Source: Candidatus Fervidifonticultor secundus
GTDB lineage: Bacteria; Sysuimicrobiota; Sysuimicrobiia; Sysuimicrobiales; Humicultoraceae
Assembly: GCA_031459385.1 (NCBI GenBank)
Contig: JAVKIP010000018.1
Span: forward strand, 1 to 45,579
Reading direction: 5' to 3'
Length of the DNA: 45,579 bases
Shown here: positions 1 to 45,579 of the stretch, piece after piece
How the letters are laid out: every line of letters begins with the position of its first letter
Position numbering within the stretch: the stretch's first letter is position 1
Notes under the pieces: model-generated
Told to the model about the DNA's origin: nothing
The model's database searches: none
What the model saw: only the letters and a program-made list of their open reading frames with translations
Translations under genes and position numbers: made by a program

Positions 1-74
1 CTCGCGGCACGCCCGCCGCGCTTGGGCGCCGGTCGCGTCGTGCAGCTTCAATCGACCGGACCGTGCGGCGGTGC

Positions 75-100
75 GCCCGTCAGAGACGGGCCTTCATTTT
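75..100 (+). terminator. Possible intrinsic terminator hairpin near the 3' end of the thiolase gene
   Basis: GCCCGTC-AGA-GACGGGC (75-91) followed by CTTCATTTT. The upstream + strand gene lies outside the window. Confidence 0.35.
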
Positions 101-121
101 ACGTAGTGCCCGGACGGCCCG

Positions 122-1294
122 TCAACAGGCCTGGCGCTCGACGGCGAGGGCGACGGCCTCGCCGCCAGCCAGGCAGACCGCCGCAACGCCCCGGCGGGCG
201 TTCCGCTCCTCCATGGCGTGCAGCAACGTGGTGAGGATGCGGGCGCCGCTGGCGCCGATGGGATGGCCCAGGGCCACCGCCCCGCCCCGGACGTTAACGC
301 GCTGCGTGTCGATCCCCAGTTCGCGCGTCACGCCGATCACCACCGCGGCGAACGCCTCGTTGATCTCGAACAGGTCCACGGCGTCGATGGTCCAGCCCAC
401 TTTCCCCAGCAGCGCGCGGATGGCGTGGGCCGGGGCGATCGTGAACCACTCGGGCGCCATGGCCGCCCCGGCCTGGCCCACGACGCGGGCCATGGGCCGC
501 AGCCCCAGGCGGCGCGCGGCCGCGCCGGACGCCAGCACGACGGCGGCGGCACCATCGCTGATACTGCTGGCGTTGGCCGCCGTCACGGTGCCGCGCTCTT
601 CGAACGCCGGCTTGAGATGCGGGATCTTCTCGAACTGGACGCGCGGCGGCTCCTCGTCTTCCGCGACAGGCGGGCCGCCATCTGTATGCACCGGCACGAG
701 TTCGGCGCCGGAGGCACCGGATGCCATGGCCGCCAGGGCGCGTCGGTAGCTCTCCACCGCGTACGCGTCCTGGTCTTCCCGGGAGATCTTGTGGGCACGC
801 GCGAGGATCTCGGCGCAACTGCCCATGTGGATCTTGTGGTAGGCGTCGATCAGGCCGTCGCGCAGGATCACGTCCACCAGCGCGCCGTCGCCGAGCCGGT
901 AGCCCGTGCGGGCGCGCTCCGCCAGGAACGGCGCCGCACTCATGTTCTCCATCCCGCCGGCAACCACGACCTCGGCGTCGCCGGCCTGGATCGCCTGCGC
1001 GCCGAGCATGACCGCCTTCAACCCGGAGCCGCACATCTTGTTCACGGTCGTGGCCGGTACCGCTTCGGGCAGCCCGGCCCCAAGGGCGGCCTGGCGTGCA
1101 GGGGCCTGGCCGAGGCCCGCGCTCAGGACGTTGCCCATGATCACCTCGCTGACCTGGTCAGGCGACAGGCCGGCCCGGCGCACGGCCTCGGCGATGGCTA
1201 CAGCACCCAGCCGCGGCGCCGCCACGCCACTCAGGCCGCCCAGAAACCGCCCGATGGGCGTGCGCGCCGCGCTCAGGATCACGACGTCCGACAT
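122..1294 (-). CDS. Acetyl-CoA C-acetyltransferase (thiolase)
   Basis: Thiolase motifs VNKMCGSG, NEAF, GHPIGASG and CLAGG. GAGGAGG RBS 7 nt before the ATG at 1294. Confidence 0.95.
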   Translation of the reverse strand: MSDVVILSAARTPIGRFLGGLSGVAAPRLGAVAIAEAVRRAGLSPDQVSEVIMGNVLSAGLGQAPARQAALGAGLPEAVPATTVNKMCGSGLKAVMLGAQAIQAGDAEVVVAGGMENMSAAPFLAERARTGYRLGDGALVDVILRDGLIDAYHKIHMGSCAEILARAHKISREDQDAYAVESYRRALAAMASGASGAELVPVHTDGGPPVAEDEEPPRVQFEKIPHLKPAFEERGTVTAANASSISDGAAAVVLASGAAARRLGLRPMARVVGQAGAAMAPEWFTIAPAHAIRALLGKVGWTIDAVDLFEINEAFAAVVIGVTRELGIDTQRVNVRGGAVALGHPIGASGARILTTLLHAMEERNARRGVAAVCLAGGEAVALAVERQAC

Positions 1295-1385
1295 GAGCAC
1301 GCCTCCTCGCCATCCAGTCTATCGCAGGGCGCCAGAGGGGAACCACCAGGGGAGCGCATCAGACGCAACCGGGCCGGCGCGCTTT

Positions 1386-1415
1386 TTGACACCTTTTTTT
1401 CGGGCGGTGTATAAT
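1386..1415 (+). promoter_or_regulatory. Consensus sigma70/SigA promoter for rpsU-yqeY
   Basis: TTGACA (1386-1391), 18-nt spacer, TATAAT (1410-1415) in a very GC-rich background. Confidence 0.85.
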
Positions 1416-1599
1416 CAGCGTGTCGCGCGGCCCGGCACGGGAGAGGGCGCATGCGCGCCGGCCGCGGCGGTCGAGGGCGGCGGGTCTTCCGGCCGCAGCG
1501 CCGGAGGCCTGCCGGCTGTTGTTTGGGCGTCAGGGACGGAAGGCCGGCCGCATCCCGGCGATCCGGACCCGGTCCGGACGCGAGAGGGGGTGGGGGACG

Positions 1600-1776
1600 A
1601 TGGCCGAAGTTCGCGTGGGCAAGGACGAGTCGCTGGATGCCGCGCTGAAGCGGTTCAAGCGACAGGTCAAGCGGTCCGGCATTCTCACCGAGGTCAAGCG
1701 GCACGAGCACTACGAGACGCCGGGGCAGCGCCGCCGCCGGAAGCTGGCGCGCGCGGCGAAGCGCCGTCGCAAGTAG
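1600..1776 (+). CDS. rpsU: 30S ribosomal protein bS21
   Basis: 58 aa MAEVRVGKDESLDAALKRFKR...KRHEHYE, G-rich RBS, classic rpsU-yqeY pair. Confidence 0.97.
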   Translation: MAEVRVGKDESLDAALKRFKRQVKRSGILTEVKRHEHYETPGQRRRRKLARAAKRRRK

Positions 1777-1799
1777 GCCGGCTGCCGCAGGGGGAGCGC

Positions 1800-2252
1800 A
1801 TGGACGCGGGCCTGCGGGAACGGCTGGACGCCGACCTCAAGGAGGCGCTGCGGGCGCGTGACGCCGTTCGGACGTCGACGATCCGGCTGGCGCGCGCCGC
1901 CCTGCAGAACGCCGAGATCGACCGCCGGCGTCCGCTGACCGAGGCCGAGGTCGTCGAGGTCCTCCAGCGTGAGGTCAAGCGGCGCCGCGAGGCGATCGAG
2001 GGGTTCGAGCGCGGGGGCCGGGCCGACCTGGTGCAGCGGGAGCAGCTGGAGCTGGCGATCCTGCTCGGCTACCTGCCGCCCGGGCTGGGCGAAGCGGAAC
2101 TGCGCCGGCTGGCCGAGGAAGTCATCGCCGAGGTCGGGGCGAGCAGCGAGCGCGACCTCGGCCGCGTCATGGGCCCGCTCATGCGGCGGGTCGCCGGACG
2201 CGCGGACGGTCGCACCGTCGAGCGCATCGTGCGCGAGCTGCTGCGTGGATGA
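1800..2252 (+). CDS. yqeY: GatB/YqeY domain protein
   Basis: LKEALRARD...REVKRRREAIE.F...GR.DL...DLGRVMG...GRADG. Follows rpsU, GGAG RBS. Confidence 0.93.
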   Translation: MDAGLRERLDADLKEALRARDAVRTSTIRLARAALQNAEIDRRRPLTEAEVVEVLQREVKRRREAIEGFERGGRADLVQREQLELAILLGYLPPGLGEAELRRLAEEVIAEVGASSERDLGRVMGPLMRRVAGRADGRTVERIVRELLRG

Positions 2253-2298
2253 GACCTGTGGCCGGCCGCGGGTGACCGCGGCGCGGGGGATCGACGCG

Positions 2299-2331
2299 AG
2301 AGCCCGGGTCACCACCCGGGCTTTGATGCTT
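2299..2331 (+). terminator. Intrinsic terminator-like hairpin after yqeY
   Basis: AGCCCGGGT-CACC-ACCCGGGCT (2301-2322) followed by TTGATGCTT. Confidence 0.55.
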
Positions 2332-2352
2332 CCTGCGGGAGCGGGACGTCGC

Positions 2353-2844
2353 GTGACCACGGTCAAGAAGCGCAGGTCGGTGAAGCGGGCGCGCAGCGCC
2401 GGCGGCGTCGTCTTCCGCCGCACGTCGCGGGGTGCCGAGTTGCTGCTGCTCCGGCACGCGAGCGGTAAGTGGATGCTGCCCAAGGGCACGATCGAGCGGG
2501 GTGAGACGCCGGAAGCCGTGGCCCTGCGCGAGGTCCGCGAGGAGACCGGGTTGTCCAACGTCCAGGTGCGGACCGACCTGGGGCAGGAGCGCTACTCGTT
2601 CTACTGGCGGACGGAGAACGCGTTCTACGACAAGACGGTGCGGTACTACCTGCTGGAGTTCCTCGGCGGGGAGGACGTGCAGCCACAGCGGGACGAGGGG
2701 TTCGTGGCAGCCGAGTGGGTCACGGTCGACGAGGCCCTGCGGCGGATCAAGTACAAGGAGACGCGCGAGATCGTCCGGCGCGCCCGGAGCGCGCTGGCGG
2801 ACCTGGATGCGTCGCGCGCGGGGGGAGGGGCGGAGCCCGCATGA
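2353..2844 (+). CDS. NUDIX hydrolase (Ap4A hydrolase-like)
   Basis: Nudix box GTIERGETPEAVALREVREETG, plus SAGGVV and WMLPKG. GTG start inferred. Confidence 0.88.
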   Translation: MTTVKKRRSVKRARSAGGVVFRRTSRGAELLLLRHASGKWMLPKGTIERGETPEAVALREVREETGLSNVQVRTDLGQERYSFYWRTENAFYDKTVRYYLLEFLGGEDVQPQRDEGFVAAEWVTVDEALRRIKYKETREIVRRARSALADLDASRAGGGAEPA

Positions 2845-4118
2845 CCGATCCGGTCGAAGCGCGGGTGCTGGCGGTGTTGCGGCGGTACGCCGAGCACCTC
2901 AATCCTGCCTGGGCGCGCGGCTTCCAGTTCCTCGGCGCGGAGACCCTCGAGGTCGAGGGCGAGGGCGCCGTCGTTCGCGACGTCTACGGCCGCGAGTTCA
3001 TCGACTTCGCCTGCGGCCCCGCGGTGTTCATCCTGGGGCACCGGCACCCCGCAGTGGTGGCGGCGGCGCGGCGCGAGCTCGACCGCATGCCGCTGTCGGT
3101 GCGCATCATGCCCAACGAGCCCATGGCCGAGCTGGCCGCGCTGCTGGCCGAGGCGACCCCCGGCGACCTCCAGTACACGTTCCTCTGTAACAGCGGCGCC
3201 GAGGCCAACGAGGCGGCGCTCAAACTGGCGCGGGCGGCGACGGGCCGGCCGGAGATCGTGGCCATGGCGGGCGCGTTTCACGGCAAGACCTTCGGCGCGC
3301 TGTCGGTCTCGGGGCGCGACCTGTACCGCACCCCGTTCGCGCCGCTGCTGCCGGGGGTGACCCACGTGCCGTACGGCGACGTCGATGCGCTGGGGCGCGC
3401 TGTCGGCAGCCAGACCGCCGCGGTGATCCTGGAGCCCATCCAGGGCGAGAACGGTGTGGTCATTCCGCCCGACGGCTACTTGCAGGCGGTGCGCGCCCTC
3501 TGCGACCGGACCGGCGCCCTCATGATCGTCGACGAAGTGCAGACGGGCATGGGGCGTACGGGCACCATGTGGGCGTGCGAGCGCGAGGGCGTCGTCCCCG
3601 ACATCCTGACCGCGGCCAAGGGGCTTGGCGGCGGCGTCGCGCCCGTGGGCGCCATGATTGCGCGGCCGCCGCTGTGGGAGCCCCTGGTCAAGCACCCCTA
3701 CATGCACACGACTACCTTCGGGAACCGCCTGGGCTGGGCCGCGGCCGCGGCCGCAATCCGGGTGATCCGCGACGAGGGGCTGCTGGCGCGCGCGACGGCG
3801 ATCGGTGACCGGCTGATGGCCGGGCTGCGGCGTCTGGCGGCGTCGGCCCCGGAGGCGATCGCAGAGGTGCGCGGGCGCGGCTGCCTGGTCGGGGTAGAGT
3901 TCCGGGAGGCCGACGTGGCGTTTCTCGTCATGGCCGGCCTGTTCCAGCGCCAGGTGCTGGGGTTCCACGCCCTCAACCGGCCCGAGGTGATCCGGTTCGC
4001 GCCGCCGCTGGTGGCCACCGATGCGCAGACCGACCGCGTCGTGGCCGCCTTCGGCGAGGCGCTGGAGGAGACCCGGACGCTGCTGCGGGAGGTGACGGTG
4101 CCATCGGGTTCGGAGTGA
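2841..4118 (+). CDS. Class III PLP aminotransferase (putrescine/acetylornithine aminotransferase-like)
   Basis: NSGAEANE, AFHGKT, EPIQGE, DEVQTGMGRTG, AKGLGGG and HTTTFG motifs. ATGA overlap with the NUDIX stop. Confidence 0.9.
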   Translation: MTDPVEARVLAVLRRYAEHLNPAWARGFQFLGAETLEVEGEGAVVRDVYGREFIDFACGPAVFILGHRHPAVVAAARRELDRMPLSVRIMPNEPMAELAALLAEATPGDLQYTFLCNSGAEANEAALKLARAATGRPEIVAMAGAFHGKTFGALSVSGRDLYRTPFAPLLPGVTHVPYGDVDALGRAVGSQTAAVILEPIQGENGVVIPPDGYLQAVRALCDRTGALMIVDEVQTGMGRTGTMWACEREGVVPDILTAAKGLGGGVAPVGAMIARPPLWEPLVKHPYMHTTTFGNRLGWAAAAAAIRVIRDEGLLARATAIGDRLMAGLRRLAASAPEAIAEVRGRGCLVGVEFREADVAFLVMAGLFQRQVLGFHALNRPEVIRFAPPLVATDAQTDRVVAAFGEALEETRTLLREVTVPSGSE

Positions 4119-6796
4119 CGGCGTCGGCCCTGACGCAGCCTGCCGGCGGCCTGGCCCTCGCGCAGCGGTTCCTGCGCTTCTTCGAGGCGCGCGGGCACAC
4201 GGTGGTGCCGGGATCGTCCCTGGTGCCCGCGGGCGATCCCACGCTGCTGTTCACCAACGCCGGCATGGTGCAGTTCAAGGACGTCTTCCTGGGCCGCGAA
4301 CGGCGGTCGTACACCCGCGCGGCGACCCTGCAGCGGTGCCTGCGCGTCTCGGGCAAGCACAACGACCTGGAGGCGGTGGGTCCCAGCCCGCGGCACCACA
4401 CGCTGTTCTTCATGCTGGGCAACTTCAGCTTCGGCGACTACTTCAAGCGCGAGGCCGTGGCCTGGGCGTGGGAGTTCGTCACCGGCGAACTGGCCATCCC
4501 GCCGGAACGCCTGGTGGTGACGGTGCTCGAAGGCGACGAGGAGGCCGAGGCCGCGTGGCGCGCGCTGGGCGTGCCGGACGCGCGCATCCTGCGCATGGGC
4601 GAGGCCACCAACTTCTGGTCGATGGGCGACGTGGGGCCCTGCGGCCCCACCTCCGAGCTGCACTACGACTGGGGGCGGGCGGCCTGCACGTGCGGGCGGC
4701 CCGACTGCAGCGTGGCGCTGGACAACGGGTGCGGGCGCTGGCTGGAGGTCTGGAACCTGGTCTTCATGCAGTACGATCAGGCCGCCGATGGCACGCGTAC
4801 GCCGTTGCCGCGGCCCGGCGTCGACACCGGCATGGGGCTCGAGCGGATCGCCGCGGTGGTGCAGCAGGCGCCCTCGAACTACGACACCGACCTCTTCGCC
4901 CCCATCCTCGACCGGATCCAGCACCTGCTGGGCCACACGGCGGCCCAGCGCGCCGCCGCCATCGTTCCCTACCGGGTGATCGCCGACCACACCCGCGCCG
5001 CGACGTTTCTCATCGCCGACGGCGTGCTGCCGGGCAACGAGGGCCGCGCCTACGTGCTGCGCATGATCCTGCGCCGCGCCATGCGGTTCGGGCGCCGGGC
5101 CGGCGTCGAGGGGCCGTTCCTCGGGCAGGTGGCGGCGGCGGTCATGGACACGATGCGTGAGGCGTTCCCCGACCTGGAGCGCCAGCGCGCCTTCATCACC
5201 GCGGTGCTCGAGGCCGAGGAGCAGCGCTTCTCCCAGACGCTCGCCGCCGGGCTGGAGCGCCTGGCCGAGGTGATCGCGCAGACGCGCGAGCGCGGTGCCG
5301 TGGAGATCGCCGGCGCCGACGTCTTCCGGCTCTACGATACGTACGGGTTCCCCCTGGAGATGACCCGCGACGTCGCGGCGGAAGCGGGGCTGGCAGTGGA
5401 CGAGGCCGGGTTCCGCGCGGCGCTGGATGCGCAGCGCCGCCGCAGCCGGGCCGGAACGGAGGGCGTCGTGACCCGCATCGGGATGGCCGCGGGGGCGGCC
5501 GACGCACTGGTACAGCGCGGGCTGGCCGAGACGGCGTTCGTGGGCTACACGCGGCTGCGCAGCACCGCGCAGGTGCTGGCCCTGGTGCGCGACGGTGTGC
5601 CGGTGGAGGAGGCGCGCGCCGGCGACGAGGTGATCGTGGTGCTGGACCGGACGCCCTTCTACGCCGAGGCGGGCGGCCAGGTGGGCGATACCGGCACGCT
5701 CGTCGCCCGGGGCCTGCGCGTGACCGTCACCGACACGCGGCGCCTGGCGCCAGGGCTCATCGGCCATCATGGCCGCATAGACGATGGCCGACTGCGCGTG
5801 GGCCAGCGCGTCCGGGCGGCGATCGACGCCCCGCGCCGGGCCGCCATCATGCGCAGTCACACGGCCACGCACCTGCTGCACCGGGCGCTGCAGGAGGTGC
5901 TGGGCGAGCACGCGCGCCAGGCCGGGTCGCTCGTCGCGCCCGATCGGCTGCGCTTCGACTTCGCGCACCTGCAGCCGCTGTCCGCGGCGCAGCGCGAGGC
6001 CGTCGAGCGCCGCGTGAACGCCGTGGTGCTGGAAGGCCGGCGCGTGCGCGCGGCGGTCATGCCCCTGGAGCAGGCGGTGCGGCTGGGCGCCATGGCCCTC
6101 TTCGGCGAGAAATACGGCGAGCGCGTCCGCGTGGTGACCGTGGCGGACTACAGCCGCGAGCTCTGCGGCGGCACGCACCTGCGCTCGACCGCGGAGGTGG
6201 GGCTGTTCCTCATCACCGCAGAGGTGGGGATCGCCGCCGGCGTGCGCCGCATCGAGGCCCTGACCGGTCTGGCGGCGTACGAGCGTGCCCGGGCGGCGGA
6301 GCGCCTGCTGGCCGAGCTGGGGGCGCAGCTGCGCGTGGCGCCGGCCGAGGTGGCAGACCGCGTGCGCCGGCTGCAGCAGGAGGTGCGGACGCTCCAGCGC
6401 CAGCGCGGCGTGCCCGGCGGGGCGGCTGTCGAGGCTGCAGCGCCGATCACGGTGGACGTGGACGGCGTGCGGGTGGCTACCGCGCGCATCGATGGGGCGA
6501 CCCACGAGGCGCTGCGGGAAGCCGGCGACCGCCTGCGGACGGAGCTGGGCCAGGGCGTGCTCGTGCTCGGCGGCGCGGTGGGCGACCGCGTGAACCTGAT
6601 CGCCATGGTCACCGCTGACCTGCACGCGCGCGGGCTGCGGGCCGATACGCTGCTGCGCGCCGTGGCCGGCCGCGTGGGAGGGACGGGCGGGGGCCGCGCG
6701 GAGCTGGCGCAGGGCGGGGGCCGTGACCCCACCGCGCTGGATGCGGCGCTCGCCGCGGTGCCTGCCGAGGTCCGCCGCCTGCTTGGCGGCGGCTGA
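4115..6796 (+). CDS. alaS: Alanine--tRNA ligase
   Basis: DPTLLFTNAGMVQFK, MLGNFSFGDYFK, DTGMGLER, editing motifs HTATH and ELCGGTH, C-Ala GGTGGG...AQGGG. Confidence 0.97.
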   Translation: MTASALTQPAGGLALAQRFLRFFEARGHTVVPGSSLVPAGDPTLLFTNAGMVQFKDVFLGRERRSYTRAATLQRCLRVSGKHNDLEAVGPSPRHHTLFFMLGNFSFGDYFKREAVAWAWEFVTGELAIPPERLVVTVLEGDEEAEAAWRALGVPDARILRMGEATNFWSMGDVGPCGPTSELHYDWGRAACTCGRPDCSVALDNGCGRWLEVWNLVFMQYDQAADGTRTPLPRPGVDTGMGLERIAAVVQQAPSNYDTDLFAPILDRIQHLLGHTAAQRAAAIVPYRVIADHTRAATFLIADGVLPGNEGRAYVLRMILRRAMRFGRRAGVEGPFLGQVAAAVMDTMREAFPDLERQRAFITAVLEAEEQRFSQTLAAGLERLAEVIAQTRERGAVEIAGADVFRLYDTYGFPLEMTRDVAAEAGLAVDEAGFRAALDAQRRRSRAGTEGVVTRIGMAAGAADALVQRGLAETAFVGYTRLRSTAQVLALVRDGVPVEEARAGDEVIVVLDRTPFYAEAGGQVGDTGTLVARGLRVTVTDTRRLAPGLIGHHGRIDDGRLRVGQRVRAAIDAPRRAAIMRSHTATHLLHRALQEVLGEHARQAGSLVAPDRLRFDFAHLQPLSAAQREAVERRVNAVVLEGRRVRAAVMPLEQAVRLGAMALFGEKYGERVRVVTVADYSRELCGGTHLRSTAEVGLFLITAEVGIAAGVRRIEALTGLAAYERARAAERLLAELGAQLRVAPAEVADRVRRLQQEVRTLQRQRGVPGGAAVEAAAPITVDVDGVRVATARIDGATHEALREAGDRLRTELGQGVLVLGGAVGDRVNLIAMVTADLHARGLRADTLLRAVAGRVGGTGGGRAELAQGGGRDPTALDAALAAVPAEVRRLLGGG

Positions 6797-6800
6797 TCCG

Positions 6801-7337
6801 GTGCGCGTGCTTGCCATCGACCCCGGCGAGCGACGCCTGGGGCTCGCCATCAGCGACCCGACCGGTGTGGTCGCGCTTCCCCTCGAGGTGATCGTGCGCG
6901 CCGGGTGGGCCCGCGACCTGGCGCGGCTGCGCCAGATCGTGGCGGTCCACGGCGTCACCGAGATCGTCGTGGGGCGCCCGCTCACCATGCGCGGAGACGT
7001 AGGGGAACAGGCCCGCGCGGCCGCAGCGTTCGCGCAACGTGTCCGCACGGCCCTGCGCCTGCCGGTGCACGAAGTGGACGAGCGGTTCTCCACGGTGGCG
7101 GCGCAGCGCGCCATGCACGAGGCCGGCGCGCGGAAGATCCGCGGACGGGTCGACGCCGTGGCGGCCGCCCTCATCCTCCAGGCGTACCTCGACCGCACGC
7201 GCGCCCGCCGGGGATCGCAGGCCGGGTCGGCCAGCGACGGCTGGTCGAATGGGGGGCGAGGTGCTATGCTCGGCGCGGAGCGCGGGGGCCGCGGGGGCCG
7301 GCGGGGGCAGGGGGTGCGGCGTGGTCGACGACAGTGA
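6801..7337 (+). CDS. ruvX: RuvX/YqgF Holliday junction resolvase-like protein (pre-16S rRNA nuclease)
   Basis: VLAIDPGERRLGLAISD, VVGRP, DERFST, VDAVAAALILQAYL. Low-complexity C-terminal extension overlaps the next gene. Confidence 0.92.
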   Translation: MRVLAIDPGERRLGLAISDPTGVVALPLEVIVRAGWARDLARLRQIVAVHGVTEIVVGRPLTMRGDVGEQARAAAAFAQRVRTALRLPVHEVDERFSTVAAQRAMHEAGARKIRGRVDAVAAALILQAYLDRTRARRGSQAGSASDGWSNGGRGAMLGAERGGRGGRRGQGVRRGRRQ

Positions 7338-7671
7338 TGTGATTACGCTCCAGGACGAGAACGGTCTGGAGCACCGGTTCAACCTCGTGGACATCGTCGA
7401 GGTCGGCGGCCAGCGCTACGCCGTGCTGCAGCCCGAGGAGAGCGACGACGACGACCCGGCAGCGGTGGTGTTCCGCATCGAGGGCGACGACCGCCTGGTG
7501 CCGATCGAGGACGACCAGGAACTGGGCCGTGTCATGGCCGAGCTGGAAGAACGCTACGGCGACGTGGTGCTCGACGCCGAGGACGAGGACGACGAGGACC
7601 TGGATCTTTTGGACGAGGCCGAAGCGTTCGACCTGAACGGCGAGCACGACGAGGACGAGGAGGACGACTAG
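7321..7671 (+). CDS. DUF1292 family acidic protein
   Basis: ITLQDENG.E..F...EV.G.RYAVL...LVPIEDD.E, in the conserved alaS-ruvX-DUF1292-mltG order. Confidence 0.85.
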   Translation: MVDDSDVITLQDENGLEHRFNLVDIVEVGGQRYAVLQPEESDDDDPAAVVFRIEGDDRLVPIEDDQELGRVMAELEERYGDVVLDAEDEDDEDLDLLDEAEAFDLNGEHDEDEEDD

Positions 7672-7686
7672 GTCCTCCGGCCTGCC

Positions 7687-8712
7687 GTGGCGGCACGCGG
7701 AGGGAGATCAGCACGCCGGCTGCCCAGGCTCCGGGTGGCGCTGACGGCGGGCGTGGTCCTGGGCGTGGCGGCGGGTGGCGTCGGGTGGTGGCTGCTCGGA
7801 CCGGTCGACGGCGGCGAGGAGCGCGTCGTCGTCATCGCGCGCGGCGCGTCGGCCTGGGCGATCGGGCGGCAGCTGGCCGAGGCCGGTCTGGTCCGCACGC
7901 CGGCGTCGCTGGTGGTCGCCGCGGCGCTGCAGCGCCGGCTAAGCGCGCTGCAAGAGGGAGAGTACGTCCTGCGGCCCTCCCAGAGCGCGCTGGAGATCGC
8001 CGACCGCCTCGCCCGTGGCGCGACCCGCCTGCACCGGGTCACGATTCCCGAAGGTTACACCGTCCGCCAGATCGCCGACGTGCTGGCCGGGGCCGGGCTG
8101 GTCGACCGGGCGCGCTTTCTGGACGTGGCGCTGCGTCGGGGGCGCACCCTGGGCCGGCCGTGGCTCGCCGCGCTGCCCACCGAGAGCCTCGAAGGGTACC
8201 TGTTCCCCGACACCTACTACCTGCCGCGCGGCCTGAGCGAGGAGGCCGTGGTGGGGCACCTGGTCGACCGCTTCGAGGCCGCCGTCGACGCGTCGGTGCG
8301 CGCAGCTGCAGCCGCGCGGGGCCTCAGCCTGCACGAGCTGATCACCGTGGCCTCCATGGTCGAGCGCGAGGCGCAGGTGCCCGAGGAACGGCCCGTGATC
8401 GCTGCCGTGATCTACAACCGCCTGGCGCGGGGGATGCGCCTGGAGATCGACGCCACGGTGCTCTACGCCCTGGGACAGCACAAGGCCGTGGTGACCCTGA
8501 CCGATCTCGCTGTGGAGTCGCCGTACAACACCTACCGGCGCCAGGGTCTCCCGCCCGGACCCATCGCCAGCCCCGGCCTGGCCGCGCTCGAGGCCGCCGC
8601 GCACCCGGCGGCCGTGCCCTACCTGTACTACGTGCGCCGGCCGGACGGCCGCCATCACTTCAGCCGCACGCTCGCCGAGCACCTGGACGCGGTCCGCCGC
8701 TACCGCCCGTGA
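7687..8712 (+). CDS. mltG: Endolytic transglycosylase MltG
   Basis: N-terminal TM, TIPEG, LEGYLFPDTY, ASMVERE, SPYNTY, GLPPGPI.SPG. Confidence 0.95.
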   Translation: MAARGGRSARRLPRLRVALTAGVVLGVAAGGVGWWLLGPVDGGEERVVVIARGASAWAIGRQLAEAGLVRTPASLVVAAALQRRLSALQEGEYVLRPSQSALEIADRLARGATRLHRVTIPEGYTVRQIADVLAGAGLVDRARFLDVALRRGRTLGRPWLAALPTESLEGYLFPDTYYLPRGLSEEAVVGHLVDRFEAAVDASVRAAAAARGLSLHELITVASMVEREAQVPEERPVIAAVIYNRLARGMRLEIDATVLYALGQHKAVVTLTDLAVESPYNTYRRQGLPPGPIASPGLAALEAAAHPAAVPYLYYVRRPDGRHHFSRTLAEHLDAVRRYRP

Positions 8713-9239
8713 GCGGGCTGTGGCGGCTGCTGGCGCCCCGGCACCGCGTACACAGCGTCGTGGCGCTGACGCCCCTGCAGCTGCGCGCGTGGGGGATCGA
8801 GGCGCTGATGCTCGACCTGGACAACACCCTGGTGCCGTGGGGAGAGGCGGCGCCGCCTCCCCACGTGACCGCCTGGCTCGCGACGCTGCGGCAGGCCGGC
8901 ATTCCTGCCTGCCTGGTCTCCAACAACCTCTCCGGCCGCGTGCGGCGTGCTGCCGGGCTCCTGAACCTGCCCGTGGCCGCCGGCCGCTTCAAGCCCAGCG
9001 CGGCCAAGCTCCGACGCGCCCTGGCCATCATGGGCACCGCCCCGGCCCGGACCGCAATGGTCGGTGATCAGCTCTTCACCGACGTGCTGGCCGGGAACCG
9101 GCTCGGGGTCCCAACGATCCTGGTGGCACCGCTCACCCCGCGCGAGCCGCTGCGCGTGCGCCTGGTGCGCGCGGTCGAGCGCCGTGTGCTGGCAGCGCTG
9201 GCCGCACGCGGCCTGGTGGCTGTCTCGCCGGAGGGGTGA
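8709..9239 (+). CDS. yqeG: YqeG family HAD IIIA phosphatase
   Basis: DLDNTLV, VSNN, KP and MVGDQLFTDVLAGNRLG motifs. GTGA overlap with mltG. Confidence 0.92.
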   Translation: MSGLWRLLAPRHRVHSVVALTPLQLRAWGIEALMLDLDNTLVPWGEAAPPPHVTAWLATLRQAGIPACLVSNNLSGRVRRAAGLLNLPVAAGRFKPSAAKLRRALAIMGTAPARTAMVGDQLFTDVLAGNRLGVPTILVAPLTPREPLRVRLVRAVERRVLAALAARGLVAVSPEG

Positions 9240-9265
9240 GCCGCCGCCCGGCGCGTGCGGGCGAA

Positions 9266-9291
9266 GTCTGGCCGGCGCGGACTCCGGGCAT
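9266..9291 (+). promoter_or_regulatory. Putative SigB/F-type promoter (copy 1) upstream of the HD-GYP gene
   Basis: GTCT(9266-9269)-N16-GGGCAT(9286-9291). The same motif recurs upstream of six other units. Confidence 0.65.
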
Positions 9292-9341
9292 AACCCCAGT
9301 ACGCCGGCCGCCCGGGGGTGTGCCGGCGCGCCGGCGTACCG

Positions 9342-10958
9342 ATGCGCGACCTGCTGCCCCGTGGCCGCTTCGAGTGGTGGGCTCTCTATCTTCGAGGGCT
9401 CACCGCATTCTTCGGGGTGTCGGTGCTGCTGGTCGGTACGCCCGCCCACCAGCCGGTGCCGCTGGCCGCTGTTCCGCTGGTGCTCCTCCTGGTGCCCGCA
9501 GGCTTTCTGAGCGTTGTCGAGGCCGCGCGTTGCGGCAGCTACCAGGCTGCGAGTTACGTGGGGACGTTCCTGGAGCTGCTGATCGTCACGTTCCTGGTGT
9601 ACGAAACCGGGGGCCCGGCGAGCTTCTTCTACTTCTTCTACGTGCCCGTGCTCATGTGGGGCACGGCCGGACGCGGCCTGCTCACCGGCGTTGTCGGAGG
9701 GTGGATGGCGGCCCTGGGGTTCGCCGTCGCAGCCAGCCTGCAGGAGACGCCGCCTCCCGACGCGCTGCCGCGGGCAGCGCTCCTGGCGTTGATCGGGCTG
9801 CTGATCGGTCTGCTCGAGCAGCGGCGCGCCGACGCCATGGCAGCGGCCCTGCGCGGCGCGGAGGAGCTGGCGCGGCGCACGCGTGTGGGCGCCGAGGTCC
9901 AGGCAGCCATCCAGGAGATCGCGGGCGCGTCGCTGGCGGACCGTGCCCGACGCCTCCTCGACCGGGTCGTACGCCTGTCCGGCGCCGAGGTCGGGCTCGT
10001 CGCGGTGGTCGACCTGGAAGGGCGTGCCGTGGTGGAAGCTGCGGTCGACGCGCAGGGGGGCTGGCGCCGCGGCGAGTCCCTGCCGCGCACCGCCGTGCTG
10101 GACGACGTGCTGCAGTCGGGCCTTCCCCATACCGCAGTGGACGTCTCGGCGGATGCCCGGTGGGCCAGCGTGTTCGGCCGCGGCCGGGCGGGATCGGCCG
10201 TGCTGTTCCCGCTGCGGGCCGGCGGGCAGACCTTCGGCGCCGCGTTCCTGGCACGCCGCGACGTGCGCCTGTTCAGCGAGCCCGAGGTGGAGGCTACCGA
10301 GGCGCTGCTCGCTGCGACCGCGCCAGCCCTGCGGGACGCCCAGATGCAGGTGCAGGCGCACGAGTTCATGATGAGCACGGTGAACGCGCTGGCGGCGGCG
10401 CTGGAGGCCAAGGATCCGTACACGCGGGGGCATTCCCAGCGCGTGGCGAGCAACGCCGTTGCCCTGGCGGAGGAGATCGGCCTGCCGCTCGACGAGGTCG
10501 AGCGCATCCGCTGGGCCAGCCTGCTGCACGACATCGGCAAGATCGGCACGCCCGAGCACATCCTGCGCAAACGCGGTCCGCTGACCGACGAGGAACGGGC
10601 CATTATGAACCTCCACGCTGAGCGCGGCGCACGCATTCTCAAAGAGTTCGCACCGTTCCGTGGGCTGGTGGACTACGTGCGCTACCACCAGGAGGCGTAC
10701 GACGGCAGCGGGTACCCGGAGGGGCTGGCGGGCGAGGCGATCCCCCTGGGCGCCCGGATCATCCGCATCGCCGATACCTTCGACGCCCTCATCTCTGACC
10801 GCCCCTACCGGCGCGGCCGTGCCATCGACGAGGCGACGGCGGAGCTGCGGGCAATGGCCGGGAGCGTTCTGGATCCATTCCTGGTCGACGTCTTCCTCCG
10901 CGTCCTCCAGGTGAAGCCGCCGTTCGAGGTGCAGCTGCGCCTCTGGCGCGAGGGCTAG
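9342..10958 (+). CDS. Membrane-anchored GAF + HD-GYP c-di-GMP phosphodiesterase
   Basis: Several N-terminal TM helices, GAF-like middle, then KDPYTRGHS, LLHDIGK, HQEAYDGSGYP and RPYR motifs intact. Confidence 0.9.
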   Translation: MRDLLPRGRFEWWALYLRGLTAFFGVSVLLVGTPAHQPVPLAAVPLVLLLVPAGFLSVVEAARCGSYQAASYVGTFLELLIVTFLVYETGGPASFFYFFYVPVLMWGTAGRGLLTGVVGGWMAALGFAVAASLQETPPPDALPRAALLALIGLLIGLLEQRRADAMAAALRGAEELARRTRVGAEVQAAIQEIAGASLADRARRLLDRVVRLSGAEVGLVAVVDLEGRAVVEAAVDAQGGWRRGESLPRTAVLDDVLQSGLPHTAVDVSADARWASVFGRGRAGSAVLFPLRAGGQTFGAAFLARRDVRLFSEPEVEATEALLAATAPALRDAQMQVQAHEFMMSTVNALAAALEAKDPYTRGHSQRVASNAVALAEEIGLPLDEVERIRWASLLHDIGKIGTPEHILRKRGPLTDEERAIMNLHAERGARILKEFAPFRGLVDYVRYHQEAYDGSGYPEGLAGEAIPLGARIIRIADTFDALISDRPYRRGRAIDEATAELRAMAGSVLDPFLVDVFLRVLQVKPPFEVQLRLWREG

Positions 10959-11938
10959 AGGGAGAGGTTTTCGGCCGATGCTGCCGCCACCGTGGCGTTC
11001 CGGCCGCTGCGGGCCAGCGCCAGGGCTTCCTCCAGGCGCTGCAGCAAGCCCTGGTCGTCCTCCGCATCCTGAGGGAACGCGGCCAGCCCGACGCTCACGG
11101 TCTGCGTCATCGGCAGCGGTTCCTCCGGCAGGGTGAACGGGTGCTGCTCCACCGCGCCCCGGATGCGCTCCGCGACGATGAGTCCGCCCTCCAGCGGGGT
11201 CTCCGGAAGAATCAGCCCGAAGCGGCCGGGGCCCAGCGCGGCCCGGATGTCTACCTGGCGCGTGATGCGGCTCAGCACGTCGGCGAGCTGGGCGGTCATC
11301 GCCCGCAGGCCCTCGTCGCCCCAGGCGTCGCGGATCTCCTCGTCCTGGTCCAGCGCCACCAGCGCGGCGGTGAAGCCGCGGGTGAACCGCCGGTAGCGCC
11401 GGACCTCCCGGCGCAGCATGATGTGGAAGTAGTTGGCGTTGAACAGCCCTGTGGCCGGGTCGATGATCACCTGCCGTCGGAGCCGCTCCCGCAGCTCCTC
11501 CAGCTGGCGCCTGGCGGCCACCGTCCGGCGGTCGCGTTGCCGCTCGTGGTGCCGGATGCCTTCCAGCACCGCGGTGACGCTGGCATGGTCGAGGCGGCGC
11601 AGGAACTCCTCGCCGGCGCTCGGGTGGTCGGGCGCCTCGGCCAGGAACCCGAGCAGCACGGGCTTGACCTCCAGCACGACGCGCACGACTTCGTGGAGCG
11701 GGACCCCGAAGGCGAAGGCCTCCTGGCTGAGACGGGCGGCGAACTCGGCGAACGGCTCGGGGCGATCGGCGACCAGAGCCTCGCAGACGGCGTTCATCCC
11801 GGTCAGGGTCCAGCGTCCGACGCGCTCGGCATCCTGCCACCACACGCTGAGCCCGGAGGTGCTGGCGATGAGATCCGCCCAGCGGGCCGCCAGCAAGCGA
11901 CGGTGCACGCGAACGCGCTCGAGCGCGGCAGCCTCCAT
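10955..11938 (-). CDS. Degenerate GGDEF-domain protein with an N-terminal helical (RsbRD_N-like) domain
   Basis: DPATGLFN, ILPET, AERIR and TVSVGLAAFP give the GGDEF fold, but the signature reads GPGRF. GGAGAGG RBS before the ATG at 11938. Confidence 0.85.
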   Translation of the reverse strand: MEAAALERVRVHRRLLAARWADLIASTSGLSVWWQDAERVGRWTLTGMNAVCEALVADRPEPFAEFAARLSQEAFAFGVPLHEVVRVVLEVKPVLLGFLAEAPDHPSAGEEFLRRLDHASVTAVLEGIRHHERQRDRRTVAARRQLEELRERLRRQVIIDPATGLFNANYFHIMLRREVRRYRRFTRGFTAALVALDQDEEIRDAWGDEGLRAMTAQLADVLSRITRQVDIRAALGPGRFGLILPETPLEGGLIVAERIRGAVEQHPFTLPEEPLPMTQTVSVGLAAFPQDAEDDQGLLQRLEEALALARSGRNATVAAASAENLSL

Positions 11939-12037
11939 ATGCGCCTCTCCCGGCTTACTACGCGCTGCGCTCGTACGACTCCTGTCCTGGGCAGGAAGCG
12001 TCCACGGCGCGGCGAACTCTGACGGCCGCCTGGAGCC

Positions 12038-12397
12038 ATGGGCACGAAGCTGCGCGGGATCCTGCAGGAGCTGGTCGGCGATGACACGCGGGCGGCCGCG
12101 GTCCTCGGCATAGATGGCGGCGTCATCGAGGCCGTCACCAAGGGCGGTGTCGCCGACCTCGCCCGCGTGAGCACCGATCTGGCGGCCCTGGTGAAGGTGG
12201 GGGCGTACTGCATCCGAAAGCTGGACGGCGGGGAACTGGACTACATCACGCTCACGACCGACAGCCTGTCGGTGCTGGTGGTGGCCATGGGCCAGCAGCA
12301 CTACCTCGCCACCGTCCTGGACGCCGGCGGCAACGTCGCGCGTGCGCGCCTGCAGATCCGGCGGCGCAAGGCGGAGATCACGGAGCAGCTCACGTGA
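12038..12397 (+). CDS. Roadblock/LC7 (MglB-like) protein
   Basis: 119 aa, LRGILQEL...[13 protein letters not shown]...[12 protein letters not shown] pattern. Confidence 0.8.
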
Positions 12398-13371
12398 GGC
12401 CGGCCCGCTGGCGATGCGTGCTCGGGGCCGGGCTGGTCCTCCTCGTGGGCCTCGTGCCGGTCGGGCCCGCGCCGGCCGCGGCCGGCACGCGACCCGCAGC
12501 CGGCGCGGCGGCGCCGACGTCGTCCGCCGCCGCGCTGCAGGAAGGCGCGCGCCTGCTCCACGAGGGCCGGCTGCAGGACGCCGAGGCTGCGGTGACGCGC
12601 GCGCTACGCGCGCGTCCGGCGGACCCGCGCGCCTGGCTGTGGCTCGGGGCGATCCGCTATCACCAAGGCGACGTCCAGTGGGCGGCGCAGGCGTTCGACT
12701 ACGTGTCGCGGCGGCAGCCGCACAACGCCCGGGCGCTCCTGTGGCTCGGCCACGCGCTGGTGCGGGCGGGCCGCGCCTCCGAGGCCCAGGAGGCGTTCCG
12801 CCGGGTGCTGCTGCTGCCTGCCGATCCACCGGCGCACGAGTTGGCCCGCCAGGCCCTGCGCGCGATGCGACCGCTGCCGCAGCAGGCAGCGCGGGGGCCC
12901 GAGGCCGCGGCCTGGGTCACCGACGTCACGGCCTACCAGGGGTTCGCGCGGCACTACAATCCCCGGCTGGGCCTCCAGGACGCCCGCCGCATCGGCGAGG
13001 CGCTGCTGGGTTACAGCCGGCTGTTCAACGTCGACCCGCGCCTGGTCGTCGCGCTCGTCGTGGTCGAGTCGGGGTTTCAAGTCCGCGTGCGGTCGCGTGC
13101 CGGGGCCATTGGCCTGGGGCAGCTGATGCCGGAGACCGCGCAGGCGCTCGGCGTCGATCCGGAAGACCCCGTGCAGAACCTCTACGGCACGATCCGGTAC
13201 CTGCGCGGGACCCTCGACCGGTTCGGGTGGGACAACCTGCACCTGGCCCTGGCGGCGTACAACGCGGGCCGTGGTGCCGTCGAGCGCCACCGGGGCATTC
13301 CCCCCTACGACGAGACGCGCTGGTACGTCGTGAACGTCACGACCCTCTACCGCCGGCTGCTGGCCCTGTGA
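12394..13371 (+). CDS. Exported TPR + SLT lytic transglycosylase
   Basis: Signal peptide, about three TPRs (AWLWLG, ALLWLG), SLT motifs [22 protein letters not shown] and ETRWYV. Confidence 0.9.
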
Positions 13372-13439
13372 GGCCGGCACCGGGCGAGGCGACCGCGCGC
13401 CACGAGCTTCACCGGCGTCCTCCGGGAAGGTCTGCGGAG

Positions 13440-13465
13440 GTCTAGGCGAAGCCGCGGCGGGGCAC
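13440..13465 (+). promoter_or_regulatory. Putative SigB/F-type promoter (copy 2) upstream of riboswitch 1
   Basis: GTCT(13440-13443)-N16-GGGCAC(13460-13465). Confidence 0.65.
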
Positions 13466-13517
13466 AGAAGAACTGGTGGACATCGCGTGCCGGCGATGTG
13501 CGGGCCGGTACGTGCAC

Positions 13518-13608
13518 CCTCCGAACGGGCTAACCCATCGCGAGGTGGGGGCGCAAAGCCGACGGGGGCGCGCGGGCTGCCGTGCGGCCGGCCGGGTTGC
13601 CGAAGAGG
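13518..13608 (+). ncRNA. c-di-GMP-I (GEMM-I) riboswitch aptamer 1
   Basis: CGAACGGGCTAA-CCCATC-GCGA-GGTGGG-GGCGCAAAGCC...GCCGGGTTGCCGAA matches the GEMM-I consensus (GNRA-capped P2, GCAAAG junction, 3' GGGYUGCCGA). It lies in a 5' leader. Confidence 0.88.
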
Positions 13609-13616
13609 AGCCAGGT

Positions 13617-13649
13617 GCGGGCCCTTCGGCCGGTGGCCGGAGGGCCCGC
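13617..13649 (+). promoter_or_regulatory. Strong hairpin, likely the expression platform of riboswitch 1
   Basis: 15-bp stem GCGGGCCCTTCGGCC/GGCCGGAGGGCCCGC with one G-U pair and no U-tract. The 5' arm CTTCGGC is complementary to aptamer 3' GCCGAAG (13599-13605). Confidence 0.55.
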
Positions 13650-13724
13650 GCGTTGCGAGCGCAGCGGCGCCACCGGTGCCGCGCGGTCTCCACAGGCGTT
13701 ACGCCCCGGGCAGGAAGGAAGGTC

Positions 13725-14489
13725 GTGAATCGTCGCACCGCCCTGGAGAGCGCGCGCGCCGGCCCGGCCCTCATCGCCGCCGTGCCCGCCGACGCCATCG
13801 ATCTCGATGCCCTCATCGCCCACCTGACCGCTCGCGGGTTCGAAGGCGGCATCTCGATCGCCGATCCGGAGACGGACGCCGTGCTGTGGATCCACGATGG
13901 CGCCCCGCAGGAGGCATGGTTCCTCGAGGCCACGGGGACTGAAGCCGTATTGCCCGCCGCCGCAGGGCGTGATCTGCTGCGGCAGGTAGCAGCGCGCGGC
14001 GGCATGCTCGCGGTGCTGACCGGCGTGCCGGCGATGCCCGCGTGGCCTGCGGGCGAAGGCGAACTGACGCCGGCGGATGCGACGGCGGCGGGCACGGCGC
14101 CAGCGACGCTGCCGCTGGAGCCCGCGGGCGCAGAGCCCACGGCCAGCGCGGGCGAGTTCGTGGCGAGCACGGCAGTGACCATGGAGCCGCCGGCGCACCC
14201 GTGGCCGCAGATCCTGAGCCTGTTTGTCCAGCGTCTCGCGCGGCTGCGGGGCCGCAAGCTCGCCAGCCGGTTTCTCGCGTCGCTCAATCGGGCGCTCGCG
14301 CCGCACGGCGGCCGCGTGGAGGACGGGCAGGTCGTGGCGCCCCCGCTCCCGGAGGCCACGTGGCGCCGGATCGTGGAGACCGCGTGCGCGTCCATCGTGG
14401 CGGTCGTGGGGCGGGGCTTCGTCGACGGCAACATCGCGGCAGCGGAGCAGGAACTGCGCCAGGCGAGCCGCGCAGGGGAGGGCCGGTGA
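13725..14489 (+). CDS. Hypothetical protein with a PATAN/DUF4388-like N-terminal domain
   Basis: AGGAAGG RBS and GTG start. IDLDALIAHLTARGFEGGISI...AVLWIHDG pattern, Ala/Pro linker, helical C-terminus. Confidence 0.6.
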   Translation: MNRRTALESARAGPALIAAVPADAIDLDALIAHLTARGFEGGISIADPETDAVLWIHDGAPQEAWFLEATGTEAVLPAAAGRDLLRQVAARGGMLAVLTGVPAMPAWPAGEGELTPADATAAGTAPATLPLEPAGAEPTASAGEFVASTAVTMEPPAHPWPQILSLFVQRLARLRGRKLASRFLASLNRALAPHGGRVEDGQVVAPPLPEATWRRIVETACASIVAVVGRGFVDGNIAAAEQELRQASRAGEGR

Positions 14490-15298
14490 CCGCCCGCTCG
14501 GGCATCACCCACTACGCCTGGCCCGGGGGGCTGGCGGTGGTGCTGGAGACCCCGACCGCAGGCATCGGTGCGGTCTTCGGGGCGGCGGGCTGGCAGCTGG
14601 CGCCGCACGACGCGGTGACCGCGGGGCTCCCGTCCGGCGCCGCACGCGCGCATCTCCCCCTGCCCGAGGATGTCGTCGCCCAGTGCATGGACCTGGAGTT
14701 CGTGGGCGGCGCGCTGCACACCGACTTCGTGCTGCTCGACCGCCTCCTCCGGCGCCTGCAGGCCGACGGCACTAGCGCCGTGCTCTTCGTGCTCGGGACG
14801 CATCCCGCGGCCTTCGTGGTCAGCGAGGGGACGCTGACGGCCTTTGATCCCACCGCGCCGGAAGCATCGGAGGAGGCTGTGATCACTCGCGCAGCAGGAT
14901 GGATCGTGCAGCTGGCGGGGCGGATGCGCGCGCCGGCCACGCCGCCGGAACCGGCGATGCCGGTCGCCGCGCCCGCGCCGGCGGGGGCGACGGCGGTCGC
15001 CTCGCCCGACGACGAGCGCTTCGGCCGGTTTGCGGCGAGCGCCCGGTTCCTGTGCGCGCCCGGCGCCGATGCCGCGCTCGCGCCGGAACTGCGCGCTGCG
15101 ATTCAGACCGCGACCGGCGTCGACCCCGGGGCGGTGGTGCGCTACCTCGACGGTGGGCACACGCTCGCCGAGGTCGCCGCCGCCAGCGGCCTCCGGGGCC
15201 CGCAGGTCGCGGCTGTGCTCGAGGTGCTCGTGGCGCGCCGGCTCGCGTTCCGGTACGTCAGCCGGTCCCGCCCGCAGACCGGCTCGCGGCTGCGGTAA
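14486..15298 (+). CDS. Hypothetical protein with a PATAN/DUF4388-like domain and a C-terminal winged helix
   Basis: GTGA overlap. LHTDFVLLDRLLRRLQADG...FVVSEG, and C-terminal LDGGHTLAEVAAASGL...VLEVLVARRLA. Confidence 0.6.
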   Translation: MTARSGITHYAWPGGLAVVLETPTAGIGAVFGAAGWQLAPHDAVTAGLPSGAARAHLPLPEDVVAQCMDLEFVGGALHTDFVLLDRLLRRLQADGTSAVLFVLGTHPAAFVVSEGTLTAFDPTAPEASEEAVITRAAGWIVQLAGRMRAPATPPEPAMPVAAPAPAGATAVASPDDERFGRFAASARFLCAPGADAALAPELRAAIQTATGVDPGAVVRYLDGGHTLAEVAAASGLRGPQVAAVLEVLVARRLAFRYVSRSRPQTGSRLR

Positions 15299-15325
15299 CG
15301 GACACGGCGGTGGCCGCGCGCCGAT

Positions 15326-15351
15326 GTCTACCCGAGGGGAGTTCTGGGCAA
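15326..15351 (+). promoter_or_regulatory. Putative SigB/F-type promoter (copy 3) upstream of riboswitch 2 and the sigma gene (autoregulatory)
   Basis: GTCT(15326-15329)-N16-GGGCAA(15346-15351). Confidence 0.65.
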
Positions 15352-15434
15352 AGTTCTTTGCGGAGAGTCTGCACCAATGTTCTGGGCGGTCTGTTCTGGC
15401 GCGCGCTGACCGCCGGCGACAACTGCATACCGCT

Positions 15435-15513
15435 CCCCGAACAGGGCAAACCCATCGCGAGGTGGGGGCGCAAAGCTGCGGGACCTGCGTGGTCGGCCGG
15501 GCTGCCGAAGGGA
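15435..15513 (+). ncRNA. c-di-GMP-I (GEMM-I) riboswitch aptamer 2
   Basis: CGAACAGGGCAAA-CCCATC-GCGA-GGTGGG-GGCGCAAAGCT...GCCGGGCTGCCGAA. ACAGGGCAAACC is the same as in the Vc2 aptamer. Confidence 0.92.
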
Positions 15514-15521
15514 TGCACCGT

Positions 15522-15561
15522 GGATCCTCGTGGGCAGTCCCAGGAGGGTCCGTTGTTTTTT
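15522..15561 (+). terminator. Intrinsic terminator, the expression platform of riboswitch 2
   Basis: GGATCCTC-GTGGG-CAGT-CCCA-G-GAGGGTCC followed by GTTGTTTTTT, between the aptamer and the sigma RBS. Confidence 0.8.
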
Positions 15562-15611
15562 CGGGGACGGGCGCGTCGCATGCGGACGAAAGGTCACGGG
15601 GAGGCCGCACG

Positions 15612-16442
15612 ATGCCTGGGCGCAGTGGAGAGAGTGCCGTACCGGAGGTTGGAGCACACCGCATGGGCCGCGGGGCGGGCGGCGGGGAGGCCCGTGAGGA
15701 CGAGGAAGCGCTCATGCGACAGTACGCGGAGACCCGCGACCCGACAATCCGGGAGCGGGTGGTGGTGGCCTGCACGCCGCTGGTCCGGCGCATCGCCTCG
15801 GAGTTCGTCTTCTCTGGGGTCCCGACCGAAGACCTGGTGCAGGTCGGGTACATCGGGCTCCTGAACGCCATCGCCGCGTTCGACCCCACCCGCGGGGCCA
15901 AGTTCACCACGTACGCCAGCTACCTGGTCCGCGGCGAGATCCGCCACTACCTGCGCGATCAGCGCGACACGATCCGCAAGCCCCGGTGGCTGCAGAAGAT
16001 CAACACGCGCATCGAGGACGCTATCGGGCGGTACATCAGCGAGGAGGGACGGTTTCCCGGCCTCGAGGAGCTAGCGACCGAGCTGAACATCGAGGAGGAA
16101 GGCCTGCTCGAAGTCCTCCGGACGCGGGAAGCCCTGCGGACCATCGCGCTCGAGACCGATGAAGAGGGCAGCGACCTGCGCGTCGACCGGGAGCGCATCC
16201 GCCACCGCTCGCACGTCAGCTTCCAGCTGCCCATCGAGGACCGTGTGCTGCTGCTGGAGGCCATGGAGTCGCTGAACAGTCTGCAGAAAAAGGTGCTCTA
16301 TTACCTGTTCTTCACCGATCTGACCCAGACCGAGGCCGCCAGGCGCATCGGTATCTCGCAAAAGCACGTCTCGCGCGTCCTGGCCTCGGCCCTGGCCAAA
16401 CTGCGAGGCGTGATGGGCGTGGTGTCATCGGAAGTGATCTAG
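15612..16442 (+). CDS. RNA polymerase sigma factor, SigB/SigF/SigG family
   Basis: EDLVQVGYIGLLNAIAAFDPTRG.KFTTYA...GEIRHYLRD...IR.PR, region 4 TQTEAARRIGISQKHVSR, GGGGAGG RBS. Confidence 0.93.
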   Translation: MPGRSGESAVPEVGAHRMGRGAGGGEAREDEEALMRQYAETRDPTIRERVVVACTPLVRRIASEFVFSGVPTEDLVQVGYIGLLNAIAAFDPTRGAKFTTYASYLVRGEIRHYLRDQRDTIRKPRWLQKINTRIEDAIGRYISEEGRFPGLEELATELNIEEEGLLEVLRTREALRTIALETDEEGSDLRVDRERIRHRSHVSFQLPIEDRVLLLEAMESLNSLQKKVLYYLFFTDLTQTEAARRIGISQKHVSRVLASALAKLRGVMGVVSSEVI

Positions 16443-16512
16443 CGCAGGCGCTGGGCCGACTTGCCCCGGAACGACGCACTCGTCGCCGGAGGTTCTCGAA
16501 GGAGGGTAGATC

Positions 16513-16869
16513 ATGTCGCAGCTCAAGGATGTGCTGGCGGATCTGGCCAAGGTGGACGGTGTCCTGGCGGCACTGGTCGTCAGCCGTGACGGGTTCGTCG
16601 TGGAGGGCGTGACCAGTGAGGAGGCCGTGGACCTCGAGGCCGTGGGCGCCATCGTGGCCAGCAACATCGCCGCCGCCGACTCCATGGGCCGGGAGATGGT
16701 CCGCGGCACCATCCGCAACCTGCTGTTGGAGTTCGACGAGGGCCCCGTCGCCATCGGCCCGGCCGGTCCCGATGCGATGCTGGTGGTCGTGGGGAACAAA
16801 CAGGCGAACCTGGGACGCATCCGCCTCGAGATGCGGCGCAACAGTCAGCTGGCGGCCGCGCTGGTATAG
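16513..16869 (+). CDS. Roadblock/LC7 (MglB-like) protein
   Basis: LKDVLADLAKVDGVLAALVVSRDGFVVE...LEFDEG...ANLGRIRLEM, GGAGG RBS. Confidence 0.9.
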   Translation: MSQLKDVLADLAKVDGVLAALVVSRDGFVVEGVTSEEAVDLEAVGAIVASNIAAADSMGREMVRGTIRNLLLEFDEGPVAIGPAGPDAMLVVVGNKQANLGRIRLEMRRNSQLAAALV

Positions 16870-16887
16870 CGCCGGCCGCGTTTGCGG

Positions 16888-19104
<2,217 letters not shown>

Positions 19105-19115
19105 CGCCCTAGAGT

Positions 19116-19142
19116 ATGCCCAAGTCCAGCGGGCGCGAAGAC
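19116..19142 (-). promoter_or_regulatory. Putative SigB/F-type promoter (copy 4) for the TPR-PilB gene
   Basis: Minus strand GTCT(19142-19139)-N17-GGGCAT(19121-19116), ending only 11 nt before the ATG. Confidence 0.55.
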
Positions 19143-19157
19143 GCCTCTGCCACGCGA

Positions 19158-19183
19158 GACTAGCGCTGTGGTTTTGTGGGCAT
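19158..19183 (+). promoter_or_regulatory. Putative SigB/F-type promoter (copy 5) for the dnaB-like-merR-pilB-pilT-pilC operon
   Basis: GACT(19158-19161)-N16-GGGCAT(19178-19183), back-to-back with copy 4. Confidence 0.65.
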
Positions 19184-19366
19184 ATCCAGGGGTGGCCGAC
19201 CCGAAGTTTGCAGCCGCAATCAGGCGCAGAAGTTCCCGCGGTGGCAGAAGGTTCATGCAGTATTGGGGGAAGTTCTGCGCAGGATGACGAACCAGTCCCG
19301 GGGCTGCTGGAGCGGCTCCCGGCCCGGGCACGGGGCTCGGCCGGGCACACGAAGGGAGAGGCACGC

Positions 19367-20941
19367 GTGGATCTCTACGAGTCGGAAGTGCGCCTGCTGA
19401 GCGCCTGTCTCCGGGACCGGCACGTCATCGCGCTGGCCGTCACCGAGGGGTTCCACCCCGAGCTGCTGACCTCGCCCCTCGCGCGACGCGTGGCCAAGGT
19501 GCTGCTCGAGTTGCACGCCGCACCCGCCGTGGTCCTGGACGAGCCGGGGCTCCGCGCCCGCCTGGTCGATCGCGGCCTCATGACGGCCGAGATGGAGCGC
19601 TACCTGGTCGGCGTGCTCCAGGCCGCCCCCCTGACGGCCGGGGAAGTGGTGGCGCAGATCGAGGTGCTCAAGGCCCGGGAGAGCCGCGACCTCCTGGCGC
19701 AGGTCCATGAGCTCCTGGGCGCCTACCTGTTCCGCCCGGACGGCCAGCAGGCCGACATCATGCAGGTCACGGCCGAAGCGATCCACCGCCTGCTGGAGAT
19801 CCAGCGGCGCCGGGTGCGCCGGCAGGTCCAGCCCATCGCCGAGGCCTTTGGGCCGCTGCTCAGCGAGGCCGGGCAGCACGCGCAGCCGAGCGGGCAGCTC
19901 GGGTACTCGCTCGCCCCGTTCGACCGTCTGGGCGCGCTCCTCTCGGGCCTCCGCCGTGGCTTCTACTACGGGCTCGCCGGCGCGCCGCGCCGGGGCAAGA
20001 CGAACCTGGCGCTGGAGCTGGCCTGCCACGTCGCGGCCAACCACAAGATCCCCGTCCTGTACTACTCGTGGGAGCAGACGCGGCGGGTGCTGGCGGCGCG
20101 CCTGATCGCCAAGGAGGTCGGCATCAACCCCGCGTCGATCCTGGCCGGGGCGGATGCGCTGGGCCCGGTCGGCCCGCGGGTGCAGCTGGCCAGGGGCGCG
20201 GTGGGGCGGTACGCGCCGTACCTCCACCTGGTGGAGGCCGGACGGAAGGACACGCTGGACCGCATCCGCGCCCACGCCCACAACCTGATGCAGGAGTTCC
20301 AGACCGGCGAGATCGTGCTCTTCTTCGACTACCTCCAGAAGATCCCGCTGGCCGAGCACCTCGAAGACTGGAAGGCGCGCACCGACCGCATCTCGACCGA
20401 GCTGGCCGAGCTGAGCCTGGAGCTCAACTGCCCGGTGTTCGCCATCTCGCCGCTCGACAAGGAAGGCTGCCGGCTCGACGAGCGGCCGGCCGAGGATACC
20501 GACGTGTTCAATCCGTTCAACCGCCCGACGATGCACCACGCCATGGGGAGCGGCGACCTGGAGTACGACCTCGACGTGGCCATGGTGCTGGCCAAGGACT
20601 GGAAGGGCACGGCGGACCTCCATCAGCTCATCGAGGCCCGGGCCAAGGCGGAGGGGTTCGATCCTGCGCTGATGCCCCGGGTGGACATCGTGAACCTCTT
20701 CGTCGACAAGAACCGCGACGCCCCCGAGGCCGAGTCGAACACCGTGCAGTTCGCCTTCTTCGTGACCCTCAACAAGTTCATCGAGCTAGACTACAAGTTC
20801 GAGGACGAGTACCGTCCCGACTACCATGGGTTCGCCAAGCTCCAGGACATCTACACGTACCTGCGCGATCTGGGCTACGGTCCGCCCAGGGAGCCGGCCG
20901 CGGCACAGCACACGAGCGGGAGTGGAGGGAGAAACCGATGA
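19367..20941 (+). CDS. Divergent DnaB-like (SF4) helicase/ATPase
   Basis: H1 GAPRRGKT, H1a YYSWEQ, H2 FFDYLQ, H3 AISPL, H4 GSGDLEYDLD...DKNRD. DnaB-N-like helical N-terminus, GGGAGAGG RBS and GTG start. Confidence 0.85.
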   Translation: MDLYESEVRLLSACLRDRHVIALAVTEGFHPELLTSPLARRVAKVLLELHAAPAVVLDEPGLRARLVDRGLMTAEMERYLVGVLQAAPLTAGEVVAQIEVLKARESRDLLAQVHELLGAYLFRPDGQQADIMQVTAEAIHRLLEIQRRRVRRQVQPIAEAFGPLLSEAGQHAQPSGQLGYSLAPFDRLGALLSGLRRGFYYGLAGAPRRGKTNLALELACHVAANHKIPVLYYSWEQTRRVLAARLIAKEVGINPASILAGADALGPVGPRVQLARGAVGRYAPYLHLVEAGRKDTLDRIRAHAHNLMQEFQTGEIVLFFDYLQKIPLAEHLEDWKARTDRISTELAELSLELNCPVFAISPLDKEGCRLDERPAEDTDVFNPFNRPTMHHAMGSGDLEYDLDVAMVLAKDWKGTADLHQLIEARAKAEGFDPALMPRVDIVNLFVDKNRDAPEAESNTVQFAFFVTLNKFIELDYKFEDEYRPDYHGFAKLQDIYTYLRDLGYGPPREPAAAQHTSGSGGRNR

Positions 20942-21261
20942 TCGTCGACAGGCACGCCCCCATCTATCCGATCCGGACGGTGGCGCACCTGACGGGCGTC
21001 AACCCGCGCCGGATCCGCGCATGGGAGGATCAGTACAACCTGCTGTCTCCGGCGCGCACCGCGGGGGGGCACCGGCTCTACAGCGAGGAAGACGTAGAGC
21101 GCATCCGCTGGGTCAAAGCCCTGGTGGATCGGGGCATTAGTCTGAAGGGGATCCAGCGCCTGGTCGAGCAGGGCGGCGGGAGCCCCGCAGCCAGCGCGCC
21201 GCCGGTGGAGCCCGCCAAGCCCGTGGAGGTGGTGGCCGAGAGGCGCGGTGGCGGCCGATGA
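20938..21261 (+). CDS. Small MerR-family HTH regulator with no effector domain
   Basis: YPIRTVAHLTGVNPRRIRAWE...P.RTAGGHRLYSEEDV. ATGA overlap with the helicase gene. Confidence 0.9.
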   Translation: MIVDRHAPIYPIRTVAHLTGVNPRRIRAWEDQYNLLSPARTAGGHRLYSEEDVERIRWVKALVDRGISLKGIQRLVEQGGGSPAASAPPVEPAKPVEVVAERRGGGR

Positions 21262-21486
21262 AGGTGCAGCTCGATCGCGAGCAGGTGGTGGTGTTCACGC
21301 CGTTTCACCGCATCGAGGGAGACCTGCACCTGCCGTCGACGGCGCGGCTGTCCGACCGGCTGAACGCGGCCAAGGACTTCCTGCCCATCACGTCGGCGCG
21401 GCTCTTCTCGCTGGACGGTCGGCTGCTGTACGAGACCGAGGTCGTGCTGGTCAACAAGGCCCACGTCGTCATGATGATGGAGCGCC

Positions 21487-21500
<14 letters not shown>
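21258..21500 (+). CDS. Small conserved hypothetical protein (DUF6812-like)
   Basis: 80 aa, T..HRIEGDLHL...RLSD.LN...FLPIT.A...VNK.HV pattern. Overlaps both neighbours. Confidence 0.7.
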
Positions 21501-23196
<1,696 letters not shown>

Positions 23197-23224
23197 ACGG
23201 CCCGCAGCGTCCCGGGAGGCGATC

Positions 23225-24421
23225 ATGCACATCGACGATCTGCTGCGCGAGGTCGTGGCGGCACAGGCCTCGGATTTGCACCTCACGTCGGGGATCAAGC
23301 CGACCATGCGGGTCTGGGGACGGCTGATGCCCATGGAGCAGTACGAGGTGCTCACGCCAGAAGACACCTTCCAGCTTGGGTACAGCATGCTCAACACGTT
23401 CCAGAAGCAGAAGTTCGAGAAGTTCTGGGAGCTGGACCTGTCTTACGGGGTGCCGGGGCTGGGGCGGTTCCGCGTGAACATCTACCGGCAGCGGGGCGCG
23501 GTGGGCATCGCTGTCCGCGTCATTCCCATGTCCATCCCCACCATCGAGGCCCTGAACCTGCCGACGATCCTCAAGGAACTGTGCCGCAAGCCGCGGGGGC
23601 TGGTGCTGGTCACGGGGCCGACCGGCCACGGGAAGTCCACGACGCTGGCCTCGATGATCAACTTCATCAACAATGAGCGCTCCGCGCACATCGTGACCGT
23701 GGAGGACCCCATCGAGTACCTGCACCAGCACAAGAAGAGCATCGTCAACCAGCGGGAGCTTGGGTTCGACACCCAGTCGTTCCCCAACGCCCTGCGGGCG
23801 GTCCTGCGGGAAGACCCCAACGTGGTGCTCATCGGCGAGATGCGCGACCTCGAGACGATCAGCGCGGCGCTGACCATCGCCGAGACGGGGCACCTGGTCT
23901 TCGCGACCCTGCATACGGCCAACGCCGCCCAGTCCATCGACCGCATCATCGACGTCTTCCCGCCCTACCAGCAGCAGCAGATTCGCATCCAGCTGTCCAT
24001 GGTACTGGAGGCCGTCATCAGCCAGCAGCTGCTGCCGAACCTGCGCTACCGCGGGCGGGCCGATGCCGGCGACGGCGAGGCGCGGCCCTCGATCCGGTCG
24101 CGGCTGGGCAGCGCCGGCACCCAGACCTGGCCCAGCCTGGAGGAGATCGGCCGGGTGCCGGCGGTCGAGGTGATGATGGCCACGCCGGCGATCCGCAACC
24201 TCATCCGCGAGGCCAAGACCCACCAGATCGAGACCGCGATCCAGACCGGCTCGCAGTACGGCATGCAGACCATGGACCAGTCGCTGCGCGACCTGTACCT
24301 GAACAAGATGGTCTCGCTGGACGACGCGCTGGCCCGCGCCATCCACCCCGAGGAGCTGCGCAAGATGATTCGCGAGGCCGGCGGCGAGGTCGAGCCCGCC
24401 GCCCGGCCCGCGAGGAGGTAG
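23225..24421 (+). CDS. pilT: Type IV pilus retraction ATPase PilT
   Basis: ASDLHL, RFRVN, GPTGHGKS, EDPIE, LREDP, TLH and AIRNLIRE motifs. Confidence 0.95.
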   Translation: MHIDDLLREVVAAQASDLHLTSGIKPTMRVWGRLMPMEQYEVLTPEDTFQLGYSMLNTFQKQKFEKFWELDLSYGVPGLGRFRVNIYRQRGAVGIAVRVIPMSIPTIEALNLPTILKELCRKPRGLVLVTGPTGHGKSTTLASMINFINNERSAHIVTVEDPIEYLHQHKKSIVNQRELGFDTQSFPNALRAVLREDPNVVLIGEMRDLETISAALTIAETGHLVFATLHTANAAQSIDRIIDVFPPYQQQQIRIQLSMVLEAVISQQLLPNLRYRGRADAGDGEARPSIRSRLGSAGTQTWPSLEEIGRVPAVEVMMATPAIRNLIREAKTHQIETAIQTGSQYGMQTMDQSLRDLYLNKMVSLDDALARAIHPEELRKMIREAGGEVEPAARPARR

Positions 24422-24424
24422 GGC

Positions 24425-25648
24425 ATGGCTGTCTTCCGGTACAGCGCCAAGGACAACACCGGGCGCCTGATCACCGGCGTCATCGAGGCCGACAACGACG
24501 CCGTGGTGATCGACCGCCTGCGCGACATGGGCTTCTTCATCACCAACCTGGAGCGCACGGTCGAGCGGCGCGACCTGCTGGAGTCGCTGCAGAGCCTGTT
24601 CGGTATCGGGCTCAAAGACCTGGCGATCTTCTCGCGCCAGTTCTCCACCATGGTGAACTCGGGGCTGTCGCTGGTCCGGACGCTCTCGATCCTCGAGCAG
24701 CAGACCACCAACAAGCGCCTGCGCCAGATCATCACCCAGGTCCGGCAGGACGTGGAGGCCGGGCGGCCGCTCTCGGATGCGTTGGGTCGCCACCCGCAGG
24801 CGTTCTCGTCGCTCTACGTCAACATGGTGAAGGCCGGCGAGACCGGCGGCGTGCTCGACGAGGTGCTCGAGCGCCTGGCCAACTACCTCGAGAAAGAGCA
24901 GGCGCTGCGCAGCAAGATCCGCTCGGCGATGGTCTACCCGGCCCTGCTGACCGTGGCGGCCCTGGGCGGCCTATTCTTCATGACCATCGTGATCCTGCCC
25001 CAGTTCGAGACGCTGTTCCGGGAACTGGGCGGGTCCGGCGCCCTGCCCCTGCCGACCCAGATCGCCATGGGCGTCAGCTACGTGCTCCGGCGGTTCTGGT
25101 ACGTCTTCTTCGCGGGGCTGGCGGCTATGGTCTACGTCCTGCGCCGGTACCTGAAGACGCCGTCGGGGCGCGCGCGCTACGACCGCCTCAAGCTCAAGGC
25201 GCCGGTGCTGGGTGAGCTGAACCGGAAGATCGTCATCGCTCGCTTCACGCGCACCCTGGGCACGCTGATCGCCAGCGGCGTGCCCATCATGCAGTCGCTG
25301 GAAGTCGTGGCCAAGGCCATCGACAACGTCGTCATCGGCGAGGCCGTGGACGCCGTCCGGTCCAGCATCCGCGAGGGCCAGTCCATCGCCATCCCCCTGC
25401 AGTTCTCGGGGATCTTCCCGCCCATGGTGGTGCAGATGACCCGCGTGGGCGAGGAGACTGGCGCCCTGGAGCAGATGCTGCAGAAGGTGGCGGACTTCTA
25501 CGACGTTGAAGTCGAGGCCACCGTCCAGAGCCTGACCTCGCTGCTGGAGCCGATTCTCATCATCTTCATGGGCGTCGTGGTCGGAGCCATGGTGATCTCG
25601 CTCTACCTGCCCATCTTCAACCTGGCGACCGGCGGGGGGATCAAGTAG
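24425..25648 (+). CDS. pilC: Type IV pilus platform protein PilC (GspF family)
   Basis: FSRQFSTMVNSGL, AGETGG.L, SAMVYP, VGEETG.L and SLLEP motifs. Confidence 0.95.
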   Translation: MAVFRYSAKDNTGRLITGVIEADNDAVVIDRLRDMGFFITNLERTVERRDLLESLQSLFGIGLKDLAIFSRQFSTMVNSGLSLVRTLSILEQQTTNKRLRQIITQVRQDVEAGRPLSDALGRHPQAFSSLYVNMVKAGETGGVLDEVLERLANYLEKEQALRSKIRSAMVYPALLTVAALGGLFFMTIVILPQFETLFRELGGSGALPLPTQIAMGVSYVLRRFWYVFFAGLAAMVYVLRRYLKTPSGRARYDRLKLKAPVLGELNRKIVIARFTRTLGTLIASGVPIMQSLEVVAKAIDNVVIGEAVDAVRSSIREGQSIAIPLQFSGIFPPMVVQMTRVGEETGALEQMLQKVADFYDVEVEATVQSLTSLLEPILIIFMGVVVGAMVISLYLPIFNLATGGGIK

Positions 25649-25749
25649 GGGCCGGCCAAGCCGTCTGGGAGGGCGTGCGGGTTGCCCTTCGAACAGGGAG
25701 GCCTCCCCCCCATCCGGGGCAGCCAGATGTCCCCCATCCGCGACGGCAA

Positions 25750-25775
25750 GTCTACGTTGTCCGGCAGTTGGGTAG
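25750..25775 (+). promoter_or_regulatory. Putative SigB/F-type promoter (copy 6) upstream of the pilin gene
   Basis: GTCT(25750-25753)-N16-GGGTAG(25770-25775). Confidence 0.62.
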
Positions 25776-25886
25776 TGAACAGGATGGTGCGACTTGCGGG
25801 CGCGGGGGAGGTGGTGAGGGCCGGGACCGGTGAGCGTACTGCGAACTGCTGGGCTGGTCACTTTCGAACGAAGGAGGTCGGGTATC

Positions 25887-26297
25887 TTGCTTAACTTCTT
25901 CCTCACGCACAAGCGGCGCGCCGGCCAGGGAGGGTTCACCCTCATCGAGCTGGTCGTCGTGCTGGCCATCCTGGGCATCCTGCTGGCGCTGGCGGTGCCC
26001 CGGTACCTGGGCGCCCGGAAGCGGGCGTACAAGGCCGAGGCGCAGAACCTGCTGCAGGAATTGAAGACGCTGTCATGGGCGTACTACCAGGAGTTCAATG
26101 TGTTTAGGACGGATCTGTCGGCGCTCGGGTTCGTGATGCCCAATGGGGCGAGCTGGGATCCTCCGACCGGCGCGGGCGATAATACACAGACCGTGACGTG
26201 GACCCTCACGGGTTCCTCAGGCACCCCTGTTGCGGGGAACACGTGCTCCCTGATCCTGGCGGGCACCGGGAGCTCCTCGCAGGGCTGCAACTTCTAG
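25887..26297 (+). CDS. Type IV pilin (probable major pilin)
   Basis: AAGGAGGT RBS and TTG start, class III signal peptide G|FTLIELVVVLAILGILLALAVP, C-terminal Cys pair. Confidence 0.92.
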   Translation: MLNFFLTHKRRAGQGGFTLIELVVVLAILGILLALAVPRYLGARKRAYKAEAQNLLQELKTLSWAYYQEFNVFRTDLSALGFVMPNGASWDPPTGAGDNTQTVTWTLTGSSGTPVAGNTCSLILAGTGSSSQGCNF

Positions 26298-26415
26298 CGG
26301 CGGGGTCTGCGCACACAGCGTGGGGAGCGGTTCGTGAGTGGCCGCTCCCCGGCTGTGCTGTTCTGTGCGGGCCTATCGAAACCAACCACAAGGCGCGGCC
26401 TCGCTGACCTTCCAG

Positions 26416-28005
26416 ATGAACGGCGGGGAGTCGCAGACGGCGCACTTTCTGGGACGTCGCGAATCCCCTCCAGATACCGACGTGCAGGGCGGCCGACTCG
26501 ATGGAGGCGCGAGCCGGTTTGGTCTTTTGCTGATACTGGTTCTGGCCTTGGCGTTGCGCTTGTGGGATATCTGGCGGACGAGCATCTGGTTCGACGAGGC
26601 GTACAGTCTGTTTCTAGCCAAGCAGGGACTGGCGGAAATCCTTCGGCGGCTGCGGGTGGAGGACATGCACCCCCCACTGTACTACGTTATCCTTGGCCTC
26701 TGGATCAGGCTCTTCGGAACCTCGGAGCTCGCGATTCGGCTGCCCTCTGCGGTGATGGGCGTACTGCTCGTCGGACTTACCTACGCACTGGCTCGTTGCG
26801 TGGCTGACGAGCGTATTGCCCTGACAGGCGCCGCGCTAGTGGCGTTGTCGCCCTTTCAACTGATGGCCTCGCGTGACGCGCGCATGTACCCGTTTCTGGC
26901 GGTATTTGCACTGGCGGCCTCATACGCCCTCTGGCGGGCCGTCGAAACACAGCAAGGGCGCTATTGGGCCGCCTATGTGGGCGCAGTGGTCGCGGCGGTG
27001 TACACGCACCATTTTGCGTTTCTCGTGCTCTTGGCCCATGCGGCTTTTGTCCTGGCCTGCGCCCGCCACCGCATGCGGCCATGGCTTGGTGCCGGACTCG
27101 TTGCGGGAACCGCGTACCTGCCGTTTCTGCCTATTCTGTGGACGCAGCTGCACCACCAGCGGTCCTGGCCGATCACCAGACCGGTGTTCGGGTCCTCCGC
27201 GCTGGCGGATCTAACGGGCCTGCTGGCCTTCGGTGGTGAACTGCTCGGGATGGGCACCTACCACACGCGGAGTCGCCTGCCTCTGCTGTGGAAGCTGTCC
27301 TTGGTGCTGCCGTTTCTGATGCTGGTCGTGCTGGGTAGCGCGAGTGTCTCCGGGCAGGCGAGGCTCTTTCTGGCGTCGTATCTGGCGCTCCCTGTTGCCG
27401 TGGCGGGCCTCGTCTCGCTACACATGAACGTCTTCTACGACCGCTATTTCTCTTTTCTCGTACCGCCGTACGCGATCCTGACCGCGGCGGGTTTGTGGGG
27501 GCTGGGCCGTGGTGCCCCGCGCGTGCGACAGGCGGTCCTGGCGGCGGGGGGCGCGGCGCTGGTGTTTGTCTACAGCCTGCCGGCGCTCGGCACCGTTTAC
27601 TACGGGCCGTCACCGTACGACTGGCGTGGCGCGGCGGCCTACGTCGAGAAACGGGTTCGGCCGGACGACTTGATCCTGTACATTCCCGCGTTTGCGCACA
27701 TGCCCTTCGACTACTATTTCTCCGGACCGCAGGTGAGAGCCCAACTCAATCCGCGTGAGCTGCTGGCAAAGGAAGTCAAGCCAAGTGCGGAACTGCTGGT
27801 GAAACAGCGGGAACTCCGTGCGCTGGCTGAGCAGCATCCACGGATGTGGGTTGTGGCGACGCTGCCGCTTGGGAGCGAGGCGCGGCTGCGGTTCTTGGAT
27901 CTGGTCAGACCGTACTTCGTGGAACGGGAGGGCAGAGACTTCCACTGGGTGTACGTGTTCCTCTGGGAGTCGAAGGTGTATCAGCCGCGGGGGAGCCGCC
28001 GGTAG
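26416..28005 (+). CDS. GT-C membrane glycosyltransferase (GT39/PMT/ArnT-like)
   Basis: SIWFDEAYS, HPPLYY, RLPS and ARMYP motifs, many TMs. Start uncertain (26338 is an alternative). Confidence 0.85.
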   Translation: MNGGESQTAHFLGRRESPPDTDVQGGRLDGGASRFGLLLILVLALALRLWDIWRTSIWFDEAYSLFLAKQGLAEILRRLRVEDMHPPLYYVILGLWIRLFGTSELAIRLPSAVMGVLLVGLTYALARCVADERIALTGAALVALSPFQLMASRDARMYPFLAVFALAASYALWRAVETQQGRYWAAYVGAVVAAVYTHHFAFLVLLAHAAFVLACARHRMRPWLGAGLVAGTAYLPFLPILWTQLHHQRSWPITRPVFGSSALADLTGLLAFGGELLGMGTYHTRSRLPLLWKLSLVLPFLMLVVLGSASVSGQARLFLASYLALPVAVAGLVSLHMNVFYDRYFSFLVPPYAILTAAGLWGLGRGAPRVRQAVLAAGGAALVFVYSLPALGTVYYGPSPYDWRGAAAYVEKRVRPDDLILYIPAFAHMPFDYYFSGPQVRAQLNPRELLAKEVKPSAELLVKQRELRALAEQHPRMWVVATLPLGSEARLRFLDLVRPYFVEREGRDFHWVYVFLWESKVYQPRGSRR

Positions 28006-28026
28006 GGTGCCGGGTGGTTGCGAGCG

Positions 28027-29781
28027 ATGAGCCTAAGCGCATCTACTTCTGGCAGTGGCCCCAAGCGTGCTGTCGGCCTGGCGCTGTGGGCGTGTGTCGC
28101 GCTGTATGTGGCTACGGCTGCGGTGGTGGGTCGACACCACGAGTTCTGGTCGCCTGATTCGGCGGTACGGTTCGTACAGGCGGAGAGCTTGCGGCGTGCT
28201 GGGTATCGGGACGTCGCCGTGCCTTACCCCGCAGCGGGCCTGGATCCAGACGGCCGCTTTTTCCCGGCGGGCCCATGGTTTCACTTCATGCGGGACGGCC
28301 GGCACTACTTCTCATATCCGCCGTATTTTCCGGCACTGGCGGGCCTGCTCTACGGCGGGCTGGGCTACCCGGGACTGCTCGTCATCCCGCTCGCAGCCGG
28401 CGTGGCGACCCTGCTGATCACCGCATGGTTCCTGGGCCTCGTCGCGCCCAGGCTTGCCGCAGTGGGGGTCGTCGCGGTGGGGCTCGGCACCCCATTGCTC
28501 GTCTACAGTGTGGTCTTCTGGGATCACAGCCTGGTGGCAGCGCTCGGCTCGGGGGCGCTGGCCGCGACGGCCTTGGCGCTCCGCGACGATGCCCGGTCCG
28601 CCGGCCGGCCGCTGGCTTTCGCGGGAGCGCTGCTCGGCGCGGGACTGTGGTTCCGAAACGAGATGTACGTGCTGCTTGTCGCGATCGGAGCGGGTTGGCT
28701 GTTGTGGGGCGGCGCAGCGCGCGTAAGGGGTGCGGCCGTGCTGGGAACGGCTGCGGGGCTCGTCGCGTTACCCGCACTCGTGCTGAACGTATATCTGTTT
28801 GGCGGCCCACTGGGATGGAAGGGTAGGGACCTGACGACCGGACGCCTGCAGGGCATGGCGGAAGCCGCTGGTGGTGTGCAGACCATCGGATGGCTGGCGG
28901 ACAAACTCGGCAATGCCTACTATCAACTCGTCTCGCCGGACTTTTACGCGTACAATCCGCGGGCTGTTGCCGTCGGCCTGGCGATTGCGACGGCCCTGCT
29001 GGCGGGAGTCGTATTGCTCAACCTGGGCCGGCGTCGGCGGTCAGCACGCTGGCTGGTGGCGGGCGGCGCGACCGTGGCGGCTCTGGTGATACTGACCGTG
29101 TCGGGTCGTCCCGCCGTGTCGGGACTCCTGATTTCGGCTCCGGTGGTCCTCTTGAGCCTGCTGGGTGGGCAACGCGCGCGTTGGGAACGGTACCTGTGGA
29201 CGGTCGTGGTAGTTTTTGCTGGCGCCGTAGTGGTGACCGGCACGCACGGAGGGTTGCAATGGGGGCCACGCTATCTCCTGCCGATTGTTCCCGCGCTGGT
29301 GTGGCTGGCCGCAGCAGCCACCGAGCGGACCAGACAGGCTGTGCCAGGACTCTGGCCGCCGCTGGGCGTTGCAGTGTGTCTGGTACTGGGAGCCAGCGTG
29401 CTCGTGCAGGTTGCGGGGGTCGAGCATGTGGATGCGTCGCTGTCGCGCAACGTACGGGTGAACGCAGCCCTGCGGGCAGCACCGGCCGAGATCGTCGTAA
29501 CGGGACTGGAGTGGCTGGTACTCGGTGCTGGCCCCGTGTACTTTGAGAAACGTTTGCTGTTCGTTCAACATCCAGAACTGTTTCGTCTCCTCGTTCGTCG
29601 CTTCGTAGACCGACGTGTGGAACAGTGGACATATGTCCCCTGGTCCGGATCGGCGTACGGCGCGGGAACGGTGCAAGCCTGGACGGCGACGGCCGCCTGG
29701 CGCTTCTCCGTGATTGATGACCGAGAAGTGAACGGCATACGCTTAGTGACATATCACGGAACGTCAGGGGCTCCACAGTGA
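28027..29781 (+). CDS. Multi-pass membrane protein, putative GT-C glycosyltransferase
   Basis: FWSPD loop after TM1, YSVVFWDH, FRNE and QWGPRYLLP motifs, more than 10 TMs. Confidence 0.7.
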   Translation: MSLSASTSGSGPKRAVGLALWACVALYVATAAVVGRHHEFWSPDSAVRFVQAESLRRAGYRDVAVPYPAAGLDPDGRFFPAGPWFHFMRDGRHYFSYPPYFPALAGLLYGGLGYPGLLVIPLAAGVATLLITAWFLGLVAPRLAAVGVVAVGLGTPLLVYSVVFWDHSLVAALGSGALAATALALRDDARSAGRPLAFAGALLGAGLWFRNEMYVLLVAIGAGWLLWGGAARVRGAAVLGTAAGLVALPALVLNVYLFGGPLGWKGRDLTTGRLQGMAEAAGGVQTIGWLADKLGNAYYQLVSPDFYAYNPRAVAVGLAIATALLAGVVLLNLGRRRRSARWLVAGGATVAALVILTVSGRPAVSGLLISAPVVLLSLLGGQRARWERYLWTVVVVFAGAVVVTGTHGGLQWGPRYLLPIVPALVWLAAAATERTRQAVPGLWPPLGVAVCLVLGASVLVQVAGVEHVDASLSRNVRVNAALRAAPAEIVVTGLEWLVLGAGPVYFEKRLLFVQHPELFRLLVRRFVDRRVEQWTYVPWSGSAYGAGTVQAWTATAAWRFSVIDDREVNGIRLVTYHGTSGAPQ

Positions 29782-31169
29782 CCGTCATTGCGGCCATCCT
29801 GTATGCACTGAGAGACAGGCTGCCGATGACTGCGGGCGGGCGGGGCCAGGCCGTCGGTGAGCCCCACAACTGGCAGAGGGACGGAGTGCAGGTAGTGAGT
29901 TACTGGGTGGGATCTCTGGTACCAATGGCGATGGCGCTGATTGGCGTGGCCGTATTCACGCGTCTCGTTGATGTGGAGGACTACGGTCGGTTCATGCTTG
30001 TGACCGCAGCCACTGGTATCGTGATTACGGTGTTAGCGGGGTGGGGCGAGTACGCTGTCCTCCGTATGGTTCCTGAGGTCGATCGGGCTGCCGATCGCGC
30101 GGCGGTCATCTGCGCCGTCCTGCAAGCGGTGCTGCGCCCGGCCATGATCGCTGCGGGAGGCGTGGCGGTACTGGGATTGGTCGCGATTTGGGCCGCCTGG
30201 CTCCCCGGCGTATTTCGGGCGTACCTGCTCCCTGCGGTCTGTCTGCTCGTGGTCCGTCCCGCCTTCCAGATTCTCCGCGCAGTGTACCAGGCAAGCGGTG
30301 ACGCTCCGAGGTACGCAGCCTATGAAGTGATTCAGGCGGTGCTGGCAGTGGCACTGGGAGCCCTGCTGGTGTGGTTGCTGAGGCTGGGCATGGCCGGCCG
30401 ATTGTGGGCGGAAGTCACGGTGCTCGGCGCGCTGAGCTTTGCGGCTGCCCGGTCGTCGTGGAGCGGCGGAAACACGGCGGCGCCGCGGGGCGAGGGCAGG
30501 GAAGAAGAGGAAACGGTCCGCCGTGCGCTCCGCGTGGGTCTGCCGGTTGTGGCGTGGTTTGCGAGCCTCAGTCTCCTGACCGGCCTGGAGCGAGGTATCC
30601 TGCGAGTGCTCGCCGGAGATGGCGCGGTGGGCTCCTACGGAGCGATCTACGGCTTGGTCGAGCGGACCAGCACGGTGACCTTCGGCCCGCTGCTCATGGT
30701 GTCGTTTCCCCGTATTGTGAAGGCGTTTGTTAGTCACGGGAGTGCCGCAGCGGGTAAGGTATTGGGTCATGCTGTGGCTGTGTTTGGCGCTGTGGCTTTC
30801 GTGTACGTGGCGTTGGGGGTGGCGTTTGGGGGGATGGCTGTTCGCATCATCGTGCCCGACAGCTACCTGGGTGGTCTGGGAGTTATTCCCTGGCTGCTAG
30901 TGGCTTTCGTAATCTGGCACTTTGCGATGTACGCTCACAAGGGTTTGGAACTCGGAGAAAGGATGTGGACGATGTTGGGTGCGATAGCGGTGGCCGTTTG
31001 TGTGTCCGTGCTAGGGTGCGTGCTCCTGGTGCCCCGGTTCGGGATCGTGGGGGTTGGTATCGCCAGGGTGCTTGCGTCGCTGGCGTATCTGGCGGTGGTC
31101 TGGCGCCCGTCACAGGCGATCGCCCCCTGGGTCTTCAAGGCCGTGCCGTCGGGCGGGCGGTTGGGCTAG
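29778..31169 (+). CDS. Wzx-like oligosaccharide flippase
   Basis: FTRL...DYG, VGSYGA.Y and LVPRFGIVG motifs, about 12 TMs. Start may lie further downstream. Confidence 0.82.
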   Translation: MTVIAAILYALRDRLPMTAGGRGQAVGEPHNWQRDGVQVVSYWVGSLVPMAMALIGVAVFTRLVDVEDYGRFMLVTAATGIVITVLAGWGEYAVLRMVPEVDRAADRAAVICAVLQAVLRPAMIAAGGVAVLGLVAIWAAWLPGVFRAYLLPAVCLLVVRPAFQILRAVYQASGDAPRYAAYEVIQAVLAVALGALLVWLLRLGMAGRLWAEVTVLGALSFAAARSSWSGGNTAAPRGEGREEEETVRRALRVGLPVVAWFASLSLLTGLERGILRVLAGDGAVGSYGAIYGLVERTSTVTFGPLLMVSFPRIVKAFVSHGSAAAGKVLGHAVAVFGAVAFVYVALGVAFGGMAVRIIVPDSYLGGLGVIPWLLVAFVIWHFAMYAHKGLELGERMWTMLGAIAVAVCVSVLGCVLLVPRFGIVGVGIARVLASLAYLAVVWRPSQAIAPWVFKAVPSGGRLG

Positions 31170-32350
31170 TGCGCGTGGGACTGGATCTCTGGCACGCCAC
31201 TCTGGACAGCGGGGGGATCGGCCGCTATGCGGTGGAGCTGACCAAGGCGCTCGTGGCGCTTCAGAGCGAGAGTCCGGGTCCGAGCTACGTGTTGTTTCCA
31301 GGCAGGGGACAGCCGGCCTGGATGGAGGCGGTGCTAGCGGAGCACGCGAATACCTGTCTGGGTATTCGTCGCTGGAGGTGGCCACGAGCAGGGATTCCCG
31401 CCAGAGTAGCGCGGGCGGCTCTGCTCGTTGCGCGGCAGTCCCGTGCGCTCGGCGTCGACGTGCTGCACTGCATGGATTTTCTTGATACCCCCTTGGGGGC
31501 GGTTGGGAAGACGCGAATCGTCGCGACGGTTCACGATATTTCGCCTATTCTGTATCCGGAAACGTTCACGAAGCGGCATGCCCTGTTTTTCGGCGCATTG
31601 GCTCGTGCGCTGGCACGGAGAGCGGACCGCTTGATTACTGTGTCCCGCGCCGCCGCAGCTGAGATTATTGAGTGGGATGGGACGCTCAGCGAAAAGCTCA
31701 GCGTGGTTTACCTGGGTGTGAGCGATGTGTTTCGTCCGGCCGAGCCGCGTATGGTGAATGACGTGCGAGCGCGGTATCAGCTTCCCGCGGAGTACCTTGC
31801 GTGTCTCGCTACTGTGCAGCCGCGAAAGAATCTCGAGCGGCTGATCGACGCTTATGCGTTACTTATCGGACGCGATGCGCTGGTGCCACCACTGGTGGTT
31901 GCTGGACGTCTCGGCTGGCTGTACGGCCCAATCTTGCGGGCCATCGCTGAGGGACGGCTGCAGGCCCACGTGCGACTCCTGGGATTCGTGCCGGACGAGC
32001 ATCTTCCGGCTCTGCTGACCGGGGCCAAGGCGTTTGTCTTTCCGTCCATTCACGAAGGATTCGGCTTGCCGGTCCTCGAGGCGATGGCGTGCGGGACGCC
32101 GGTGGTCACTAGCAATTGCTCGTCCCTGCCCGAGATCGCCGGAGATGCGGCGGTACTCGTGGATCCTCGCGACGTCGAGTCTATTGCTTATGGTATCCAA
32201 AGCATCCTCACCGACGCGGCTCTCGCTGCGGAACTGATGCAGCGTGGGTTCCGGCGAGCGGCAACCTTCACGTGGCCCCGTGCTGCCCAAAGGACACTCG
32301 ATGTCTACCGCATGTCCCTTGGGGAGGCGCCACGTCCAGGACAGGCGTAA
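31169..32350 (+). CDS. Glycosyltransferase family 4
   Basis: GGIGRY, TVHD, PRKNL, FVFPSIHEGFGLPVLEAMACG. GTG start overlaps the flippase stop. Confidence 0.92.
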   Translation: MRVGLDLWHATLDSGGIGRYAVELTKALVALQSESPGPSYVLFPGRGQPAWMEAVLAEHANTCLGIRRWRWPRAGIPARVARAALLVARQSRALGVDVLHCMDFLDTPLGAVGKTRIVATVHDISPILYPETFTKRHALFFGALARALARRADRLITVSRAAAAEIIEWDGTLSEKLSVVYLGVSDVFRPAEPRMVNDVRARYQLPAEYLACLATVQPRKNLERLIDAYALLIGRDALVPPLVVAGRLGWLYGPILRAIAEGRLQAHVRLLGFVPDEHLPALLTGAKAFVFPSIHEGFGLPVLEAMACGTPVVTSNCSSLPEIAGDAAVLVDPRDVESIAYGIQSILTDAALAAELMQRGFRRAATFTWPRAAQRTLDVYRMSLGEAPRPGQA

Positions 32351-32351
32351 C

Positions 32352-33275
32352 ATGCGGGGCTGGATCCAGCAGGGGCGTGTGCGAGACATCCGACAGCGTG
32401 CCGCGCGTTGGTTACGAGCCCTGGGCAAGCGTCTGGGGCCGACCGCGGTCTACTTGGGAGATGGCGCGGTGCTTACCAGATTGGTCTCTGGCGAGGTGAT
32501 GTTGCTCGATGGTCGCGATCGGTCGGTGGCCCCCGTGCTCATCATGGACGGGGTGTGGGAGCCAGACGTCACGCAGGTCGTATTACGATGCGTACGGCCA
32601 GGTATGCGCGTCCTCGATGTTGGCGCGAACTTCGGGTATTTTACGCTCTTGCTGTGCCGGCGAGTAGGGACCGAAGGGAGAGTCTACGCGTTCGAGCCCC
32701 AGGCGCGTGTGCACGCGTTTCTCGAATACAACATCGAATGCAACGCCTACGGGACCGTTGCGCGAGCCTACCGCTTGGCACTTGGGGCAAGTGCGGGAAC
32801 TCAACTGCTCAGGCGGGTCGAGAGCGGCTTGGGGGTACGGGCGGGCAGTGCGTCGGTCAGAGAGGAAGTGGCACGGGAATTGCTGCCGGCCGTGAGCGAG
32901 GCAGTCCTCGCGCAGGAGACCGCGGAGGTGACCCGCCTGGACGACCTTGGCCTTGGCGAGATCGATTTCGCGAAGATCGATGCCGAGGGGGCCGAGTACG
33001 ACGTTTGGAGAGGCGGTCGCAGTACCCTGTCGCAGGCGGCGTGCCTCATCATGGAGTACGGACCGCGGTCGCTCGCGGCAGGCCCCGCCCTTCTGGAGGA
33101 ACTCCGCGACGCGGGGTTTCGCCTGGCGATTATCGAACGTGGGGGCAGGCTCACCGCGGCGTTGCCCCCTGAGATTCACTCCGTGGCGGAGGATCGCGGG
33201 TTCGTGCACGTCTTCGCAGGAAAGCCGCGGTACCTGGCTGATTTGGGTCTCCGTGTTGAGAAAGCCAAGTTGTAG
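32352..33275 (+). CDS. FkbM family methyltransferase
   Basis: VLDVGANFGYF, YAFEP and KIDAEGAE motifs. Confidence 0.92.
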   Translation: MRGWIQQGRVRDIRQRAARWLRALGKRLGPTAVYLGDGAVLTRLVSGEVMLLDGRDRSVAPVLIMDGVWEPDVTQVVLRCVRPGMRVLDVGANFGYFTLLLCRRVGTEGRVYAFEPQARVHAFLEYNIECNAYGTVARAYRLALGASAGTQLLRRVESGLGVRAGSASVREEVARELLPAVSEAVLAQETAEVTRLDDLGLGEIDFAKIDAEGAEYDVWRGGRSTLSQAACLIMEYGPRSLAAGPALLEELRDAGFRLAIIERGGRLTAALPPEIHSVAEDRGFVHVFAGKPRYLADLGLRVEKAKL

Positions 33276-33364
33276 ATGATTGAAACGCCGGCGCTGACGT
33301 GCGTTCCCGGACCGTACCCCTGAGGGTCTGACGGAGCGCTGTGTTTGACATTACCGGTGCATGC

Positions 33365-34165
33365 ATGGACACGCAGGAAGGTGCCATGGAATGGCGTGCG
33401 CGTCGCATTCAGCTTGGTGGCATCGCCATCGATGCTGTCGGCGTGTCGGACGCGGTGGCGGCCGTGGCTAGCGCGCTCCAGGCGCGCGTGCGAGGGTACG
33501 TCGTGACGCCGAACGTTGATCATGTGGTGCGCGCGCGGCGCATGCCGCACTTGCGAATTGTGTACGAGGACGCCTGGTTGAGTCTGGCAGACGGGATGCC
33601 GCTCGTGTGGGCTTCTCGTCTGCTGCGTCGACCGTTGCCGGAACGCACCACGGGGGCCGATCTGCTACCCGCATTGTGTGCCATGGCTGCAGCGCAGCGG
33701 TATTCCGTCTTTTTCCTCGGCAGCAGTGGACACACGGCTCAACGTGCGGCGTCCAATCTCGTCGCACGGTTTCCCGGCCTTCGTGTGGCGGGCGTGTATG
33801 GTTCGCCAGCGCGGTTTTCGCCGGACGGCCCAGCGGCTGAGGCCGCCGTTGCGGCTGTCGCGGAGGCCGGACCGGATCTGCTTTTCGTAGGACTCGGTTC
33901 TCCCAAGCAGGAACTGTTCGTTCATCGGCATCGGGCGCGCCTTGCCTGCACCGTTGCGATCTGCTGCGGCGCGGCGGTCGACTACGCTGCGGGTGTCAGG
34001 CCCCGCGCCCCCCGCTGGCTGCAGCGCGCGGGTCTGGAATGGCTCTGGCGCCTCGCCCACGAACCGCGCCGCCTGTGGCGCCGCTACCTTGTCGATGATA
34101 TGGCGTTTCTCGGCATAGTCCTCAGAGAGTGGTGGCAAGAGCAGAGGGGCAACTCGAGGCCGTAA
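33365..34165 (+). CDS. WecG/TagA/CpsF family glycosyltransferase
   Basis: VTPNVDH, ADGMP, GLGSPKQE, RAP.W...GLEWLWRL..EPRRLWRRY. Start 33365 or 33386. Confidence 0.92.
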   Translation: MDTQEGAMEWRARRIQLGGIAIDAVGVSDAVAAVASALQARVRGYVVTPNVDHVVRARRMPHLRIVYEDAWLSLADGMPLVWASRLLRRPLPERTTGADLLPALCAMAAAQRYSVFFLGSSGHTAQRAASNLVARFPGLRVAGVYGSPARFSPDGPAAEAAVAAVAEAGPDLLFVGLGSPKQELFVHRHRARLACTVAICCGAAVDYAAGVRPRAPRWLQRAGLEWLWRLAHEPRRLWRRYLVDDMAFLGIVLREWWQEQRGNSRP

Positions 34166-34196
34166 CGGCGCGCATGCCGGCCAACACGCGTGGCCC

Positions 34197-34940
34197 GTGC
34201 TTAGCGTAGCGGCTGGCGTGGTGTGGGTTGTCCTTCCCGCGTACAACGAGGCCGCCTCGCTGCCTCCGTTGCTGGAGGGACTGGCGGCGCTACCCCGGAG
34301 CCTCGTCTGGCGCGCAGTGCTGGTGGACGACGGCAGCCATGATGGCACCGGCGACGTGGCCCGGGCGGGCGCAACGCGCCTGCCGATAGACGTGGTGGTG
34401 CACGAGCAAAACCGAGGCCTGGCAGCGGCACTGCGCACAGGCCTGGAGTACGCATGTGCGCGCGCGGCGCCCGACGATGTGATAGTGACCATGGATGCCG
34501 ACAACACCCATGACCCTGCGCAGATTCCCCAGATGCTGCAGGCGATCGCCGGCGGGACCGACCTAGTCGTGGCGTCGCGCTACGTGCGGGGGGCGCGGCA
34601 GGTGGGCGTGCCCATCCACCGTGTGCTGCTCAGCGCGGGCGTGGGCTGGCTGCTACGGGTACGGTTCGGGCTTCCGGGCGTGCGCGACTACTCCTGCTGG
34701 TACCGCGCGTACCGCGCGAGTCTATTGCAGCGGGCACTGGGCCGCTACGGAGCGCGGCTGATCGAAGCCAGTGGGTTTGATGTCATGGCCGAAGTGCTGA
34801 TCAAGTTAGCACCGCTGCGCCCGCGGGTGGCGGAGGTGCCGCTGCTGCTGCGCTACGACCGCAAGCCAGGACCGAGCAAGATGCCCACGATGCGGACGGT
34901 CCTGGGGTACCTCCGGTTGCTGTGGTCGCGACGGCGGTGA
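34197..34940 (+). CDS. Glycosyltransferase family 2 (DPM synthase-like)
   Basis: LPAYNE, VDDGS.DGT, MDAD.TH and ASRY motifs. Confidence 0.9.
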   Translation: MLSVAAGVVWVVLPAYNEAASLPPLLEGLAALPRSLVWRAVLVDDGSHDGTGDVARAGATRLPIDVVVHEQNRGLAAALRTGLEYACARAAPDDVIVTMDADNTHDPAQIPQMLQAIAGGTDLVVASRYVRGARQVGVPIHRVLLSAGVGWLLRVRFGLPGVRDYSCWYRAYRASLLQRALGRYGARLIEASGFDVMAEVLIKLAPLRPRVAEVPLLLRYDRKPGPSKMPTMRTVLGYLRLLWSRRR

Positions 34941-34985
34941 CGCCCGCAACGAGTATTCGGTCACGGGGCCCGACGCGCTCGCCTT

Positions 34986-35130
34986 GAATGGCTCTGGCGC
35001 CTCGCCGCTCTGGCGCCTCGCCTGTGAGCCCCGGCGCCTGTGGCGGCGCCACCTGGTCGATGATGTGGCGTTTGTGGGCATAGTCCTAAGAGAGTGGTGG
35101 CGACAACGGACCGTCAGGTCGAGGCCGTAG
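34986..35130 (+). pseudogene. Remnant 3' end of a second WecG/TagA-family gene
   Basis: Aligns to 34037-34165 and encodes LWRLACEPRRLWRRHLVDDVAFVGIVLREWWRQRTVRSRP*. Frameshifted by a 16-bp tandem duplication (34991-35022), 5' part missing. Confidence 0.85.
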
Positions 35131-36554
35131 CGGAAGTTTCGCTTCCCTGGGTCATCGTGCGCCACCTGCCTCGACTGGGGACGGCCGGGCTGGCGCGTCT
35201 GAGCCTGGCGGCCGGCGACCTGCTGGCCCTGGGCCTGGCCCTGGCCGTGGCCGTGGGGCTGCGTGTCTCGGTGCTGCCGGCGCTCTCGGCGGCGTTTTCC
35301 CGCCCGACCTACCCGCTGTCTCACTACTTCGGCCTCTGGTGGCTCCCGGTGGTCTACCTGGTGGCCCTGTGGCACGCCGGGCTCTACACCCGCCGCGATC
35401 CGTTCTGGGAGGAAACGCGGCGATGTGCATCCGGCGTTACCGCGGCCGCCGTGCTCATCTTCGCGGTGCTGGCCCTGGCCAAGGTGGGGGACGACGTGTC
35501 GCGGCCGGTGGTGGTGGTGGCCTGGGCCGTCCTGCTCGGCCTCTTGCCGCTGGCCCGGTGGGCCAGCAAACGGCTGCTGGTACGGCTCGGGCCGTGGCGG
35601 CAGCGGGTCCTTCTGGTGGGCGGCGGAGCGCAGACCGCGCGGCTGGCGGAGGCGTTGGGGCGGGCGCCGACGCTGGGGTACGAGGTCGTGGGCGTCACAG
35701 ACGACCCCGCTGTGGCTCCCGAACGCGCGCTCGCCGCGCGTGCCAGCGACGTGATCATCGCTGCCCCGCAGATGGACCGTGCAGCGTTCCTGGCGCTGGT
35801 GGAGCGCCTGCGGCCGGTGGCCGAGAACGTGCTGATCGCCCCCGACCTGAGCGAGATGCCAGTGCTGGGGGTCGAGGTGGTCGGGCTGTTCGAGGATCGG
35901 GCGCTGCTGCTCCGGGTACCCAACAACCTGCTGCGGCCCTGGAACCTGGCCGTCAAGCGCGCGTTCGACCTGACGGCCGGCGCGCTGCTGGGGCTGGCGG
36001 TCCTGCCGGTGCTGCTGGCGGCGGCGGTGGCCGTGCGCGCGACATCGCCAGGCCCGGTGTTGCATGTGGAGCCGCGGGTGGGGCGGGGCCGGCGCCTGTT
36101 CCCCTGCTTCAAGCTGCGGACGATGTACACGGACGCCGACGAGCGGCTGGCCGCGCACCTCCGGGCCCATCCGGGCGCCGCCGAGGAGTGGGAACGTTAC
36201 TGGAAGCTGCGCGGCCACGACCCGCGGGTGACGCCGGTGGGCCGGTGGCTGCGGCGCTACGGCCTCGACGAGCTGCCGCAGCTGCTGCACGTGCTCCGCG
36301 GCGAGATGAGCCTGGTCGGCCCGCGCCCCTACCTGCCCCGGGAGCTGCCCCTGCTGGCCGGCGACGGCATGCTGGACGTGCGGCCCGGCCTTACGGGCCT
36401 GTGGCAGGTGAGCGGGAAGAACGCCCTCGACTACCAGCAGCGGGTTTCCCTCGACCGGTGGTACGTGAACAACTGGTCGCTGTGGCTGGACGTGATCATT
36501 TTGGCGAAAACGGTGCCGGCGCTGGTGCGGGGGGACCGCCTGCCGGGAGACTGA
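35094..36554 (+). CDS. wbaP: Undecaprenyl-phosphate sugar phosphotransferase (WbaP family)
   Basis: TM domain, KRAFD, FKLRTM, DPRVT.VG, LDELPQL, MSLVGPRP, PGLTGLWQVSG. True start may be later (for example 35157). Confidence 0.9.
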   Translation: MVATTDRQVEAVAEVSLPWVIVRHLPRLGTAGLARLSLAAGDLLALGLALAVAVGLRVSVLPALSAAFSRPTYPLSHYFGLWWLPVVYLVALWHAGLYTRRDPFWEETRRCASGVTAAAVLIFAVLALAKVGDDVSRPVVVVAWAVLLGLLPLARWASKRLLVRLGPWRQRVLLVGGGAQTARLAEALGRAPTLGYEVVGVTDDPAVAPERALAARASDVIIAAPQMDRAAFLALVERLRPVAENVLIAPDLSEMPVLGVEVVGLFEDRALLLRVPNNLLRPWNLAVKRAFDLTAGALLGLAVLPVLLAAAVAVRATSPGPVLHVEPRVGRGRRLFPCFKLRTMYTDADERLAAHLRAHPGAAEEWERYWKLRGHDPRVTPVGRWLRRYGLDELPQLLHVLRGEMSLVGPRPYLPRELPLLAGDGMLDVRPGLTGLWQVSGKNALDYQQRVSLDRWYVNNWSLWLDVIILAKTVPALVRGDRLPGD

Positions 36555-36704
36555 CGCCTTGTGGTATCGTGCGCGCGCGGATCGTCGTGCAGTGGTATGT
36601 GCTGGGGGAAGTCGAAACGACGCCGACGGCACCGCGACGCGGCGTGCCCGCCCGGTTGCGGGTGACCGGCCCCGGGCGCCGAGGCTGGCGCCGACCCGCG
36701 CGGC

Positions 36705-37799
36705 TTACGCCAGCCCCTTGATCTTCAGTTTCAGGTCGTTGGGCGAGTCCGCCGCCCGCAGCGCGTCGTCGTAGCCGATGAGCCCGTCCTTGTGCAGGCG
36801 GTAGAGCGCCTGGTCGAACGTCTGCATCCCTTCCTGCGTGCCCATCTGGATCGCCTGCTTGATGGAGCCGATCTCGCCCTTTTTGACGAGATCGCGGATG
36901 CGGGGCGTAGCCAGCATGACCTCGATGGCCACGACCCGGCCGCGGGTATCGGCCCGGGGCACCAGGCGCTGGGAGACGATGGCCTCGAGGGTGAGCGAGA
37001 GGCGGTGCAACACCTCCTGGGTGTGGTCGGTGGGGAAGAAGGCCAGCATCCGCTCGATGGCCTGGGGCGCGTTCACCGAGTGCAGGGTGCTCAGCACGAG
37101 GTGGCCGGTCTCGGCGAAGTAGAGGGCCGCCTCGGCAGACTCCTGGTCGCGCATCTCGCCGATCAACAGCACGTCAGGGGTCTGCCGCAGTGCCGCCCGC
37201 AGGGCCTGCGGGAAGCTGGGAGTGTCGGTACCCACCTCGCGCTGGCTCACGATGCTCTGCTTGTCGGCATGGAGGAACTCGATGGGATCCTCGACGGTGA
37301 CGATGTGCCCGTCCTTGTGCTCGTTGCGGTAGTCGACCATCGCTGCCAGGGTGGTCGACTTCCCGGTGCCGGCGTGCCCGGTGACGAGCACGAGCCCCCG
37401 GGTGCGCAGGCTGAGGTCTTTCAGCACCTCGGGCAGACGGAGTTCCGCGAACGATGGGATCGTGAGGCGCACGCGGCGGGCCACGAAGGCGACCGAGCCG
37501 CGCTGCCGGTAGACGTTGATCCGGAACCGGCCGATGCCCGGGAGGCTGTAGGCCAGGTCGACGGCGTGCTCGGCACGGAACTGGGCGCGCTGGACCTCGT
37601 CGAGCATCTCGAAGGCCAGCCGCTCGGTGTCATCGCGGCTGAGGGCGGGTAGGCCGTTGGAACTCACCTGGCCGTTGATCCGGTACATGGGCGGCGTGCC
37701 CGCCTTCACGTACAGGTCGGTGGCGTCCAGGGTTTCCATGGGCTGCAGGAGGTCGACGACGCGCAATGCAGGTTGCCTTTCTTCAGCGACCAGGCTCAT
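36705..37799 (-). CDS. PilT/PilU-family ATPase (PilU-like)
   Basis: RFRIN, GHAGTGKS, EDPIE, LRQTPDV, STLH. RIRDLVKK replaces AIRNLIRE. Directly downstream of a pilT. Confidence 0.9.
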   Translation of the reverse strand: MSLVAEERQPALRVVDLLQPMETLDATDLYVKAGTPPMYRINGQVSSNGLPALSRDDTERLAFEMLDEVQRAQFRAEHAVDLAYSLPGIGRFRINVYRQRGSVAFVARRVRLTIPSFAELRLPEVLKDLSLRTRGLVLVTGHAGTGKSTTLAAMVDYRNEHKDGHIVTVEDPIEFLHADKQSIVSQREVGTDTPSFPQALRAALRQTPDVLLIGEMRDQESAEAALYFAETGHLVLSTLHSVNAPQAIERMLAFFPTDHTQEVLHRLSLTLEAIVSQRLVPRADTRGRVVAIEVMLATPRIRDLVKKGEIGSIKQAIQMGTQEGMQTFDQALYRLHKDGLIGYDDALRAADSPNDLKLKIKGLA

Positions 37800-37804
37800 C
37801 GCCC

Positions 37805-38884
37805 TCACCCCCTGGGCCCCGCCGCTGCGGGTGCCAGGCCCTCGGCAAACGCGGTCTTGTCTGCGGCCCAGCGCTGTGCCGTCTCGAGCGTGATCTTCCT
37901 GGCCTTCAACAGGTTGCGCAGCGACTGGTCGAGGCTCTGCATGCCGTCCTTGCTGCCGGTCTGGATGGCCGAAGGAATCTGATGGACCTTGTTCTCGCGA
38001 ATCATGTTCCGGACGGCGGGGGTGGCGACCAGCACCTCGACGGCGGCCACGCGGCCCTTTCCGTCGGCCGTGGGCAGCAGGGTCTGCGCCACCACGGCCA
38101 GCAGGCTCTCGGCCAGCTGGACACGGATCTGCTCCTGCTGCGTACTCGGGAAGACGTCGATGACCCGGTTGATCGTCTTGCTGGCGCTGGAGGTGTGCAG
38201 CGTGGCCATGACCAGGTGGCCGGTCTCGGCGGCGGTCAGGGCCATGGAGATCGTCTCCAGATCGCGCAGCTCGCCGACCAGGATGACGTCGGGGTCCTCA
38301 CGCAGCGCGGCGCGGAGGGCCTGGGCGAACGACTTGGCGTTCATACCCACCTCGCGCTGGTTGACCACCGACTGCCGGTGCTGATGGACGAACTCGATGG
38401 GGTCCTCGATGGTGATGACGTGACACGTGCGCCGGTCGTTGATGAGGTCGACCATGGACGCGAGCGTGGTGGACTTGCCCGATCCGGTGGGGCCCGTGAC
38501 CAGGATGAGCCCCCGGTCCTTCAGGGCCAGCTCGCCCAGGACGGGCGGCAGGCCCAGCTCCTCCAGGGACTTGATCTTCGAGGGGATCACCCGAAAGACG
38601 ATCCCCTCCCCCAACCGGTGGCGGAAGGCGTTCACCCGAAACCGCCCGAGGTGCTGCAGCTCGACCGAGAAGTCGAGGTCCCAGTGCTCTTCCAGGCGGC
38701 TCTTCTGGTTGTCGGTGAGCACCTCGTAGACCATTTCGTGGAGGTCTTCCTTGGTCAGGGGCGGCACGTCCGGGACGGTCACCAGCTCGCCGTTCAGGCG
38801 CATCTTGGGAGGGATGCCCACCGTCAGGTGGAGGTCGGAGGCCCCCGCCTGCTTGGTGAGGATCAGGAGATCGGTGATGTCCAT
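37805..38884 (-). CDS. pilT: Type IV pilus retraction ATPase PilT (second copy)
   Basis: ASDLHL, GPTGSGKS, LREDPD and AVRNMIRE motifs. GGAGG RBS before the ATG at 38884. Confidence 0.93.
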   Translation of the reverse strand: MDITDLLILTKQAGASDLHLTVGIPPKMRLNGELVTVPDVPPLTKEDLHEMVYEVLTDNQKSRLEEHWDLDFSVELQHLGRFRVNAFRHRLGEGIVFRVIPSKIKSLEELGLPPVLGELALKDRGLILVTGPTGSGKSTTLASMVDLINDRRTCHVITIEDPIEFVHQHRQSVVNQREVGMNAKSFAQALRAALREDPDVILVGELRDLETISMALTAAETGHLVMATLHTSSASKTINRVIDVFPSTQQEQIRVQLAESLLAVVAQTLLPTADGKGRVAAVEVLVATPAVRNMIRENKVHQIPSAIQTGSKDGMQSLDQSLRNLLKARKITLETAQRWAADKTAFAEGLAPAAAGPRG

Positions 38885-39011
38885 GCGGTGCCCTCCATGT
38901 GTGTCCGATTCCCGCCACGCCCGCGGCACCATGGCCGCCAATCGAGCGCGGCCGGGGCGCGGGACAGTTGTCGCGAGGAACCGGTCGAACGGACTCGTGC
39001 ACGCAGGGGTT

Positions 39012-39037
39012 ATGCCCAACCCTCCGGGGGCTCAGTC
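39012..39037 (-). promoter_or_regulatory. Putative SigB/F-type promoter (copy 7) for pilT2-pilU
   Basis: Minus strand GACT(39037-39034)-N16-GGGCAT(39017-39012). GGGCATAACCCC is identical to copy 1. Confidence 0.65.
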
Positions 39038-39112
39038 ATACCTGCGGTGCGGAAGGAGACGTGCGCTGGACCGCTGGCGTTTCGGAAGAGACCCAAGTAG
39101 GCGGGGCCGGGA

Positions 39113-39141
39113 TTGCCGCCCCGGAGGCCAGGTGCTAGCCT
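39113..39141 (+). promoter_or_regulatory. Possible SigA promoter for the GT2-GtrA gene
   Basis: TTGCCG-N17-TAGCCT with an extended -10 TG. Confidence 0.45.
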
Positions 39142-39168
39142 GTCGGCGGAGGTGGGGTTGCAGGCGAT

Positions 39169-40260
39169 ATGCCGGCGCTCTCTGTCGTTATTCCCACGCG
39201 CAACGAACGCGAGGCCCTTCCGAGCCTGCTTCGTGAAGTCAGGGCGGCGCTGGACGGCGTGGACTACGAGCTGATCTTCGTGGACGACAGCACCGACGGT
39301 ACCGACGCGGTGCTGGCCGATATGGCCCGCGCCGATTGCCGGGTGACGGTCTACCACCGGCACGACACCACCGGCCTGGCCAGCGCGGTGGTCGAGGGCA
39401 TCGCGCGCAGCCGGGGCGAGGCGATCGCCGTGCTCGACGCCGATCTGCAGCACCCGCCGGGGCTGCTCCCCGTGATGCTGCAGCGCCTGGAGGCCGAGCG
39501 CGCCGATCTCGTGGTGGCCTCCCGCTACCTGCCGGGGGCCGGGGCGCCGGGGTTGAGCAGGCCGCGCCGGGTCGTGTCGATCCTCACTCGGCTGCTGGCG
39601 CAGGCCTTGCTGCGGGGCGCGCGCCGCAGTACCGACCCGCTGTCAGGGTTCTTCGTCGTGCGCCGCGCGGCGGTGGAGGGCGTCGCCCTGCGGCCCGTGG
39701 GCTTCAAGATCCTGCTGGAGATCCTGGTGCGCGGCCGCTACGCCAGGGTTGCCGAAGTGCCGTACGCGTTCGGGCCCCGCGCGGCGGGGCAGACGAAGGC
39801 GACGATGCAGCAGGGGGTGGAGTACCTGCGGCATGTGGCGCTGCTGCTCGCGACAAGCCCCGGCGATGCCCGCCTGTGGAAGTTCCTGCTGGTCGGGGCG
39901 AGCGGGATGGGCGTCAACGTGGCCGTGTTCTGGTTCCTCACCCACCCGCTGGGCGTACACTACTTCCCGGCAGGCCTGGTCGCCGGGGGCGTGTCGACGT
40001 TCACGAACTACCTGCTGAACAGCGCCTTCACGTGGGCCGACCGCCCCGCAGGGGCGATGAGGATCTTCCTGCAGCGCCTGGGCAAGTACTACATGGCTAC
40101 CTGGGCCGGAAACATGGTCTACCTCGGGCTGCTCACGGCCCTGGCATACTTGGGGCTGGCCCCCATGCTCGCCAATCTCGTCGCGGTCGCGGCCGGCGGC
40201 GGGCTCAACTACCTGATGCACAACGTGTGGACCTGGGGGCAGCAGGGGGCGCGGACGTAG
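39169..40260 (+). CDS. Polyprenol-phosphate sugar synthase (GT2) fused to a GtrA flippase domain
   Basis: VVIPTRNE, VDDS.DGT, DADLQHPP, DPLSGFF, GFKILLE. C-terminal KFLLVGASG...NY.LN..FTW GtrA domain. Confidence 0.9.
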   Translation: MPALSVVIPTRNEREALPSLLREVRAALDGVDYELIFVDDSTDGTDAVLADMARADCRVTVYHRHDTTGLASAVVEGIARSRGEAIAVLDADLQHPPGLLPVMLQRLEAERADLVVASRYLPGAGAPGLSRPRRVVSILTRLLAQALLRGARRSTDPLSGFFVVRRAAVEGVALRPVGFKILLEILVRGRYARVAEVPYAFGPRAAGQTKATMQQGVEYLRHVALLLATSPGDARLWKFLLVGASGMGVNVAVFWFLTHPLGVHYFPAGLVAGGVSTFTNYLLNSAFTWADRPAGAMRIFLQRLGKYYMATWAGNMVYLGLLTALAYLGLAPMLANLVAVAAGGGLNYLMHNVWTWGQQGART

Positions 40261-40347
40261 CCGCAGCGAGCCCACGGGGATCGATCTGGCCCAAGGCGCC
40301 CCTGAGCCTCTGGGACGCGTGGTACGATGTAGCGAAAGGGGAGCACC

Positions 40348-41151
40348 ATGCCCAGGCGGCCTGACAACCCAATGGAAGCCGCGCTCGACCGGTTGGCTGC
40401 GGCCCAGGCCCGGACTACGGAGCACCTGAGCGAACTCGCGGCGCGGGTGGATCAGCTGGCAGCCCGGGTGGACGCGCTGGCCGAGGCGCAGCGACGGACG
40501 GAAGAGCGGCTGGAAGCGCTCGCGGCGCGGGTGGATCAGCTGGCAGCCCGGGTGGACGCGCTGGCCGAGGCGCAGCGACGGACGGAAGAGCGGCTGGAAG
40601 CGCTGGCAGCCCGGGTGGACCAGTTGGCGGACGCTCAGCTCCGAACCGAGCGCCGACTCGATGACCTGGCCAGCCAGGTGGCCCGCCTCACCGGCGTCCT
40701 GGGCGACGTCAAGGGCGAGCTCCTCGAGATGCGCTACCGGGAGAAGGCCGCAGCGTACTTCCAGAGGCTACTGTTGGGCGTGCGGTCGGTTCCACGCGAT
40801 GACCTGGAAGAGGTGGCGGCCCAGGCGGAGCGGCGGGGAGAGCTGTCGCGGTCGGACCACGAGGACCTGCTCCAGGTGGATGTCGTCGTGCGCGGGCACC
40901 TGCGCCACCTGCAAGCAGATGGGTATGCTGTCGTCGAGGTTTCCTCGCAGATCGACGCGACCGACGTGGAGCGGGCGGCGCGCCGGGCGCAGATTCTGCA
41001 CCGCCTGGTGCAGGCACCCGTGGTGGCGGCCGTAGCAGGAGCGACTATCGGGCGCGAGGCCGCGCAGCACGCGGTGCGCCTGGGGGTCTGGCAGGTCGTC
41101 GACGGCCGCGTCGTGGCGCCCGATGCCGCTACGGAGCAGCACATCGGGTAA
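40348..41151 (+). CDS. Coiled-coil heptad-repeat protein with a possible PD-(D/E)XK-like C-terminal domain
   Basis: GGGGAG RBS, TGnTACGAT upstream, LAEAQRRTEERL repeats, C-terminal KG..LE.RY...DVVV.G...VVEVS..ID..DVERA. Confidence 0.8.
   Translation: MPRRPDNPMEAALDRLAAAQARTTEHLSELAARVDQLAARVDALAEAQRRTEERLEALAARVDQLAARVDALAEAQRRTEERLEALAARVDQLADAQLRTERRLDDLASQVARLTGVLGDVKGELLEMRYREKAAAYFQRLLLGVRSVPRDDLEEVAAQAERRGELSRSDHEDLLQVDVVVRGHLRHLQADGYAVVEVSSQIDATDVERAARRAQILHRLVQAPVVAAVAGATIGREAAQHAVRLGVWQVVDGRVVAPDAATEQHIG
40435..40620 (+). repeat. Intragenic 84-bp tandem repeat (two exact copies plus a partial copy)
   Basis: 40435-40518 equals 40519-40602, then partial CTGGCAGCCCGGGTGGAC. The unit is 28 aa, or four heptads. 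Confidence 0.93.
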
Positions 41152-41218
41152 CTGAACGGTGTCGCACCAGGCGCTGTCCAAACCGGCGCCCCGGTGGGCA
41201 GATACCAGAAGGGAGATC

Positions 41219-42199
41219 ATGACCGACGCCCGCATCCGCGCCGACCTGCATCGTCTGCGCGCCAGCATTGCCCGCGTGATCCTCGGCAAGGACGAGGTCA
41301 TCGACCTGGTCCTGGTGGGTCTGCTGGCCCGCGGGCATGTGCTGCTGCGCGACGTCCCCGGCGTGGGCAAGACGATGCTGGCCCGCGCCCTGGCCCGGTC
41401 CATCGGCGGCGACTTCACGCGGATCCAGTGCACACCCGACCTGCTGCCGTCCGATATCCTCGGGACCGCCGTGATCGACCCGCGGACCTACGAGACCCGG
41501 TTCGTGCCGGGGCCGATCTTTGCCCATGTCGTGCTCGTGGACGAACTGAACCGGACCAGCCCGCGCACCCAGGCAGCGTTTCTGGAGCCCATGGACGAAG
41601 GGCAGGTGACGGTCGACGGGCAGGCGCGCCGCCTCCCGCAGCCGTTCTTCCTGATCGCCACGCTCAATCCGGCCGAGCACCACGGGACCTATCCGCTACC
41701 GGAAGGGCAGCTCGACCGCTTCACGCTGGCTGCGTCGCTGGGCTACCCGCCGCGCGATGCCGAGCGGGCCATGCTCGCGGGGCATGCGGGCCGCCACCCG
41801 ATCGAGGACGTGGCACCGGTGCTGACGCCGGCCGATGTCATCAGACTGCGTGAGGCGGCAGTAGACGTGCATGTGAGCCCCGCGGTCCATGAGTACATCC
41901 TGCACCTGGCCACGGCGACGCGCGGGCACCCGGCCGTGGCCCTGGGCGCCAGCCCCCGCGGGGGCCTGGCGCTGCTGCGGGCGGCCCAGGCACGGGTGCT
42001 GCTGCGGGGCGGCGCCTATGTGACGCCGGACGACGTGAAGGCCCTGGCGGTGCCGGTGCTGGCGCACCGGCTGCTGCTGCGCCCGCAGGTCGCGCCGGGT
42101 GCCGTCAACGGCGAGGGTCTGACTGCCGACGCGGTAGTCGCCCAGATCCTGCGCGATGTTCCCGTGCCGGTGTTCGAGGTGCCCCGTGCCGACCCGTGA
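41219..42199 (+). CDS. MoxR family AAA+ ATPase
   Basis: DVPGVGKT, RIQCTPDLLPSD, DELNR, GTYPLPEGQLDRF and GASPRG motifs. Confidence 0.95.
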   Translation: MTDARIRADLHRLRASIARVILGKDEVIDLVLVGLLARGHVLLRDVPGVGKTMLARALARSIGGDFTRIQCTPDLLPSDILGTAVIDPRTYETRFVPGPIFAHVVLVDELNRTSPRTQAAFLEPMDEGQVTVDGQARRLPQPFFLIATLNPAEHHGTYPLPEGQLDRFTLAASLGYPPRDAERAMLAGHAGRHPIEDVAPVLTPADVIRLREAAVDVHVSPAVHEYILHLATATRGHPAVALGASPRGGLALLRAAQARVLLRGGAYVTPDDVKALAVPVLAHRLLLRPQVAPGAVNGEGLTADAVVAQILRDVPVPVFEVPRADP

Positions 42200-43334
42200 G
42201 GGGACCGTCCTGCTCACTGTCGCCGCGGCCATCTTCCTGCTGGCGACCAACGTCATGTCCGGCCTCCTGTTCGTCCTCGATGCGGTCGTGCTGGCAACCG
42301 TGGTCGCCGGAACGGCCAGCGCGCTCACCGCGACGCGGCGGGTGCGGGCCCGCCGACAGGTGGGGGCCCGCGGGGTGGAGGGGACGCCCCTGCCGATCAC
42401 CCTCACGCTCGAGGTCCGACGTCCGGCGCGGCTGCTGGCGGTCGAGGACGGATGGCCGGGTGCGCGGGCTGCAGCGTTCGTCCCCGGGGTGCGCCCGGAC
42501 AGGCCCGAGGTCGTGACCCTCGCGCCGGTCCCGGCCCGGCGCGGCCGGCACCGGCTGGGGCCGCTGGAGATCTGCTCCAGGGGCTCGCTGGGGGTGTTTG
42601 CGGCGAGGCGCCAGCTCGGCGAGACGACAGAGGTGCTCGTGTGGCCCGCGCTGCGGCCGGTTGCGCCAGCGGCGGTCGAGCGGCTTGCGCCGGTGCTGGA
42701 GACGGCGGCGACGGCGCGCCGGACCCGTCATGCCGAGGATCTCTACGGTGTGCGCGACTACCGGGCCGGTGACAACCTCGCCCACGTGCACTGGCGGTCC
42801 TCGGCACGGCGCGGCGCGCTGGTAGTGCGCGAGTTTGAGCGCCCGGAGGCGCCCGGGGTGGCCGTCGTGCTCGACCTCGACCGCCGTCTGCCGCCGGAGG
42901 CACTGGACCCGGCCGTGCGGGCAGCGGCGTCCCTCTACCGGCTGGCCCTCGACCGTGGCCTGGACGCAGTGCTCATGGCATGGGCTGAGGGCCCGGTGGT
43001 GCTGCGGCCGTGGGAGGACGCCATGGACTGGCTGGCATCTGTGCGCCCGTCCGGGCCGCCGCTTCCAGAGGCGCTCGCGCGGCTGCGGGTGGTGACCGAC
43101 CGGCACCTGCTGGTGGTGGCGCTCACCGACGGCACGGCGGGGTGGCCGGATGGGAGCACGCCGGTCCTGCCGGCCGGGCCCGGACGCGGGACCGCACACC
43201 ACGGTCGCGGGGCCGCGGGGGCGATGCCGGCGCGCAACAACTGGGACATGGTGCAGCCCGGCGTGACGCCTCCCGGGACGGTGCCTGCGGCAGGGGCGCT
43301 CGTCTACGCGACCGACGGGACGGTGCTCGGGTGA
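42186..43334 (+). CDS. DUF58 domain membrane protein
   Basis: N-terminal TMs, RRG, VRDYRAGD...VHWRSSARRG.LVVREFE. Confidence 0.9.
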   Translation: MPTREGTVLLTVAAAIFLLATNVMSGLLFVLDAVVLATVVAGTASALTATRRVRARRQVGARGVEGTPLPITLTLEVRRPARLLAVEDGWPGARAAAFVPGVRPDRPEVVTLAPVPARRGRHRLGPLEICSRGSLGVFAARRQLGETTEVLVWPALRPVAPAAVERLAPVLETAATARRTRHAEDLYGVRDYRAGDNLAHVHWRSSARRGALVVREFERPEAPGVAVVLDLDRRLPPEALDPAVRAAASLYRLALDRGLDAVLMAWAEGPVVLRPWEDAMDWLASVRPSGPPLPEALARLRVVTDRHLLVVALTDGTAGWPDGSTPVLPAGPGRGTAHHGRGAAGAMPARNNWDMVQPGVTPPGTVPAAGALVYATDGTVLG

Positions 43335-45496
43335 GGCGCTGGCGGCTGCCGGCGGCGAGCGCGCCGCCGGAGGCCGGGGTGCCGCTGCGCCTGTGGACGC
43401 TGGCCGCGGTCTTGGTGAGCGTCCTGGCCGTGACCGCCCAGGAGGAGTTCGCCGACCTGCGGGTGCTGGTGCCGGCGCTCATCGCGACGGGCTACCTGTT
43501 CTCCTACTGGCGGCGGGGCCGGCGCAACTGGTGGGTGAAGATCGTCCTGGCGCTGCTGTGCCTGGAGGTCGCACGGGAGTTCGTGCGGGACGTGCTGGTG
43601 GATCCGCTGCAGACGACCGTCCCGCTCACGGTCTTCCTGCTCTGGCTGCAGGTGCTGCATTCGTTCGACGTCCCCGCGCGCCGCGACCTGCTCTTCAGCC
43701 TGCTCTCGTCGGTCATCCTCATGGCCGTCGTGGCGGTGTTCGCGCTGGACGAGCGCTACCTGGCGTACCTCGCGGCGTACCTGCTGGCCGCGGTGCCGGC
43801 GCTGGGGCAGAACGCCTGGGACGCGACGCGGGCGAGCGTGGCGCAGGCCACGAGTGCGGGTCCGACCGGCACAGTGCAGCCGGCGGTCCGGTCGAACCGC
43901 GAAGTGTGGCCGGCGGCGACCGGGACGCTGGGCGCCGTGTTCGTGGTGGCCGGGGTAATCTTCGCTCTTTTGCCTCGGTTCGAAGGAATGCACCTGACCG
44001 CGCTGCCCTTCTCGCCGCGCATGGAGTGGCTGACCTCGTACGGCGGGCGGATCATGAACCCGGCCTACCCCAACACGCGCGACGACGGCGACGAGGTTCC
44101 GCGCTGGAACCCGCGCGGCTACTTCGGGTTCAGCCCGTCGGTGGACCTGCGCGCGCGCGGTCGTCTGGACGACCGGATCGTGATGCGCGTGCGGACCACG
44201 CGCGCCTTCAACTGGCGCGGGCTCATCTTCGACAGGTACACGGGATGGGGGTGGCGCGCGAGCGAGCCCGAGGTCATCGAGGTCCGCACGGGCTTCCCGC
44301 CCGCCCGCCTCGTCTACCGCGGCGACGAGTTGCTGAGCTATGGCGCGCGCCCGGTGGAGGTGGTCCAGACATTCTTTCTGGAGGCGGAGCAGCCGAACGT
44401 CGTCTTCGCGGCGGCGCTGGCCGAGCGGCTGTGGACCTCGGCGGGGCACGTGTACCTCGACCGGTATGGCGCGATCCGGCTGCCTGGCCCGTTGCAGCCG
44501 GGCTCGGTGTACTCCGTGGTCTCGCGCGCGATGGTGCCCGATCCGGCGCGGCTACGGGCGGCCGAAGGTGTCACACCGGCGTTCATCACGCGCCGCTACC
44601 TGCAGCTGCCGGCGCTCCCCGCACGCGTCTTCGCCCTCGCGCGTCGGCTCACCGACGGCCAGCCGACACAGTACGACCGCGTGATGGCGGTCAACCGGTA
44701 CCTGTGGCAGCACTACGCCTACGACCTGACAATCCCCCCGCAGCGGCGCCCCGGCGATGCCGTGGACTACTTCCTGTTCGAGGAGCGGCGGGGCTACTGC
44801 GAACAGTTCGCCAGCGCCATGGTGGTGCTGCTGCGCGCCGCGGGCATCCCGGCGCGCCTGGTCACGGGCTACACACCCGGCACGCTCAACCCGGTCACAG
44901 GGCTGCTCGAGGTGCGCAACAGCGACGCCCACGCCTGGGTAGAGGTCTACTTCCCCAGGATCGGCTGGGTCGAGTTCGAGCCGACGCCGGGTTTCCCCGA
45001 CACCGCCGCCCTGGGCGACGCGGCCGTGCCGCGGTGGATCTGGCAGGGGCTGGGCACCCGGCTGGCTGCCGGGCTGGATGCGCTCGGGGCGCGGTGGTCG
45101 TGGCTCGGCGCTCTGCGGGCGTCTGCGGCCGCAGTGGGGCCGGGGCTGCTGTGGGTGCTGGTGGCGGTGGTCGGTGCGCTCGGTGGGGCCCTCGCCTGGC
45201 GGACCACGATGCGCGCCACCCCCGCGCGTCCGCGGGACGGGCTGGTGCAACTGTACGACGACCTGTGCACGCTGCTCGCCCGACGGCGGCTCGCGCGCGG
45301 CCGTAGCGAGACCCTGGCGGAGTACCGCGCGCGGGTGGCGGCTGCGGTCGGCGCTCCGGAGGCGACGCGGCTGCTGGCCATGGTGGAGATGGCGGCCTAC
45401 GGCGGCGCGTCCGTCGACGACGCTGCCCTGGCGGCGGCGCGCCGGGATCTGGAGCGGCTGCGGCGGTGGCTGCGGCGGAGGAGGCGATGGGTGTAG
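43331..45496 (+). CDS. DUF3488/TgpA transglutaminase-like membrane protein with C-terminal DUF4129-like tail
   Basis: TM domain, catalytic GYCEQFAS, HAWVEVY, WVEFEPTP, and C-terminal SETLAEY. Confidence 0.92.
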   Translation: MRRWRLPAASAPPEAGVPLRLWTLAAVLVSVLAVTAQEEFADLRVLVPALIATGYLFSYWRRGRRNWWVKIVLALLCLEVAREFVRDVLVDPLQTTVPLTVFLLWLQVLHSFDVPARRDLLFSLLSSVILMAVVAVFALDERYLAYLAAYLLAAVPALGQNAWDATRASVAQATSAGPTGTVQPAVRSNREVWPAATGTLGAVFVVAGVIFALLPRFEGMHLTALPFSPRMEWLTSYGGRIMNPAYPNTRDDGDEVPRWNPRGYFGFSPSVDLRARGRLDDRIVMRVRTTRAFNWRGLIFDRYTGWGWRASEPEVIEVRTGFPPARLVYRGDELLSYGARPVEVVQTFFLEAEQPNVVFAAALAERLWTSAGHVYLDRYGAIRLPGPLQPGSVYSVVSRAMVPDPARLRAAEGVTPAFITRRYLQLPALPARVFALARRLTDGQPTQYDRVMAVNRYLWQHYAYDLTIPPQRRPGDAVDYFLFEERRGYCEQFASAMVVLLRAAGIPARLVTGYTPGTLNPVTGLLEVRNSDAHAWVEVYFPRIGWVEFEPTPGFPDTAALGDAAVPRWIWQGLGTRLAAGLDALGARWSWLGALRASAAAVGPGLLWVLVAVVGALGGALAWRTTMRATPARPRDGLVQLYDDLCTLLARRRLARGRSETLAEYRARVAAAVGAPEATRLLAMVEMAAYGGASVDDAALAAARRDLERLRRWLRRRRRWV

Positions 45497-45579
45497 CGCC
45501 GCGTCTGGTCCCCAAGCGCCGGGACCTGCTCGTGTGGGTGCTGGTGGCGGCGGCCGCGGTCGCGGCCGCCGCCCGGGTC
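45487..45579 (+). CDS. 5' end of a probable exported or membrane protein (runs off the window)
   Basis: GGAGGAGG RBS, ATG at 45487, MGVAPRLVPKRRDLLVWVLVAAAAVAAAARV, open to the window end. Confidence 0.55.
   Translation, partial: MGVAPRLVPKRRDLLVWVLVAAAAVAAAARV

Follow-up and report, generated by a model that had tools for sequence, protein, structure and literature searches.

We confirmed that a bipartite motif, GTCT(A/G)-N15-GGG(C/T)A, marks type IV pilus and c-di-GMP signalling genes. In its hexamer form (GTCTRN-N14-GGGYAN), the motif probably represents the -35 and -10 elements of promoters for a SigB/F-type sigma factor, most likely the one encoded at 15612-16442, which would itself be riboswitch-gated and would drive a pilus regulon. 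What is new here is a c-di-GMP-I-GGC riboswitch in the sigma's own leader, apparently arranged as an OFF switch. The window, as we use the term, is the whole stretch of 45,579 nucleotides that was analysed; its host is an uncultured hot-spring bacterium. Gene calls were crude codon-based ones made in this analysis, and annotation was by Pfam.

Motif sites and chance level

A sequence-only reading had described seven motif sites in the window, and all seven were present, six with exact N16 spacing and one (19142, minus strand) with N17, the same spacings as had been claimed:

9266..9290, plus strand: promoter-like GTCTG-N15-GGGCA(TAACCCC), 28 nt 5' of the GAF-HD-GYP gene (9318-10958)
13440..13464, plus strand: promoter-like GTCTA-N15-GGGCA, 53 nt 5' of the c-di-GMP-I aptamer of operon 13725-15298
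15326..15350, plus strand: promoter-like GTCTA-N15-GGGCA, 5' of the sigma gene; candidate autoregulatory promoter P1
19117..19142, minus strand: N17 variant GTCTT-N16-GGGCA(TA), 13 nt 5' of the called TPR-MshEN-PilB start (16888-19104, minus strand)
19158..19182, plus strand: promoter-like GACTA-N15-GGGCA(TAT), 5' of the DnaB_C-like/MerR/DUF6812/pilB/pilT/pilC operon (19367-25648)
25750..25774, plus strand: promoter-like GTCTA-N15-GGGTA, 113 nt 5' of the major pilin gene (25887-26297)
39013..39037, minus strand: promoter-like GACTG-N15-GGGCA(TAACCCC), 5' of pilT2-pilU (36705-38884, minus strand)

Two sites had been said to share a sequence; 9266 and 39037 have GGGCATAACCCC in common. The query GWCT-N16-GGGYA had seven exact matches in the window versus 1.19 ± 1.01 expected from 100 dinucleotide shuffles, and at least seven matches were reached by 0/100 of these shuffles. 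Six of the seven were intergenic and correctly oriented, with the HD-GYP gene, the c-di-GMP-I riboswitch operon, the sigma gene, the DnaB-like/MerR/DUF6812/pilB-T-C operon, the pilin gene and pilT2-pilU as targets. The seventh (773-797, plus strand), absent from the earlier list, was counted as chance because it lies inside a minus-strand thiolase gene.

Across the 3.30-Mb genome, with a non-coding share of 8.25%, the query had 96 matches, 29 of them intergenic and 26 oriented at most 400 nt from a start; spacings N14, N15, N17 and N18 gave 37-56 matches each and only 2-5 oriented intergenic ones, so that the proposed enrichment in oriented intergenic positions was borne out at N16. The base after GTCT was A or G in 23 of the 26 oriented sites and never C, a feature absent from the query. 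The refined motif, GTCT(A/G)-N15-GGG(C/T)A, had 50 matches genome-wide, of which 24 were intergenic and 23 oriented, six of these in the window, which makes up 1.4% of the genome but carries a quarter of the oriented sites. Nine other spacings of the refined motif gave 0-4 oriented intergenic sites each. What had been presented as a seven-copy motif is instead a putative promoter class with some two dozen members across the genome.

Conservation in relatives

At orthologous promoters of relatives, the boxes were conserved and the spacers diverged. The HD-GYP site was kept in 4/4 loci reaching the HD-GYP orthologue (in tandem in relative G002), the site of the first riboswitch operon followed TPR-SLT in 10/14 loci (in one case as GGGAA), and the DnaB-like operon site was found in 11/11 loci and was better conserved than any other block of the intergenic alignment. 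The N17 arrangement before TPR-PilB recurred with a diverged spacer in G002, and TPR-PilB orthologues carried the N16 form in 4 of 11 other loci. The pilin site was kept before pilin genes in G002, G011 and G007, and about 120 nt before its pilT2, G002 has GACTG-N16-GGGCA, which is one base longer.

Target genes

Outside the window, sites precede a PilZ gene, a PAS-kinase and REC-GGDEF pair, a prepilin gene, a secretin operon and two minor-pilin modules. Matches had been predicted at pilMNO, pilD and com genes; an N15 variant precedes pilMNO-GGDEF, and the secretin operon with its site lies just downstream of pilD. Pilus/c-di-GMP gene units accounted for 7/18 motif transcription units versus 22/966 others (p = 2.3e-7), and the proposed pilus and c-di-GMP regulon was enriched even outside the window (4/13 motif units versus 19/955 others, Fisher p = 1.5e-4). 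Six of the eight c-di-GMP riboswitches of the genome are led by a motif site, and their starts lie 16, 16, 30, 53, 63 and 84 nt downstream of the -10 box. For roughly one site in three in this genome, no pilus link of the target is evident; examples are topA-xerC, DUF951-ychF, a bicupin gene and a hydrolase gene. Judged by the spacer controls, 0-4 sites of the oriented set may be chance matches.

Sigma gene and riboswitch leader

The sigma gene and the riboswitch features of the window are as follows:

13518..13604, plus strand: c-di-GMP-I riboswitch aptamer (RF01051), 41.2 bits versus a gathering score of 35
15369..15397, plus strand: degenerate SigA-like promoter CTGCAC-N17-TGTTCT, read by eye; candidate basal promoter P2
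15436..15510, plus strand: c-di-GMP-I-GGC riboswitch aptamer (RF03167) in the sigma leader, 65.1 bits versus a gathering score of 59
15522..15561, plus strand: terminator-like hairpin (15522-15551) and U-tract TTGTTTTTT (15553-15561), from folding
15612..16442, plus strand: SigB/SigF/SigG-type group 3 sigma factor, TIGR02980 being the best NCBIfam match (177 bits)
16513..16869, plus strand: Roadblock/LC7 (MglB-like) gene, directly 3' of the sigma gene

The sigma start is the ATG at 15612, preceded at 8 nt by GGGGAGG, a feature shared with G002; the codon-based call gave 15663. Orthologues in 21 relatives of the family share 68-88% identity, and the Roadblock/LC7 gene (76-98% identity) was always directly behind the sigma gene (19/19 loci), within a family-wide gene order of TPR-SLT, riboswitch operon, sigma, Roadblock, TPR-PilB, DnaB-like...pilBTC and pilin. 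The RF01051 aptamer lies in the leader of two PatA_N/DUF4388-like genes, a family assignment to be taken as a lead only.

The c-di-GMP-I-GGC riboswitch was present in the sigma leader in 20/20 orthologous loci scanned and at the sigma gene in 5/6 loci of the order's other families, and in 0/11 paralogue loci. A strong terminator-like hairpin followed the aptamer in 20/20 loci, and the aptamer's 3' part offers its 5' arm and loop an alternative partner, which would give an anti-terminator, with an alternative helix of at least 8 bp in 18/21 loci versus 8.8% of shuffles. Terminator and anti-terminator together suggest the classical layout of an OFF switch, its direction being read from thermodynamic folding and comparative pairing only, and c-di-GMP would be the ligand. 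P2 aligns with TTGCAC/TTGCGC-N17-TAnnAT of relatives; it is a poor SigA match, and a consensus scan of the window found no sigma-70-like site at P2. That the sigma transcribes itself, as had been proposed, is favoured by the motif 5' of its gene here and in 10 of 21 relatives' loci (exact N16, same place, spacer diverged), but this arrangement is not universal in the family, and more distant genera have the riboswitch-gated sigma gene without the motif.

Alternative explanations

It is next to impossible that the base composition of this genome (72% G+C) produced the matches by accident. Although one of the seven exact window matches (773) is intragenic and 26 of the 50 refined matches genome-wide are not intergenic (27 not oriented intergenic), this explanation is already refuted by the shuffles, the spacer controls that sharply favour N16, the functional enrichment of pilus/c-di-GMP targets, the association of motif sites with riboswitches, and conservation in relatives despite diverged spacers. 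The element could instead be the operator of a DNA-binding regulator, for example the MerR-family protein encoded at 20938-21261, with transcription starting elsewhere, which we regard as very improbable. MerR proteins work at promoters of unusual spacing, and this MerR-family gene is a conserved member of the pilus operon; however, the element is asymmetric and strictly oriented (23/24 intergenic refined-motif matches face a gene), and the aligned motif sites show no dyad symmetry. Given that six of the eight riboswitches start 16-84 nt 3' of a site, the element is better read as a promoter than as an operator, and the two aptamers only 16 nt 3' of it leave no room for a separate promoter. 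Its -10 half also has the signature, G1-3 and A5, that is described as invariant in the -10 box of SigB homologues (PMC8346170). Since the hexamer form GTCT(A/G)N-N14-GGG(C/T)AN moreover has the same geometry as Bacillus subtilis Pctc (GTTTAA-N14-GGGTAT), the SigB/F-type assignment of the sequence-only reading is supported.

A real SigB/F-type class could also be read mainly by a paralogue of the window sigma (C8:66449-67201 or the C58 type), or by several sigmas interchangeably with the window sigma as one contributor, and we consider this unlikely. This genome (G000) encodes two further SigBFG-type paralogues, with 50% and 46% identity to the window sigma, and given that the three hardly differ in region 4.2, cross-recognition is possible; it is plausible because GTCTAG-N14-GGGAAC stands upstream of the C8 paralogue's gene in G000, G001 and G002, a promoter conserved in the genus. 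The fourth -10 base varies (C/T/A) at an orthologous promoter (G017), and therefore a single class may cover both GGGAA and GGGCA. Distant genera have a second close paralogue (58-63% identity) with the motif in 5/6 loci, and this paralogue could be the motif reader there. Cross-recognition of promoters is documented for SigB homologues, of which Streptomyces coelicolor has nine (PMC8346170). Against a paralogue as main reader, relative G005 (97% complete) retains motif sites upstream of HD-GYP, of the DnaB-like operon and of a minor-pilin homologue, but its full-length TIGR02980 matches are only the window-sigma orthologue and RpoD; over the whole of G005, the pattern was not enriched (29 matches versus 27 for the reversed control, only 7 oriented intergenic). 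Both pilus-gene synteny across family and order and riboswitch gating are confined to the window-type sigma, and the C58 type has a motif promoter in 0/8 loci. The earlier proposal of the local sigma as reader thus gains support from pilus synteny, from the motif at its own gene in relatives and from G005, and the sigma at 15612-16442 is most likely the reader of the motif.

Proposed mechanism

Motif enrichment, orientation, spacing, target functions, conservation, riboswitch identity and alternative pairings were computed; from sequence, we infer that the motif sites are transcription starts and that the window sigma reads them. About two dozen promoters of this class would drive pilB/T/C, TPR-PilB, pilT2/U, the secretin operon and, through the N15 variant, pilMNO, together with the major and minor pilins, the genes for c-di-GMP turnover and reception (HD-GYP, GGDEF, PilZ), and six of the eight c-di-GMP riboswitch-led operons. 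The sigma's own motif promoter would add positive feedback in this genus and the relatives closest to it, and both this and the weak SigA-like promoter would feed the aptamer-terminator leader. Ligand binding would lock the aptamer and allow the terminator to form, so that no sigma is made, and at low ligand the leader would be read through, sigma would accumulate and the pilus regulon would be turned on. If the OFF layout is true, more ligand means less sigma and less pilus transcription.

Comparison with known systems

By analogy, the closest precedents for a pilus sigma and for riboswitch gating appear to be cyanobacterial SigF-pilA1 and Clostridioides difficile Cd1-sigD. Against NF005644 'SigF', presumably the cyanobacterial SigF model, the window sigma scored 161 bits, below the cut-off of 261. 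Like FliA (sigma-28), it would be one alternative sigma dedicated to a motility organelle and encoded among its targets; unlike FliA, it belongs to another sigma subfamily (TIGR02479, 102 bits, versus TIGR02980, 177), and no counterpart of the anti-sigma FlgM checkpoint was seen here. The FliA promoter, TAAA-N15-GCCGATAA, also differs from the motif.

In Synechocystis sp. PCC 6803, SigF is a SigB-clade group 3 sigma for pilus formation and motility that transcribes the major pilin gene pilA1 and autoregulates sigF (Asayama and Imamura 2008, PMC2532724). Its promoters resemble those proposed here in a G-rich -12 region (GGG at -15 to -13, then GGTAA; here GGG(C/T)A) and differ in the upstream element, which is TAGGC at -32 in an AG-rich stretch there (PMC2532724) and GTCT at N16 here. 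As far as that account goes, no riboswitch is reported on sigF and the regulon shown comprises a few genes (PMC2532724), whereas here about two dozen candidate promoters extend over the whole machinery and c-di-GMP enzymes.

SigB promoters of B. subtilis and S. coelicolor follow GTTTAA-N12-14-GGG(A/T)A(A/T) (Sevcikova et al. 2021, PMC8346170), so that the -35 box is GTTT there and GTCT(A/G) here; GTTT-N16-GGG[CTA]A was found in none of the oriented upstream regions. As with the S. coelicolor SigB homologues, several paralogues occur in one genome, which is a warning of cross-recognition, and the regulon here would comprise pili and c-di-GMP genes in place of the stress or differentiation functions of SigB systems (PMC8346170). 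A PF01740 search of the genome gave no STAS antagonist and no RsbW-like gene adjoins the window sigma, which appears to be controlled by its leader riboswitch instead of by STAS/RsbW-type partners.

In C. difficile, according to a review (PMC6366702), Cd1 (class I, OFF) precedes the flgB operon containing sigD, and Cdi-2-4 (class II, ON) precedes pilA1. There, and as proposed here, a class I c-di-GMP riboswitch sets the level of an organelle-specific sigma and its regulon via transcription termination, and pilus genes are also directly under riboswitch control. Flagella and toxins are served by C. difficile sigD, a gene deep inside a large flagellar operon (PMC6366702), whereas here the riboswitch is directly in the sigma leader and the regulon would be one of pili. 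Unlike in C. difficile, the same promoter class here would also drive five further riboswitch-led operons. Finally, C. difficile pili rise with c-di-GMP (PMC6366702), whereas the layout described here predicts that sigma and pilus transcription fall with ligand.

Results

Promoter motif in the window and across the genome

The motif GWCT-N16-GGGYA had seven exact matches in the 45.6-kb window compared with 1.19 ± 1.01 in 100 dinucleotide-preserving shuffles (maximum 5), and one of the seven, inside a minus-strand thiolase gene, is counted here as the expected chance hit. All six N16 sites listed by the sequence-only reading were among the matches, and our own gene calls and Pfam annotation place them between genes and oriented toward them, as that reading had described. 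Its seventh site, with N17 on the minus strand, also exists, and GGGCATAACCCC is indeed common to the sites at 9266 and 39037. Gene calls were made with a codon log-likelihood model trained on the assembly of Ca. Fervidifonticultor secundus (G000; 3.30 Mb, 59 contigs, 97.6% complete), whose contig C10 contains the window at 1-45579; the model yielded 3095 genes at 91.7% coding (non-coding share 8.25%).

Features of the window
773-797, motif match inside the minus-strand thiolase gene
9266, N16 site before the GAF-HD-GYP gene
12038-12397, conserved 119-aa protein
13518-13604, c-di-GMP-I aptamer (riboswitch-1), with its own N16 site upstream
13725-15298, two-ORF operon behind riboswitch-1
15326, N16 site before the sigma gene
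15436-15510, c-di-GMP-I-GGC aptamer in the sigma leader
15522-15551, terminator-like hairpin
15612-16442 (+), SigB/F-type sigma gene (window sigma)
16513-16869, Roadblock/LC7 gene
16888-19104 (-), PilB-type ATPase with N-terminal TPR region (TPR-PilB)
19142-19117 (-), N17 site before TPR-PilB
19367-21500, head of the DnaB_C-like/MerR/DUF6812/pilB/pilT/pilC operon, with an N16 site upstream
21487-23196 (+), second PilB-type ATPase
25750, N16 site before the pilin
26300-36600, glycosyltransferase-rich region
39037, N16 site before pilT2-pilU

Genome-wide, N16 stood out from the other spacings examined. Alignment of the 26 oriented sites revealed a feature outside the query, as the base after GTCT was A in 11, G in 12, T in 3 and C in none, and in coding matches it was mostly T or C. 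With a purine required at this position, giving the refined form GTCT(A/G)-N15-GGG(C/T)A, 6 of 23 sites fell in the window, a stretch that makes up 1.4% of the genome. When all sixteen dinucleotides after GGG were scanned at N16, GGGCA was found 18 times, GGGTA 6 and GGGAA 4; GGGTC was marginal (3 at N16 vs 0-1 at other spacings), and the remaining dinucleotides were not clearly above the other-spacer background. The original observation is real, and stronger than could be known from the window alone.

Motif counts in G000 (total; intergenic; oriented and at most 400 nt from a start)
GWCT-N16-GGGYA: 96; 29; 26
Same pattern, N14, N15, N17 or N18: 37-56; 5-10; 2-5
Purine after GTCT, N16: 50; 24; 23
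Purine after GTCT, nine other spacings: 14-49; 1-7; 0-4

Written as hexamers (GTCTRN-N14-GGGYAN), the element matches the SigB promoter Pctc, GTTTAA-N14-GGGTAT, in its geometry and carries in its -10 box the G1-3 and A5 described as invariant among SigB homologues in the relevant part of PMC8346170. Since the search pattern itself set these bases, the real test lies in the spacer control (23 vs 0-4) and the -10 variant scan. The -10 hexamer follows the GGGxAx form of SigB-type promoters and the hexamer spacing of 14 falls within their range of 12-14, while the -35 box is GTCT(A/G) or GACT(A/G) as opposed to their GTTTAA-like box; GTTT-N16-GGG[CTA]A had zero oriented upstream matches in G000. 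This -35 box is probably a lineage-specific variant.

The genome contains eight c-di-GMP-I-type riboswitches, six of which start 16, 16, 30, 53, 63 and 84 nt past the last base of GGGYA. A riboswitch must sit in the 5' leader, and a 16-nt gap leaves room for a start site only. The element is also asymmetric, with 23 of 24 intergenic copies oriented toward a gene. The bipartite element is very probably a promoter, not an operator. As for the remaining two riboswitches, a SigA-like TTGCCA-N17-TAGCAT precedes one, and the second is without a recognisable upstream element.

Targets outside the window

Sites elsewhere in the genome serve as an independent check on the sequence-only reading, which expected hits at pilMNO, pilD and com genes. 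The pilMNO-GGDEF operon is preceded by an N15 variant, GTCTATCCGGCCCCTAGTTGGGCAT, and the site near pilD stands before the secretin operon that follows it.

Motif sites outside the window
C1: before a PilZ protein; pilus/c-di-GMP link evident
C5: before a PAS histidine kinase and, separately, the following REC-GGDEF gene; link evident
C9: before a prepilin; link evident
C10:57661, directly after pilD: before an uncharacterised gene, an AMIN-secretin (PilQ) and a TPR protein; link evident
C23: before a minor-pilin module with GspH/prepilin and before a module of four ORFs without assigned function; link evident
C7: before a CarboxypepD_reg protein behind a riboswitch; link evident
C59: before a 54-aa ORF, then an HD-GYP unit; link evident
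Cell-wall/protease genes: AMIN-amidase; LysM-NlpC/P60; S41 protease
No evident pilus link: topA-xerC; DUF951-ychF; bicupin; hydrolase; Diphthami_syn_2 protein

At the level of transcription units, pilus or c-di-GMP genes were present in 7 of 18 motif units vs 22 of 966 others (Fisher p = 2.3e-7), and outside the window in 4 of 13 vs 19 of 955 (Fisher p = 1.5e-4), a conservative test in which internal promoters (e.g. HD-GYP, PilZ) were not counted. The promoter signature serves as a practical tool to annotate pilus-related genes without known function in these genomes, and candidates include the PatA_N-like pair behind riboswitch-1, the four ORFs from C23:138376 and the CarboxypepD_reg protein on C7.

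Conservation in relatives

Within the family, 21 relatives carry an orthologue of the window sigma (68-88% identity), and gene order was kept in 19 fetched loci as far as their contigs extend: the 119-aa protein, TPR-SLT, the riboswitch operon, sigma, Roadblock and TPR-PilB (opposite strand), followed by DnaB-like, MerR, DUF6812, pilB, pilT, pilC and pilin. The exact motif recurs at orthologous positions in these loci while spacer sequences diverge.

Motif at orthologous positions in relatives
DnaB-like operon: 11/11 loci
HD-GYP: 4/4 loci, in tandem in G002
After TPR-SLT: 10/14 loci (one as GGGAA)
TPR-PilB, N16 form: 4/11 loci
Pilin: G002, G011 and G007

When the divergent pilB/DnaB-like intergenic region was aligned across seven genera, conservation was highest in the block GACTA...TTCTGGG(C/T)ATA. 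The same-genus genome G002 keeps N17 at TPR-PilB with a different spacer sequence and has a spacer longer by one base at pilT2; together with its other matches, G002 has a counterpart to all seven sites of the sequence-only reading. Its two tandem copies before HD-GYP lie 61 nt apart (L069 19480, 19541), and G000 has one. At seven relatives' loci the motif also stands just 3' of Roadblock, heading a ~3.6-kb insert that lies between this gene and TPR-PilB and that G000 does not have.

A c-di-GMP-type riboswitch in the sigma leader

The c-di-GMP-I-GGC aptamer (RF03167, 65.1 bits vs a gathering score of 59) is separated by 84 nt from the upstream motif promoter and by about 100 nt from the downstream start codon of the sigma gene; the riboswitch-1 aptamer (RF01051, 41.2 bits vs 35) belongs to the same clan, CL00126. 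The leader aptamer was present in 20 of 20 orthologous loci scanned (19 of 19 without the unpublished G019) and, among other families of the order, in five of six loci; the sigma there is ~48-51% identical and remains next to TPR-SLT, MerR and Roadblock genes. It was found at none of 11 paralogue loci, and no riboswitch was found at 20 loci of homologues with at most 54% identity from other lineages. Between motif and aptamer, relatives carry a SigA-like TTGCAC/TTGCGC-N17-TAnnAT, of which the window copy is degenerate.

Every orthologue has a strong hairpin 3' of the aptamer (-20 to -38 kcal/mol), directly followed by at least four T in 13 of 21 as judged by eye. An automatic U-tail rule scored 0 of 20 because the U-tract is paired in the minimum-energy fold. 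A terminator scan of 13300-15800 called no terminator, missing the hairpin, which has internal mismatches and was picked up by folding. For the post-aptamer region the MAFFT alignment was poor and RNAalifold returned just six pairs, so single-sequence folds were used.

When the fold is ended at the hairpin 5' arm and loop, the aptamer 3' segment (GGGCUGCC; in distant genera GCUGCCGA) pairs with that arm/loop, the partner strand being GGCAGUCC/GGCAGCCC or UCGGUGGC. An uninterrupted helix of at least 8 bp formed in 18 of 21 sequences (17 of 20 without G019) vs 8.8% of 840 shuffles, a comparison that overstates independence given that the sequences are kin. The helix occurs in two registers, that is, in at least two solutions. 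Pairing of the A-strand with the Shine-Dalgarno sequence or with the terminator 3' arm was dropped as a candidate switch, the aptamer-3'/terminator-5' helix being the conserved one. In these folds the aptamer-3' strand, the terminator-5' arm and the terminator-3' arm succeed one another as in a classical OFF switch, and ligand is predicted to lower sigma expression.

The usual partner switch of such sigma factors seems missing, given that a search with PF01740 (STAS) had no match in the 97.6%-complete G000 and that no RsbW-like gene was found beside the window sigma. Its neighbours are PatA_N-like (a lead only) and Roadblock. Most matches to PF13581 fell in frames of at least 376 aa, three matches were in annotated kinases, and one was a 186-aa frame on C5.

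The window sigma and candidate readers of the motif

The window sigma has Pfam regions 2, 3 (weak) and 4 in a 259-aa reading, without region 1.1, and measures 276 aa from the ATG at 15612. We took this start, proposed by the sequence-only reading, over the codon-based 15663 since GGGGAGG lies 8 nt upstream and both are kept in G002. TIGR02980 (SigB/F/G) was the best of 62 NCBIfam models at 177.2 bits, below its cut-off of 234.35, with FliA/WhiG at 101.6; on these scores, we name the protein SigB/F-type and do not assign it to a named equivalog. G000 encodes 13 sigma-70 family genes, including an RpoD of the PRK09210 type and three SigBFG-type sigmas, namely the window sigma, C8:66449-67201 (50% identity to it) and one on C58 (46%). 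A SigH-like sigma at C11:57675-58313 passes the sporulation-SigH NCBIfam cut-offs (368 bits vs 208), an odd finding for a sporulation equivalog in a lineage whose relatives are labelled Armatimonadota / CSP1-3; the same genome encodes a secretin. An actinobacterial origin, which the G+C of 72% had suggested, was rejected on the SigH-like sigma, the RpoD type and the secretin.

It is likely that the window sigma is the main reader of the motif. That a paralogue reads it, or that several sigmas share it, seems rather improbable to us, even though region 4.2 is almost identical across the three SigBFG-type sigmas and cross-recognition of promoters is described among the nine SigB homologues of S. 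coelicolor in the part of PMC8346170 that concerns them. Only the window sigma is syntenic with pilus genes, both in the family and in other families of the order, and the motif lies upstream of the window-type sigma gene in G000 and 10 of 21 relatives (9 of 19 without the unpublished G019 and G010), compared with none of eight loci of the C58 type. Unpublished genomes enter three counts, those for the motif at the sigma gene, the leader aptamer and the 8-bp helix; everything else draws on G000 and published genomes. The C8 sigma, on the other hand, is preceded by a promoter of its own, GTCTAG-N14-GGGAAC, which lies 18-39 nt from the start and is kept in G001 and G002. The three remaining GGGAA sites lie upstream of genes for REC-HD-GYP and a TPR-HTH protein and of mraZ, and GGGAA also replaces the C/T form at one orthologous riboswitch-operon promoter.

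G005 (97% complete) bears on both explanations: its sole full-length TIGR02980 matches are the window orthologue and RpoD, and the motif is retained there upstream of HD-GYP, of a minor-pilin homologue and of the DnaB-like operon, but the pattern is not enriched overall (29 hits vs 27 in the reversed control, 7 oriented intergenic). Shared or shifted reading would also fit distant genera, in which the riboswitch-gated sigma is without the motif and a 58-63% paralogue carries it in five of six loci. Recognition by the window sigma remains our preferred explanation. Sites of the class stand before the pilin (25750) and the sigma gene (15326), both kept in G002, as candidate targets of this sigma, an interpretation supported by several independent lines of computation.

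The C8 paralogue and its orthologues may represent a sigma cascade or a sister regulon. In the distant genera (G014, G013, G012, G004, G020 and G006), the motif of the 58-63% paralogue lies 39-96 nt upstream of a gene without a riboswitch, and in most of them the riboswitch-gated sigma has no motif.

Neighbouring genes in the window

The Roadblock/LC7 gene (weakly MglB-like) lies directly 3' of sigma in 19 of 19 family loci at 76-98% identity and near sigma in other families of the order, and its conservation across distant genera equals or exceeds that of sigma; possible roles include that of a sigma partner and polarity control. The 119-aa protein appears Roadblock-like by eye, with no family match. 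Neither ORF behind riboswitch-1 had a Pfam or NCBIfam match; their nearest ESM Atlas clusters were PatA_N/DUF4388 (scores 0.87-0.91), which are leads only. The operon head, comprising a DnaB_C/AAA_25-like ATPase (524 aa, far below DnaB cut-offs), MerR and DUF6812, is kept in every family locus that reaches it.

Both PilB-type ATPases contain MshEN, a c-di-GMP-binding module, so c-di-GMP may affect both the motor and transcription. After the pilin, 26300-36600 encodes glycosyltransferase, PMT-like, flippase-like and FkbM-methyltransferase genes at a G+C of 0.64-0.66 vs 0.72-0.75 elsewhere, which suggests a pilin glycosylation island, possibly acquired.

Discussion

We tentatively propose, as a possibility somewhat short of probable, a riboswitch-gated pilus master sigma in which ligand terminates the sigma transcript, the regulon amplifies itself and c-di-GMP is read serially. 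In such a circuit, c-di-GMP, or whichever ligand the GGC variant truly binds, would terminate the sigma transcript via the riboswitch in its own leader, and the sigma would amplify itself and transcribe the whole pilus apparatus together with enzymes making and breaking c-di-GMP. It would also transcribe five further operons, each with its own c-di-GMP riboswitch, such that one small molecule would act as input at two consecutive steps, in a feed-forward loop with feedback on the signal. This riboswitch-sigma pairing, kept across an order of an uncultured hot-spring phylum, would replace the anti-sigma partner switch.

What stands out is that a c-di-GMP riboswitch and a pilus-cluster sigma are paired across the order, and that the promoter class also feeds most other c-di-GMP riboswitches of the genome. 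For a candidate phylum without a cultured member or published regulatory data, the proposal sets out in testable form how pilus control may be wired. If true, it would describe an alternative sigma governed by a riboswitch directly on its own gene instead of by an anti-sigma factor, and a second messenger that a single cascade senses at two levels in succession. PMC11604079 places the relatives' genus in candidate phylum CSP1-3, and the words pili, pilus, sigma and c-di-GMP are absent from its main text. A literature search at title and abstract level returned nothing closer to a riboswitch-gated pilus sigma, which is no proof of its absence from print.

Among known systems, the group 3 sigma SigF of Synechocystis belongs to the SigB clade, is autoregulated and is the sole sigma reading the pilA1 promoter, which has TAGGC at -32 and GGTAA at -12, as set out in the sections of PMC2532724 on this promoter. 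The window has the same arrangement, with sites of the class before the major pilin (25750) and the sigma gene (15326). The logic and the G-rich -12 box are alike, whereas the upstream box differs, and no riboswitch is reported in those sections (PMC2532724). In C. difficile, according to the portion of PMC6366702 on c-di-GMP control, sigD and its regulon are controlled by a class I OFF riboswitch upstream of the flgB operon, and pilA1 by a class II ON riboswitch. The principle is similar to that proposed here, but sigD lies buried in a flagellar operon (PMC6366702), whereas the riboswitch of the window stands directly on the leader of the sigma gene itself.

Follow-up and report, generated by a model that had tools for sequence, protein, structure and literature searches.

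The window, by which we mean the whole 45,579-nucleotide stretch analysed, comes from an uncultured hot-spring bacterium. A group 3 sigma factor of the SigB/F type (276 aa) is encoded on the plus strand at 15612-16442, with scores of 61.6 bits to Sigma70_r2 and 43.1 bits to r4; among NCBIfam families, SigB/F/G (TIGR02980) ranks first and the SigF subfamily model NF005644 second. Directly 3' of it is encoded an MglB-like Roadblock/LC7 protein (16513-16869, plus strand, 61.2 bits), which follows the sigma gene in 21/21 loci at 76-98% identity. The other gene of main interest is an open frame of 538 codons at 9342-10958 on the plus strand, encoding a membrane-GAF-HD-GYP protein. It is met by a convergent GGDEF-domain gene (10955-11938, minus strand) that has a degenerate active site, GPGRF, with the RxxD site retained, and that adjoins the HD-GYP gene in 9/13 relatives' loci. 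The remaining genes before the sigma leader are all on the plus strand. A small protein (12038-12397) has a weak Roadblock/LC7-like match, at 18.3 bits below the cut-off, and is kept in 13/13 of the relatives' HD-GYP loci. It is followed by a TPR and SLT lytic transglycosylase (12394-13371), a first c-di-GMP-I aptamer (13518-13604, RF01051, 41.2 bits against a gathering score of 35) with a 17-pair hairpin downstream at about 13615-13651 that lacks a U run, and 2 overlapping ORFs (13725-15298). Domain and NCBIfam searches found no family for either ORF1 (13725-14489) or ORF2 (14486-15298). An Atlas score of 0.91 nominates ORF2 as PatA_N/DUF4388-like, which we take as a lead only; ORF2 is conserved upstream of the sigma gene in 20/21 loci.

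The leader of the sigma gene contains one of the 8 c-di-GMP aptamers in the genome. Rfam places RF03167, a c-di-GMP-I aptamer, at 15436-15510 on the plus strand with 65.1 bits (gathering score 59, E = 3e-13), and this element very probably senses c-di-GMP. The pairing of aptamer and sigma gene is kept in 21/21 family relatives, a finding new to this analysis, as well as in 5/8 further loci of the same order and in 15/15 named orthologous loci found by nhmmer. An intrinsic terminator follows at 15522-15561 (plus strand), consisting of a hairpin at 15522-15551 and then GTTGTTTTTT at 15552-15561. The hairpin folds at -22.9 kcal/mol with z = -4.49, and 0/200 shuffles fold as well; a single G-G mismatch inside the stem caused a simple terminator scan to overlook it. 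The orthologous leaders have a hairpin and T-rich tail in 22/22 cases. An aptamer plus terminator in the sigma leader had been proposed in the first-pass annotation, and both are there.

Of interest is how the terminator might be coupled to the aptamer. A predicted antiterminator at 15499-15540 (plus strand) pairs the aptamer 3' strand and linker with the 5' arm and loop of the terminator, with a fold of -23.5 kcal/mol (z = -2.03) and a duplex of -27.8 kcal/mol. RNA ending at 15542 is predicted to take the antiterminator fold and longer RNA the terminator fold. In the full-length minimum-energy fold the aptamer hairpins and terminator coexist, so that the decision would be a kinetic one. When the orthologous leaders are cut likewise, the same geometry, with the 3' strand or linker against the 5' arm or loop, appears in 16/22, and the terminators come in 2 different designs, a GGGGCAG type and a CGGUGGCA type, both complementary to the invariant strand. 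This pairing of the aptamer 3' strand with the terminator 5' arm, also new here, gives the expression platform the supported layout of an OFF switch. Counting against the loop proposed below, the other 6/22 cut leaders fold otherwise, and in single sequences the antiterminator energies are not better than those of shuffled arms (z from -1.5 to +1.7). The earlier premise of an OFF switch is upheld by the anatomy of the platform. The comparison with shuffled arms would suit an ON switch, or an aptamer uncoupled from the terminator, in which case c-di-GMP would induce the sigma and the HD-GYP protein would provide plain negative feedback. We consider this improbable. The only competitor of the terminator draws on the aptamer 3' strand, and the terminator is wholly downstream of the aptamer, hence ligand binding to the aptamer cannot keep it from forming. 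The hairpin 3' arm of L046, which belongs to another family, bears GGAGGG shortly before the AUG, so there the hairpin would be repressive in any case. On this evidence the riboswitch is likely to be an OFF switch.

The HD-GYP and sigma genes are both preceded by a promoter-like motif, as had been noted before, in the common form G(T/A)CT-N16-GGGCA at 9266 and 15326. The window has 7 copies, before pilus genes, the sigma and the HD-GYP gene. On the plus strand they are GTCTGG-N15-GGGCATAA before the HD-GYP gene (9266-9293), GTCTAG-N15-GGGCACAG before the first aptamer (13440-13467), GTCTAC-N15-GGGCAAAG before the sigma leader (15326-15353), and one before the pilin gene at 25830-26297 (25750-25777). 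A divergent pair at 19117-19182 has its minus-strand copy (19117-19142) before a TPR-MshEN PilB-like gene and its plus-strand copy (19158-19182) before a DnaB-like/pilB-pilT-pilC operon. The last, a GACT variant on the minus strand (39013-39037), precedes a PilT-like ATPase gene (37805-38941, minus strand). The resemblance of the motif to SigB/F-type promoters is supported. Across the genome the pattern GTCTN-N15-GGG[CT]A has 58 matches, and 20 fall in intergenic DNA, which makes up 10% of the genome; control patterns with other spacings or reversed give 3-6 intergenic matches. A widened pattern gives 21 intergenic matches against 2-12; an earlier and looser form of the pattern did not exceed chance (3 found, 1.43 expected). 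This intergenic enrichment at one spacing only, with copies before pilus genes and upstream of 6 of the 8 aptamers, is a new observation. The motif is conserved upstream in 5/5 pilin homologues examined and in 14/14 HD-GYP orthologues, a count that includes L059, read by eye as a GACT variant. For the sigma leaders it is present in 11/22 orthologues, which are the 11 closest genomes, and its absence from the other 11/22 counts against the loop; the autoregulation earlier proposed is seen in those 11/22 genomes only.

Paralogues bear on which sigma reads the motif. The genome has 2 more SigB/F-type sigmas, at C8:66449-67201 and C58:85216-86031, and the 3 share 47-53% identity with an identical region 4.2 helix, the one for -35 recognition. 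A similar motif, GTCTA-N15-GGGAAC, lies upstream of the C8 copy. If one of these paralogues, or all 3 sigmas, read the motif, expression of the HD-GYP gene would no longer be tied to the riboswitch-gated sigma in particular, leaving the loop open. That is rather unlikely given the position of the gated sigma within a pilus locus bearing 7 copies of the motif, and given one relative's genome (G005, 97% complete) in which the gated orthologue is the only strong SigB/F/G-type match and the HD-GYP gene is still preceded by GACTGA-N15-GGGCATA. That this genome is among the 14/14 is likewise new. We lean, with some reserve, toward the riboswitch-gated sigma as the reader of the motif. The proposed loop also gains from synteny, since the HD-GYP and sigma genes are 5-9 kb apart on the same contig in at least 10 relatives. 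It loses from the shared -35 helix and from the 7/22 gated-sigma genomes that yielded no full-length HD-GYP orthologue. In addition, a co-directional HAD gene is upstream of the HD-GYP gene, across an interval of 102 bases in which no terminator was found, so sigma-independent read-through into the HD-GYP gene is possible.

The HD-GYP protein has matches to HD_5 (139.4 bits) and GAF_2 (38.2 bits) and 5 hydrophobic stretches in residues 13-160. The gene had been called intact, which is right for the open frame and for the HD and GYP motifs, but the usual HHE reads HQE. The change removes one metal-binding histidine and counts against the loop. The second His is Gln in 14/14 orthologues, and the genome's 4 other HD-GYP proteins have HHE or SHE at this position. 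The best solved relative is 5z7c (E = 9e-41), a 3'3'-cGAMP-specific HD-GYP enzyme. The protein might thus be a nucleotide-binding sensor, or act on another nucleotide such as 3'3'-cGAMP or pGpG, and the riboswitch ligand would not be removed. This we hold to be unlikely, because the alignment with solved relatives keeps HD, GYP and the other 5 binuclear-type metal-ligand positions, as assigned after the PmGH structure; because conservation of the Gln argues for function; and because the runner-up among solved relatives, 4mcw (PmGH, active on c-di-GMP), has a nearly equal score (E = 2.3e-35). The genome search turned up no EAL domain, which leaves the 5 HD-GYP proteins as its only recognisable c-di-GMP hydrolases. 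A c-di-GMP phosphodiesterase is the assignment we favor, with some reserve.

Put together, the window is best explained as the site from which a type IV pilus regulon is controlled, in which a special sigma factor, shut off by c-di-GMP, appears to switch on pilus genes and probably turns on a c-di-GMP-destroying enzyme as well. The sigma mRNA would begin with the c-di-GMP-I riboswitch leader. With ligand bound, the folded aptamer would hold its own 3' strand, letting the hairpin and U run form and transcription stop; without ligand, that strand would pair with the terminator 5' arm and the sigma gene would be read through. The sigma would then read G(T/A)CT(A/G)-N15-GGGCA(T)A promoters of the pilin gene, pilB/pilT-type operons, minor pilins and cell-wall hydrolases, and further those of the membrane-GAF-HD-GYP gene, of the sigma's own leader and of 5 other leaders with c-di-GMP riboswitches. 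Provided that the HD-GYP protein breaks down c-di-GMP, the sigma and this messenger would inhibit each other, which is double-negative and hence a positive loop, and in this genus direct autoregulation would add to it. Such self-reinforcement is a coherent proposal, plausible but unproven, and as a whole this double-negative loop is our best explanation at a probability of roughly 0.35.

The first-pass annotation predicted a positive-feedback switch, and purely positive feedback is not supported, since the same motif, at C5:79064, also heads a REC-GGDEF gene with intact GGEEF and RxxD, and is kept in 8/11 REC-GGDEF homologue loci with a readable upstream. The regulon therefore also has means to raise c-di-GMP. 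Some motif-headed homologues are fused to HD-GYP. Another copy, at C5:77619, precedes an aptamer and a neighboring PAS histidine kinase. These copies suggest a conditional or negative-feedback device, pulsing or homeostatic and not bistable: at low c-di-GMP the sigma would be made and would induce the PAS kinase and its REC-GGDEF cyclase, the activated kinase would let the cyclase lift c-di-GMP again, and the regulon would go off, with the HD-GYP protein merely tuning the threshold via its membrane and GAF inputs. We see this as a minority possibility. The cyclase needs phosphorylation, and the HD-GYP arm is syntenic with the sigma and more tightly conserved (14/14). Bistability of the double-negative circuit is pure inference, not something readable from sequence.

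Several known systems resemble parts of this arrangement. In Clostridioides difficile, the Cd1 c-di-GMP-I riboswitch with its terminator precedes the flgB operon containing sigD and lowers its expression. The likeness would be a class I riboswitch and terminator lowering a surface-appendage sigma, but here the sigma gene comes directly after the riboswitch, with none before it, the sigma is of SigB/F rather than FliA type, its regulon is type IV pili rather than flagella, its targets bear further riboswitches of their own, and a phosphodiesterase with a sigma-type promoter would close a loop. In Escherichia coli, the motility sigma FliA drives the phosphodiesterase PdeH (YhjH), keeping c-di-GMP low during appendage use. 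An appendage sigma driving such an enzyme is what we propose here, whereas E. coli has an EAL enzyme, no known riboswitch and no known action of c-di-GMP back on the sigma mRNA. In Streptomyces, c-di-GMP controls the alternative sigma WhiG via the c-di-GMP-binding anti-sigma RsiG; here the control would be via the mRNA leader. Against the solved HD-GYP proteins PmGH (4mcw), V-cGAP3 (5z7c) and PA4781 (4r8z), HD_5 aligns over about 180-215 residues (E = 9e-41 to 1e-22) with HD and GYP kept and HHE changed to HQE. The third-metal Glu of PmGH is Tyr, as in V-cGAP3, and the N-terminus has a 5-helix membrane part and GAF in place of REC. According to PMC2532724, the group 3 SigF of Synechocystis sp. 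PCC 6803 reads the pilA1 promoter, with core elements TAGGC (-32) and GGTAA (-12), and autoregulates. A GGTA-like -10 element would be common to both systems; the window's motif has G(T/A)CT as its -35 element, and the riboswitch here has no counterpart described for SigF there. By likeness of behavior, the sigma of this window would be closest to cyanobacterial SigF.

The sigma gene at 15612-16442 is preceded by the second of 2 c-di-GMP aptamers in the window, out of 8 c-di-GMP-I aptamers in the genome. Against Rfam, this aptamer scores 65.1 bits to RF03167 at 15436-15510, where the gathering score is 59, and 58.9 bits to RF01051 (clan CL00126) at 15435-15509, where the gathering score is 35. 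The first aptamer, at 13518-13604, scores 41.2 bits to RF01051, again above 35. RF03167 is the c-di-GMP-I-GGC variant, and it gives the best model score, yet both aptamers have an A where its consensus GCGAAG has a G. With that A retained in GCAAAG, and with GGCAAAC and GCCGAA being common to the ordinary class, both are read as ordinary c-di-GMP-I. These 3 ligand-pocket stretches are canonical in both aptamers by model alignment, and their columns are invariant across 22 orthologous sigma leaders. The conserved pocket letters are presumably Vc2 positions G20/A47/C92, and we take the A/G column of GCAAAG to be the intercalating adenine of Vc2.

Downstream of the aptamer there is a hairpin at 15522-15551 of 30 bases and 12 pairs, with an energy of −22.9 kcal/mol and z = −4.49; 0 of 200 shuffles fold as well. 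The U run directly 3' of it, GUUGUUUUUU (given also as GTTGTTTTTT), completes an intrinsic terminator, so the combination of aptamer and terminator that the first-pass annotation had placed in this leader is borne out. A simple consensus scan missed this terminator owing to a single G-G mismatch in the stem; the scan reported no sigma-70-type promoter, and its 2 terminator-like sites lie elsewhere. The aptamer 3' strand plus linker (GGGCUGCCGAAGGGAU, from 15499) can pair with the 5' arm and loop of the terminator, up to 15540, with a duplex energy of −27.8 kcal/mol. As a hairpin, this antiterminator has −23.5 kcal/mol (z = −2.03), nearly equal to the terminator, and the folded RNA switches between them with length: cut at 15542 it takes the antiterminator fold, and reaching past 15550 it takes the terminator fold. 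Because the terminator is wholly downstream of the aptamer, a bound aptamer cannot block it and can only withhold the antiterminator strand, the layout of an OFF switch. The full-length minimum-energy fold has the aptamer hairpins and the terminator together, so the decision would be kinetic.

A hairpin followed by a T-rich tail is present in all 22 orthologous leaders, and cut RNA shows the antiterminator pairing in 16 of the 22, the other 6 folding otherwise. The terminators come in 2 designs, with upper stems of the GGGGCAG type and of the CGGUGGCA type, both complementary to the invariant aptamer strand. The conservation of the terminator rests on per-sequence folds; RNAalifold on the 22 terminator windows, with the stems put in different registers by MAFFT, finds 7 pairs and −2.16 kcal/mol. 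Antiterminator duplex energies compared with shuffled arms give z from −1.5 to +1.7, which is not significant in such G+C-rich RNA, and in a pair-count test on single sequences, a weak test, the observed count is equalled or exceeded in 1 to 100 of 100 shuffles. One leader from another family (locus L046) holds GGAGGG in the 3' arm of its hairpin just before the AUG, so that hairpin would be repressive in any case. The circuit proposed in the first-pass annotation depended on an OFF switch, and the anatomy supports one, in that the antiterminator uses the 3' strand of the aptamer in a pairing common to most of the leaders. We put the probability that the sigma-leader riboswitch is a transcriptional OFF switch, as predicted from its sequence, at about 0.8.

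Within the family, 21 relatives have sigma orthologues of 67-86% identity, and the aptamer is in front of all 21; further loci in the same order, with sigmas 46-57% identical, have it in 5 of 8. A scan of named assemblies, with records under Armatimonadota bacterium or Candidatus Fervidifonticultor, places the aptamer before 15 of 15 sigma orthologues and at 4 loci labelled ANGP1. Our own nhmmer aptamer profile finds none before the sigma paralogues or before relatives of the sigma in other phyla. We take the closest named relatives of this uncultured hot-spring lineage to be Ca. Fervidifonticultor of CSP1-3/'Sysuimicrobiota'. Candidatus Fervidifonticultor is counted among the CSP1-3/'Sysuimicrobiota' genomes in PMC11604079, a paper whose main text has no mention of pili, c-di-GMP, or riboswitch.

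The surroundings of the sigma gene were laid out from domain scans and our own GC3-based gene call. The window is contig C10 of a 3.3 Mb assembly of 59 contigs that is 97.6% complete, and has a G+C content of 64-75%. Its first genes are alaS, a DUF1292 gene, mltG, and a HAD-type gene, followed by a membrane-GAF-HD-GYP gene at 9342-10958 (+), a convergent GGDEF-domain gene at 10955-11938 (−), a small Roadblock-like gene at 12038-12397, and a TPR-SLT transglycosylase at 12394-13371. Behind the first aptamer there are 2 overlapping ORFs on the plus strand, 13725-14489 and 14486-15298, without a Pfam or NCBIfam family; for the latter, ORF2, the nearest Atlas clusters are PatA_N/DUF4388 (PATAN) with a score of 0.91, as a lead only. 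ORF2 is kept upstream of the sigma in 20 of 21 relatives' loci. Directly 3' of the sigma is a Roadblock/LC7 (MglB-like) gene at 16513-16869 (+), kept in 21 of 21 loci with 76-98% identity, which makes it more conserved than the sigma itself. In the type IV pilus cluster, a minus-strand TPR-MshEN PilB-like gene comes first, and then a DnaB-like gene, a DUF6812 gene, pilB, pilT, pilC, and a pilin gene at 25830-26297. In the roughly 7 kb past the pilin gene, 26300-33700, G+C goes down to 0.64-0.66, AT skew is strongly negative, and almost no ORF clears our GC3 filter.

Sites upstream of the genome's riboswitches yield the motif G(T/A)CT(A/G)-N15-GGG(C/T)A. With 15 bases separating a GT-rich −35 element from a GGG(C/T)A −10 element, it resembles SigB/F-type promoters. 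The −10 element also resembles the GGTAA (−12) of the SigF-dependent pilA1 promoter of Synechocystis (PMC2532724). A first loose pattern, GTCTNG-N14-18-GCANA, had 3 matches versus 1.43 expected, with 20 of 100 shuffles as good, and was replaced by the spacing-specific one. The genome has 58 copies of the form GTCTN-N15-GGG[CT]A, and 20 of these fall in the intergenic 10%, versus just 3-6 intergenic matches for other spacings or the reversed pattern; a widened form has 21 intergenic matches versus 2-12 for controls. Seven copies are in the window: at 9266 before the HD-GYP gene, at 13440 before the first aptamer, at 15326 before the sigma leader, at 19117-19142 (−) and 19158-19182 (+) before both divergent pilB-type units, at 25750 before the pilin gene, and at 39013-39037 (−) before a PilT-like gene. 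The copies at 9266 and 15326, with the intergenic enrichment, confirm the earlier statement that the HD-GYP gene and the sigma gene both carry the motif.

For 6 of the 8 aptamers in the genome, a motif copy lies 41-110 bases upstream. Elsewhere in the genome, the motif precedes pilus-type genes (a second pilin-like gene and GspH-like minor pilins) and also a LysM-NlpC/P60 hydrolase, an AMIN-amidase, 2 PAS histidine kinases, and a REC-GGDEF gene. On another contig (G000:C59:39038-43979), GTCTGA-N15-GGGCATAC heads a co-directional gene run ending in a second HD-GYP protein, in which the HHE motif reads SHE.

Among the relatives, full-length HD-GYP orthologues of 44-78% identity are found in 13, mostly on the same contig and 5-9 kb from the sigma. 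A partial copy in genome G024 and an end fragment in G019 are also present, and this query found no orthologue in G004, G013, G014, G016, G017, G020, or G022. At all 14 HD-GYP loci, the window included, the motif, with GGGCATA, stands 36-135 bases upstream of the start, the one at L059 being a GACT form read by eye, and among pilin homologues the motif is present in 5 of 5 loci examined. The sigma leader itself is divided, the 11 closest genomes having the motif and the other 11 lacking it. In the leaders of 12 relatives there is a sigma-A-like promoter, TTGCnn-N17-TAnnnT, between the SigB/F-type motif and the aptamer. This promoter is degenerate in the window's genome, TCTGCA...TGTTCT at 15366-15397, so here the sigma gene may depend more on its autoregulatory promoter. 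The counts take in 2 unpublished genomes, G010 and G019, through loci L024, L039, L062, L177, and L182; when these genomes are left out, the aptamer is before the sigma in 19 of 19 relatives, and the motif is before the sigma leader in 10 of 20 and before the HD-GYP gene in 13 of 13.

Assigning a sigma to the motif is less straightforward. The best family for the riboswitch-gated sigma is TIGR02980 (SigB/SigF/SigG, NCBIfam) at 176.9 bits, under the curated cut-off of 234.35, and hence we call it SigB/F-type and not a member of the curated subfamily. Regions 2 and 4, at 61.6 and 43.1 bits, are over their cut-offs, region 3 is under (22.1 versus 25.3), and the protein aligns over its full length with SigF- and SigB-type chains, its best solved relatives. 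Domain scans find no partner-switching anti-sigma kinase or STAS antagonist as neighbors of the sigma, and a STAS_2 search of the 97.6%-complete genome finds no such domain despite 3 SigB/F-type sigmas; matches to HATPase_c_2 in the genome are weak or embedded in kinases. The 3 SigB/F-type paralogues have identical region 4.2 helices, and one differs in region 2.4. For the paralogue on contig C8 (G000:C8:66400-66450, L017), GTCTA-N15-GGGAAC lies about 50 bases ahead of the start, which hints at cross- or autoregulation among the sigma paralogues. Given the identical helices and this similar motif, the assignment is ambiguous in this genome. In the relative G005 (97% complete), the riboswitch-gated orthologue is the only strong SigB/F/G match, the next being the 388-residue principal sigma, and the HD-GYP gene there is preceded by GACTGA-N15-GGGCATA. 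That case, and the 7 motif copies around the gated sigma in the pilus locus, make the gated sigma the best candidate reader, and we think it probably is the reader, with less assurance than we have in the OFF switch.

The other question is whether the HD-GYP protein would remove the messenger. Its gene had been annotated as intact, and the reading frame is indeed open and full length, with 5 hydrophobic stretches, a GAF domain, and an HD_5 domain at 139.4 bits versus a cut-off of 27.2, and with the HD dyad (LLHDIGK) and the GYP motif (DGSGYP) both there. The one exception is the HHE motif, which reads HQE in this protein and in all 13 orthologues, so that one metal-binding histidine is lost and the full set of metal histidines is incomplete. 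Among the genome's other HD-GYPs, HHE is present in 3 and SHE in one. That the Gln is conserved speaks for a function, which is not necessarily hydrolysis. No EAL domain is found in the 97.6%-complete genome, which has 5 HD_5 proteins and 7 GGDEF matches, leaving the HD-GYPs as its only recognizable c-di-GMP hydrolases. The HD-GYP gene is 102 bases behind the co-directional HAD gene with no terminator found in between, so read-through independent of the sigma is possible.

Two other features of this gene's neighborhood can be recorded. A 9-base inverted repeat (TACGCCGGC ... GCCGGCGTA) at 9300-9338 extends across what is predicted to be the 5' leader of the HD-GYP mRNA and, read by eye, stops 3 bases before the ATG. 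In the convergent GGDEF-domain gene, GPGRF replaces GGDEF and RxxD is retained 5 residues upstream, a pattern like that of an inactive c-di-GMP receptor; this gene adjoins the HD-GYP gene in 9 of 13 relatives' loci.

Given an OFF switch and an active HD-GYP, the sigma and c-di-GMP would inhibit each other, and the sigma leader seems, in this genus, to be driven by the sigma itself as well. The first-pass annotation drew a positive loop from these parts. The constant motif before the HD-GYP gene and the autoregulation arm speak for that loop; the HQE change, the possible read-through from the HAD gene, and a REC-GGDEF arm speak against it. The REC-GGDEF gene is intact, with GGEEF and RxxD kept, and has the motif before it (C5:79064), and the PAS kinase adjoining it has the motif and then an aptamer upstream. 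The regulon thus also has a signal-dependent way to raise c-di-GMP. Homologues of the REC-GGDEF gene have the motif in 8 of 11 loci with readable upstream sequence, several of them fused to HD-GYP. At L176, L177, L178-L180, and L184, the REC-GGDEF homologue is within a frame of 627-677 residues that also matches HD-GYP, which suggests REC-GGDEF-HD-GYP fusions in several relatives. At L176 (G024:C60) and L177 (G010:C60, an unpublished genome), a c-di-GMP aptamer-like sequence is directly upstream of that frame. As deduced from motif and domain content, the wiring holds a candidate positive arm (HD-GYP and autoregulation) and a candidate negative arm (REC-GGDEF).

On firmer ground than the loop, and absent from the first-pass annotation, is a double action of the messenger: c-di-GMP riboswitches are on the sigma leader and, separately, on the leaders of 5 other sigma-type transcription units, so c-di-GMP would act twice on one pathway, a feed-forward arrangement from one riboswitch class. 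Aptamers and GspH-like products are both confirmed for minor-pilin sets of this genome. A bolder proposal is that piliation is all-or-none. Under this all-or-none proposal, c-di-GMP would shut off both the pilus sigma and most of its target operons as a coherent feed-forward AND gate, the sigma would induce an HD-GYP that destroys c-di-GMP, and this mutual inhibition, with self-induction of the sigma in this genus, would produce piliated and non-piliated cells. We consider bistability from this combination of AND gate, HD-GYP, and self-induction unlikely.

The locus is real in its anatomy and well conserved, and the circuit reading is testable but unproven. If the loop is true, the riboswitch is wired into a decision-making circuit and is not a simple valve. 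Small and defined entirely by its sequence, the circuit would lend itself to reconstruction in vitro, and it would offer a first way into gene regulation in a lineage of phylum rank that has no cultured, genetically tractable members. Terminators behind class I c-di-GMP riboswitches are known. C. difficile has a riboswitch-controlled operon containing sigD, and in E. coli a motility sigma drives a phosphodiesterase. According to PMC2532724, Synechocystis SigF controls pilA1 and autoregulates. Each of the parts is known, namely, c-di-GMP riboswitches, SigF-type pilin control, and sigma-driven phosphodiesterases. A single conserved locus that joins the 3 would be new, one in which the messenger gates the mRNA of the sigma and separately the mRNAs of its targets, and the sigma appears to drive the enzyme expected to remove the messenger.

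Follow-up and report, generated by a model that had tools for sequence, protein, structure and literature searches.

A putative c-di-GMP-I riboswitch with the anatomy of a transcriptional OFF switch lies directly upstream of a SigB/F/G-like sigma factor gene in Candidatus Sysuimicrobiota

Can a second messenger govern an alternative sigma factor by way of the leader of the sigma gene itself? The known routes from c-di-GMP to sigma factors run through proteins or, less directly, by way of long operons. In the RsiG-WhiG system of Streptomyces, a c-di-GMP-armed anti-sigma factor places an alternative sigma directly under the control of c-di-GMP, and in Clostridioides difficile the flgB leader carries Cd1, a GEMM-I aptamer followed by a terminator, at which c-di-GMP brings about premature termination and SigD falls. 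With a riboswitch placed on the sigma gene itself, a single small molecule could reset an entire regulon through RNA, and no protein receptor would be needed. Such an arrangement is suggested by a stretch of 45,579 nt from Candidatus Fervidifonticultor secundus (hereafter the window), which is contig C10 of a 3.30-Mb genome (59 contigs, 97.6% complete, G+C content about 70%). The named relatives of this genome are hot-spring and soil MAGs with the labels Armatimonadota, 'Bacillati bacterium ANGP1' and Candidatus Fervidifonticultor, the last of which NCBI places in Candidatus Sysuimicrobiota, formerly CSP1-3.

A preliminary description of the locus had proposed that a sigma factor gene is gated directly by a c-di-GMP riboswitch and a terminator, and the features collected in Table 1 support that proposal as far as sequence comparison and predicted folds can carry it. 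Our reading is that the leader is probably a canonical c-di-GMP-I riboswitch that acts as a transcriptional OFF switch on a bicistronic operon consisting of the sigma gene and a Roadblock/LC7 gene.

Table 1. Features of the sigma locus, in window coordinates, and the basis on which each was placed
Feature	Position	Strand	Basis
Promoter-like motif GTCTA-N15-GGGCA	15326..15350	+	Read from sequence
Degenerate sigmaA-like promoter CTGCAC-N17-TGTTCT	15369..15397	+	Alignment with orthologous leaders
Conserved leader motif ACAACTGCATA	15419..15429	+	Directly 5' of P1
c-di-GMP-I (GEMM-I) aptamer, including extended P1	15434..15513	+	Rfam match 15436-15510
Putative antiterminator, 15502-15514 (aptamer 3' end and P1) with 15523-15537 (terminator 5' arm and loop)	15502..15537	+	Duplex energy
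Predicted intrinsic terminator, hairpin 15522-15551 followed by GUUGUUUUUU (15552-15561)	15522..15561	+	MFE and centroid folds
Ribosome-binding site GGGGAGG	15598..15604	+	7 nt before ATG, read from sequence
Group-3 sigma-70 family gene, SigB/F/G-like, 276 aa	15612..16442	+	Pfam regions 2, 3 and 4
Roadblock/LC7 (MglB-like) gene	16513..16869	+	Pfam Robl_LC7, 61.2 bits; 70 nt after the sigma stop codon

The gene at the centre of the locus begins where the preliminary description had placed it, at an ATG behind a ribosome-binding site. Regions 2, 3 and 4 of a group-3 sigma factor are all recognizable in its product, the third of them weakly: regions 2 and 4 score 63.1 and 44.5 bits against their Pfam models, and region 3 scores 24.1 bits, just below the cut-off of 25.3. 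The assignment to the SigB/F/G family has to be softened. The best NCBIfam model is indeed that of SigB/F/G (TIGR02980), but the score of 176.9 bits does not reach the cut-off of 234.35, so the protein is SigB/F/G-like only; all three sigma paralogs in the genome are likewise below this cut-off. The nearest solved chains are 8x6g_H, a 256-aa sigma factor, and 1l0o_C, also a sigma factor chain.

Upstream of this gene, both Rfam covariance models of class-I c-di-GMP aptamers match at 15436-15510(+), RF03167 with 65.1 bits (cut-off 59, E 3e-13) and RF01051 with 58.9 bits (cut-off 35), as expected of the GEMM-I aptamer that had been recognized by eye and for which this comparison had been suggested. 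The element has the two-hairpin architecture of the class, with a GNRA-type loop (GCGA, 15457-15460) on the first hairpin and an AAA linker (15472-15474). It is one of two class-I c-di-GMP aptamers that Rfam detects in the window, the other lying at 13518-13604(+), and one of eight in the genome. When the 29 sequences of the window and its orthologs are compared, 95.5% of the aptamer pair cells are standard pairs, a figure that drops to 48% or less once the partner columns are shifted. Covariation does not exceed that of shuffled alignments (three pairs with two-sided changes, where shuffling gives 1.6 on average and 46 of 500 shuffled alignments do at least as well) because the 29 sequences are close kin; it is the Rfam E-values, together with recurrence of the aptamer in 28 of 29 related loci, that rule out chance.

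The preliminary description had called for a survey of orthologous sigma leaders, and in a protein search of 60 relatives the association proved to be widely kept. In the family of the window genome, where orthologs are 64-86% identical to the sigma factor, 28 of the 29 loci have the aptamer upstream of the gene and on its strand; these 28 represent as many genomes and 10 genera. The twenty-ninth locus (L046), which lacks an aptamer, encodes a 57% identical paralog and has only 558 nt of contig upstream. Two of the 29 leaders (L022 and L044) come from genomes flagged as unpublished, and no claim is based on those two alone. Outside this family, five genomes from three other families of the order have a best sigma homolog of 46-49% identity, and a GEMM-I aptamer lies directly upstream of it in four (G058, G040, G041 and G039, not G037). 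Four loci in ANGP1 MAGs, at 47% identity, also carry the aptamer upstream of the sigma gene. No aptamer was found upstream of the paralogous loci within the family (53-63% identity), where a tRNA stands instead, nor adjoining the sigma gene in the loci from Atribacterota, Dictyoglomota, Vulcanimicrobiota and Fimbriimonas; the relatives sampled in other phyla are 36-45% identical, and in two MAG loci (L092 and L097) an aptamer is located about 1.5 kb upstream of the sigma homolog. The wiring is kept within a lineage of candidate-phylum rank from which nothing has been cultured.

Between the aptamer and the ribosome-binding site lies a hairpin with eight and four base pairs on the two sides of a single G.G mismatch, with a folding energy of -21.4 kcal/mol when folded alone. 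It appears in the MFE and centroid folds and is followed by a tail with eight U in 10 nt, so that the terminator of the preliminary description is borne out as a predicted element. A consensus terminator scan of 13000-17200 returned no terminators; it missed this hairpin because its rule demands five unbroken pairs at the loop and the mismatch leaves four. A hairpin is present at this place in 29 of 29 leaders. There are 28 different versions of its sequence, and at the majority of stem positions several types of pair occur. Energies lie between -12 and -33.6 kcal/mol (median -23). These counts and energies include mis-picked hairpins in L023 and L033, which were corrected by hand for the antiterminator comparison only. 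Terminator pairs were counted for each sequence by script; the MAFFT alignment of the leaders is structurally inconsistent over the terminator. At least four U follow within 10 nt of the hairpin in 23 of the 29 leaders, and weak tracts with three U in 10 nt are seen, for example, in the orthologs L030, L040, L041 and L043. The hairpin begins 7-20 nt after the aptamer, without overlap, in all 29 leaders.

For a terminator of this kind to be regulated, something must compete with it. The preliminary description had pointed to a short pairing of GGGAU (15510-15514) with AUCCU (15524-15528). This pairing exists, and it turns out to be the middle of a longer duplex (Table 1) that the aptamer's 3' end forms with both the 5' arm and the loop of the hairpin. 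In the window the duplex is worth -14.7 kcal/mol, a value equalled by 1% of 200 shuffles. Across the 29 leaders the median is -15.6 kcal/mol, compared with -8.7 for shuffled arms; at most 5% of 200 shuffles match the duplex in 24 of the 29, and it beats a reversed arm in all 29. The shuffle comparison is not significant in the remaining five (L026, L031, L032, L034 and L044), and the leaders, being kin, are not independent. The partner of the invariant aptamer end differs between two clades, being an arm of sequence ..CCUCUUGGGGCAG in one and ..CCCCCUCGGUGGC in the other. The pairing also accounts for the conserved loop sequence of the terminator, GCAG, which is otherwise unexplained, because the loop takes part in it. 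When the window transcript is cut before the 3' arm of the hairpin, the antiterminator fold is the MFE structure, at -45.8 versus -45.1 kcal/mol for a fold of the P1 type. The two folds are within about 1 kcal/mol of each other, which is what a switch needs. It counts against the proposal that in truncated transcripts of many leaders the two states are nearly isoenergetic at 37 °C, whereas these organisms live at the temperatures of hot springs, at which the energies are different.

Because the aptamer and the hairpin share no bases, a bound aptamer would leave the terminator free to form, and this lack of overlap is the anatomy of an OFF switch, in which c-di-GMP favours termination. The predicted platform is a G+C-rich hairpin with a U tract whose formation would be exclusive with the pairing of the P1 3' strand to it. 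Transcription would start upstream, at the sigmaA-like promoter and probably also at the GTCTA-N15-GGGCA element. In the ligand-free transcript, CUGCCGAAGGGAU (15502-15514) would pair with 15523-15537, the terminator would be blocked and RNA polymerase would read into the sigma gene. In the c-di-GMP-bound transcript, P1 (15434-15439 with 15506-15513) and the binding pocket would hold the aptamer 3' strand, so that the hairpin and U tract could form and transcription would stop before the sigma gene. High c-di-GMP would then mean less sigma factor and lower expression of its targets. The earlier remark that the alternative pairing could disrupt the terminator without ligand implies the same direction, which was not spelled out there.

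The same parts could also be imagined as an ON switch, with c-di-GMP keeping transcription from terminating and so increasing sigma expression. Many GEMM-I RNAs have been proposed to be ON switches, since the terminator overlaps their second hairpin (PMC1950547). In addition, the terminator is present in every thermodynamic fold of the complete leader, and something must therefore keep it from forming. In the leaders studied here, however, there is no such overlap, the spacing between aptamer and hairpin being kept in 29 of 29, and the terminator's competitor is the same strand that P1 would retain in the ligand-bound state. We therefore consider an ON switch unlikely.

A different objection to the OFF switch would be that the hairpin is not a terminator at all, acting instead on translation or RNA stability, or that the riboswitch is a minor layer of control and sigma is governed mainly by an unknown protein partner. 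The poor U tracts of about 6 of the 29 orthologs fit the first of these possibilities, as does a leader from a sister family (L176) in which the ribosome-binding site is inside the 3' arm of the hairpin and the AUG follows about 8 nt later. In the window, by contrast, the tail is rich in U, and the ribosome-binding site lies 37 nt beyond it and is unpaired with the hairpin. The second possibility draws on a strongly conserved Roadblock gene that is always 3' of sigma, whereas none of the known anti-sigma modules was found in the window genome. Taken as a whole, this explanation seems to us improbable.

The search behind this last statement bears on another suggestion of the preliminary description, namely that RNA sensing might replace, or add to, anti-sigma control. 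A partner-switching module combines an anti-sigma kinase with a STAS antagonist and often a PP2C phosphatase. In the window genome (97.6% complete) STAS, STAS_2 and SpoIIE each gave no match, and small RsbW-type genes were not found; the module is thus not found rather than proven absent. PF13581 gave 11 matches. Nine of the corresponding ORFs were examined, with frames of 186-983 aa throughout, and the hunt for RsbW or SpoIIAB partners that had been recommended yielded no small RsbW-type gene among them. The 186-aa ORF translates as the C-terminus of a histidine kinase, and a tenth match (C5:78743) as histidine-kinase sequence. STAS occurs in 7 of 33 other genomes of the family, and in 6 of those 7 no more than 5 kb separates a STAS gene from a distinct sigma paralog (32-36% identity). 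These observations fit the view that the riboswitch-gated sigma factors form a subfamily without a detectable partner-switching module, and of the two options offered earlier it is replacement that agrees with them, with the STAS genes of the relatives sitting beside a different paralog.

What does accompany the sigma gene is the Roadblock/LC7 gene, which is probably part of the same operon. It is found 3' of sigma in 43 of 43 related loci, with 76-98% identity, above that of sigma itself. Prediction of a sigma-Roadblock complex from two alignments (A2 and A3) gave a score of 0.00, which is evidence neither way.

A small number of positions bear on the predicted ligand of the aptamer. The base directly 5' of the first GC pair is G15445, in agreement with the G20 type that had been proposed, and it is G in 27 of 29 aligned leaders and A in the other two (L031 and L034). 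A15472 and C15505 are invariant in all 29 (the window and 28 orthologs). We take these three bases to be the equivalents of the ligand-contact letters G20, A47 and C92 of Vc2. The GEMM-I label is retained with one qualification: the best-scoring Rfam model is that of the c-di-GMP-I-GGC variant, RF03167, which exceeds RF01051 in the window and in all 28 orthologs (59.6-72.7 bits on RF03167 for the orthologous aptamers). The linker consensus reads GACGCAAAgC in RF01051 and GACGCGAAgC in RF03167, and the window has GCGCAAAGC. At the position by which the GGC consensus is told apart, where the Rfam consensus lines have GACGCGAA and GACGCAAA, all 29 sequences carry A (A15472 in the window). The variant label was dropped in spite of a score above its cut-off because the change of the first linker A to G, as in the GCGAA of the variant consensus, is absent from the window and its 28 orthologs; with the canonical A in that place, we file the aptamer as an ordinary canonical c-di-GMP-I aptamer with c-di-GMP as its predicted ligand. 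The better score on RF03167 probably reflects a lineage-specific likeness.

Other traits agree with this classification. The GEMM linker is AAA in all but 2 of 322 examples, and GEMM forms with a GYRA loop do without the tetraloop receptor (PMC1950547); the GCGA loop of the window aptamer is consistent with such a receptor-less form. With Vc2 of Vibrio cholerae and RF01051 the window aptamer shares the features described in PMC1950547, namely two hairpins, a GNRA loop and the AAA linker. The core word ACAGGGCAAACC and the G20, A47 and C92 letters are kept as well. It differs from Vc2 in its GYRA-type loop without tetraloop receptor, its high G+C content and its predicted terminator-based OFF platform. 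That the aptamer recognizes some other ligand, either that of the GGC variant class, as the consistently higher RF03167 scores could suggest, or 3',3'-cGAMP as in GEMM-Ib, given that an A at the G20-equivalent position, as in L031 and L034, goes with cGAMP in Geobacter, is very improbable in view of the A at the GGC-distinguishing position in all 29 sequences, the G at the G20 equivalent in 27 of 29 including the window, the C at the C92 equivalent in 29 of 29, and a locus rich in c-di-GMP genes (GGDEF, HD-GYP and MshEN).

A promoter motif had been listed in the preliminary description without coordinates. Nothing promoter-like is present within 15435-16442, and the part of that claim which stands concerns the two promoter-like elements further upstream, at 15326-15350 and 15369-15397. 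For the second of these, which is degenerate in the window, orthologs share TTGCGC-N17-TATGAT about 33-60 nt before the aptamer. The loose form TTGC..N16-18..TAnnnT occurs in 16 of 29 leaders and is absent from the window's copy, and a strict consensus promoter scan of 13000-17200 found none. Between the terminator and the sigma gene nothing promoter-like fits, and in many orthologs the ribosome-binding site follows within about 5-25 nt of the terminator tail, too close for a promoter to fit after the terminator. The conserved motif just 5' of P1 (ACAAnnnnATA) has AA....ATA positions that are invariant in the 29-sequence alignment, and 21 of the 29 leaders contain its pattern; words like it also stand before other GEMM-I aptamers of the order. 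The idea that this motif pairs downstream was dropped, the candidate partners not being conserved.

The first upstream element, GTCTA-N15-GGGCA, resembles the sigmaB/F-type -35/-10 consensus, and it may be an autoregulatory promoter or one that is read by a paralog. Of the 29 sigma leaders, 14 carry the GTCTA motif, at a distance of 80-107 nt before the aptamer. In the window genome GTCTA-N15-GGGYA lies upstream of four of the eight GEMM-I aptamers, with a one-mismatch copy at a fifth, and in five related genomes the motif is upstream of 18 of 30. At the loci concerned, 18 of the 19 hits fall in these aptamer-upstream stretches, and the remaining one is the only other hit in 181 kb of locus sequence, both strands considered. 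The motif also precedes the pilin gene (25750-25774), and another copy in the window is at 13440-13464. That it stands before the sigma leader and before the majority of the family's other GEMM-I leaders is a hint of a common regulon, and a promoter motif found at most riboswitch upstreams would be a way to define it. A simple link between the motif and sigma is nevertheless counted against by three points: the sister families keep the riboswitch-sigma pair and have the GTCTA motif in only 1 of 22 leaders; there is no genome-wide enrichment; and a paralog may be what reads the motif. GTCTA-N14-16-GGGYA occurs 20 times in the window genome, compared with 36 times in a reversed-sequence control, and the corresponding counts in three relatives are 13 and 16, 10 and 20, and 16 and 31, so the GTCTA pattern alone cannot define a regulon.

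It is tempting to go further and to place the riboswitch-gated sigma at the head of a regulon for c-di-GMP and type IV pili, as its master regulator in a feed-forward circuit. The members would carry GTCTA-N15-GGGYA and mostly a GEMM-I leader of their own, sigma would be autoregulated through the element at 15326-15350, RNA sensing would stand in place of partner switching, and the Roadblock/LC7 protein would be a new kind of sigma partner. If this were true, each target would respond to c-di-GMP in two ways, by way of the sigma level and by way of its own leader. The grounds for the idea are the distribution of the motif just described (18 of 30 aptamers in the related genomes, 4 of 8 in the window genome, 14 of 29 sigma leaders, and the pilin gene) together with one genome (G005, 97% complete) that has a single such sigma, no other SigB/F/G-like sigma being found there at E <= 1e-20. 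Against it stand the 1 of 22 sister-family leaders, the lack of genome-wide enrichment, and the sigma paralog C8, which has a GTCTA-N15-GGGAA variant upstream of it. We regard this extension as tentative and on balance doubtful.

The OFF switch that we propose is made of familiar components. With Cd1 it shares a GEMM-I aptamer followed by a terminator, a like OFF-switch anatomy and a predicted lowering of sigma. It differs in that the SigD gene is of the FliA type and lies far inside a long flagellar operon, whereas in the window the riboswitch immediately precedes a probable operon of two genes, sigma and Roadblock, among genes for type IV pili and c-di-GMP and in a different phylum. SigB/SigF partner switching (RsbW/RsbV and SpoIIAB/SpoIIAA) is the closest comparison in terms of protein family, the nearest models and solved relatives being of the SigB/F/G type; the window sigma is set apart from it by a score below the family cut-off, and no STAS, SpoIIE or small RsbW-type gene was found in the window genome. 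The RsiG-WhiG system acts on protein, by means of a c-di-GMP-binding anti-sigma factor, whereas the control proposed here would act on RNA, in sigma's own leader. The RNA class and the mechanism are thus known, and the sigma target and its conservation in the lineage are the new part. No description of a sigma gene with a c-di-GMP riboswitch directly on it came up in our literature searches; 'sigma' is absent as a word from the main text of PMC1950547, as are c-di-GMP, riboswitch and sigma from that of PMC11604079. With an RNA of about 130 nt and one sigma factor, the system is compact and testable.

The neighbourhood of the sigma locus is one of c-di-GMP and type IV pilus genes. In order, it begins with genes for HD-GYP, GGDEF, a second Roadblock and TPR-SLT proteins, followed by the second riboswitch and two conserved genes without a Pfam match. 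The riboswitch described here, sigma and Roadblock come next, and then a convergent TPR-MshEN-ATPase gene, beyond which lie PilB, PilT, PilC, pilin and a glycosylation cluster. The locus may offer a way to learn how c-di-GMP is linked to pili and surface behaviour in these hot-spring bacteria. By Pfam, c-di-GMP genes are abundant here, with GGDEF, HD-GYP and MshEN all represented.

In two of the orthologous sigma leaders (L031 and L034, genus g4), the base equivalent to G20 is A (AAAGAGCAAACC). In the GEMM-Ib aptamers of Geobacter, A at this position goes with selectivity for 3',3'-cGAMP, and the L031 and L034 leaders may sense a different dinucleotide. In L036–L044 (genera g3, g9, and g12), the sigma start is separated from the terminator by an additional spacer of ~200 nt (60–260 nt 3' of the terminator). 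A conserved stretch within this spacer (..GAGCCUGCUGCCCCGACAGGCUCAACCUGC..) is possibly a second structured element.

The window holds a second GEMM-I aptamer (see table), 53 nt upstream of which lies a GTCTA-N15-GGGCA motif (13440–13464). It leads two overlapping genes, neither of which has a match in Pfam or NCBIfam; both are kept 5' of the sigma leader in related loci.

Features of the window and of the same genome
Feature	Position	Strand	Remarks
Second GEMM-I aptamer	13518–13604	+	RF01051, 41.2 bits
Two overlapping genes led by the second aptamer	13725–14489 and 14486–15298	+	
A(A/C)AAnnG(A/C)ATA(G/C)-like word	15419–15429; also L175, L177, L187, L188, L191, L193		GEMM-I leaders
820-aa ATPase (TPR repeats, MshEN domain, T2SSE)	16888–19350	−	convergent
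GEMM-I aptamer heading operon	contig C5, 77660–77736; operon to about 81615		same genome

Elsewhere in the genome, the contig C5 aptamer is accompanied by a terminator-like hairpin and has a GTCTA..GGGCA motif 17 nt upstream. As judged from the translations, the genes of this operon specify a histidine kinase and two proteins of GGDEF type, one of them a receiver-GGDEF protein, so that c-di-GMP would gate its own synthesis genes. Three more GEMM-I aptamers lie within 9 kb on contig C23 (137096–145700), preceding genes with prepilin-like N-termini (..FTLLETLIVVAVLG..). The short distance from these aptamers to the start codons suggests that they act by translational control.

Many GEMM-I aptamers of the order are preceded, by a few bases, by the A(A/C)AAnnG(A/C)ATA(G/C)-like word, which is placed 3' of sigmaA-like −10 boxes. 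A search for a conserved pairing partner of this word found none.

The window also encodes type IV pilus functions. A prepilin-type (N_methyl) gene (25830–26297) directly follows pilB-pilT-pilC; no riboswitch is present at this site, and GTCTACGTTGTCCGGCAGTTGGGTA (25750–25774) lies ~55 nt upstream of the gene. The MshEN domain, which binds c-di-GMP in MshE, is part of the 820-aa ATPase; in many of the related loci, too, the ATPase gene adjoins that for the Roadblock protein. In the Atribacterota-related locus L081, RF02005 (a group II intron domain) matches at 5687–5771 with 60.3 bits, the match being cut off by the locus end.
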